This document shows positions 1-64,000 of a stretch of DNA of 64,000 nt, piece after piece. Both the position numbers and the translations under genes were made by a program. The first letter of the stretch is position 1, and every line of letters begins with the position of its first letter. The notes under the pieces were generated by a model. That model did no database searches. It saw nothing but the letters and a program-made list of their open reading frames with translations, and had not been told where the DNA came from. This stretch comes from Dipteris shenzhenensis (lineage: Eukaryota), in NCBI GenBank assembly GCA_047967505.1, contig CM106538.1. One strand, 5' to 3'.

Positions 1-238
1 GCCCATGTGGTCATACTCAGGGAACTGCTGCCACTGCAACCACTTTTGCCATTTCTGGTTCATCTACCACTACTTCCACAGTGCCTGCTGCAGACCTTCC
101 AACATGCATGGGCACATGCAGTGTTTGCCATGAATAGCAAGATGAAGGTTATACCTCACATTCGGTCTTGCAAGATAGCCAAGGATGCATGGGATACTTT
201 GGTCAGTCTTGCAATGAGGCCCAGGTTGCCTATTTACA
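1..238 (+). mobile_element. Ty1/Copia gag fragment (UBN2-type), cut by the following hAT element
   Basis: Translation VIPHIRSCKIAKDAWDTL resembles the Copia gag motif; similarity stops abruptly at 239 where hAT-like subterminal repeats begin. Confidence 0.55.
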
Positions 239-3200
239 CATGGTTGTAAGACACGTTAAGACACGACACGTTAGACACGTTTTAGACACGAGTGTCTAAA
301 GTGTCTTAAAGATAAGACACGTAAGACATAATATTAAATATTAAATATTAAAAATATAAGTATGTATTAGTATACAAGTGTAGGCTTAGTGTACAACTTG
401 GTAGCATGACTAGGTACTAGTTTTAACATATTAGAGGTACATTGTATAATGTAGTTAAGAGTGAAGACTTGTTACTTGTCACTTAAGACTTAAAAGTTAA
501 ATGCCAAGACTCCGGACTTGGGACTTCTTGCAAGTTAAAACTCAAGACTCGAGACTTAAAAGTTAAAACTTAAAAGTAAAGACTCAAGATTCATGGGCTT
601 GCAAGTCATGACTCACAACTTTAAGGTTTAAAGTGCAAACCAACAATCTCATATTCAAAATTCCAAATTACAACTTAACAAGAGCCTAGAGGGTTACATA
701 AATGATAGTCAATCATCATAGATCAATAAAGTTTAAACATATGTCATAAATAACTGGGCCATTGCCAACAATCTAGTAGTCACATGTGACATGAATGAAA
801 TCTGAATCCTCATACATATAACTGAAAAGAAACTTTCGAATCTCAAGAGTCAAGTCTCTCAGGACTCATCCTAGTCTGAATTTGCTAGGTCACCGCCACT
901 GCTGGATCCAAAGTCACCATCAGTGATAGTGTTACCCTCACTATCATACTGTGGCTCCTCAGGCACCTCCTCCTCCTCCTCCTCCTCCACCTCCCCCTCC
1001 TCCTCGTCCAAGGCAGACCGTATAGGTGTATTTGACGAGGTATTGGCCACAGCTAGGACTCTCCCATGGCCACGTCGGATGGCACAACCATGACCTCGTG
1101 CTCCTCTTCCACCACTCGTGCCTCTGCCTCTGCCTCTGCCTCTGCCGTTGCCCTTACTTGTGTCTCTCCGTGCTGGAATAGCAATGGCTGATCTACGACG
1201 TAAACGAGTGACTCATCTATCTATGGTCTCTAGCTCTCTATGTAGCTGTGCATATATCTCCTCCTCGTCAGCTTCAACTCTAGCATAAGTAGGCAACTTG
1301 GTTATGTCAATGCTTGTAGGATCCGCCTGCAACAACATTTAGAAGCGTATGTTCAATGTTCATTGTTGTGATTTGAATTTCCTATATATATTTAGAATCG
1401 AAATCATAGATGATAGAACATGTTACAATAGACTCAAGCTACCAATCTTACCTGCATTGGACCTACCAAATTTTTAAGCTTTCTTATAAGCCTTAAGTTT
1501 GCACGGCAGTCGCTCGAGTTGCCTTGTGCTTAACTTGTTCCTTATTTTGGTATGGATCATAGAATAGGAGCTCCAATTCCTCTCGCATGCTCTTGCTGCA
1601 CATTCCTTTTGGTTTTGAATCCCGATTGGCATTTACAAATCAAGATTCAAGGAGTGAGAATCATCTACATTTACAGTTTACTAAACTAGGATTAGCAAAT
1701 GCCAAAGATACATGTATGGTGTCTCAGCTCTCACCTGAGATAAAATCCGGAGAGCCAACTTATGCACTCGAGGAGTGGAGTAGCCATATGTCTCCCACCA
1801 CTCAATTGGCTTTACACAAATCTCCTTCCTTCTAGACGTGGGTCTAGAGAAGGAAATGCCCACACTATTCCTATACTGAGAAAGCGCTCCAAGTCGAGCT
1901 CCAATTGCTCATCCTGTGAAAAAAGCCTCCTTGTGTAGGCATCTCTATCCGCAAGTAACTCCGGCTTATTGAATAAATCAACTGGGATGCAAAAGTGTTG
2001 CAAGCCCATGGATGGGCATACGCATGAACCGCCATCTCGTATCCACTAGAGACCTTATTTCTTTCAATCTGCATATCAACATAATTTGTAAATTGTAATA
2101 AACACGGATAATGGATTTATGATACGTGATGATTCATTATTTATTAATATAATGGACATATTCATAGACCAACCTTACCTCTCAGGTGTGAGGGAGTTAC
2201 ATGTACACAACGAAACATGCAACTGCTCCATGAAATGATGGACCAAGCCAAGAGTACTTCCCTCCATATCAGTCACCCGCAAGACAACGAATAAAGGATG
2301 GAGAGCTTTCACTATGGACTCCATGTCAGTCCAAAGTGAGTGATCCAAGCACATCCTCTGTACTGTCATGCTCTTTGAGCTGGTAGAGTCAGGCCACTCT
2401 AACCACATCTGAGACACCACTTTCTGTTGAAGAGCTGCATGCACTGCAAGAAGGTGCTCCAAAACAATGTGCATGTATGCAAAGTGTCTTCGATGGCCGG
2501 ACAACTTCCAAGTTGCTATACTCGGCCAAGGCCTTGGGCTTTTTCTTAAAGAAGGCTGCAATGGTACTAGCAGTCTGCATCACACTAGCAATCCAAGGGA
2601 GCCGACCGATGTCCTCCATGAGACAATGTGAAGCACAAGGAGTCCATACAATGGTAGGAAGCTTTGCCTCCACAAGCTCTCCCATCCTCACACAATTGCT
2701 TGCATTGTCTGTAACAACTTGGATCACATTCTCTTGCCCTATCTCGATGATAGCTGCTTAGATATGCTGAAAAATGACTTCACCTGTAATGCTAGCACCT
2801 CCTCTACGTGCATCAACATCTTTCAAAAAATAGGTACCAAGGCATGAGGATACCAATATATTAATGATGCCCCTCCTCCTAACATCACTCCATTCATCAG
2901 ACAGAATGCTGCAACCAAATTTCTTCCATACCTCCTTGATAGGATCAAGAGCTTTGTTAATTCTGCCTATCTCCTCCTCCAGCACAGATGTCCTCATCGC
3001 ACCATATGTCACACCTGTCCATGTATCTGTAGCTCCCACAACTGCCACTGCCTTGATCATCCTCTTCCACTGTGGTGTTTGTAGGAGATTGAAAGCAAAA
3101 TTGCATTCAATCATAGTCCTCCCAATTTCAATATCTGCCAAATGCTGCCGCTTTTTTGCCAAGATTGTGTGGACAATGCACCTGATAAAGTCCCTTGCTT

Positions 3201-4250
3201 CTTTTTCGAAGTAGGCATAGCGGTGGATGGTGGTGACGATGTAGCAAAAGCAGTGCCCTCTTTCCTAGCCCTCTTCTCTGCATAAGAGGAACCAATAGCA
3301 CTAGAGTCACTATCCATAGCATCATCAAGGTTGATAGTGTGAGACTCAGGCCCCAACAAATCCTCATCCTGCAAGGCAGTAGGTATGGTACTAGGTCCAC
3401 CACAAAGTTTTGGATGATCTCGAATAACTTTCTACGCAATCTCAAAAGAAACAGTAGGATTTCCACCAATTCCCCTACCACCAAGTCGAGACACATGGAG
3501 AATAAGACGTGTCGTTGAGCTCACAAAAGGCTCACCGCAATAATTGCACTTCCACTCTTTGTTCCTGACCCCGTTGCCACTGCGGGGTTAATCATAGTGG
3601 TATGGATCTCCCAAAGTGGATTTGGAGGTTTAGGCATGGTAAATCTCTGCTGCTATACTGTAATTCTTTGTTGCTATGCAGTAATTCTCTGCTGCTATGA
3701 CCTGTGACCTGTCATGTTGGCATGCACACGAGCATAATTCAATATATATATTTTGGGAGAAGTAGAACAAGCAAGTAAACTGTAATCTATAGACTAATTG
3801 TGTTGAGAAATGCACATGCCAAGCAAGCTGCAATAGAAGCCTCAAGGCTCAAGCATTAAGCAGTAACAATTCTCATGCATGAGGCATAAGCATTGTAGCA
3901 GACTGGCACCATATCAAGCAATACTAGTATGCTGCTATGCAGCCCCAAGAAGGAGGCTAAATTATTCAGAGCTTTCAGCCTATATTTTGCCCCTTTTAAA
4001 ATTACTGTTATACTAGCAAGCTCGTATCCGAAACAAGCCCAGAAGGGGGCCAACTTTGTTAGAGCTTTCAGCCCATAATTTGCCCCAATTTTTTGGGGAA
4101 AGAGAAAGCGGGGGATGGAGCCTTCAAGGCCTTCAAAAACAGCATAACAGAAAAAGAGGTATGCGCTGCACAACGTGATAAAAGAAGTAAACAATGCACA
4201 ACGTGAACCTGAAGGGGGGCTGAGCTCCAGCGTTGATGATCGTCACCTAA
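239..4250 (-). mobile_element. hAT-superfamily DNA transposon (BED-DUF659-dimerisation type); the far terminus was not located
   Basis: Starts CATGGTTGTAAGACACG followed by clustered AGACACG subterminal repeats (250-330) and encloses a hAT transposase pseudogene. The right boundary is approximate; no matching TIR or 8-bp TSD was found. Confidence 0.7.
871..3637 (-). pseudogene. hAT transposase pseudogene with introns
   Basis: BED finger WKCNYC..F.SSTTRL.LH (~3560-3490). DUF659 motifs GCSILSDEWSD, QVVTDNASNC and WTPCASHCL. Dimerisation domain KPIEWWETYG..LALRILSQ|ECAARACERNWSSYSMIHTKIRNKL. GT-AG introns at about 2178-2071, 1736-1607 and 1451-1327. RG-rich and acidic tail ends at TAG 873-871. 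Contains stops and frameshifts. Confidence 0.9.
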
Positions 4251-4411
4251 ACCAGTAGTAGGATCGAATGTACGGCAAATCCGTACAGGGTACGTCAGGT
4301 TCGTACAGCATATCGCAGATCCGTACGTCATTGTACGGCAGATCCATACAATGTACGACAAATCTGCACCAGCCGACCTGCATTGGCCTGCATACACCAC
4401 TATGCACGAGA

Positions 4412-4580
4412 TGTGGGGGTTAAAGGTCACTGTTCCTTTACCCCGGTTATGTACAATACTCAAACACATATATAAATGAATGAAAAAGAAGATTAGGTGT
4501 TCTGGACCCACTAAAAACTTGTGTGGCTATCTGTTTCTCTCTCTCCCTCTTCCGTTTTGCTTCCGTTGAGAGCACTCTCA
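4412..4580 (+). repeat. 5' LTR (169 bp)
   Basis: TGTGGGGG...CTCTCA; matches 10316-10464 and 60002-60171. Confidence 0.95.
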
Positions 4581-4582
4581 AT

Positions 4583-4594
4583 TGGTATCAGAGC
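4583..4594 (+). promoter_or_regulatory. Primer-binding site (tRNA-iMet type)
   Basis: TGGTATCAGAGC, 2 nt after the LTR. Confidence 0.93.
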
Positions 4595-6009
4595 CTGGGT
4601 GATCTAGCTGAGCGTGCGTGAATGCCTAGAAGCTCAGCAACTCTGTGGGAGGAAGGAGAAGCTCTGTGGGAAGCTTTGTGGGTGACTTTACTTGCATCCG
4701 AGTGCGCAGAGACCTTGAAGGAACCTTTGGAAAAGTCACTTTGGTTTTGTGAAGTGGTTTTGAGAGCCTGTTAAGTGTTTTCAAAGAAAAACTCATTTTT
4801 TTAAGCTTTTCCCTGTTCCGTTCAACGATAGAGACTCCGTATTGACTTTTAGAGGCAACCATTGCCTGCTTTTGGTGTCCATTTCACTTCAAGAGCTTGG
4901 AAACACCTTCATTCTTGAATTTGGGATCATTTCGTTGGATTTCTGACTCACTGTGTCAGTTTCAACGTTTTTTTGCCCGGGTGTTGGAACTCAAGTTTGG
5001 AGCAACCATTTGCAGACTAAGGTCCTAAAACTTCTATGTCGCTCATCATTCATACTCCGGTGGAGTTTACAAACAGATCAGTTTTCAGAAACGTTTTTCA
5101 GTCCGTGTGTTGGACCCAGTGATTGGGACCACGGTTTTTAAAACCGTCTGTCCCATTGCATTCCAGACGCCTAAAAAACCCTACTTGTCATTTCTTACGC
5201 GATTCGGTGGAGTATTTTCAGAGTTATAGATCTCTGTGTATTTGATTTCGTCTCTCTGTTATGCATTTTTCATTCTAAGGTTTATCACATGGCAGTGGAT
5301 AAGTGTTGATTCCCATTTCTCACTCATCGATTGGGATTTCGGAGTTCCAACAGAAGATAGACATTTGCAGATTGTCTTGCTGAGTCCGATTATGCAATGG
5401 TGCCCATGTTTTGAGGCATCTCAGGTTCTATTTTTAGTAGCGGTCATTGTCGTGGGACCATGATTTCTTGAGCATACCTTATGCAGATCACTCTGGTTGC
5501 AGTTTGAGCCATGTGCGCTCATTCATGGTGTGCATTGGGTTGCAGTGGATGATTTATAGGCCATTTGGATGCATTGCGATCCTTATTGGATGCGCTGATA
5601 GGCCCAGATTGCCTTGTGGGATGCTATTTTTTATGGACGCTTTGCACATGGATACTATTTTGTGCTGAGGGACAGCTTTGACACATTGCAGTTGATGCAC
5701 TGATAGTGATATGTTCTCTTGGATGAGATATTGTAGATGCATATGTCCATGGATGGTGTTTATGCTTGAGCCATTTGGCACTTATTGGCATTTTGGATTG
5801 CCATTGCAGTTGGCATTTTCTTTTGGGCCAGATTTGCTCATATGGATGTATAGTACATGCACATGAGTGAGTTGTATCTTTTGATGCTTTGAGCTTTGAG
5901 TTTTGGTGATATTTCACTCTATTGTGGCATACACATTTGGGTGCACCTGGTATTTGGTGTGATTCTCTCTTGCAGGCACTAGCATTTGGGATTTTGCTTT
6001 ATTTGCATC

Positions 6010-9000
6010 ATGGCATTTTCTTCCATGTCTGAAAAGGAGTTTTTCAGCATTAAAAAGTTTGATGGGACAAACTTTTTTTTGTGGAAAGAACAGATAAGGG
6101 ATGTGCTTATTCAAAAGAAGTAGATAAAACCCTTGCAAGGGATTGCAGCTAAGCCTGCAGCTATGTCCACAGATGAATGGAATGAGTTGGATGCATTGGC
6201 AAAGTCTACCATTAGACTTCATCTTGGGGAGACAGTTTATTTCACAATAGTCACTTAAAAGACTACGGAAGCTTTATAGAAAAAGCTGTGTGCTATATAT
6301 GAGAAAGAGACTGCCTCAAACAAAGTCTATCTCATGAAGAGATTGTGTGAGCTGCACATGAAGAAGGGAGTATCAATAGCTTTGCACTTGAATGAGTTTA
6401 ATATCATTTTCAGTCAGCTTCAAGCTCAAAAGCTGAATTTCGATGCGGAAATGAGAGCAATATTTCTCTTTTCTCATTACCATCCTCATGGGATACTGCT
6501 ATCAGTAACTTTGCACCTGGTGGAGTATTGAACTTTAATGATGTGGTTGGTAGCTTGTTGGCCGAGGAGATTAGATGGAAGCCAATGGAAGGCAATAAGC
6601 AGGATGCAGTCTTAAATGTGCAAAGGGACAGATCACAGTCCAGGGGAAAGTTTCAAGAAAGAGAGAAGTTCCGTAGTAAGTCCAGGGCACGGAACATTGA
6701 GTGTCACTATTCTGGTAAGAAGGACCACATGAAAAAGGATTGCTACAAGCTTAAAAGAGAGCAAAAGGATAAGAAAAAGAATGCAAATTGGGATGCAAAT
6801 CAGAAGGAAGAGAGTCCAAGGGAGGACAAAGGAAAAGTGAAGATCGAGGAGATCAATGCAGTCACACATAATAGTGACAATGACATTCTCTTCATGTGTA
6901 GTTTATCTGCAGAGTTGCTTACCACTTTAGATGATGCATATTTCCAGGATTGGATTTTCGATTCTAGTGCTTCATTCCATGTTACTATCTATAGGGAATG
7001 GTTCTTTACTTATGACAATGGAAAGACAGGTTGTGTGCATCTTGGAAATGACTATGCATGTGACATAGTGAGAGTAGGTGACATAAAGTTTTCTTTTGCA
7101 AATGGGTTTGCATTTATTTTGAAAAATGTGAGACATGTGCCTAAGTTGACCAAGAGTCTCATTTCAACGGGCTAGCTAGATGATGCAGGTTTTCAGACCA
7201 TCTTTGGTTCTGGAAGTTGGAAAATTCAAAAGGGCTCTATGCTTTTGACCAGGGGTGCCAAGTGTGGGACTTTGTATCCCTTACATGTATCAGGGGTGTT
7301 TGATCATGTTGTAATAACTGAGCAGCCAAGTACTTCTTTATGGCATTGCCGGTTGGGCCATATGAGCCAAAATGGGATAAAACTCTTATGCCGTTTGGGT
7401 TATGTACCGCATTTGAGTTTCTCTGATTTTGAATTTTGTGAGCACTGTCTCTATGGGAAGCAGACTAAATCAGCCCATAAAAGAGGGGGAAAGAAAGAGT
7501 TTGAAAAGCTTGATTTGGTGCATTTAGACGTATGTGGTCCTATGCCTATACGGTCATTAGGCGGAGCTGAATACTATGTGACATTCATTGATGATGCAAC
7601 TAGGAAAGTGTGGGCTTATGCTATAGCTCGGAAGAGTGATGTGTTCTACGTATTTCAGAAATGGCTGGCCTTGGTTGAGAATCAGTCAAGTAGAACGCTT
7701 AAATGCCTACGGACTGACAATGGTGGAGAGTATCTCTCTCATGACTTTTAGCATTTCTGTGATACACGTGGGATTAAGAGGGAGCTCACATCCCCTCGTA
7801 CTCCAGAGTAAAATCCAGTTGCAGAAAAGATGAACCGTATCATTCAAGAAAGGTTGCAATGCATGCTTTCCAATGCAAGTCTTTCTAGTGGTTTTTGGGC
7901 TGAGGCAATGAAGACTGCAGTGCATGTGATCAATAGATCACCTAGTTAGAGTTTGGATGGTGGTATTCCTGAAGATGCAGGGAGTGGCAAGAAGCTCTTT
8001 TACTCTCATTTGCGTATATTTGGGTGGGAGGCATATGCACATGTGCCAAAAGAGCTTCGAAAGAAGCTAGATTCTAAGTCTAGGAAATGCATCTTTCTGG
8101 GTTATGGTGAAAGTGGAGAGATGGGCTATCGTCTCTAGGATCCAGAAGCAAAGAAATCATACGCAGCCATGATGTAGCCTTCAATGAGAAGAGGATGCAT
8201 AAGGCATCCATGAGGGATGTGGAAATGAGGAGAATAACTTTCCAGGACGTGAATCCACCTGCATATGTTGATATACAGCAAGTTGTCCATGCACCAAATG
8301 TGCAAGAAATGGTATCACCAAGTACTCCCACAGGTATACAATCAAGGGTAGATGATGGATCATCTATTGGTGGAAATGATGAGTCAAATGTGGCTGATAT
8401 GCAGGTGGGACAACAAGCTGAAATGCCCTTGAGAAGATCATCTAGAGTGTCTAGACCGCCTGATAGGTTTGTTTCAGGGGTAGACTTTGTGATGCTTATT
8501 GATTGCGGGGAGCCTTCTTGCTACAGAGAGGCTATGATGCGCGAGGATCAACGCAAGTGGGAGTATGCTATGCAATCAGAGATGAGTTCACTTATGAAGA
8601 ATAAGACTTGGGACTTGGTTTCTTTGCCACATGGAAAGAAAGCATTGCCATGTAAATGGGTCTACAAGATGAAGGTCACAGGTGATGATGTGCCTAGGTA
8701 CAAGGCCCATTTGGTCGCTAAAGGGTTCAAGCAAGAGAAGGGTGTGTACTTTGATGAGATATTCTCTCCTGTTGTGAAGATGACCACACTTAGATGCATG
8801 CTTGGCCTAGTGGCAGCAGAGGATATGGAGCTTATGCAGATGGATGTCAAGACAACTTTCTTGCATGGGGATCTGCATGAGGAAATTTACATGGTGCAAC
8901 CGGAAGGCTTTGAAGAAAAGGGCAAAGAGCATTTAGTTTGCATGCTGAAGAAGAGTCTCTATGGTCTTAAGCAAGCGCCTAAAGAATGGTATCATAAGTT

Positions 9001-10262
9001 TGATGCTTTCATTCGGTCCCAGGGTTTTAGAAGGAGTGAAATTGATCACTGCCTCTACACTAAAAGGGCTAAGGATAATAGCCTGATACTCCTGGCACTA
9101 TATGTGGATGATATGCTATTGGCTAATAAGAATACTTATGAGCTAGATGCATTAAAGGCCAAGTTGCATAAGGTCTTTGATATGAAGGATTTGGGACTTG
9201 CATGTCATATTCTTGGTATGCGCATCACGCGTGATCGGAGTAGGAAACTCCTTTGGCTTACACTAAAAGAGCTAAGGATAATAGCCTGATACTCCTGGCA
9301 CTATATGTGGATGATATGCTATTGGCTAGCAAGAATACTTATAAGCTAGATGCATTAAAGGCCAAGTTACATAAGGTCTTTGATATGAAGGATTTGGGAC
9401 TTGCAGGTCATATTCTTGGTATGCGCATCACGCGTGATCGGAGTAGGAAACTCCTTTGGCTTTCACAGAAGGAGTATGCTACAAAAGTATTGTAGCGTTT
9501 CAATATGGAGGGGGGGAAGACAGTGAGTACTCCATTGCCTCCATATGTGAAACTGAGTCATATAGATAGTCCTAAATCAGATGAGGAGAGGGTCATGATG
9601 GCCAAGGTTTCTTATGCATCAGCGGTTGGGAGTCTTATGTATGCTATGATAGCTACTAGACCAGACATTGCATTTGCAGTGGGAGTTGTTAGCCAGTATA
9701 TGGCTAATCCAGGAAAGAGGCATTGAGAGGCAGTTAAGTGCATTATGAGGTACATGAAGGGTACCAAGGAGATGTGCATCTGCTTTGGTAGAGGAGACAT
9801 GCGTGTACTTGGGTACACAGATTCAGACTATGCAGGGCATGTGGATAGTAGGAGATCCACTTCTGGTTATGTGTTCACCTTTGCAGGTGGTGCAGTGTCG
9901 TGGATGTTTCGTGCACAGAAGTGTGTTGCTTTGTCTACCACAGAGACTGAGTATGTTGTAGTCACAGAGGGTTGCAAGAGGCTATATGGCTTGATCGGCT
10001 AGTGGGAGATTGGGGGATTCATACAGGTATACTGACATTGCATAGTGATTCCATGAGTGCTATTCAGCTAGCACGGAATCCGGTCTTTCATGCAAAGACC
10101 AAACACATTGAGGTCAGGTACCATTTCATCAGGGAGGTACTTGAGGACAAGCGCATAGAGCTTGTCAAGGTTCATACAGATGATAACCCTGTAGATATGC
10201 TGACGAAGAGTCTACCTAGTCAACGGTTTGAGTATTGTCGTGTATTGATGGGCATTGGATAG
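6010..10262 (+). pseudogene. Copia gag-pol polyprotein, disrupted
   Basis: Degenerate zinc knuckle CHYSGKKDHMKKDC; protease WIFDSSASFH; GAG-pre-integrase LWHCRLGH; integrase DVCGP / FIDD / RTDNGGE; RT LYVDDML; RNase H YTDSDYAG and TKHIEVRYHFIRE. Many stops and frameshifts. Confidence 0.95.
9056..9461 (+). repeat. 203-bp tandem duplication inside the Copia RT
   Basis: 9056-9258 and 9259-9461 both encode YTKRAKDNSLILLALYVDDML...RSRKLLWL; the duplication shifts the frame. Confidence 0.92.
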
Positions 10263-10315
10263 TATGCTCACTGGTTGTTCTCCCTTAAAAGCACATTGTC
10301 CTTTAAGTGGGAGGT

Positions 10316-10464
10316 TGTGGGGGTTAAAGATCACTGTGCCTTTACCCCGGTATGTACAATACTCAAACACATATATTAGGGTGTTCTGCACCCACCAAAA
10401 ACTTGTGTGGCTCTCTGTTTCTCTCTCTCCCTCTTCTGTTCTGCTTCCGTTGAGAGCACTCTCA
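10316..10464 (+). repeat. 3' LTR (149 bp; ~20-bp deletion relative to the 5' LTR)
   Basis: Aligned by eye to 4412-4580: about 7 substitutions plus indels. Confidence 0.95.
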
Positions 10465-11560
10465 CGAGATGCAACTTCCTAGATGCACCAACGGCCCCAT
10501 CTTTGGGAAACGATAACCGATGCATTTTGCCCAATAGGAAGCCCTTACAGGTAGGTGCATGCATGGGTGGGGAGGTCCACTACCATATCCTTTGAATGCA
10601 TTTTCACTACACTTTTGTCATTTAGATGCTCCAATCTCTAATGCCACAAATGTGAATCTAAAATGACCGATTTAGAGACCAAATTTGCTTCAATAGTTGT
10701 CTGTTTTTCATAGGCATCTAGATGGTACAGCCCACTAGAAAGTGACCCAGTACGTACAATACAATCATCATACCGGTTGTCACATAGCACAACGATAACC
10801 AACCTTATAGCCATTTAGCGAGATGGCTGAGGTAGAAATCAGATTCTTCTTGATATTAGGAAGGGGTCAGCCCACCATTTGGTGGGCTGAAAAAGATGCC
10901 AAATTGGGCCAGCCCAGCCCCCCCAAAAACTTGCCGTCTTGGGCAGATGGTGGGCTGGGCCTATAAAAGAAGGGCCTCCCCTCCCTCATTCCACACAAAA
11001 ATTCCACATGCATTTCTATTCCTCCCTCCTTGGTGCAGCATCCCTCCTCCCTTCCCCATCTTGCTGCAGCCAACCTTCCTGTCAGGCCCTCTTGGTAAAG
11101 CAGCTGTCCTGTCTCTCTTCTGCCAGGCTTCCCTCTCTACAGCAGCCACTTTCTCTCTCTACAGTTTCAGGCTTCTCTCTTCTCTAAAGAAATTTGCCCC
11201 TTTCTTCACCTTTGGAGCAGCAGCAGTACCTATTTCTCTTCCCGTTGTCTCGGAGCAACAGCAGCACTCTCTCTCCATGCCATTACTTCACTCTATGGCT
11301 TTCTCTCTCCTCCCTGCAGCACTTTTTCTGAAGTTTTTCTCGCTCCAGCCCCAAGATCTCATCCACTCAAGCAAGAGGGGCTGCAATTGGCCAAGTTAGC
11401 ATACACCAATGCTATACTTTTTAATCATGTCAAACTTGGATATGTCTACGTCTGTAAGGAAGCTCATACGCTAGGGAATTCGTGTGATGACCACTGCAAC
11501 ATTTATTTTCCCTCTTTGTGGGTTTTCGCTTCTAATGGTTCGTTTGTACTTCTTTCACAG

Positions 11561-11734
11561 GCACTAATTGATGCTACGAGCGATGATTCTTTGGAAGATG
11601 AGGATGGAGTGAGAATGGTGGCTCTGTTTGATCATGAAGAAGTTGGGTCAAACTCAGCGCAAGGTGCTGGGTCTCCTGCCATGTTTGATGCTCTCACACG
11701 AATAACTTTGTCTTTTGCCAGCAATGGCTCTCAG
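11561..11734 (+). CDS. DNPEP: Aspartyl aminopeptidase (peptidase M18), internal exon
   Basis: cacag|GCA...CAG|gtagac, 174 bp, phase 0. Encodes ALIDATS...VALFDHEEVGSNSAQGAGSP, including the M18 EE motif. Confidence 0.95.
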
Positions 11735-12899
11735 GTAGACCCTTTTGAATGCAGTGTTGTCAGAAAGTTTCTTAAAAAGCAACCAAGAAATTTACATTTT
11801 TGCCCTTAGGGCCATTATGCATGTAATCATTTCCCCTTCTCCTTTGGTTAAACATAACTTTTATAAACAAGAATATAATAAGTTTCCAAATGTTTCCTTG
11901 CTACACCTTATTGAGCATTCTGTTTCCAACAGCAGGACTGAAAACTGCCCACCTTTCATGAGCCCAAATTCGAAAAGCATTTTTTGAGGGAGCCATTTGT
12001 GCATTTGTTTGGACATTTCTGCACAGTGTCTATGTGCTCGTATAATAAATTTTTACCACCGAAAAATTTATGTTGTCAAATATCCTGAGGCAAAGCCATT
12101 AATTTTGCAAATCCTTTAGTGTTGGCATACCTTGAGGCAATTTTTACAAATAAAACAGTTTTCTCTTGCCATGTTGTGTGGTTGTGCAAAAAATTTTTCT
12201 CACTAGATTGAATAAGAACCTGCTTTTGTAGTGACACACACCTTGAGGCAAATCTTCATGGATTTTTATAAATCCTAGAGTTATGTGCACTTTGTAATAC
12301 ATTAATTGTAGAAATTTATTCATACACTATTTTCTGGTTTTGCCTTGTATGCTTGTATTCAGGTTTATGCTGCTTATTTTTGTCATTTCAAGAACAATTC
12401 TTCAGCTTGAATCTCTTATTGAGGGTAAAATCCCCTTGAGACTTTGGGAATTGTTCAGAGTTCGATCTCATTTTATTTAATAGAGATAAGATGCCAAGGG
12501 TTATTTTGACGCTTCCAGGTTTCCATCAGAAGACAACCTCAGATGGGTCTAACTATGATGCATGGGACTTTTGAGTTTGCTAGTAGAAACTATTGGTCAC
12601 CTCCAATAGTCAAGGAGTCCGCTTGTAGAAAGCTCATAGACATATTTTCAAAATTGGAAGCATTATGGATGCTGTGTAGGAGGATAAAGGTTTATTGTCC
12701 CAATGAGATCCCCATTATTGAGGAGATCCATGGCATCTGACAGCCAACAGCCTATGTTGTCTTTTGGTAGCTAGAAAAAAAGGAACAGGCCAGCACTGTA
12801 CAGGAACTTGAAAGTCAACATAAGCTAGTAGTTGAGATGTATCATAACCTTGAGAAAGGATAGAGGGCTTCACCAGTCCATGCTATCTGACTGAAAAAA

Positions 12900-14800
12900 A
12901 TCAGTAATCACCTTATGATTGGACTCTAGCTGGGTCTCATGATCTTGTCCCTACGTCTTGAGCAGCTGGTCTTTGTGTCGTACGGCCTCATGAAGGAAGA
13001 TTGGCCTCTGATCCAGATGAACCAAGAGACTTGAGACGGGTGCGAATCCATCTTTGAAAAGACAATGATGGCAGCCTCAAATCTCATAGTAACATCGGAT
13101 AGCGAAAAGCAAAGTGCTCCTCTAACTCAACCTCTGTAGATTGCATAGAGTGCAAATGCGGCCCTCCTTAGGCTGCCCTTAGCTTGTCCGGTCTCGATAT
13201 GTAATTCGTGAGAAGAAACGATCGATATCTTCAAGAACTGGGGGAGGTGGGTCTGTGTGTAGCCTGGGAGATTGAGAAAGCCCTTCTCTGATATCTGTAG
13301 GCAGTTGTCTATGTGGAAGCCAAGCTTCATGGGAAGTTCGCTAGGGGCTAACTGGGTCCTCTATGTGTGTAGTTGTATGAGATCCTCCCGAATGACGTGC
13401 TTTGCCTCGTGATAAGTGGACTGAATAGAGGCGGCTTCGAGGCTTTATTGAAAAGGAGGCATTCGTCCATGTGAAGTCCAAGACTCTTTAACTATCTTCA
13501 TGTCCAAGTACACCAACACCTATGATCACCCTTAGTTGCTAATGTCATGGATGCTAATAAGGCCCGCCATGGTAACCTGTGTCGGCCTGAGGTCGTGGAA
13601 CCAAAATCCCTAACTTAATGAAGGTGTGTGATTACGTAGAATGCTAGATCAAGCTGGAGGTGGGCGACCCTAAACTCAGCCAAGATTATCTAAATGGCTT
13701 ACTGTGGATCATCGGTGCTAGTAATAGGTCCTAGAGCCTCTCTACATGTGCCCAATCCACCTCTGATATACTGGCTAGGCGGACCAACGAATCAAAGAGA
13801 AGAGACTTGGTCCAAGGATCCTATAAATGAGATTGAAAGCACTAGCACTCAAGCATGGAAAGCGTGCTGTATCCCGTGCTCATTTGGGCTTGCATTGCTG
13901 GTTTCATGGTGTAGATTGGGCCGGAGAAACCACTTCTAGGTATGTGTAAGATGCAATGATCTCTATTGGCAACCCGTCGAAGGGGAATTGCTTTGAGCTC
14001 ACTATGCGTGGCTGCCCTTGAATGTGTTGAAGATCACGACTCAGGTCTTACCAAGATTGACCTTCATATTATGTCTCATAGAAGGTGTGAAATGCATCCA
14101 AGTATCACTGGAGGCCCTTAAATGAGGTGAAGAATAAGACCATGTCGTCTACATAGAGGAGAATTTGAATTAAGAGGCGAGCGAGAGGCCCCTCCTAGTG
14201 TCATAATGAAAGTCTTAAAGCTCATGGATGTAGAGGCCAAACAAAGTTAGTGACAATGGATGGCCATGTTTGACCCTAATTGTAGTCTTGATCTCGTTTG
14301 TCCATTGTGTAGTCATTCGAAGCTTGCTTGAAACTCTCTCATAAAGTGCCATGACTACCTAGAAAATCTCGTGACCAAATCCCAATTTCTATAGGTATTT
14401 GATGAGATGGGCTTACGGCACTATGTTAAAGGCCTTTCAAAAATCCACAAAGCAAGAAAAAACCCTCTGTCTCCATGCTCTGGACTCCTCAATGACACCT
14501 TGGAGTGTGAGGATGTGATCTAGAGTTGCATGATCAGTGCTGAAGCCTGTCTGTCTAGCATCATTAAGTCCCTGTCGCTGTGCAAACTAGCTAACCTCAA
14601 AGTACCTAGGCATAGATCTTAGACATGATCAAGATGCTCTTGTAGTTTTTCGGGCTCATGGGATCCCTTGACTTGTGAACAGGGATGACGGTGTTAAGAG
14701 TCAAGGCTTCATTTAAAATCTTTGCCAAGATCGGGACCATGATACTTAGTCCTTATGCAATGTATTCAATACATAGCGCCTCATGATCTTTGGCTTTAGA
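12900..14800 (-). mobile_element. Degenerate LINE (non-LTR) reverse transcriptase region
   Basis: Minus-strand DHILTLQGVIEE (~14520-14490), FSCFVDF*KAFNIVP (~14460-14415) and LYVDDMVL (~14158-14135). Boundaries approximate. Confidence 0.75.
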
Positions 14801-15093
14801 GCTATGTGTGATGTCATCTGTGGTGGCCCTACACTCTGTAGGGACACAGCTACAACACTTTCTGGGAGTCAAACCCTCTGGATATGCTAGAGATGATCAC
14901 GGAATTCTATCGTTAGTTGTTTTAAGTCTGAGGGGGAGCCCCCCCCGGCTACAGCCTGGCGAGTTAGTATGGAGGCACACTCCGTCAGTGGTCTCTCCCA
15001 GTATGAGTAGATATGTGATGGCCGCCCTCATGCCCAAGAAGTACCCTTGTGAGGACGGATTGATATCGTCTTTCTTTAGGTGTTGCAGGGAGC

Positions 15094-15300
15094 GTGTTCA
15101 TACACCCTTGCATTTGGTTTAAGGACATCTTTGACTCCGGTTGGCTTCCCTTGTTATTGAGTTCGGGGTGGATCTGTTTGATCTCAAAGGGGGAGAGATC
15201 GATAGATATTCAACAATGTCACCGCCTAATCACTCTGTTGGATACCTCCTACAAGATCCTAGCCAAGATCCTTCTTATCCTACAAGATCCTAGCCAAGAT
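15094..15300 (+). mobile_element. LINE (L1/Tx1-like) RT N-terminal fragment
   Basis: GWICLISKG...RLITLLDTSYKILAKIL matches the LINE RT motif RPI.LL...YKILAK.L. Confidence 0.7.
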
Positions 15301-16278
15301 CCTTTTAAGAAGGATGGTGCCGTAAGAGTTGCTCGGAAATTATAGCGATCAGAAGAAAACATAGTTTCACTTAGAAATATGCAAAGTATTATAGCAATAC
15401 CTATTTTATACAAAAATCTTTAGGTTAATCTGTAGGAATGGTGAGAGCATAATGGGATGGCTTTTGAAGAAACCCACATGTAGAGTAGACTTCTCTATGA
15501 AAATTCCCTTATGATCCTTCTTACAACTTTTACTTAATAGGGGGTGACATTGAAAACCCTCTCTCAACCTATCTTCATGAAAGAGTTTCTTCAAAGAAAA
15601 CTCATTGAAGCAAGCCATCCAGGTAGTTTCGCCAGCGAAACCCCTTTGAAGCAAGTCTCCCAAGGTAGTTTCGCTGGCGAAACTACCTTGGACAGCACTT
15701 TTAAAAGTGACATAACTTTCATATCCAATGTCCAAATATAGTCATTCAACCACTCAAATTGATCGGAACACCCCATTTGAGCACATCTATGGAGTTATAT
15801 TTTGGAAAATTTTTCATATATAGTATTAAATATTACATGTATTTTATGAGAGTGATATATAAGCCCAAGTTAATACTTATTTATAGTAATTTAAACTTCT
15901 TTAGAAACATGTCCATAAATATGCTATAAAAACACTAAAAAGATATTGCCATATGATATAAATGTGTTAATAAGTAATTATATATGCATAGTATTATTAC
16001 ATTGAGAGTGATTATGAGGAATGTTTCTTAAAGGAATCAACACTTTTTTAAGGTAATAACAGGGCTACAAAGGAATGTCTCTAAATAAGAAAATTATGTT
16101 GTGTAAAAATGAATGAGTGACTAGTGTGTATATTTTTATGATAAAGGGATCTAGTTCTAGTGAAAATAAAAGTGTAAAAACCATGTTTCCTAAAGAAAAA
16201 CATTTTTAAAAATCTCTTGAAAAACACGCTCGGATAAACCTGCTCATAGGTTTTTGCTCATAAAATTGACGCATCCCT

Positions 16279-18211
16279 TTGAGCAAAATCAGACTTGGGA
16301 TGTTGTGGATTTTGCCACCAGGTAAGCCTGCCATTGGTACCAAGTGGGTTTTTAAAGTGAAAAGGAAAACAGATGGGTTCATTGACAGGTACAAGGCAAG
16401 GCTGGTTGCCAATGGCTATGCACAGAAGAAGGACATAGATTATGAGGAGACTTTTGCTCCTACATCTCGGATGACCACCATAAGGTCAGTTATTGCCATG
16501 GCTGCAAATTTTGTTTGGAATGTCCATCAGTTGGACATAAAAATAGCTTTCCTTAATGGAGGCTTACAGGAAGAGGTTTATGTCAAACAACCTCCTGGAT
16601 TTGAACTTTCTGGCAATGCACTTTAGGTTTGCAAGCTGAACAAAGCTTTATATGGGGTGAAACAGGCCCCACGTGCATGATATGCCAAGATTGATGCATT
16701 CCTGGCAAGTAAGGGGTTACATAATAGTGCCACGGAAAGCACCCTCTACATCAAGAAGGATGGGGGGGATATTTTGGTCATCATTCTTTATGTAGATGAC
16801 ATGCTGAGTTGAAAGCTGAATTTGACATGATAGATTTGGGCATGTTAAATTTTTATTTGGGGATCCAGTTTATACATGACAAGTGTGGCATCGTTATGTC
16901 TCAATCCAAGTATGTGTAGAAGCTCTTGGATAGGTTCAACATGCACGATTGCAAGCCTATAGCCACTCCCATGGAGCCGGGGCTGAAGCTTATTATGTAT
17001 GATACAAGTGAATCAGTGGATGTCACACTTTACAGCCAGGCTGTTGGATGCCTCATTTATTTGTGTAATACTAAGCTCGATATTCAGTATGCAGTATCTC
17101 AGGTGAGCAGGTATATGCACAGCCCAAAGACAACACATTGGCAGGCTGTAAAACGCATCTTCCGTTATTTGCAAGGCACAAAGTCTTATGGCTTGATGTT
17201 TTCCAAGGAGGGGTGACTTGCAGATGCATGCTTATAGTGATTCAGATTGGGTTGGAGACTATGATACCAGGCAGTCCACTAGTGGTAATTGTTTCTTTTT
17301 GGGCAAAGCTTGCATTTCTTGGTTGAGCAAGAAGCAATCTACAGTGGCTACTTCCTCATGTGAAGCTGAGTACAAGACAGCTTTCACAGTGACAGTTGAA
17401 TGTGTTTGGCTACGACGTTTGTTCGCTGATCTTCGTCTCTTATTGGAGGGTCCTTCTCCAATTCTCACTGATAGTCAGAGTGCTATAGCAGTGGCAAAGA
17501 ATTCTGTGTTTCATGCTCGCACGAAGCACATTGAGGTTCATTATCATTATGTCAGAGAGAAGCTGCATGCAGGGGAGATCAGTATGATCTATGTGTCAAC
17601 ACATGACGATGTTGCAGACATCTTCACCAAAGCACTTTCACGTGAGAAGTTTGAGGCATTTTGCAGTGTCCTAAACTTATCTCCTTTTGGTGATTGATCA
17701 CTACCTTGTACACCACATTGGCACTATAGGGAGGTGTTAGAATTATTATAATATTCTAGGCAGTGGCCAATGTATTGTAATAAGTAGGTTAGGGGCACTT
17801 TTTCGTCAATGAGGTTTTTTTCCCTAACCACAGTCTAATCCCTAACTACAGTTAGAGGAAAAGATAGGGTTTTGTCACTTAGACAAAACCCCTAACCCCT
17901 CACTTCTCTTTTGTACTTACTTCATTTCAGTTCACTATTGAGTGTACTTACGTTCAGCTCACACTCTCTTGCTCTCTTGCTCTCTTGCTTCTTGCTCCCT
18001 CCATTTCCATCAACATGGGAGGCGCCTTCACCCTCTCCCGCTCTGTATGGTAGGGATACCCTCTCCTCCTTTCCTTTTTCTATTTGTGGTAGAGGCTTTG
18101 GGCTATTGTCTGTACTCTCAGATGGCGGGCCTTAGTGGGATGCGGCTCTTGATCGCTAAGAGAAGTTATTGGACTCAGAGTTTGCAAATGACACTCTTAC
18201 GCAATTCAACA
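16279..18211 (+). mobile_element. 5'-truncated Copia element of a different family (RT, RNase H, PPT, 3' LTR)
   Basis: IGTKWVFKVK..RYKARLVA, LYVDDML, YSDSDW and ARTKHIEVHYHYVRE. PPT AGGGAGG is followed by an LTR TGTTAG (17735) ... TTCAACA (18211). Confidence 0.88.
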
Positions 18212-19200
18212 TACACCTTTTCATTTAAAAGATTTGCAATCACAATGTAGCAAGACTCTACAATGCCTCGAAACCTATAACACTGTGGTGAACATGAAAA
18301 TAGATGGGTGCCTGTTCTAGTATAGGTGCAATCCATGGCAACTTGCCAATGTCTTGAAAAAGAAGATCGAAACAGTGGCTGTGCCACCAATGAAGAAAAT
18401 ACAATGAAATTCCTCATCCAAGAGGTCACTAGCTCTCAATCTATTGCTAGCATTATCCATCACAACCTGTACCACATTCTGTAACTTCTTTCAAGTGCAC
18501 GTAAATAAATTTATAGTAAGCCGCTGGTATCCACAGATTCAGGAACATATTTTCATAAGTTGAAGTTGCCAGGAAATTTATAATGAGCCTCCTCCTCGTA
18601 TTCAATTAGCTGTCACATACGATGGCGCATCCATACCTGCCCCACTTCTCCCTCACCTGTTCCAACTTGGCATCAAGGCTTGTAACCTCCTGCCTCAGGT
18701 CTTTCATGTATAGAGTCTCATAAGAAGGGGGCTTGAAAGAAGGCCCAGCCTCTACAATGGCCCGTACCATATCCAGGAAAATACGTACGGGATGGCATTT
18801 GCAAAGAACCTTCTTAATGCAATTCTGGCCTCATCTCTGTGGTATTTCTTCCATGCCTGTTTGATCGACGGCTGGCCCTGTCTTTGATTCCATGACCATG
18901 GCCTCTTTGCAATCGCCAAAGGTGTGGTTGTGCACGCAACAACAAGCACACCTCCCATGGACAATTGTCCCTCCTCATACTGCATAGCAGCTGCAGCATC
19001 TTGATTCATATCAATCTTCAAGCACATATCTTTAGTAGATGCGGGTGCAGATGGATAAGCATTCACTCCAACCTTGCAGGTGTCCAAAATGTGTGCTCGA
19101 ATCCATTTTGCATCACCTTGAAATTAATGCTGGCAATAAATACACCTGCATAGTGACATCCCAGATCCAACAGGCTGAATAACCTACACACAGATCCCCT
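18212..19200 (-). pseudogene. Second hAT (BED-DUF659) transposase remnant
   Basis: Minus-strand CIYCQH.FQGDAKWIRAH (BED finger), QPSIKQAWKK..RDEARIALRRFF and NVVQVVMDNASN (~18480-18440). Confidence 0.8.
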
Positions 19201-20224
19201 CCATGCCCCTTGACATGGCCATTGCAAATCTCTATGAAAAGAACGTAGAATTGTGAAGCCACAAACAGGGCGCTCCTGTGGTAATTTGAAGTTTGGACGA
19301 GGGATGCAAAACAGGAAAGATTGCAAAGAGCTTGTACAAAAAGCTGGGAAATTCTGAAGCCACAAACAGATGTGCTCCTCTAGTTTGAACTATGCAGGAT
19401 AAATTGTCGATGGAGAAGTTGTCATTGCGTGATGCAAAGCCATAGCCCACAAATGAACGAAGGAGTACACACAATTTGCAGGTGTGACACAAAAGCTTAC
19501 CTCGTGACTGTCGAAGGACTTTACCTCGTAACAAAATAGGCATTGGGCAATAGCCTTATGGAATAACTGCACACAATAGGCTATTAGCCCTCATTAGGCT
19601 GTCACGACTCACATGTACTTACTGTCTACAGAATGATGTTCAATTTATGCTGCAGCTATTGAGTCCTCAGTCTTGCTACGTGTTTTTGAAGAAGCAGCAC
19701 ATCAACCTGATACAACTTCTTGGGTATGATTAGCTGCTTAGTATCAGACTCTCTGTAAGATGCTGAATGTTATATTTTACGTCACAAGGGCCAGTCTTGT
19801 AACTATGTGAAACAAGTCATCCTGTGCAGCTATTAATCCTGATATGTTTAGTATTGGGAGATTAATGCAAGTCCTGTCTCTTCCTACGTGGCCCACGTAG
19901 TTTAAATTTCGGAAGCAGATCAGCTGTCAGCTTTCACACTTGTCAATTCAGCCCTATAAGTACATGATTTGATTTATTTAAAAAATGGAGTATATCATTT
20001 AATTTTATTTTGGTATTTTTCAAATCAATAATCTTTTGTACAAAATATATGCGAGCTCCCATTTCTTTCAGATAATATAATAATCTGATTGAGTAAAATT
20101 AGCCTTTTCCCTTTTTGGCGACCTAAGATTGGAATATTGACGAAGGTCAGGCTTTAGAAGATGAAGCAGGTATATAAGAATTTGATGTGCTTCTGCTTCG
20201 TTATTCTTGTGCATTCTCATGCAG

Positions 20225-20302
20225 GTTTTGGTTGATAAAGCGGTTCAGAAAAGCTTGCTGGTTTCTGCAGACATGGCTCATTGCTTACACCCCAACTATC
20301 TG
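20225..20302 (+). CDS. DNPEP: Aspartyl aminopeptidase exon
   Basis: tgcag|GTT...CTG|gtatgc, 78 bp. Encodes VLVDKAVQKSLLVSADMAHCLHPNYL (SADMAH..HPNY metal-binding motif). Confidence 0.95.
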
Positions 20303-20460
20303 GTATGCCATGTCTTGTGGTTATCTAAAGAAAGAGGATGTCTGAAGGAACACTTATAGATTTGTAACTGCTTTGCTACTCTAAAAAGTGGCTTTTACTG
20401 AACCAATCCATGAACTGTGTCTTTGCTTCTGGTGAGGACTTACAATACGTTGCTTTGTAG

Positions 20461-20601
20461 GATAAGCATGACGAAAATCATCAGCCAAAAATGCACAAGG
20501 GTCTTGTCATCAAACATAATGCCAACCAACGATATGCCACGAATGCAGTCACTGCTCTCATTTTTCGACAAATTGGGAAAAAACGCAGTATACCTGTTCA
20601 G
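20461..20601 (+). CDS. DNPEP: Aspartyl aminopeptidase exon
   Basis: tgtag|GAT...CAG|gttggt, 141 bp. Encodes DKHDENHQPKMHKGLVIKHNANQRYATNAVT...IPVQ. Confidence 0.95.
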
Positions 20602-20767
20602 GTTGGTCTCCAGGCTTAATTTTACTTCTCGATGGTTCCACATTAGCGATAGCTTGATATCTTTTTGATATTGTGAGCATAGAGTTATCATTGATTGGTT
20701 GAACAGCATGCACGAGCATATTATGTCATCTGAACGTCTATCCACCTTCCCTCTATCTGTGGATCAG

Positions 20768-20989
20768 GACTTCGTGGTGCGCAATGACATGGCATGTGGT
20801 TCTACCATTGGTCCTATCCTAGCAAGTGGTGTTGGCATTCGTACTGTGGACATTGGAGCACCACAACTTTCTATGCACAGCATCCGGGAGATGTGTGGTG
20901 TTGATGATGTTGGCTATTCATATCAGCATTTAAAAGCCTTTTTTGAGGAATCCTCTAAATTCAATAAGCAAGTTGATGTGGATTGCTGA
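20768..20989 (+). CDS. DNPEP: Aspartyl aminopeptidase, terminal coding exon
   Basis: atcag|GAC to TGA. Encodes [44 protein letters not shown]...VDVDC*. Confidence 0.96.
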
Positions 20990-21294
20990 GCACAAGCATG
21001 TTCTTGAAAGAGGACTGGCAAGTACAAAGCATCTCAAGAACTATCCAGCTTTTGGATTCTTATATTAAACGTGGATTTCTGAACTATGTATACAGAAGCC
21101 TCAATTGGTTTAGATTCCCTGAGGAGGATTTGGGGCCGTGCTCAACTAAGATATCAAATTGCTGAACTAATATATCAAAGCATCGAAAAATGGATATCGG
21201 TGACCTGTTTGGCAACAGCTTTGCATTCAAAGATTAGATCATATGTATGCTGACTCAAGAACCACCCTTCGGAGTGCATATGCTAGACCAAATA

Positions 21295-23280
21295 CAGCAC
21301 CTGAAGCTAGCCATTTTCCCATTTAGTTGATAACAAGGAGAAGGCATGTTTAGAATATTTAATTCCATTTGTCTGCTTTCAACTTGGGCTTGTGTGAAAA
21401 GCAGATTGCTGCACTGAAACCCCTCATAATATTAATGGACAATAAGAGGAAGAACAAGAAGACAATGATAGATAACGTGCATGCAGGAAGAGAAAATGAA
21501 AGAATATTGAAAGTCAAAGAGAGATACAGGAAATGTCATGTACTGCATCTCACATACGGCGCCAAGTGGTAAAGAATGTTTTCAGCCAAGTGCTTGGGAG
21601 AGAAGACACAATAAAAACTTGAGTAAAAACGTCCATACTCAACTAGCACATATATTACCTAAATGATGACTTTTGAAAGACTTAAAACTTCAATGAATCT
21701 TTGTACTTTAGTATGCATAATGTCTTTAATGCATAATATCTTTAAAGATAGTTGCTTTGGCAACCACACAAAAATCAACTCCAATCACATAGGATAAGTA
21801 GTTTGTTAAAATGATTCCATGTAGAATTCCTTAGGTGGGGTTACAAAGAAGCAAAATTCAATCTCCAAGAATATGATAATACAAGTCTCCATTAGTTTAG
21901 CTTGCCTTTGTGGCTCTTTCAGAGTTGCTTTTTATCTTTTTGTTGTGTTTGTTTTTTGGCCAACCTTGCCAATTGATCAACCTCTTTTCCCCCTTCTTGC
22001 CTACATACTTGTATTTTCATCCTTGCATACATGGATTTAACTCTTTTGTTCCGCTTTGACTTGTTTCATGTCACAACCCACTACGATTCTATGTATAGAC
22101 TTCTAAGGCCTTCTAGGTTGGAATTGTTGATTGTTTTTATGAACGATTTACATTACATGACCTTATCTAGACTATGTTTCTCAATCTTACAAGTTGTGTC
22201 CCCCTCTCAATTTGATTTGTTCTTTTTTAATTGTTGGAGCTTTGCATTTATTAGTTAGACATCATTGAGCACGCATCCAAGGCTATTGAGCTTTGTATTT
22301 ACTTGCTGGACATCATTGAGCATGCATCCTCTTGCAATTAATTATAGACAATCAAATTTAAAAGTTATGATTCACACTAGTTTTTCATTTTAAACATGAG
22401 CACATCATGGGATTTATTTAGGGATATAGTTTTTTGGGTAATTTCACGAGTAATAGCCTATAAAGCAATTTAAAGACATCATTGAGCATCGTAATTAATT
22501 GCGTATGATAATGACGTCTTTAAATCGCATTATAGGCAATCAAATATGTATAGTTAATGATGACTTTAAATTTACATGAGGCAAACAAATTTAAAAGTAA
22601 AATGATCTTTCTAAGGATTTATGATTTACACCCTCGCTCGTAAATGCACCCAAAGAATTACCCTAAATGAATCTCATGGTGTTCTCGTGTCCTACATCAA
22701 AATTGTGGGGGCATAGAGTGTCTTGGAGATTTATCGTACCATACATTGAAAGCCATGAAGTTGCCTTGTAAATTGCCTCTTCCATCATCACTGAAGATCT
22801 CCCTTCGAATGATGGCCAAAAAGTAGATCCTTTCAATCTAGTGTGCATGTTGATACGATAACTAGCTCTTCATCATGGCATGAAGTTAAAAAGGTAGCTC
22901 CTTTCAATGTAGTGTGCATGTTTGATACTATAACTAGCTGGGAGGGTGATTTGTACATGGCAACTATCCTTTACGCACCATTAGACATCAACCATTGCTT
23001 GGTGCCCATTGTTGAATCTCCAAGTGTCTCATTGTGAGAGAGCCACTATTGCATTTAAGATTTAAAAAAAATACATGACCATGGGGGTGCTGAAAAACTA
23101 AAGATGAAAGAAAAAGAATTCAATAGCTCAAATTGCTCTCTCACCAACTCACATCTTTGAATGCACTTACATATAGGGTGAAGGCCAGATACTAATAGGG
23201 GGCATTGAATAATGCTTGAAATGAAAAATGAATGCAATGTAGTGAAATACAATTTAATCAAATAAGCATAAATGTGTTAA
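21295..23280 (+). repeat. Diverged segmental duplication, copy 1
   Basis: Collinear with 24530-26923 from CAGCACCTGAAG to AAATAAGCATAAATGTGTTAA, with many substitutions and indels. Confidence 0.85.
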
Positions 23281-24529
23281 GGGATTGATGGAAATGGTAG
23301 GCAATTTGAAAAGGTAGGGAGTACGTTGGCTTACTTTCTCTCTTGGGAAAAGCTAATGATAATTATTTGAGCTAAGAAATGGATGCTTGATTTTATGGGC
23401 AATGATATTGATTAACAAATGGTTGGAGAATAGGCACAAAATTTCAAGGAATGAGTATAACAAAGGTCACCTCTTTCATACTTACTAGAATTTAAATGGC
23501 TGGAGAATAGGCACAAAATTTCAAGCAACAATGAGTTCGAGCACCCGCCGGTTTATGGAGTTTTAGCGTGGTGAGCCCGAGGCCTGGGGGTCGGAGGCAA
23601 GTCCCACATGCCTGGGTTCGTCAGGGCCCTGGTATCTTCTCCGCTCTCTGAGGTGTATTGATTGACAGACGGTCCATACTTGAGGTGGTGCCGAATAAAT
23701 AAGGTGGGGGGAAAGAGTTCTCCATGAGATGTCTAGTGGGTGCAAGCCCAACATAGCAAAGCCGGCTCTCAAAACAAAGTATAATAGAGGTCATCTTTTT
23801 CATGCTTACTAGGAAACCCACATCTTTGAAATCTAGGGTTATAAAACTATGTACATATCTTTTTAAATAAATATGTCAAAACTTGTATATTCAAGGTTAT
23901 TAAAATAGATTATCATTATATAGCAAAGCAAACTATGATTCAACTCTTCCTCAAAAGGCCCAATCAAGCTAACAATGGATAAACCTTATTTGCAGAGTCT
24001 CGTCTTAAAAGCACAAAATAAACCAACCTAGAAATTGAAAAAGCTCTGATTAAGGAGATTTTTTTCCAAAGGAAAAGGGTGCCCATGGAAAAACACAAGG
24101 TTTGACTCCAAATCTAGAGGTAGATCTATAAATTGTGGTTCTTGAGATGTTTGAGGGTCACAAAGTATCATGATGCCATTAAAACATAACCAAGCATATT
24201 TTTAGGAATTCATGTGGAGATAGCATAAAGCCTTCAAGTGTGGAATCAATATGCCTTCTAGGTATGCAAGGTAGCCAAGGGAGCATAATACTCTAGGAAA
24301 AATTAGTTATCTAAAGCCAATAGAAAGGTTCATTGTGCTTTCAGATCAAAGATCTACCTTTGTTAATGCATATGGCCACCCACAATCATCTCCTAAGCCA
24401 TCCTAGATAGTCCACACCTTGAAAGGATAATGTATTGGGTAAGATCGGCAAAGGGCTTGCATATGCACAGGTGCTTTGGAGTAATTCCATAAACAACAAG
24501 GTTGATGATTATTGGGAAGCAATAACATG

Positions 24530-26923
24530 CAGCACCTGAAGTAGGCCATTTTACCATTTAGTTTGATAACCAAGAGAAGGCGTGTTTATAATTTTTAACG
24601 ACCATTTCTGCTTTCAACTCCTTAAGCTTGTGTGAAAAGGGGATTGATGTGTTGAAACCACACATAATACTAATGGACAATAAGAGAAAGAACAAGAAGA
24701 CAATTAAAGATAAAGGGCCTGTAGGAAAGGAAAATGAAAGAATATGGAAATTCAAAGGAGGGATACATAGGAAACGTCATGCGGTGCATCCCACAAAGGG
24801 TATCAAGTAGTAAAGGATGCTTTCAGCCAAGTGGTTCAGAGAATAAATACAGAATTTGCTCAACCGTTATCCCTTAAAAAAGGAATCAATAGAAAACGTT
24901 TATACTTCACCAAGAACTAAAGTAAAAACACCCATACTCAACTAGCAATATTTTACCCAAATGATGACGTTTAAAGATGTGTAGTACTTCAATGATCTTT
25001 GTACTTTACTCTACATAATAGCTTTGAAGATAGGTGCTTTGCACAAACACATATAGAAATCAACCTTCAATCACTTATGAAAAATAGTGTGTTAAAATAG
25101 GTGCTTTGCACAACCACACATAGAAATCAACCTTCAATCACTTATGATAAATAGTGTGTTAAAATAATTCCATGTAGAATTCCTTAAATATGGGGATACA
25201 AGAAGCGAAATCCAATCTCGAAGAATATAATAAAGAACAAGTCTTCGTTAGTTCTAGCTTGCCTTTTGGCTCTTTTAGAGTAGCTTTTTAACTTTTTGCT
25301 GTGTCTGTTATTTGGGCAACCTTGGCAAGTGATCAACCTCTTCTCCCCCCTCTTGCCCTCATACTTATAACTTCATCCTTGCATGTTGTCTTGCTTCTAC
25401 ATGGTTTCAACTCTTTTGTTCCACTTGGACGTGTTTCATGTCATAATCCACTATCATTCTATGTAGAGACTTGTTATCACCATCTAGGTTGAAATTGTTG
25501 GTTGCTATCCTAAACAATTTACATTATATAAACTCATCTAGACTATGTTTCTCAATCTTATGAGTTGCACACTCCTCTTACCTTGATCTATTATTTTTCA
25601 ATTATTGGAACTTTGTATTTACTAACTAGACATCATTGAGCGTGCATCCAAGGCTAGTGTTTCAACTTCTGATATTTGAAGACATAATTGGCTTTGTATT
25701 TACTAACTAGATATAATTGAGCATGCATCCTTTTGCAATTAATTATAGGCTATCAAATTTATAAGTAAGTTGATATTTCTAAGGATTATGATTTACACTA
25801 TTGCTCATAAAAGGTACTTTCTAAGGACATGAGCACATCATAGAATTCATTTAGGGGTAATTTCAAACATGAGCACACCATGGGATTCATTTAGGAGTGC
25901 TTGTAATGCAATTTAAAGACATCATTGAGCATGCATCCTTTTGCAATTAATTATGATGCATGCTCAATGATGTCTAGTTATTAGTAAATACAAAGCTTAA
26001 GGACGTCTTTAAATTACATGATAGGAAATCACATATGTATAGTTAGTAAATATGATACATGCTCAATTATGTCTAGTTAGGAAATACAAAGCTCAATGAT
26101 GCCTTTAAATTGTTAGAAGTAAATCAATCTCTCTAAGGATTATGATTTTCACTACTACTCATAAAATGTACCCGAAAATTTACCCTAAATGAATTCTATG
26201 GAGTGACCATGTCCTACATCATAATAGTGCATGTATAGAGTGCAATTGCATGTCTTGGAGATTTATCACACCATATAGTGAAAGCCTCAAAGTTGTCTCA
26301 TAAATTGTCTCTTCCATCATCACTAAAGATCACCTTTCAAGCTCATGAAGAACGATGGCATGAAGATAAAAAATTTGATCCTTTCAATCTAGTTGATATG
26401 ATAATTAGATGGGAGGGTAAAATGTCTATGGTAAGTATCCTTTATTCACCATTGTTAGACATTAACAATAGTTTGGTGCCCAAAGTTGAATCTCCAAATG
26501 TCTCCAAACTAAAAGATAGACATTGGTGGTGGAGTCTTAAGTTGAGGAGACTTCCACATAAAGTTAATAGCATGTGCACGTGATCTAAAATAAATGTATC
26601 ATTTGAAATGTCAAATTAATATACTTTTTATGTGTGGAATTGTAAGCAAGAATAATAATTTCGAGTATACTAATTGTGAGAGAGCCACTATTCCATCTAG
26701 GGTTAACAAAATACATGACCATGGGGGTGTTGAAAATTTTAAACATGGAAGAAAAGAATATAATAGCATGAATTACTATCTTGCCAACTCATCATAGCTT
26801 TGAATGCACTTAAACATAGAATGAAGGCCCAATACCACTAGGGGGGATTGAACAACGCTTGAAATAAAAAATGAATGGAATGTAGTGAAATGCAATTTAA
26901 TCAAATAAGCATAAATGTGTTAA
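24530..26923 (+). repeat. Diverged segmental duplication, copy 2, interrupted by a CACTA terminus
   Basis: Same anchors as copy 1. Where copy 1 continues GTGTTAA-GGGATTG, copy 2 continues GTGTTAA-CACTAGTTTGG. Confidence 0.85.
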
Positions 26924-26960
26924 CACTAGTTTGGTAGCATAATAGGACATAAAAATATCC
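26924..26960 (+). mobile_element. CACTA-type terminus 1
   Basis: CACTAGTTTGG plus an AGGACATAAAA subterminal motif, exactly at an insertion breakpoint defined by the paralogous empty site. Confidence 0.7.
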
Positions 26961-27847
26961 TTTTGATGTTTTGGCAAAAAAATTACAAATTGATGTAGAT
27001 GTGTTTTTTGATGATTTCCTCTCTTTAGCATAAAGGTAGACTCATAGTACTATTCCTTAAAAAAAGGAGCACAAAAAACCATTACATGTGATTCTAAAAT
27101 GCTCACAAATGTATGGTAACATAGCTTTTTGCTCAGGCAGTATTCACATTTGAAACTTTTTTTAGCATGCTTGGAAATAAAAATGCTTTTAATGAGTTAG
27201 CATTTTTTACAAAGTGTTTATAAGTATGTCAAACACCTAAGGGTGGCAATTGTTTTTTTTAAAATAGTTTTGGCAAGATTGATTTAGCAAATAACAAGAG
27301 TGGTTAGCCTAATGGGTTGCATTTCATAAATGAGCATCTTTGTATATTACACATAATAGCCACAAAGTGTTATATCTTAACAATACTAAAATTCTATCAT
27401 ATGAAAAAATCACCACATCACAATATAGGATATAATTAAAGATATTTAGTGCTCTTAATCTAAACTATCAAAACAACTTGAGCATTAGACCTTACTTTTA
27501 TAGTTTTGAATTATCTCGTATAGAAGTGTTCTACATATAACTTTTTAAAATTGGTATCACTCCTTCATGATTAGAGGCATTCTAGACATACAACTTAAAT
27601 GTTTGAAGGTTCTTGTAATACCAGTTAACCTTTGTATTTTGAAAATAACATAAATTACAACATAATGAACAATCAAAATAAGGTTTGAATTTGGTTTTCT
27701 ACATGATATGAGGTCGCCTAAAAACTCATGCTACTCCATAATATCCTATTGAAGACATATATAAAGTAAGGTTGACTTTGGAACTTGTTAGACATGTCAA
27801 AGAAATAGTAAAAGATCAAAATTTTCCTCGCTACCACCATCTACTAA

Positions 27848-27900
27848 CACTAGTTTGGCAGAAGGACATAAAAATGTCCTAGGACACTTTTATGTCCTGT
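27848..27900 (+). mobile_element. CACTA-type terminus 2 (same family, same orientation)
   Basis: CACTAGTTTGG followed by AGGACATAAAA...TTTTATGTCCT inverted subterminal repeats; also preceded by TAA. Confidence 0.65.
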
Positions 27901-27929
27901 CAATTTAGCAACTTTCTAGAATTATTCAA

Positions 27930-29900
27930 AAGCATCGACTCAACTATGATATTTTGAGAAGGAGAGGATACGTTTGTTCATCGTTAGTCATGTCTAAAAC
28001 AACAAAGTTGGATAGGAATATGATTCCACCAATGTTCATGTGGGAACCTTTGATTTCTCCCATAGGCATCACTTTGCCTTGATTAGCCATTTGCACTTAG
28101 AAATTTACTTAGAAAATTTACTTGATTAGCCATTTGTACTTAGAAATTTGTACTTTGCCTTGATTAGCCATTTGTACTTAGAAATTTACTTCACTTGTTA
28201 GCTTCAAAATAGGATGTTGCATTATACCTTTAGGGATAAGGCTCACATTGGCTCCATGATCAAGGAACACATGCTATAATTGCAGCTATTTATTTCCACA
28301 GTCATCCTAAGAGTTTGTTAACACGTGAGAGTAGCATAAGCTGAGCAGTGCTTTATTGTTGGTCCACCTTGACCATCTTGTTCTTCAATGTGTGCCTTTT
28401 GTTGACCTCCTAGATTTTTTAAAAAGAATGCAATGGTCTAGTGCTTGATTTGTGGAGATAATTGACATACTTGCCTTAGGGTGAAGTTGGGTCAAAACTC
28501 TAAAATTGGTTTGTGGGCAGCCAAGGTCGAGAAACTATATCTAAATCTCTAGCCATTATCTCTTGTCATGAGTAATCCCCAGTACTTCCTTTCCCTTTTC
28601 TTTTGAAGTACCATGGCTCTTTGAATTCTCCTTTAATTGTTGGAGGTATTTGTTGTAGGAAGAGTGGAGGGTTCTAGTTGCTCTTCCTTTTTCTTGCTCT
28701 GTCATTGTTGGGACACTACTTAGGTCAGTTTTGCAAACCTTGTTAGAGTGAGCTTTCAAGAAGGAAACTCAAGAGCGCTTCCTTCTTCCTCAAAACTTGA
28801 TTATATGTCTCAGGTAACACCCTCAATCATAACCTGATATGTTGAAGGCATAGTTTGGTCATTGGAGATGTACCACTCTTAGGATTTGTAAGAGGTCTTG
28901 ATGACCATGTAACCTTAGACATTCATTTAAATCCATTGATAGTAGAAGAAAAGGGTAATGTCTTTTTGGGTACATTGTACACCTAGGAGCTGGGAAATGA
29001 CTTCCTTGAAGACATCTCTATGGATGCACTTGTCCTAGCTTTTATGATGAAGGTGGTCTTGTTGGCAATCAGGCCTCAGGTACTTAATTGCCAACAAAAA
29101 TTCCACGCTTGGTTTGTGACTTTTTCACTGCTCCCAACATTGCCCCAATCATATATGGGCTACCTACCTCCTCGACCACTACTACCGAGCTACTACCTCA
29201 ATTGTATTGACCTAAGGTGTTGGTTCCTATGCAAGATGGCCCACCAAATGGTTGTGTACATTCATCCTAGTAGTTTCCATACTCCCCAAATCTATAGAAA
29301 ATGATTGTTCTTCATAGGGACATTTAGCGTCCTCCTTGACGTCCTTAAAGACCACCTCATGATTGATCTCATGGGTAGTATGGTCCATACCAACCTCTGG
29401 GTTTTTGCTATGATGTGTAATACAACTAATGACAATGGCCCTAACTAATTGGGTGTAGAATCTTGAAGAAAAGGGACTAGTAAGTAGTGAATGTGGAATA
29501 GTAGAAGGTATAAGTGGCTCTAATACATTCACATGAACAATGGTACTGATATTAGATCGAAGGCTATCAGTTGAACCACAACAACTAGGGGTTCTCTAGC
29601 AGGAAAATCTAGAAAATGCTTCCTTAAGCCCTTAGGGTACCTACATTTGCAGGCATCATGTCCATGAATTTTGCAAAAGGTGAAAGGTAGTAGTGATGCC
29701 TTATGTTTGGAGGGACATCCCCATTGACCATGATTAGAACCTTTATGCTCAATGCACTAGAGACCACCTATAACTTGGATTCAAAAGATGAAGGCCCCTC
29801 TACCCTTGTTCTTTAAGTCCTTTTTTAATTTCTTCCAACTCCTTCTTGAGGTGCTACCATTTTGATGATCCATCCTCTCTTGAAAGCTTGGTGCTTGAGA
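27930..29900 (-). mobile_element. Ty3/Gypsy gag-protease remnant
   Basis: Zinc-knuckle-like FCKIHGHDACKC (~29680). Protease VFLDHGANVSLIP (~28265-28230), MANQGKVMPMGEI..MNIGG and FVVLDM...YPLLL (~28090-27955). Confidence 0.72.
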
Positions 29901-29901
29901 G

Positions 29902-32624
29902 TGTTGAGATATGGTGCCATGTGCACATAGATTAAAGGCTAAGGTATGGTATAGGAAAGAATTACAGTAGCCACCCTAGGATGTGGACTACATGATGTGG
30001 AGATGTGGATCAAGGATATCCACAAGGAGAAATGTGGATCAGAGGATCCTACAATTGATGACTATTCTAAGGGCTCTCTCTATATAAGAAGCCTATCTTG
30101 TATTGTTGAATAGAGAAAAACACATACACTCAAGATTTTGTTTATGAGTCCATGCTAATCTATCTTGGAACCTAATTGACTCGAGGTACATGTCATGAGC
30201 ACTCTCTTCATCATCATGTTTACACCTCGTTTACACATAGGTTTCATCCACCTTAGAGCACTCCATAGATCCTGAGGCACGCATGTTTTCTCATGGTATC
30301 AGAGCATAGGACTAGTCTCCTACAAATTTCCATCCATAGGTTTTCGCTCATTTCGATTCTTCTTATGAGAAATTTGTGAGAGAGTTTTTCCTTCTAGAGA
30401 TTCTATTCCTCTTGAGTGAAGTTCTAGGTTCTTGAGAGGTTGAGAGAAAGAGGATTCTTCTAAGCTTCTTCATCTTCTAAAACCTCAGGAAGACTAGCTT
30501 TATTCTGTGAGAGAGATTTTCATTTGATGTCCTTTTAGCCTTTTGATATTCTAGTCAACTCGATCAGCCTTACTTGCCTGTATTGCATCACTAAAAAAAA
30601 AAAAAGGATTGGTTGAGGAGACAAGCTATGATGGACATGCCATCTAGCAAGGCACATACAGCAGCAAAGCAGACAACCAGCCCACAGTCGGCAGCAAGAA
30701 CTTCAAGAGCTCCATCAAAGGCAAAACAATCGTGGATGGCTCTCCAATGAGTAACGAACAACAGCGGTCTCCTTCAGCTACTCTCGTCCTCCTTATTAAT
30801 CGCTGGACTTTGTTTTTAGGCTTCCAAGTTGAGACCTCTCTGATCTGCTCGTTTTGCATCCATCATCTCTTGAGATTGGGTTAATCGTTCATCATTCCTT
30901 GTTGCAGGCCGGAAACAGCAAGCAGCAACAGCACCTTTGCAAGGCATTCTTGATCGACAGATCAGCAGCAACTTCCTTCGCTTCTCCACGCCGTCTCAGA
31001 AGCCAGCCATCTCATGGATTTGATTACCCGCTACACAACATGCCTGCAATGCCTTCCTTTTCTCTCTCCGGACCACTGTTCTCCCAAGATACTCTCCAAC
31101 CAAGCTCCAGCTCCTAACTCCACTGGGTCACGAGCGTCGGCTCCCAAGCACATCACCACCGGCCATCGCCAGCACATCAACCAGCCACCATTGCCAGAAG
31201 CCGTGACGACCAAACAAACAATGCACAACAGCTCTAAAGACCCTCTAGCGACCAGTCGGCTCTAACTCTTGCACAAGCACAACAGCGCTGACAATGCTTT
31301 CTCAACCAGTTGCATCAATCGCGATGCTCCTACAACAACCACGATGATGCAAGTCTATAAGATGTCTCTCGAAGATTCGTAGCCTCACATCGTTGCTCCG
31401 CTCACCATCGTTTTGGAGCAAATCGTTCGCAGACTTGCTCCATTGTACATTTGTCTCAACAATTTGTCAAGCTGCGGTGAATCATCGACAATCCTCTGAT
31501 TTGTTGCTTGATCTGTCATCACGATTTCATTGTTTTGAGTCCTGGCTCACACGAAAGCCTTTGGAGGAGGAGAAGCCTCAAAATATCCAGCCCAAACGGC
31601 TCTCCAATGAACAACGCCATCAATGAGTGCGTTGCCTCAACAAGGAGCATAGTAGCTCAATTCATCACGCGCCACCTTCTCTGGCTTCTTTCTCTGTAGA
31701 AAGGTTCATTTCAAGGTTTCCCATTCATTGACACCTGGCACTTGATAAAAACCATCATTGAGTTTATGTAACTTTGGTTAGAAGACTGCCACATCACCAA
31801 GTGCCATCTAAGCACACAGCTTCTTGCTAAGCACAATGTGAGTGCAGCATGTGAATCCCTCTGCCTCATCATCAAAGGCCTCTTCTTCATAAAAACTTCG
31901 ACAAACCGTAACTTCCAATCCAAGAAGAATTTGCACTCGCTCCAAAAGAAAAAATGATCGCCTTTTCGAGCTCTAGGTGCTTGTCAAATTAGAATTATTG
32001 TATGCAATTAGACACTGCCAATATTGAAAGAAATCAATTGATCAGACCTTTGCAACAAATGACAAATCAAAGCTTGAATGCACACATCGCTGTCATAAAG
32101 ATGCCAAAAGCACAAGTGCATGAGATAACCATAGTGCGAAATGTGGCATCCACACATAAAGCGTTAAGGCACATGGAAGAACAAAGCATCATGCATCAAG
32201 CTACATCAAGCAAAGAAGAGAACGCCATCGACATCAAGCATTAAGAAGCAACAACCTTGCCACCTTCAGCCTACACGTTTTTATATCAAACTTGACCACC
32301 TGAGAGTAGCTATGAAAGCACCCAAGGGAGGTATTGACATGTAAAAGCCACACTTGACCACCTTAAGTAGCAATGCATGCACTAAGGGGAGGTGATGGAA
32401 TGTAAACTCACGTCTGACCACCTTGTGGTAGCCAATGGTTCATGGCACTAAGGGGAGGTGTTGAGATATGGTGTCATGTGCACATAGATTAAAGGCTAAG
32501 GCATGGTATAGGAAAGAATTAAAGTAGCCACCCTAGGATGTAGACTACATGATGTGGAGATGTAGATCAAGGATATCCACAAGGAGAGATGTGGATCAGA
32601 GGATCCCACAAGTGTTGACTATTA
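29902..32624 (+). mobile_element. Non-autonomous or decayed LTR element with truncated 3' LTR
   Basis: 5' LTR TGTTGAGA...TCTCA at 29902-30293; PBS TGGTATCAGAGC at 30294; PPT AAGGGGAGG; 3' LTR from 32459 matches the 5' LTR for ~165 bp and then stops. No intact pol. Confidence 0.85.
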
Positions 32625-32679
32625 TAACCATATTACATACATGACCACATAGAGAGGGGGGCAGGGGGGGGCATGGGGT

Positions 32680-33986
32680 GTGGGAGGGGGAGGGGGAGAT
32701 TTTGCCTTCTCGACAACAAATATAGCACCCGATGCACTTGAGCCTTTGCAAGAAAATATTGCTCACTTGTTTTCCAACTATACTCATGATAAGGGATGGT
32801 CTGAGTCAGATATGCAAGTGGCAAGGAATTTACTACTAGCTTGGAGAGTCAAGAAAGAGGAATATATGGGTCCAAACTCATCTCCTCTCGAACATGTGGC
32901 AGGTTTATTCTTTCACTTACATCGCATGAAACTTTTTTATTTTCACCTGCATATATAATTTGGCAATCCATTGTGTAACTAATGATTTTGATGGAGCTAT
33001 TTATGTTTCTTGTATATATTTGGCAAATGCGTAGGCGAATCCTTTGAAGGTAATCCTAAACTTATATCTAATTTCTCCTTTTTCTTTATTCTATTTTTAT
33101 GTAAGTTTTTAGGCACTTATGTGTTAAAGCAAATTCTTAACATTTCTACTTTCTCTTTTTACGAGATTTTCTTGAATTCTTTTATGTAGTTTTCTAGATT
33201 TGTTCTTGATGAAGGTGGTGACCTTTGGATTTGTGACAAGATTCTCTGTCTTGCTTTCTTCATGGATGCATAACTTATAAGTCATGGATTTTAGGCACTT
33301 ATGTGTTAAAGCAAATTCTTACCATTTCTACTTTCTCTTTTTACGAGATTTTCTTGAATTCTGTTATGTAGTTTTCTAGATTTGTTCTTGATGAAGGTGG
33401 TGACCTTTGGATTTGTGACAAGATTCTTTGTCTTGCTTTCTTCATGGATGCACAACTTATAAGTCAAGGTGATGTTGCTCGCTTCCTTGAGCATATTTTA
33501 AAGTCCAAAGAACTGAGTCCTTTGGTACAAGACATGATTGCTAGTGTCAAAGCCCTAATCGCACAGGATGATATTCCTTCTAACACGATAGAGCTCAAGG
33601 AGAAGATGAATGGTAGATGTAGATCTAGCATTGACCCTTTGGCAATGACACCCACATACGAGCAATATTTCGCATTCCAAGAAAAAAAAGATCATGATGC
33701 TAGCAAGTTGTATGGGAAAGAGCTTCTCTTGAAGCACTTTAAAGAGCAACATTCTGTGTTATGTGTAAACCGATATCATGTACATAGTTGGTTTGACAAC
33801 ACCAATCTAGACTTGTGCCACAATCCAAAAGGGAAAGAGAAAATCAAATACATAATCTCACAAAAGCTCCATGAGATACTACCCTTGCACTTTCCAGGAG
33901 CTACTAGCTACTTTTGGAAAAATGAAGACATATATCAGTGGGTCTTAGTGTGGATGCAAGGGAAAAGGAAGTATGAAAACAGATAG
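32680..33986 (+). pseudogene. Spliced orphan gene or pseudogene of unknown function (putative element cargo)
   Basis: An ORF piece (ALEPLQENIAHLFSNY...SPLEHVA, donor near 32902), then acceptor ttctag| near 33379 opening FVLDEGGDLWICDKILCLAFF in frame with the 180-aa ORF. No family recognised; the 5' end abuts the LTR. Confidence 0.45.
33109..33466 (+). repeat. 182-bp tandem duplication of an intron/exon junction
   Basis: AGGCACTTATGTGTTAAAGC at 33111 and 33293. Confidence 0.9.
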
Positions 33987-34968
33987 AGAAAAGAGATGGT
34001 TGTTTTTCCAAATGCAAGTTCAACCCCACAAGAAACGATGAGGTCAATGTACTAATATAATAGTAATCATAGTACTTTTTAGATCTTCATGTTGATTTTA
34101 AACTAGTTTCTTGAAAGATGAAGACATTCCTGTCTTCTTAAACATGCATATATTAGATTCAATTTCACATTGGACATGTACAAGATAGTGATACGCTTAT
34201 AAATGCGAGTCACAATAGAAATTTGGATGGTATTTTCTCAAATCAGGTACTCGGTAGTTTCACTGGAGCTCGTATTTATTTTAAGTTGCTTTCTTATGAA
34301 ATACATGCAGTTTACCTTCTTTACTTTAATTTAGTCATGAGATATATCTTTAGCTTTTTTGAATGGAATTTTGTAGGACAAGGAAGTTGTTACCTTACAC
34401 AACAAAAGCAAAGAAGACATGTAATACCTATTTCATTAATTTTGGACTAGTGCACTGTCCAAATTTGTTTTGTGAGATAATTTTGGATAAAGCATTTCAA
34501 AAAAAGAGGCTCTTATAAAACAAAACTTTGAGTCAAAAAGTAAGATTTTAAAAAAGCAAATTAGAAAAAATGATGTGACATGTTATTAAAACTAGAGTAC
34601 ATTAAAAAAAGAGGACTTCATATTGTTAAAAGAGACAAAAAGTAAGATTTTAAAAAATTAAATTAGAAAAAAAACTAGAGTACATTTAAAAAAAAGTATG
34701 ACACATTTGTACAAGAAGTAGATCATAGAACTCAAAGCCATATGGTATTAAAAAACACCTTCCATTAGCTCATCTTAGAAGATGTCATCTTTGTCTCTCT
34801 TGTCTATTACAACTTTACATTAGAGAACTAAAAAGTCTTTGTGGAACTGTAGTTTCATTTCTTGTCTATTACAGTTACTTTAGAAAACACATAAGTCTAT
34901 GGAATTAAATTTCACAGTTACTTTAAATTTCTATGGAATTAAATTTCCATCACTTGACTATTAAGTCA

Positions 34969-35424
34969 TTAGAGAGAGCATATGTCGTCAAAAGTGCCTA
35001 CTATGGCATTGGCTTCATGAAAACAAGCAGACTTTAAACTTGCAGGCCATGCGTAACCAGGGCTGGCATCACAAATCTCCTCACAGACTCTCCTCACAAC
35101 TTTTTTCGAATCTTCCACTGACTTGTAAGCATTCAACAACTCTTCTTTTCTCTCTTGGCTTTCCTCATCTTCACCATTTTTTCAATACAGCTTCTAGCCA
35201 CCACCATATCCTGTACGAAAATTTAACTCGTTTGCATAAGAAGTACGTGATTAAAAGAAGCAAAAAAGAAAGCTAAGGATATTCACCTCTTCTGCTGAGT
35301 TCAAATCAAGCAGCCATGTGCGTAACATATTCTCATCGAATGATTTTTCCTTCATTGGTCCATACAAAAGAGATCTAAGATAGAATTTGAGTTCAGTAAA
35401 TGAAGTCGGGTAGTAACTAGTCAT
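34969..35424 (-). pseudogene. Small two-exon orphan ORF with one probable frameshift
   Basis: ATG 35424 MTSYYPTSF...LNSAEE|gtgaat; acceptor tacag| at 35211, then DMVVARSCIEK. A 2-bp slip in a GA run is needed to reach ...GYAWPASLKSACF...ICSL*. Confidence 0.35.
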
Positions 35425-36103
35425 TGTCTTAGAGGGAAAGTGGGAGAAGGAGAGTGAGGGAGCAATAGCGAGGGATGCACAATGAGCTGCCCCTCCTTCA
35501 AGAGTGATAGAAAGTGAGGGAAGACGTAAAGTGAAAGATGAATACAAGTTAATTAGAAGGACTAGGATGTAAGAAATAAGAGAGTGTTTGTGGAAGGACT
35601 ACGATGAAAGATTACAAGTGCATTAAGGCACGATGTGTTCGCTATGATAAGGATAAGGGTTGGAATAAAGTGAGAGAAGCATTGGAAATGCTCTACTTTA
35701 AGTGAGTGGAGACTGTCCAACTGAATAAAATTTTGCAGAGCATTGGGAATGCTGTACTTTAAGTGAGTGGAGCATTGGGAATTGATACTTTGCCATGAAA
35801 TATATTACAAATATTACATCATCACATATTCATATCAAAATTCTCATCACAGAAGGTTATATTTCCTAATAATCACATCATCACACATTCATATCATAAA
35901 ATTGTGTGCATGAAATAAATATATAAATATCATGACTAAATGCCACTTAAGTAATAAGTCAGAAATTAGTGTATGATCAACAAAAATTACATCATGACTC
36001 ATACATTGCAACAAATAAATGTCAACCATAATATTCATGGAGTAAACAACATCATGAGAATATGCTCCTCATGCATATATACAAACACAACATCATACAT
36101 GCA

Positions 36104-37330
36104 TCACAACTCTTCTGATGCTTCTAGTGGAGACTGTGGCAACTCTTCTGATGCTTCCAATGGAGGCTGTGGTGCTCTAGATGTACACTCAGTCTCTACT
36201 TCTTTTGTAGTATGTAGTGCTTTCAGAGCAGACTCAGTATCGTCTTCCTTAAATGCAAGCAGAGGCTGTGGCAACTCTTCTGATGCTTCCAGTGGAGGCT
36301 GTGGTGCTGTAGGTGTACACTGAGTCTCTACTTCTTCTGTAGTGTGTAGTGCTTTCATAGTAGACTCAGTCTCCTCTTCTTTAAATGCAAGCTCTGATAT
36401 TGCTTCAGTTGCATGTTGTATTCTAATGGTAGCAATTAGGTCTCGAATGATTTCAGCCCTAAACAATTGTATATCCTCCTCTAAATATTTGAGCTCCAAA
36501 GAGTCTTCCGATGAGATCCGTGGCTTAAGTGGGAAAATTTCATTGAAAATCAACATATGCAGTTGTAGGCAACTCTCCACCCACAACTATGCCCATCTTC
36601 CTGCTCTACTACTAAACGCTTTTGGAAGTCCACCGAGTCTTTGTACTGTCCTGTTTCTGTGATAGCAGATACCAACTTCTCAATCGACCTGCTCATCATG
36701 ACATATTAAAAAAACTTAGTGTGTCTATTACATAAGGTACATAATATAGAAGTAACAACAAATTAATAGAATACTTACGTTTGCACTAAGCCATGAAAGC
36801 CTGCAATCGAGTTAACAAACCAACAATAGTTGTCTTCAAGGTCCCAAACCACCAGACTCCAATGTTCCCTACACGAATAATTAAGAACCATTATTATTTA
36901 ACACAATGTTGCCAGTATAAGATGAAAATAAAGGTTGCCATGATACTTACATCTCATGATATGCCATAAATAGGACTCGCACGCCATGTAAATGTAAAGG
37001 CTGTAACCATTTACAAACATCGGCTATTGTCTTTCTGCTATCGCTAAGTATAGGAGAAAGGAGGGAATCCAACATATACACACGGTTTTGTACGGCTCTA
37101 CCAAATCGTGAAATAACTATACTGCACCAACAAATAAATGAATATTAGCTTATTAGATTTAATCAAAATATTGAATTATCAAGCAGAGAAAAAGTTTGTA
37201 TCAAACCTGAGAATGGCCATCATACGTTGTTATTGACCTCATTTGAAGCTCTAGAGAGGATTGAAATCTCCTCTCCCCCAAATTCAAGATACTGAGGTCT
37301 ATGTTGAATCATAACCCTAACATTAAAAGA
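36104..37330 (-). pseudogene. Ulp1/C48 protease module 3 with repetitive C-terminal tail
   Basis: EVNNNV | YMLDSLL...VRVLFMAYHE | EHWSLVVWDL...FVNS | EQEDGHSCGWRVAYNC; tail of QPPLEASEELPQ repeats. Confidence 0.82.
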
Positions 37331-37333
37331 GCT

Positions 37334-49375: not shown

Positions 49376-49625
49376 CTGGAAAAAGTTTGTAAGTTTGCTC
49401 TTTCTTGTTTTCTTGCTCTTCCTTCCTTGCTTTCTTGATCGTCCTTGCTTTCTTGCTTCAATGAATGAAATGAGTGGAGAATGAATGAAGAAGGAAAACT
49501 ATATATAAGAAAATTTAGGTTTTCCTCTCCTCTCCTATTGGCTTTCCATTCCTCCCCTCTCTCCTATTGGCTTTTCATTTATCCCCTCTCCCATTGGCTC
49601 CTATTACTCCCCCTCTCCCATTGGA
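49376..49625 (-). promoter_or_regulatory. Putative CCAAT boxes, TATA box and non-coding first exon, cassette 2
   Basis: Minus strand: CCAAT at about 49624, 49597, 49570 and 49540; TTATATATA at 49508-49500; TCATTCA runs; donor TCCAG|GTACTT at 49376/49375. Confidence 0.55.
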
Positions 49626-50319
49626 CCCCCATCCCTCATCCCAATCTTCCATTAGCCCTCCCCCCATCCATTTCTTCTCCCTCCCCCATTGCCACCACTC
49701 CCATCCCACATTTCCACCATGTCCCATACTCCTCCCATTTCCCAAAATCCCATATTTCCCCATCTCACCCTCCTCTTTTTCATCCCCTATTAACTCCCCT
49801 CACTCATTTCAATCCCTTATTATCCTACTTCCCTATTACCTTTCCCTCTCCCATTCCATTCTTCCCTCCCCACTCTCACTTCCACTTCCCATTACTCACT
49901 TGCCATTTGAAAACTATTAATATATTATTATACTATTTTTTATACTTATTACCATACACCCCTATTACTTCCCTCTCCCATTCCACTCCTCCCTCCTCAC
50001 TCCCACTTCCACTTCCCATTACTCACTTGCTATACACATTTGCAAACTATTAATATATTATTATATGATTTTTAATACTACTTGCAAACTTACATGTGGG
50101 CAAAATCACAGGTGTCAAAGCGATCCTATTGTGGTCATACAACAACTGTGCTTTTATTCAAGGGCGTATTTATCCTCATCAACAAGCTTATTTACTCAAG
50201 GTATGACGTGCATAATTTGTGCACTAGGTGTTTACTTTGTTGTATCAAAATTGTTTGCCACACACACACACATATACACATACCAAGAATTTTCTAATAT
50301 TATCGCATCTACATTTCTC

Positions 50320-53300
50320 TGATGGGCACAAAACTTTGTACACGCCTCAACCTAGGTCATATTGACTTGCATACAAAGTGGTGCACCCATACCATAAGTA
50401 CTTGTTCGGATAGTACACCTCCAAACGTATTTTTATGACGATTGTGCATAACACTAAGAACAAAATGGTGTATAATGTGAGATCGACTATGCAAAGCATA
50501 TCCAATGGACACAAGACTTTGCACGTTCCTCAACCTAGGCAGTATTGACTTATGTGCAAAGTGGCATCCCCATCCGATAAGTACTTGTTTGAAAAATACA
50601 CCTATGATCGTGTTTTTTGACGGTTGTACATGACACCAAGGCCAAAAATGGTATTTAATACTCAATCTACCATGTAAAGCATATCCGATGCACACAATAC
50701 TTTGCACGTGCCTCAAAAGCAGTGGTATGGTATTCCATGCAAAGTGGAACACCCATTCAATAAGTACTTTTTAGAATATCACACCTAGGACCATGTTTTT
50801 TATTGGTTGTTGTCCATGACACCAAGGCAAAAACGCTGATTTATGCTTAATCGATAATGCAACGCATATGCAATCATCACAATACTTTGCACACATCTCA
50901 ACCTAGGTATTATTGACTTACATGCAAAGTGGTGTGCCCATCCCATAAGTACTTAGTCGAATAACACATCTAGGATCGCGTTTTTTGACGGTTGTGCATG
51001 ACACACAGGCAAAAATAAAGTTTAATGCTTGTTCGGCAATGCAAAGCATATCCGATGGGCACAATACTTTGCACACACCTTCAACTAGGTGGAATTGACT
51101 TACATGCAAAGTGGCACGCCCATCCCATAAGTGCTTGATCGGCTAACATACCTAGCAGCGTGTTTTTTAACGAATGTGCATGACACTAGAGCAAAAATAG
51201 TATTTAATGCTCGATCGACCATGCAAAGGATATCTGATGGGCACAACACTTTTCATATGCCTCAACCTAGGTGGTATACAAATGTTCTCAAAGAGGCACA
51301 CCCATCCGATAAGTACTTGGTCAGATAACACACCTAAGGGCGTGTTTTTTTACGGATGTCCATATCACTAGGGAAAAAATGGTGTATAATGCGTGATCGA
51401 CCATGCAAAGCATATCCGATGGTTACAATAATTTGCACACACCTCAACGTAGTTGAAACAGACTTGTGTGCAAAGTGGAGCCCCCATCTGATAAGTACTT
51501 ATTTGAATAACACGCCTACGGTTGTGTTTTTATATGGTTGTGCATGACACAAAGGCAAAAATGGTGTTTTATGCTTGATCGACAATGCAAAGCATATCCG
51601 ATGGGCACAATACTTTGTACACACCTTCAACTAGGTGGAATTGACTTACATGCAAAGTGGCATTCCCATCGCATAAGTACTTGATCGGATAACACACCTA
51701 GCAGCGTGTTTTTTTACGGATGTGCATGACACTAAGGCAAAAATGGTATTTAATGCTCGATCAACCATGCAAAGCATATCCGATGGGCACAATACTTTTC
51801 CTATACCTTAACCTAGGTGGTATTGAAATGTTCTCAAAGAGGCACACCCATCCGATAAGTACTTGGTCAGATAACATACCTAAGGGCATGTTTTTTTGCA
51901 GATGTGCATATCACTACGAGAAAAATGTTGTATAATGCGTAATCGACCATGCAGAGGATATCCAATGGTGACAATACTTTGCATGCATCTCAACCTAGTT
52001 GAAACAGACTTGCGTGCAAATTGGAGCCCAGATCCGATAAGTACATGTTTGATTAACACACTTAGGACCGTGTTTTTTCATGGTTGTGCATGACATTAAG
52101 GCAACAACGGTGTTTTATGCTTGATCGACAATGCAAAGCATATCCGATGGGCACAATACTTTGCACACACCTTCAACTAGGTGGAATTGACTTACATGCA
52201 AAGTGGCACGCCCATCCCATAAGTGCTTGATCGGATAACATACCTAGCAGCATGTTTTTTTTACGGATGTGCATGACACGAGCAAAAATAGTATTTAATG
52301 CTCGATCGACCATGCAAAGGATATCCGATGGGCACAACACTTTTCCTACACTGCAAGCTAGGTGGTATTGAAGTGTTCTCAAAGAGGCACACCCATTCGA
52401 TAAGTACTTGGTCAGATAACACACCTAAGGGCGTGTTTCTTCGCGGATGTGCATATCACTATGGAAAAAACGGTGTATAATGCGTGATCGACCATGCAAA
52501 TCATATCGGATGGTGACAATACTTTGCATGCACCTCAACGTAGTTGAAACCGACTTGCGTGCAAAGTGGAGCCCCCATGCGATAAGTACTTGTTTGAATA
52601 ACACACTAGGGACCGTGTTTTTTCATGGTTGTGCATGACACTAAGGTAAAAACGGTGTTTTCGGCTTGATTGACAATGCAAAGCATATCCGATGGGCACA
52701 ATACTTTGCACACGCCTTCAACTAGGTGGAATTTACTTACATGCAAAGTGGCACTCCCATCCCATAAGTGCTTGATCGGATAACATACCTAGCAGTGTAT
52801 TTTTTTACGGACGTGCATGACACGAGCAAAAATAGTATTTAATGCTCGATCGATCATGCAAAGGATATCCAATGGGCACAACACTTTTTGTACACCTCAA
52901 CCTAGGTGGTATTAAGGCACACCCATCCGATAAGTACCTGGTCAGATAACACACCTAATGGCGTGTTTTTCTGCGGATGTGCATATCACTAGGGAAAAAA
53001 TGGTGTATAATGCGTGATCGACCATGAAAAGCATATCCGATGGTGACAATACTTTGCATGCATCTCAACCTAATTGAAACAGGATTTCGTGCAAACTAGA
53101 GCCCCATCCGATAAGTACTTGTTTGAATTACACACCTAGGACCGTGTTTTTTCATGGTACACTAAGGCAAAAACAGTGTTTTATGCTTGATCGACAATGC
53201 AAAGCATATCCGATGGGCACAATACTTTGCATGCATCTCAAACTAGTTGAAACAGGATTTTGTGCAAACTGGAGCCCCATCCGATAAGTACTTGTTTGAA

Positions 53301-56300
53301 TTACACACCTAGGACCGTGTTTTTTCATGGTACACTAAGGCAAAAACAGTGTTTTATGCTTGATCGACAATGCAAAGCATATCCGATGGGCACAATACTT
53401 TGCGCACACCTTCAACTAGGTGGAATTGACTTACATGCAAAGTGGCATGCCCATCCCATAAGTGCTTGATCGGATAACATACCTAGCAGCGTGTTTTTTT
53501 TACGGATCTGCATGACACTAGAGCAAAAATAGTATTTAATGCTCGATCGACCATGCAAAGGATATCCGATGGACACAACACTTTTCAACCTAGGTGGTAT
53601 TGAAATGTTCTCAAAGAGGCACACCCATCCGATAAGTACTTGGTCAGATAACACACCTAAGGGCGTGTTTTTTTGCGGATGTGCATATCACTAGGGAAAA
53701 AACGGGGTTTAATGTGTGATCGACCATGCAAAGCATATCCGATGGTGACAATACTTTGCACGCACCTTAACCTAGTTGAAATGGACTTGCATGCAAACTG
53801 GAGCCCCCATCCGATAAGTACTTATTTGAATAACACACCTACGGCCGTGTTTTTATATGGTTGTGCATGACACTAAGGCAAAAACGGTATTTTATGCTTG
53901 ATCGACAATGCAAAGCATATTCGATGGGCACAACCTTCAACTAGGTGGAATTGACTTACATGCAAAGCGGCACTCCCATCCCATAAGTGCTTGATCGGAT
54001 AACATACCTAGCAGCGTGTTTTTTTGCAGATGTGCATGATACTAGAGCAAAAATAGCATTTATTGTTTGATCGATCATGCAAAGGATATCCGATGGGCAC
54101 AACACTTTTTGTACACCTCAACCTAGGTGGTATTGAAATGTTCCCAGAAGTACTTGGTCAGATAACACACCTAAGGGCGTGTTTTTTTGCGGATGTGCAT
54201 ATCACTAGAGAAAAAATCTCGGGGGGGTCACTCATCATATGTAACCCTATCACGTGAGTTCAACAGAAGGATATTTTTTATTCCTAAAATTTACAGAAAT
54301 AAATATACATAAGGGAATATTTAAAATAGTTTTGGAAAAAAATTACAAATTTGTATAGAAAAGGGGTACATTTTATAAATGAAAAAATTTACAGATAAGG
54401 GATTTTAAATATAGGCCTTGAACGCACGTGATATAGAGGGTTTATACATAGTGACCCCCCCGAGGAAAAAATGGTGTATAAGGCGTGATCGACCATGCAA
54501 AGCATATCTGATGGTGACAATACTTTGCACGCACCTCAACGTAGTTGAAACGGACTTGCGTGCAAAGTAGAGCCCCCATCCGATAAGTACTTGTTTGAAT
54601 AACACACCTAGGATCGTGTTTTTTCATGGTTGTGCATGACACTAAGGCAAAAACGGTGTTTTATGCTTGATCAACAATGCAAAGCATATCCAATGGGCAC
54701 AATACTTTGCACACACCTTAAACTAGGTGGAATTGACTTACATGCAAAGTGGCACACCCATCCCATAAGTGCTTGATCGGATAACATACCTAGCAGCGTG
54801 TTTTTTTACGGATGTGCATGACACTAGAGCAAAAATAGTATTTAATGCTCGATCGACCATGCAAAGGATATCCGATGGGCACAACACTTTTTGTAAACCT
54901 CAACCTAGGAGGTATTGAATTGTTCTCAATGAGGCACACCCATCGGATAAGTACTTAGTCAGATAACACACCTAATGGCGTGTTTTTTTACGGATGTCCA
55001 TATCACTAGGGAAAAAATGGTGTATAATACGTGATTGACCATGCAAAGCATATCCGATGGTGACAATACTTTGCATGCAGCTCAATGTAGTTGAAACAGA
55101 CTTGTGTGCAAAGTGGAGCCCCCATCCGATAAGTACTTATTTGAATAACACACCTACGGCCATGTTTTTATATGGTTGTGCATGATACAAAGGCAAAAAC
55201 AGTGTTTTATGCTTGATCGACAATGCAAAGCATATCTGATGGGCACAATACTTTGCACACACCTTCAAATAGGTGGAATTGACTTACATGCAAAGTGGCA
55301 TTCCCATCGCATCAGTACTTGATCGGATAACACACCTAGGAGCGTGTTTTTTTACGGATGTGCATGACATTAAGGTAAAAATGATATTTAATGCTCGATC
55401 GACCATGCAAAGCATATCCGATGGGCACAATACTTTTCCTACACCTTAACCTAGGTGGTATTGAAATGTTCTCAAAGAGGCACACCCATTCGATAAGTAC
55501 TTGGTCAGATAACATACCTAAGGGCATGTTTTTTTGCAGATGTGCATATCACTACGGGAAAAACGTTGTATAATGCATAATCGACCATGCAGAGCATATC
55601 CGATGGTGACAATACTTTGCACACATCTAAACCTAGTTTTAACAGACTTGCGTGCAAACTAGAGTCCCCATCCGATAAGTACTTGTTTGATTAACACACT
55701 TAGGACCGTGTTTTTTCATGTTTGTGCATGACACTAAGGCAAAAACGGTGTTTTATGCTTGATCGACAATACAAAGCATATCCGATGGGCACAATACTTT
55801 GCACATACCTTCAACTAGGTGGAATTGACTTACATGCAAAGTGGCACATCCATCCCATAAGTGCTTGATTGGATAACATACCTAGCAGTGTGTTTTTTTA
55901 CGGATGTGCATGACTCGAGTAAAAATAGTATTTATTGCTCGATCGATCATGCAAAGGATATCCTATGGGCACAACACTTTTTGTACGCCTCAAGCTAGGT
56001 GGTATTGAAACGTTCTCAAAGAGGCACACCCATCCGATAAGTACTTGGTCAGATAACAAGACTAAGGGCGTGTTTTTTTACGGATGTGCATATCACTAGA
56101 GAAAAAATGGTGTATAAGGCGTGATCGACCATGCAAAGCACATCCGATGGTGACAATACTTTGCATGCACCTTAACATAGTTGAAACGGACTTGCGTCCA
56201 AAGTGGAGCTCCCATCCGATAAGTACTTGTTTGAATAACACACCTAGGACCGTGTTTTTTCATGGTTGTGCATGGCACATACCTTCAACTAGGTGGAATT

Positions 56301-58470
56301 GACTTACATGCAAAGTGGCACTCCCATCCCATAAGTGCTTGATTGGATAACATACCTAGTAGCGTGTTTTTTTACGGATGTGCATGACACGAGCAAAAAT
56401 AGTATTTATTGCTCGATCGATCATGCAAAGGATATCTGATGGGCACAACACTTTTTGTATGCCTCAACCTAGGTGGTATTGAAACGTTCTCAAAGAGGCA
56501 CACCCATCCGATAAGTACTTGGTTAGATAACACACCTAAGGGTGTGTTTTTTTGCGGATGTGCATATCAGTAGAGAAAAAATGGTGTATAAGGCGTGATC
56601 GACCATGCAAAGCATATCCGATGGTGACAATACTTTGCATGCACCTTAACATAGTTGAAACGGACTTGCGTCCAAAGTGGAGCTCCCATCCGATAAGTAC
56701 TTGTTTGAATAACACACCTAGGACCGTGTTTTTTCATGGTTGTGCATGACACTAAGGCAAAAACGGTGTTTTATGCTTGATCGACAATGCAAAGCATATC
56801 TGATGGGCACAATACTTTGCACACACCTTCAACTAGGGGGAATTGACTTACATGCAAAGTGGCACGCCCATCCCATAAGTGCTTGATCGGATAACATACC
56901 TAGCAGCGTGTTTTTTTATGGATGTGCATAACACTAGAGCAAAAATAGTATTTAATGCTCGATCGACCATGCAAAGGACATCCGATGGGCACAACACTTT
57001 TTGTAGTTGAAACGGACTTGCGTGCAAAGTGGAGCCCCCATCCGATAAGTACTTGTTTGATTAACACACCTAGGACCGTGTTTTTTCATGGTTGTGCATG
57101 ACACTAAGGCAAAAAGGTTGTTTTATGCTTAATCGACAATGCAAAGAATATTCGATGGGCACAATACTTTGCACACACCTTGAACTAGGTGGAATCGACT
57201 TACATGCAAAGTGGCACTCCCATCCCATAAGTGCTTGATCGGATAACATACCTAGCAGCGTGTTTTTTTACGGATGTGCATGACACTAGAGCAAAAATAG
57301 TATTTATTGCTCGATCGATCATGCAAAGGATATCCGATGGGCACAACACTTTTCGTACATCTCAACCTAGGTGGTATTGGAATGTTCTCAAAGAGGCACA
57401 TCCATCCGATAAGTACTTGGTCAGATAACACACCTAAGGGCGTGTTTTTTTGTGGATGTGCATATCACTCGAGAAAAAATGGTGTATAATGCGTGATCGA
57501 CTATGCAAAGCATATCTGATGGTGACAATACTTTGCACGCACCTCAACGTAGTTGAAATGGACTTGTGTGCAAAGTGGAGCCCCCATCCGATAAGTACTT
57601 GTTTGAATAACACACATAGGGCTGTGTTTTTATATGGTTGTGCATGACACTAAGGCAAAAAGGGTGTTTTATGCTTGATCCACAATGCAAAGCATATCCG
57701 ATGGGCACAATACTTTACACACACCTTCAACCAGGTGGAATTGACTTACATGAAAAGTGGCATTCCCATCGCATAAGTACTTGATCGGATAACACACCTA
57801 GCAGTGTGTTTTTTTTACAGACGTGCATGACACTAGAGCAAAAATAGTTTTTAATGCTCGATCGACCATGCAAAGCATATCCGATGGGAACAATACTTTT
57901 CCTATGCCTTAACCTAGGTGGTATTGAAATTTTGTCAAAGAGGCACACCCATCCGATAAGTAGGACTTGGTTAGATAACATACCTAAGGGTGTGTTTTTT
58001 TCCAGATGTGCATATCACTATGGGAAGAACGTTGTATAATGCGTAATCGACCATGCAGAGCATATCTGATGGTGACATTACTTTGTACGCATATCAAAAT
58101 ACTTGAAACGGACTTGCGTGAAAAGTGGAGCCCCCATCCAATAAGTACTTGTTTGATTAACACACTTAGGGCTGTGTTTTTTCATGGTTGTGCATGACAC
58201 TAAGGCAAAAACAGTGTTTTATGCTTGATCGACAATGCAAAGCATATCCGATGGGCACAATACTTTGCACACACCTTCAACTAGGTGGAATTAAGTTACA
58301 TGCAAAGTGGCACACCCATCCCATAAGTGCTTGATTGGATAACATACCTAGCAGGCTCGTGTTTTTTTACAGATGTGCATGACACTAGAGCAAAAATAGT
58401 ATTTAATGCTCGATCGACCATGCAAAGGATAACTTGGCATGTCCATCTGATGAGTACTCGATCAGATAAC
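50320..58470. repeat. Satellite array: ~182-bp monomers in a ~546-bp trimeric higher-order repeat
   Basis: The anchor CAACTAGGTGGAATT recurs at 51082, 51628, 52174 and 52719 (spacing 546, 546, 545). Three alternating monomer types share ATGCAAAGCATATCCGATGG and CATCCGATAAGTACTTG. About 43 monomers. Confidence 0.95.
54218..54464. mobile_element. 247-bp MITE inserted in the satellite
   Basis: Perfect 15-bp TIR CTCGGGGGGGTCACT, extending imperfectly to ~45 bp with ATCACGTG.GTTCAA; AT-rich interior; 8-bp TSD GAAAAAAT at 54210-54217 and 54465-54472. Confidence 0.92.
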
Positions 58471-58595
58471 TTCTCCCACCAATAAATTAAGTACTAATTA
58501 AAAATTATAATAAATGAGTAGATTATTAAAAAGAGACTAATATTTATGTAATTGTTGCTATTGCAACTTGCTTGCGAAGGACTCTCACAAAGGAG

Positions 58596-60001
58596 ATGGC
58601 TATAGATTTTTTTCCAGGGATGGATGTGATTTTATGTAGCAAAAGAGAAGTAGTTGCATTTGCTACAATCCATGATAGTGATCCCAATTCAGTTTGCCAC
58701 TTTCGAAGACTTGGCGAAGATAAGGTGGCAGTTACTGTATCAAAGATTCTTAGCGCACATGTTGAGCTAAAGTATAAATGTGGAGATATGGAAACACTTG
58801 GAGATGTTATGCCCTACAATACATCCAACAAATCATTTATAGCATGGGACAAAGATGAGACTTATGCAACAGACATTATCAAGAATACAAAGTGCACCAC
58901 CTTGGATTTTACTATAGGGGACATTTTGCAAATGAGATCATTTGCAAATAAGACTGTAGCAGAAGGTGAAGTATTGGGATTTGAATAAGGGAGCAATGGT
59001 CATTTGCACAGATGAGGATTCTAAAAGTCACTGATGATGGTATGGTTGATAACATAACATCCTTATGTAATCCCTACTATGAGGTAGGCAAGAATATGAG
59101 ATGGAGCATGCAATTTTCAAACATGAGAAAGAGGCACGTGGTTTTCAATGATAAAGACAAGGTATACTACAATATCAAAGGACCTAAAATGCGTGCCCAT
59201 GTGCCAGGCTCTATCACTTCAAATGTGGATGATTTCAATATACTCAATTATAGAAGTGACATCTTATTTGGAGTGGATGAGTTCATTGGTTCTGAGAAAC
59301 AAAATGATTTTAGAAGTGAAGCCTTATCTGGGGGTGGATGAGTTCTTGCACAGTGAGAAGGGCAAAGGTTTCAATAGCGATGTCTTGTCAAGTGTGGATG
59401 AGTTCATGCATATTAACAAACCTGGTGTCAATCAAGCTTGTGGATTTGTGAAAGCCATGCAAGATGTCCCAATGAGTGATGTTCTCTCAGGAGTGGAAGA
59501 GTTTCAAGGTTCTCAATACTCTCGTAGAATATTGAATTCATTGAATGGTCCTAAGAGTATGTCAAAAACAAGGATGAGATCAATAGAGGGTTATTCAATA
59601 TTTAACTTTGATTGTGATATGGACAAGGATGCAACGACCAATCATGGATGCTTGGCTACAAACAAATGTGAGGAGAAGAAGTGCATAAATACAAATAACA
59701 ACGTGCACGCGGAAAGAAAATGGTCATACATATGCATGAAGAGAAAGCGAATCCAGGCAGATCCATAAAAGCAACCAAAGAGGAAGAGAGTAATGAAGGA
59801 GGAGAACATGTTAAATGCATTGGGATATCTATGTTGCAAGCGAAGATGTATGCGCTTCATTGATCTTGCAGACATCAGGGAATGTAGAGGACACGTGTGG
59901 CAAAGAAGAGGAAGCGAAAGAAGTGAATGCCTTCTCACAAGTCTCTCTTGCTTTCTTCAGAATGGCAATAAAAGGCTAAGTTCAAGACAAAAGGTAAAAC
60001 C
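58596..60001 (+). pseudogene. Transposon-related protein, decayed and interrupted by Copia: Tnp1/En-Spm-like (Transposase_23-like) domain(s), peptide repeats and a Cys motif
   Basis: VILCSKREVVAFATIHDSDP..CHFRRLGED.VAVTV...METLGDV...FIAWD fits the Tnp1/En/Spm pattern. A second weaker copy (KTVAEGEV...RW) follows, then four S[DE].L.[GS]V[DE]EF repeats and LCCKRRCM..I..CR..VW. Two frameshifts and two stops. Confidence 0.6.
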
Positions 60002-63000
60002 TGTGGGGTTAAAGTTCACTGTGCCTTAACCCTAGTTATGTACAATACTCAAACACATATATAAATGAATGAAAAAGAAGATTAGGGTGGTTCTGCACCC
60101 ACCAAAACTTGTGTGGCTCTCTGTCTCTCTCTCTCCTTCTTCCGTTCTTGCTTCCGTTGAGAGCACTCTCAACTGGTATCAGAGCCCGGGTGATCTAGAT
60201 GAGCGTGCGTGAATGCTTGAAGCTCAGCAGCTCTGTGGGAGGAAGGAGAAGCTCTGTGGAAAGCTTTGTGGGTGACTTTACTTGCATCCGAGTGTGCAGA
60301 GACCTTGGAGGAACCTTTGGAAAAGTCACTTTGGCTTTACGAAGTGGTTTTGAGAGCCTGTTAAGAGCTTTCAAAGAAAAAGTCGTTTTTTGAGCTTTTC
60401 CCTGTTCCGTTCGATGACAGAGACTCCGTATTGACTTGTAGAGGCAACTATTGCTTGCTTTTGGTGTCCACATTACTTCAGGAGCTTGGAAACACCTTCA
60501 TTCTTGAATCTAGGGTCATTTCATTGGATTTCTGACTCACTGTGTCAATTCCTGCGTTTTTTGCCCGGGTGTTGGAACTCAAGTTTGGAGCAACCATTTG
60601 CAGATCTGTCAGTTCCGGTGGACTTAGGAGGTCCTAAAACTTCTATGTTGCTCATCATTCGCACTCTGGTGGAGTTTATAAACAGCTCTGTTTCAAAAAA
60701 CGTTTTTCAGCCCGTGTGTTGGACCCAATGATTGAGACCACGGTTTCCAAAACCGTCTGTCCCATTGCCTTCCGGACGCCCAAAAACCCCTACCTATCAG
60801 TTCTTGCATGATTCGGTGGAGGATTTTCAGAGTTATAAATCTCTGTGTATTCGATTTCGTCTCTTTCATACTAAGGTTTTGAAACCTTAGATTTATGCGA
60901 CATGGCAGTGGATAAGTGTTGACTCCCATTTCTCGCTCATCGGTTGGGATTTTGGAGTTCTGGCAGAAGAGAGATATTTGTAGATTTTCTTGCTGAGTCT
61001 GATTATGCAATGGCACCCATGTTTTGAAGCATCTCAGGTTCTATTTTCAGTAGTGCTCATTACCGTGGGACTATGATTTCTTGAGCATACCTTATGCAGA
61101 TCACTCTGGTTGCAGTTTGAGCAGTGTTGTGCACTCATTCGTGGTGTGCATTGGGTTGCAATGGATGATTTATAGGCCATTTGGATGCATTGCGGTCCTT
61201 ATTGGATGCGCTGATAGGCCCAAATTGCCTTGTGGGATGCTATTTTTTATGGACGCTTTGCACATGGATGCTATTTTATGCTGAGGGACAGCTTTGACAC
61301 ATTGTTGGTGATGCACTGATAGTGGTATGCTCTCTTGGATGAGATATTATTGATGCATATGCCAGTGGATGGTGTTTATGCTTGAGTCATTTGGCACTTA
61401 TTGGCATTTTCTTTTGGGCCAGATTTGCTCATATGGATGCATAGTATATGCACATGAGTCAGATGCATCTTTTGATGCTTTGAGCTTTGAGTTTTGGTGA
61501 TATTTCAGTCTATTGTGGCATACACATTTAGGTGCACCTGGTATTTGGTGTGATTCTCTCTTGCAGGGACTAGCATTTGGGATTTTGTTTCATTTGCATC
61601 ATGGCATCCTCTTCCACGTCTGAAAAGGAGTTTTTCAGCATTAAAAAGTTTGATGGGACAAACTTTTCTTTGTGGAAAGAACAAATAAGGGATGTGCTTA
61701 TTCAAAAGAAGCAGATTAAACCCTTGGCAGGGATTGAAGCTAAGCCTGCAAATATGTCTGAGGATGATTGGAATGAGTTGGATGCATTAGCAAAGTCTAC
61801 TATTAGACTTCATCTTGCAGAGTCAGTTTATTTCACAGTAGTAAATGAGCAGACTATGGAAGATTTGTGGAAGAAACTGTGTGCCACTTATGAGAAGGAA
61901 ACTGCCTCTAATAAAGTTTACCTCATGAAGAGGTTGTTTGAGCTGCAGATGAAGGAAGGGGTCTCCATTGCTTCTCACTTGAATGAATTCAATATTATTT
62001 TCAGCCAGCTTCAGGCTCAGAAAATGAATTTGGATGCAGAGACTAAGGCAATATTTCTCATATGTTCATTGCCATCCTCATGGGATACCTTTCGTATAGC
62101 TGTCGGTAACTTTGCACCTGGTGGAGTGCTGAAATTTGATGATGTTGTGGGTAGCTTGTTGGCCGAGGAGATTAGACGGAAGTCTATGGATGGCAACAAG
62201 CAGGATGCAGCCTTAAATGTGCAAAGGGGTAGATCACAGTTCAGGGGGAAGTCCCAAGAAAGAGGGAAGTCACGTAGCAAATCCAGGGCACGGAACATTG
62301 AGTGTTACCACTGTGGCAAGAAGGGCCATATGAAAAAGGATTGCTACAAGCTAAAAAGAGAGCAAAGGGATAAGAAAAAGAATGCAAATTGGGGTGCAAA
62401 TCAAAAGGAAGAGAGTCCAAGGGAGGACAAAGGAAAAGTGAAGATCGAGGAGATCAATGCAATCACACATGATAGTGACAATGACGTTCTCTTCATGTCT
62501 AGTTTATCTGCAGAGTTGCTTACCACTTCAGATGATGCATATTCCCAGGATTGGATTTTGGATTCTGGTGCTTCATTCCATGTTACTCCCCATAGGGAAT
62601 GGTTCTCCACTTATGATAGTGGAAAGACAGGTTGTGTGCATCTTGGAAATGACTATGCATGTGACATAGTGGGAGCAGGTGACATAAAGTTTTCTTTTGC
62701 AAATGGGTCTGCATTTGTTTTGAAACATGTGAGACATGTGCCTAAGCTGACCAAGAGTCTTATTTCAGTGGGTCAGCTAGATGATGCTGGTTTTCACACC
62801 ACTTTTGGCTTTCAGAGTTGGAAAATTCAAAAGGGCTCTATGCTTTTGGCTAGGGGTGCCAAGTGTGGGACTTTGTATCCCTTACATGTATCAGGGGTAT
62901 TTGATCATGTTGTTGCAATAACCGAGCAACCAAGCACTTCTTTGTGGCATTGCAGGTTGGGGCACATGAGCCAGAATGGAATGAAACTCTTATGCCGTTT

Positions 63001-64000
63001 GGGTTATGTACCGCATTTGAGTTTCTCTGATTTTGAATTTTGTGAGCACTGTCTCTATGGGAAGCAGACTAAATCAGCCCATAAAAGAAGGGGAAAGAAA
63101 GAGTTTGAAATGCTTGATTTGGTGCATTCAGACGTATGTGGTCCCATGCCTACACGGTCATTAGGCGGGGCTGAATACTATGTGACATTCATTGATGATG
63201 CAACTAGGAAAGTGTGGGCTTATGGAGAGTATCTCTCTCATGACTTTCAACATTTCTGTGATACTCGTGGGATTAAGAGGGAGCTTACATCCCCTCGTAC
63301 TCTAGAGCAAAATCCAGTTGCAGAAAAGATGAACCGTACCATTCAAGAAAGGTTGCAATGTATGCTTTCCAATGCAAGTCTTTCTGGTGGTTTTTGGGCT
63401 GAGGCAATGAAGACTGCAGTGCATGTGATCAATAGATCACCTAGTAAGAGTTTGGATGGTGGTATTCCTGAAGAGGCATGGAGTGGCAAGAAGCCCTCTT
63501 ACTCTCATTTGCGTATATTTGGGTGTGAGGCATATGCACATGTGCCAAAAGAGCTTCGAAAGAAGCTAGATCCTAAGTCTAGGAAATGCATCTTTCTGGG
63601 TTATGGTGAAAGTGGAGAGATGGGCTATCGTCTCTGGGATCCAGAAGCAAAGAAGATCATACGCAGCCATGATGTGGTCTTCAATGAGAAGAAGATGCAT
63701 AAGGCACCCATGAGGGATGTGGAAATGAGGAGAATCACTTTCCAGGATGTGAATCCACCTGCATATGTTGATAGACAGCAAGCTGTCCATGCACCAAATG
63801 TGCAAGAAATGGTACAACCAAGTACTCCCACAGGTATACAATCAAGGGTAGATTATGGATCATCTATTGGTGGAAATGATGAGCCAAATGTGGCTGATAT
63901 GGAAGTGGGACAGCAAGCTGAAATGCCCTTGAGAAGATCATCTAGAGTCTAACCGCCTGATAGGTTTGTTCTAGGGGTAGACTATGTGATGCTCACTGAT
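60002..64000 (+). mobile_element. Second copy of the Copia family at 4412-10464; runs off the window end
   Basis: LTR 60002-60171, PBS TGGTATCAGAGC at 60174, and a leader and gag-pol collinear with the first copy. Confidence 0.97.
61601..63952 (+). pseudogene. Copia gag-PR-INT ORF with an in-frame integrase deletion and a premature stop
   Basis: Intact CYHCGKKGHMKKDC, WILDSGASFH, LWHCRLGH and HSDVCGP. The KVWAY|GEYL junction lacks 35 codons including RTDNG; TAA at 63950 precedes the RT. Confidence 0.92.

What the first reader, a model, noticed from the sequence alone, without database searches (positions are those of the whole stretch)
26924..64000. Candidate giant CACTA-like cargo element: ParB-like/3xUlp1 gene, internal higher-order satellite and a divergent Tnp1-like gene
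Seen: a CACTAGTTTGG terminus exactly at an insertion breakpoint, with the empty site visible in the paralog at 23274-23287. Over the next 37 kb follow two orphan genes, a minus-strand ParB-like plus triple SUMO-protease gene, its duplicated promoters, an 8-kb satellite and a plus-strand Tnp1/En-Spm-like gene pointing away from it. Established: CACTA elements encode Tnp1/TnpA-type proteins and can carry Ulp1 proteases and tandem repeats; bacterial ParB clamps load at palindromic centromere-like parS sites. Inference: these parts form one mobile unit, in which a ParB-like protein with de-SUMOylase modules may act on the adjacent satellite as an anti-silencing or segregation/chromatin module. I do not know this architecture from described plant TE families.
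Basis: partly seen in the sequence, partly recalled or inferred. Interest (0 to 1): 0.88.

Follow-up and report, generated by a model that had tools for sequence, protein, structure and literature searches.

The report
Decayed transposon block with triple-Ulp1 pseudogene
This stretch is a graveyard of plant mobile DNA: a real transposon end, a broken multi-copy gene with three SUMO-protease-like modules, a satellite array and a nested retrotransposon, with no sign of the proposed ParB-like domain.

Summary
Most of the sequence features are real. The functional story is not supported.

**Confirmed**
- A CACTAGTTTGG terminus starts exactly where homology to an uninterrupted paralog ends, at 26923/26924.
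- A minus-strand gene (36.1-43.4 kb) carries three tandem Ulp1/C48-like modules.
- A 182-bp satellite spans 8.1 kb and has a 546-bp (three-monomer) higher-order period.

**New**
- The same terminus occurs a second time at 27848, in direct orientation and again after TAA. No inverted partner exists in the window.
- 60002-64000 is a nested Ty1/copia element.
- No transposase is visible between 26.9 and 60 kb.
- The Ulp1 gene copy is dead. It has a nonsense codon inside a conserved block, and three indels that contigs from related genomes lack.
- The gene belongs to a multi-copy family.

**Not supported:** "ParB-like". There was no Pfam, PDB or plasmid match, the supposed motif is not conserved in homologs, and the AlphaFold models were unusable.

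**Weak:** "Tnp1-like". Pfam PF03017 is the top hit, but at E=0.12.

**Untestable here:** whether all parts form one element, because no genome is held and the right end lies off the window.

CACTA elements with Ulp1 domains, and CACTA elements with internal satellite arrays, are both already published. I read this as a degenerate composite of a known kind, of modest interest.

The parts
23274..23287 (.). Empty-site paralog (…GTGTTAA|GGGATTGATGG) in the first unit of a roughly 3.2-kb tandem duplication (21292-24526 and 24527-26923…)
26924..26961 (+). Transposon terminus copy 1: TAA|CACTAGTTTGGTAG…AGGACATAAAAATATCCT, starting exactly at the breakpoint
27848..27898 (+). Terminus copy 2, in the same orientation and also preceded by TAA: CACTAGTTTGGCAG…, followed by an 18-nt motif and its abutting inverted copy
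42840..43412 (-). First ORF of the minus-strand gene (191 aa from Met). No family match and an unusable AF2 model
41048..42913 (-). One reading frame of 622 codons with three in-frame stops (TGA at 42641-43, TGA at 42173-75, TAG at 42041-43). It holds the family-specific N-terminal region, the putative 'ParB-like' part. The TAG sits inside the conserved block …P(I/V)xxQH[F]xxACN
   Evidence: homologs
40686..41207 (-). 174-aa ORF that continues the gene in another frame. Contigs from related genomes lack 2 nt at 41050
38899..40157 (-). Ulp1-like module 1 (exon-like ORFs a-d). Exon b is split across two frames, and related contigs replace 84 nt with 32 nt at 39554-39639
37337..38496 (-). Ulp1-like module 2. 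Its His-box ORF 37812-37907 hits Pfam PF02902 at E=0.015
36107..37369 (-). Ulp1-like module 3. Its His-box ORF 36778-36897 hits PF02902 at E=0.021. A frameshift follows the Cys box, and related contigs lack 2 nt at 36555. The tail holds a 132-bp x2 repeat
43482..43747 (.). Short tandem repeats upstream of the gene (48 bp x2.7 and 61 bp x1.9). Calling them 'promoters' is inference only
44600..50080 (.). Polypyrimidine tract: (CT)n grading into C-rich repeats of about 95-108 bp that contain the palindrome GGGCTGGCGGCCGCGGCCGCCAGCCC. GC reaches 65% and GC skew -0.62 to -0.67
50321..58431 (.). 182-bp satellite of about 44 monomers with a 546-bp three-monomer higher-order period. Each monomer carries a 29-nt imperfect inverted repeat
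58530..59768 (+). Three overlapping ORFs in three frames. The first has a weak match to TNP1/En/Spm (PF03017, E=0.12, profile positions 8-64 of 66)
60002..64000 (+). Ty1/copia LTR retrotransposon: 5' LTR plus gag, protease barrel and pre-integrase. It runs off the window and is 88-95% identical to the copy at 4412-8503

Best explanation
The block is the decayed, composite remains of cut-and-paste DNA transposon insertions, most likely of the CACTA (En/Spm) type. They sit in the second unit of a tandem duplication downstream of an M18 aminopeptidase gene. The left edge is a real element terminus that begins CACTAG and follows a TAA target. Inside lies one copy of a multi-copy, transposon-borne accessory gene. 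Its product would have a lineage-restricted N-terminal region of unknown fold, followed by three tandem Ulp1/SENP-like (C48) cysteine-protease modules. This copy is a pseudogene. The polypyrimidine tract and the 182-bp satellite are internal or adjacent repeat arrays of a kind already described inside CACTA elements. A Ty1/copia element has inserted at 60002. SHOWN: the terminus at the breakpoint, the module structure, the disabling mutations, multiple variant copies in related genomes, the satellite's higher-order period, and the copia. INFERRED: in intact family members the protein would act as a TE accessory factor, for example de-SUMOylating chromatin or silencing factors. This is by analogy with the Ulp1-bearing KIU/VANC genes of VANDAL elements and with CACTA-ULP elements. 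Also inferred is that the gene and the terminus once belonged to the same element. There is no ParB-like module, and nothing at this locus is functional.
For: TERMINUS. Homology to the paralog ends to the base where CACTAGTTTGG begins. The same terminus of about 40 nt recurs at 27848. The 18-nt subterminal motif has 3 matches against 0.11 expected. The exact 11-mer occurs twice. ULP1. The 3 His-box exon-like ORFs align with invariant C, HWSL, D, F, NS and H. 2 of those 3 ORFs have PF02902 as their only Pfam hit (E 0.015 and 0.021, profile positions 89/94-120). A profile of the 3 ORFs against PDB returned 14 sequences at E<=10. 11 of the 14 are named SENP2, Dub1/Dub2 deubiquitinase-deneddylase or XopD. 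The other 3 are named 'membrane thiol protease' or 'conserved membrane protein'. All are aligned on the HW motif, best E 0.013. The Cys-box exons share Q..(G/S)H..CGWRV.YNC. PSEUDOGENE. A TAG sits where homologs have Phe in ...QHF..ACN, and there are two further in-frame TGAs. Contigs from related genomes lack 2 nt at 36555 and at 41050, and replace 84 nt with 32 nt at 39554-39639. These are exactly the places where the window's frame breaks. MULTI-COPY. In run X1, 292 contig records were laid on the 20-kb stretch: 67 at >=99%, 150 at 95-99% and 75 at 90-95% identity. Up to 5 distinct contigs cover one place. LINEAGE-RESTRICTED. 5 proteins reached E<=0.001 among 1.84 billion representatives. 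All are 99-177-aa fragments, and one is a Diphasiastrum complanatum hypothetical protein. PRECEDENTS. CACTA-ULP families in grapevine and rice (PMC2528002, passages read). A CACTA element with an internal 5.5-kb, 171-bp satellite array (PMC8978399, passages read). COPIA..
Against: No inverted partner of the terminus exists in the window with up to 2 mismatches, apart from chance-level hits (19 found against 18.8 expected). TIRs and a TSD are therefore unproven. None of the ORFs of >=60 aa scanned between 26.9-44.7 kb and 58.4-61.6 kb matches a CACTA transposase family such as Transposase_21, or any other transposase. The two termini lie in direct, not inverted, orientation. TAA before both termini, together with the GTTTGG in the end sequence, would also fit a PIF/Harbinger-type element (target preference recalled, not tested). 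The C48 assignment never reaches Pfam's gathering score. Reading His and Cys exons through the in-frame intron did not raise it: P0011 had no hit and P0012 had E=0.094. The position of the catalytic Asp is Asn in all three modules. The link between the terminus and the gene rests only on adjacency. No shared sequence connects the satellite to any other part of the block.
Confidence: 0.5

Rival explanations
1. Unrelated mosaic. The CACTA-like termini belong to one or two small non-autonomous or truncated elements confined to about 26.9-29.9 kb. The Ulp1 gene unit (about 34.4 to at least 45 kb) is a separate dispersed repeat from another transposon family. The satellite and the Tnp1-like ORFs are independent neighbours.
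For: Two termini lie 924 bp apart in the same orientation, and their interiors share only about 40 nt. No TIR or direct-repeat pairing was found between any of the sub-blocks tested. The satellite shares nothing with the rest of the block. The gene runs opposite to the terminus orientation. No transposase links the parts.
Against: The remainder of the interrupted tandem unit does not reappear within 37 kb, so whatever was inserted is large or multiple. Ulp1 and the weak Tnp1-like match are both gene types associated with CACTA (PF03017). No terminus of any other element was recognised around the gene.
Confidence: 0.3
2. A single giant CACTA cargo element runs from 26924 to beyond 64000. Its ParB-like/3xUlp1 protein loads on the adjacent palindrome-bearing satellite as an anti-silencing or segregation module.
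For: The terminus at the breakpoint is real. Each satellite monomer contains a 29-nt imperfect inverted repeat. TE-encoded VANC proteins, some fused to Ulp1, act on tandem-repeat targets in their own non-coding DNA (PMC5735166, abstract read; PMC13317346, passages read).
Against: No ParB signal was found by Pfam to E=10, by PDB phmmer to E=10, or by tblastn against 72,556 plasmids at E<=1. In the motif, D becomes Y and G becomes S in two homologs, and Phe replaces the ParB arginine. This copy is a pseudogene. The last 4 kb is a copia element, not cargo. No motif is shared between the satellite and the gene's flanks.
Confidence: 0.07
3. The Ulp1-module gene is a host gene, or a domesticated gene, that merely sits among transposons.
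For: It is a long multi-exon structure, and distant homologs exist in another plant lineage (Diphasiastrum).
Against: The copy carries nonsense and frameshift mutations. Many divergent copies exist in related genomes: 292 contig records in X1, with up to 5 contigs at one place. The only homologs are short fragments.
Confidence: 0.03

Closest known systems
CACTA-ULP elements (Cactavine-2, -3, -4, -5 and -13 of grapevine; rice Tnp2+ULP1 proteins; Benjak et al. 2008, PMC2528002)
   Same: A CACTA-type terminus lies next to a transposon-borne Ulp1/C48-like protease region, and the family is multi-copy.
   Different: Here there are three tandem protease modules rather than one. They are not fused to, or accompanied by, a Tnp2 transposase in the visible 33 kb. 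The N-terminal region has no known domain. Asn replaces the catalytic Asp. The copy is dead. Membership of the CACTA superfamily is itself unproven.
KIU/Kaonashi and VANC genes of VANDAL (non-TIR MULE) elements (PMC13317346; PMC5735166)
   Same: A TE accessory gene combines a family-specific N-terminal region with an Ulp1 domain. In that system the protein targets tandem repeats in the element's own non-coding DNA to counter silencing.
   Different: No Pfam match was found to any domain in the N-terminal region (the VANC/DUF1985 link is recalled, and no such hit appeared). The terminus type differs. No binding motif is shared between the satellite and the gene's flanks. The comparison is a functional analogy only.
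CACTA 'Jozin' elements of Chenopodium quinoa with a captured satDNA array (Belyayev et al. 2022, PMC8978399)
   Same: A multi-kb internal array with a monomer of about 170-180 bp (there 171 bp x32.5 = 5.5 kb, lying near the 3' end).
   Different: There the element has both ends and a Transposase_21 coding region. Here neither was found, and the array shows a three-monomer higher-order period.
ParB/Srx superfamily (Pfam PF02195 ParBc)
   Same: Only a five-residue resemblance, IDGQH.
   Different: No profile, sequence or fold evidence was found. The motif is not conserved in homologs and lacks the arginine.

Membership tests
CACTA (En/Spm) superfamily | Element ends begin with CACTA(C/G) | tested here: met
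   The left end reads CACTAGTTTGG at 26924 and again at 27848.
CACTA (En/Spm) superfamily | Terminal inverted repeat, meaning a matching right end in inverse orientation | tested here: not met
   No minus-strand match was found beyond chance within the window, with 19 hits against 18.8 expected at <=2 mismatches. The right end may lie beyond 64000, so this covers the window only.
CACTA (En/Spm) superfamily | 3-bp target-site duplication | not testable with these tools
   TAA precedes both termini and is present at the empty site. The right flank is unavailable because no genome is held.
CACTA (En/Spm) superfamily | TnpD/Tnp2-type transposase (Pfam Transposase_21 and associated domains) | tested here: not met
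   No such hit appeared among the ORFs of >=60 aa scanned in 26.9-44.7 kb and 58.4-61.6 kb. Shorter decayed fragments were not scanned.
CACTA (En/Spm) superfamily | TnpA/TNP1-type second protein (PF03017) | tested here: inconclusive
   PF03017 is the top hit for ORF 58530-58985, at E=0.12 and 12.7 bits against a cut-off of 21, covering profile positions 8-64 of 66.
CACTA (En/Spm) superfamily | Arrays of short subterminal repeats | tested here: inconclusive
   Only one 18-nt motif was found, 3 times. No k-mer enrichment appeared in the first 1.5 kb.
Peptidase C48 (Ulp1/SENP) | Profile match above Pfam's gathering score | tested here: not met
   The best scores were 15.6 and 15.1 bits against a cut-off of 20.7, on single exon-like ORFs. 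Read-through constructs did no better. A spliced product could not be submitted.
Peptidase C48 (Ulp1/SENP) | Catalytic His in an HW motif | tested here: met
   HWSL is invariant in all 3 modules. It aligns to the HW of SENP2, ChlaDub and XopD.
Peptidase C48 (Ulp1/SENP) | Catalytic Asp about 17 residues after the His (…F/Y-x-D-S…) | tested here: not met
   Asn occupies this position in all 3 modules (FVNS, FANS, FVNS), aligned to the D of FFDS in 6mrn_A.
Peptidase C48 (Ulp1/SENP) | Gln…Cys box (Q-x3-5-C-G) | tested here: inconclusive
   Q, H and CGWRV.YNC are invariant in the 3 modules. The family motif is recalled from memory, and the profile search with these exons returned only spurious armadillo-repeat hits.
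ParB/Srx (PF02195 and relatives) | Profile or sequence match to the ParB N-terminal domain | tested here: not met
   Pfam to E=10 gave none. PDB gave none. Plasmid tblastn at E<=1 gave none.
ParB/Srx (PF02195 and relatives) | Conserved Arg-containing box (DGxHR / GxxR; recalled) | tested here: not met
   The window has IDGQH followed by a stop. The homologs have IDSQHF and VYGQHF.
ParB/Srx (PF02195 and relatives) | ParB/Srx fold | tested here: inconclusive
   The AF2 model built on a 9-row alignment had mean pLDDT 43.4, too poor for a fold search.
Ty1/copia LTR retrotransposon (60002-64000) | gag, protease barrel and GAG-pre-integrase domains, with an LTR shared with another copy | tested here: met
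   Pfam E values ran from 1e-17 to 3e-33. Identity to 4412-8503 is 88-95%.
Higher-order-repeat satellite | Monomers more alike at a multiple of the period than to their neighbours | tested here: met
   Monomers spaced 546 bp apart are 83.5-92.9% identical to the reference, against 73-78% for most neighbours. TRF also reports a 474-bp unit at 96%.

The most novel reading that the evidence does not exclude
Intact members of this gene family may encode a new class of transposon accessory protein in seed-free plants. It would combine a sequence-specific N-terminal DNA-binding region of unknown fold with three Ulp1-like modules that carry Asn at the catalytic Asp position. The protein would be recruited to the element's own repeat arrays (the satellite or the G-rich tract) to remove SUMO or related marks and hold off silencing. 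This would be a CACTA-borne counterpart of the VANC/KIU system.
Probability: 0.07. Interest if true: 0.7.

Novelty: new variant of a known kind. Interest (0 to 1): 0.27.

Why it matters
If the family has intact members, a transposon gene with three tandem Ulp1-like modules and an unrecognised N-terminal region would extend the recurring link between plant DNA transposons and SUMO proteases. That link has so far been described in angiosperm MULE and CACTA elements. The only named homolog here comes from a lycophyte, so the family reaches outside the angiosperms. It would also offer a second system for asking why transposons keep capturing Ulp1. As it stands, this locus is a dead copy in a repeat-rich block, and its value is mainly for annotation. 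It shows that the ParB reading should be dropped. It also shows that the 'giant element' is at best a nested composite.

Tried and rejected
- **Whole genome:** none is held.
- **Protein homolog searches (all 3 used):** the 331-aa ORF against longer proteins gave none. P0010 residues 92-400 against shorter proteins gave none. The module-1 Cys exon against longer proteins gave none. These searches need shared 5-mers, so they are weak negatives.
- **Exhaustive HMMER search:** the 331-aa ORF found only 5 fragments.
- **ESM Atlas:** there was no usable hit for the 331-aa ORF.
- **JGI metagenome contigs:** the protein scan found no relative, and the terminus pattern had no match.
- **AlphaFold2:** P0010 with a 9-row alignment gave pLDDT 43.4. 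The first ORF as a single sequence gave pLDDT 35.8. Both models are unusable, so no fold search was run.
- **Read-through of His and Cys exons:** this was done for modules 1 and 3 and did not improve the C48 score. PDB phmmer with P0011 gave none.
- **PDB profile of the Cys exons:** it hit only designed armadillo repeats through a single-sequence tail, which is spurious.
- **Sequencing runs:** no RNA holder is listed, so nothing can be said on expression.
- **Laid contigs:** at >=90% identity they left 25.0-29.7, 30.3-31.7 and 33.0-34.3 kb almost without cover. That is a hole, not evidence that these parts are low-copy or separate from the gene unit.
- **Loose ends at 44519, 44571 and 44712**: these lie at the start of the (CT)n tract and may be low-complexity matches to other organisms, so I did not use them as element boundaries.
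- **Repeat pairing:** no inverted or direct repeat pairing was found between 26.9-36.1 kb and 43.5-45 kb or 58.4-60.1 kb. No similarity was found between the satellite and any other part.
- **RNA genes:** Rfam and tRNA scans gave nothing.
- **Earlier findings of this scan:** nothing relevant was found.
- **Literature:** a search for 'ParB-like' plus 'Ulp1' returned 6 papers. By title, the 5 listed concern bacterial proteins (ParB/KorB/VirB, and a mycobacterial ClpC1 substrate), where Ulp1 is presumably a tag-cleavage reagent. No ParB-Ulp1 fusion turned up in that one search.
- **Not attempted:** a profile-profile test against a ParB alignment.
- **Not seen:** supplements of the cited papers.

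Full report
**Setting.** The window is repeat-rich plant-type nuclear DNA.
- Left of the finding lie a hAT transposase remnant (DUF659 plus the hAT dimerisation domain, 1.7-3.3 kb, minus strand) and a Ty1/copia element (4.4-10.5 kb).
- An M18 aspartyl-aminopeptidase gene has exons between about 11.1 and 21.0 kb, with TE fragments in between.
- Downstream of that gene a unit of about 3.2 kb is tandemly duplicated: 21292-23280 matches 24527-26923 at 77-84%.
- No whole genome is held for this window. Everything that needs sequence beyond 64000, or other loci of the same genome, could not be done.

**The breakpoint and the terminus.**
The two units align up to …AAATGTGTTAA. The first then continues GGGATTGATGG and the second continues CACTAGTTTGG.
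- The 1246 bp that follow the empty site in unit 1 are found nowhere right of 26924. Whatever interrupts unit 2 is therefore at least 37 kb long, or the remainder has been lost.
- The same terminus occurs again 924 bp further in, at 27848. It has the same orientation and is again preceded by TAA: TAA|CACTAGTTTGG(T/C)AG…AGGACATAAAAAT(A/G)TCCT.
- The 18-nt motif occurs three times, all at these two ends, against 0.11 expected by chance. This is a real, repeated element end.
- Beyond about 40 nt the two copies share nothing.
- No inverted copy of the terminus exists anywhere in the window. The loose matches found are at the chance level, 19 against 18.8 expected.
- The first 1.5 kb shows no array of subterminal repeats.
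- TIRs and a target-site duplication are therefore unproven, and at least two element ends are stacked here.
- I favour a CACTA classification because the end begins CACTAG. TAA before both copies, together with the GTTTGG in the end sequence, would also suit a PIF/Harbinger-type element. That target preference is recalled from memory and was not tested.

**The minus-strand gene.** Stop-to-stop ORFs on the minus strand between 43.4 and 36.1 kb form one long gene-like structure. Its 3' half consists of three tandem modules at about 40157-38899, 38496-37337 and 37369-36107.
- Each module is built from four homologous exon-like ORFs. tblastn between modules gives E values from 1e-8 to 1e-19. Modules 1 and 3 are 58-59% identical, and module 2 is 35-50% identical to the others.
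- The third ORF of each module carries an invariant C..HWSL…D…F.NS…H pattern. The fourth carries Q..(G/S)H..CGWRV.YNC.
- The Ulp1/C48 assignment is consistent but statistically thin.
  - PF02902 is the only Pfam hit for 2 of the 3 His-box ORFs. E is 0.015 and 0.021, and scores are 15.6 and 15.1 bits against a cut-off of 20.7. Both hits fall on profile positions 89/94-120.
  - A profile of the three ORFs against PDB sequences returned 14 sequences at E<=10, best E 0.013. Eleven are named SENP2, chlamydial Dub1/Dub2 or XopD. Three are named 'membrane thiol protease' or 'conserved membrane protein'. All are aligned at the HW motif.
  - Reading His and Cys exons through the short in-frame intron did not lift the score.
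  - A search for longer homologs of a Cys exon found none.
- In that alignment the catalytic Asp position is Asn in all three modules.
- I conclude that these are divergent Ulp1-like modules, at roughly 85% confidence. Whether they would be active is open.

**The N-terminal half and 'ParB-like'.**
- From 42913 to 41048 the gene is a single frame of 622 codons interrupted by three stops: TGA, TGA and TAG.
- Its largest ORF (331 aa) has only five relatives at E<=0.001 among 1.84 billion representative proteins. All five are 99-177-aa fragments. One is a hypothetical protein of the lycophyte Diphasiastrum complanatum, and the others come from unnamed ENA or Logan contigs.
- The presumed ParB cue is …RFQPIDGQH.
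- The three homologs that cover it read …RFEPIDSQHF…, …NFEPVYGQHF… and …HACN…. D and G are not conserved, and the residue after H is Phe rather than the arginine of ParB/Srx boxes. That ParB motif is recalled from memory.
- Direct tests were all negative.
  - Pfam hmmscan of the 622-aa read-through protein to E=10 returned no ParB family. The only hit was a chance-level Dna2 match.
  - phmmer against all PDB chains to E=10 returned nothing.
  - tblastn against 72,556 plasmids at E<=1 returned nothing.
- AlphaFold2 with the 9-row alignment gave mean pLDDT 43.4. The first ORF alone gave 35.8. The fold therefore remains untested.
- The ParB reading has no support.

**This copy is dead, and the family is multi-copy.**
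- The TAG at 42041-42043 replaces the Phe of the conserved QHF..ACN block.
- Four public DNA runs hold relatives of the gene. No RNA holder is listed.
- Their contigs, laid on 25001-45000 at >=90% identity, differ from the window in three ways. They lack 2 nt at 36555, they lack 2 nt at 41050, and they have 32 nt in place of 84 nt at 39554-39639.
- These are exactly the three places where the window's reading frame jumps. The first is between the Cys box and the tail of module 3. The second is between the 331-aa and 174-aa ORFs. The third is inside exon b of module 1.
- The window copy therefore carries at least one nonsense mutation and three frame-breaking indels.
- In run X1, a single labelled organism, 292 contig records were laid. 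67 were at >=99%, 150 at 95-99% and 75 at 90-95% identity. Up to five distinct contigs covered one place.
- That is what a dispersed repeat family looks like, not a single-copy host gene.

**The rest of the block.**
- Upstream of the gene are short tandem repeats at 43482-43747.
- Next comes a tract of about 5.5 kb that starts as (CT)n and becomes extremely C-rich. GC reaches 65% and GC skew is -0.62 to -0.67. It contains repeats of about 95-108 bp built around the palindrome GGGCTGGCGGCCGCGGCCGCCAGCCC. The long 'ORFs' there are low-complexity artefacts.
- The 182-bp satellite runs from 50321 to 58431.
  - Relative to a reference monomer, monomers spaced 546 bp apart are 83.5-92.9% identical, and most of the others are 73-78%.
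  - There are irregularities, including a 474-bp unit, and the leftmost 1 kb is more diverged.
  - The 'higher-order' claim is therefore right, and the unit is three monomers.
  - The satellite shares no sequence with any other part of the window.
- Directly after the satellite, three overlapping plus-strand ORFs (58530-59768) sit in three frames. The first has PF03017 (TNP1/En/Spm) as its best Pfam hit over nearly the whole 66-position profile, but at E=0.12 and 12.7 bits against a cut-off of 21.
- From 60002 to the end of the window lies a Ty1/copia element. It has an LTR, gag, protease barrel and pre-integrase (E from 1e-17 to 3e-33), and it is 88-95% identical to the copy at 4412-8503. This is a nested insertion, not cargo.
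- None of the ORFs of >=60 aa scanned between 26.9-44.7 kb and 58.4-61.6 kb matches any transposase.
- The 'two orphan genes' are ORFs without any family match.

**One element or several?** This could not be decided.
- For a single large CACTA remnant:
  - The terminus sits at an insertion breakpoint.
  - The interrupted unit does not resume within 37 kb.
  - The two recognisable gene types inside (Ulp1 and, weakly, Tnp1) are both CACTA-associated.
- Against:
  - There are two stacked same-orientation ends.
  - No transposase was found, and no inverted end.
  - No repeat pairing was found between sub-blocks.
  - The gene is oriented opposite to the terminus.
- I put about 50% on a degenerate CACTA-type element, or nested elements, that carried the Ulp1 gene.

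**Comparison with what is known.**
- Ulp1 domains in CACTA families were reported in grapevine, with Tnp2+ULP1 proteins in rice (PMC2528002, passages read).
- Ulp1-bearing KIU/VANC genes of VANDAL elements are reviewed in PMC13317346 (passages read).
- VANC proteins target tandem repeats in the element's own non-coding DNA (PMC5735166, abstract read).
- A CACTA element with both ends and an internal 5.5-kb array of 171-bp monomers was described in Chenopodium quinoa (PMC8978399, passages read).
- The combination of CACTA, Ulp1 and a satellite is therefore a variation on published themes.
- What is unusual here is the triple tandem protease arrangement with Asn at the triad position, the unrecognised N-terminal region with a lycophyte homolog, and the very large polypurine/polypyrimidine tract next to the gene's 5' end.
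- Supplements of these papers were not seen.

**Verdict.** The terminus and the Ulp1 modules hold, ParB does not, and whether the parts form one element cannot be told. Novelty: a new variant of a known kind. Interest: 0.27.

Noticed in passing
window 44600-50080: A polypyrimidine tract of about 5.5 kb, purine/G-rich on the gene's strand. It grades from (CT)n into C-rich repeats of about 95-108 bp that contain a GC palindrome. GC skew is about -0.65 and GC reaches 65%. It lies between the 5' end of the Ulp1 gene and the satellite.
   Followed up: partly
window 36778-36897, 37812-37907, 39274-39387: All three Ulp1-like modules have Asn where SENP and ChlaDub structures have the catalytic Asp (FVNS/FANS against FFDS). 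This could mean an altered triad or inactive modules.
   Followed up: partly
window 29897-30070 and 32455-32627: A 174-bp direct repeat pair (94% identical) lies 2.56 kb apart. It has the highest contig depths of the laid stretch in run X1 (up to about 220-250). It may be a small, very abundant element or the ends of one. It lacks TG…CA ends.
   Followed up: partly
window 33107-33466: A 182-bp unit is repeated twice at 97% identity. It has the same period as the satellite, but BLAST finds no sequence similarity to it.
   Followed up: partly
window 11099-20986 (+): Exons of an M18 aspartyl-aminopeptidase host gene (Pfam PF02127, E 2.5e-10 and 4.3e-24). A copia RT fragment (16270-16623) and a hAT DUF659 fragment (18609-18830) lie between them, presumably in introns.
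   Followed up: no
window 1684-3264 (-): A hAT-type transposase remnant: DUF659 split over two ORFs, plus a weak hAT dimerisation domain.
   Followed up: no
window 4412-10464 and 60002-64000: Two copies of one Ty1/copia family, 88-95% identical. The left copy has broken ORFs, while the right copy has a 792-aa open gag-pol stretch that runs off the window.
   Followed up: partly
window 36107-36392: A 132-bp x2 (33-bp sub-period) repeat encodes an acidic and proline-rich tail after module 3. The repeat number may vary between copies.
   Followed up: no
runs X2-X4: Three of the four DNA runs that hold relatives of the gene are labelled 'algae metagenome'. The only named protein homolog is from a lycophyte. 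The source lineage of the window was not determined.
   Followed up: no
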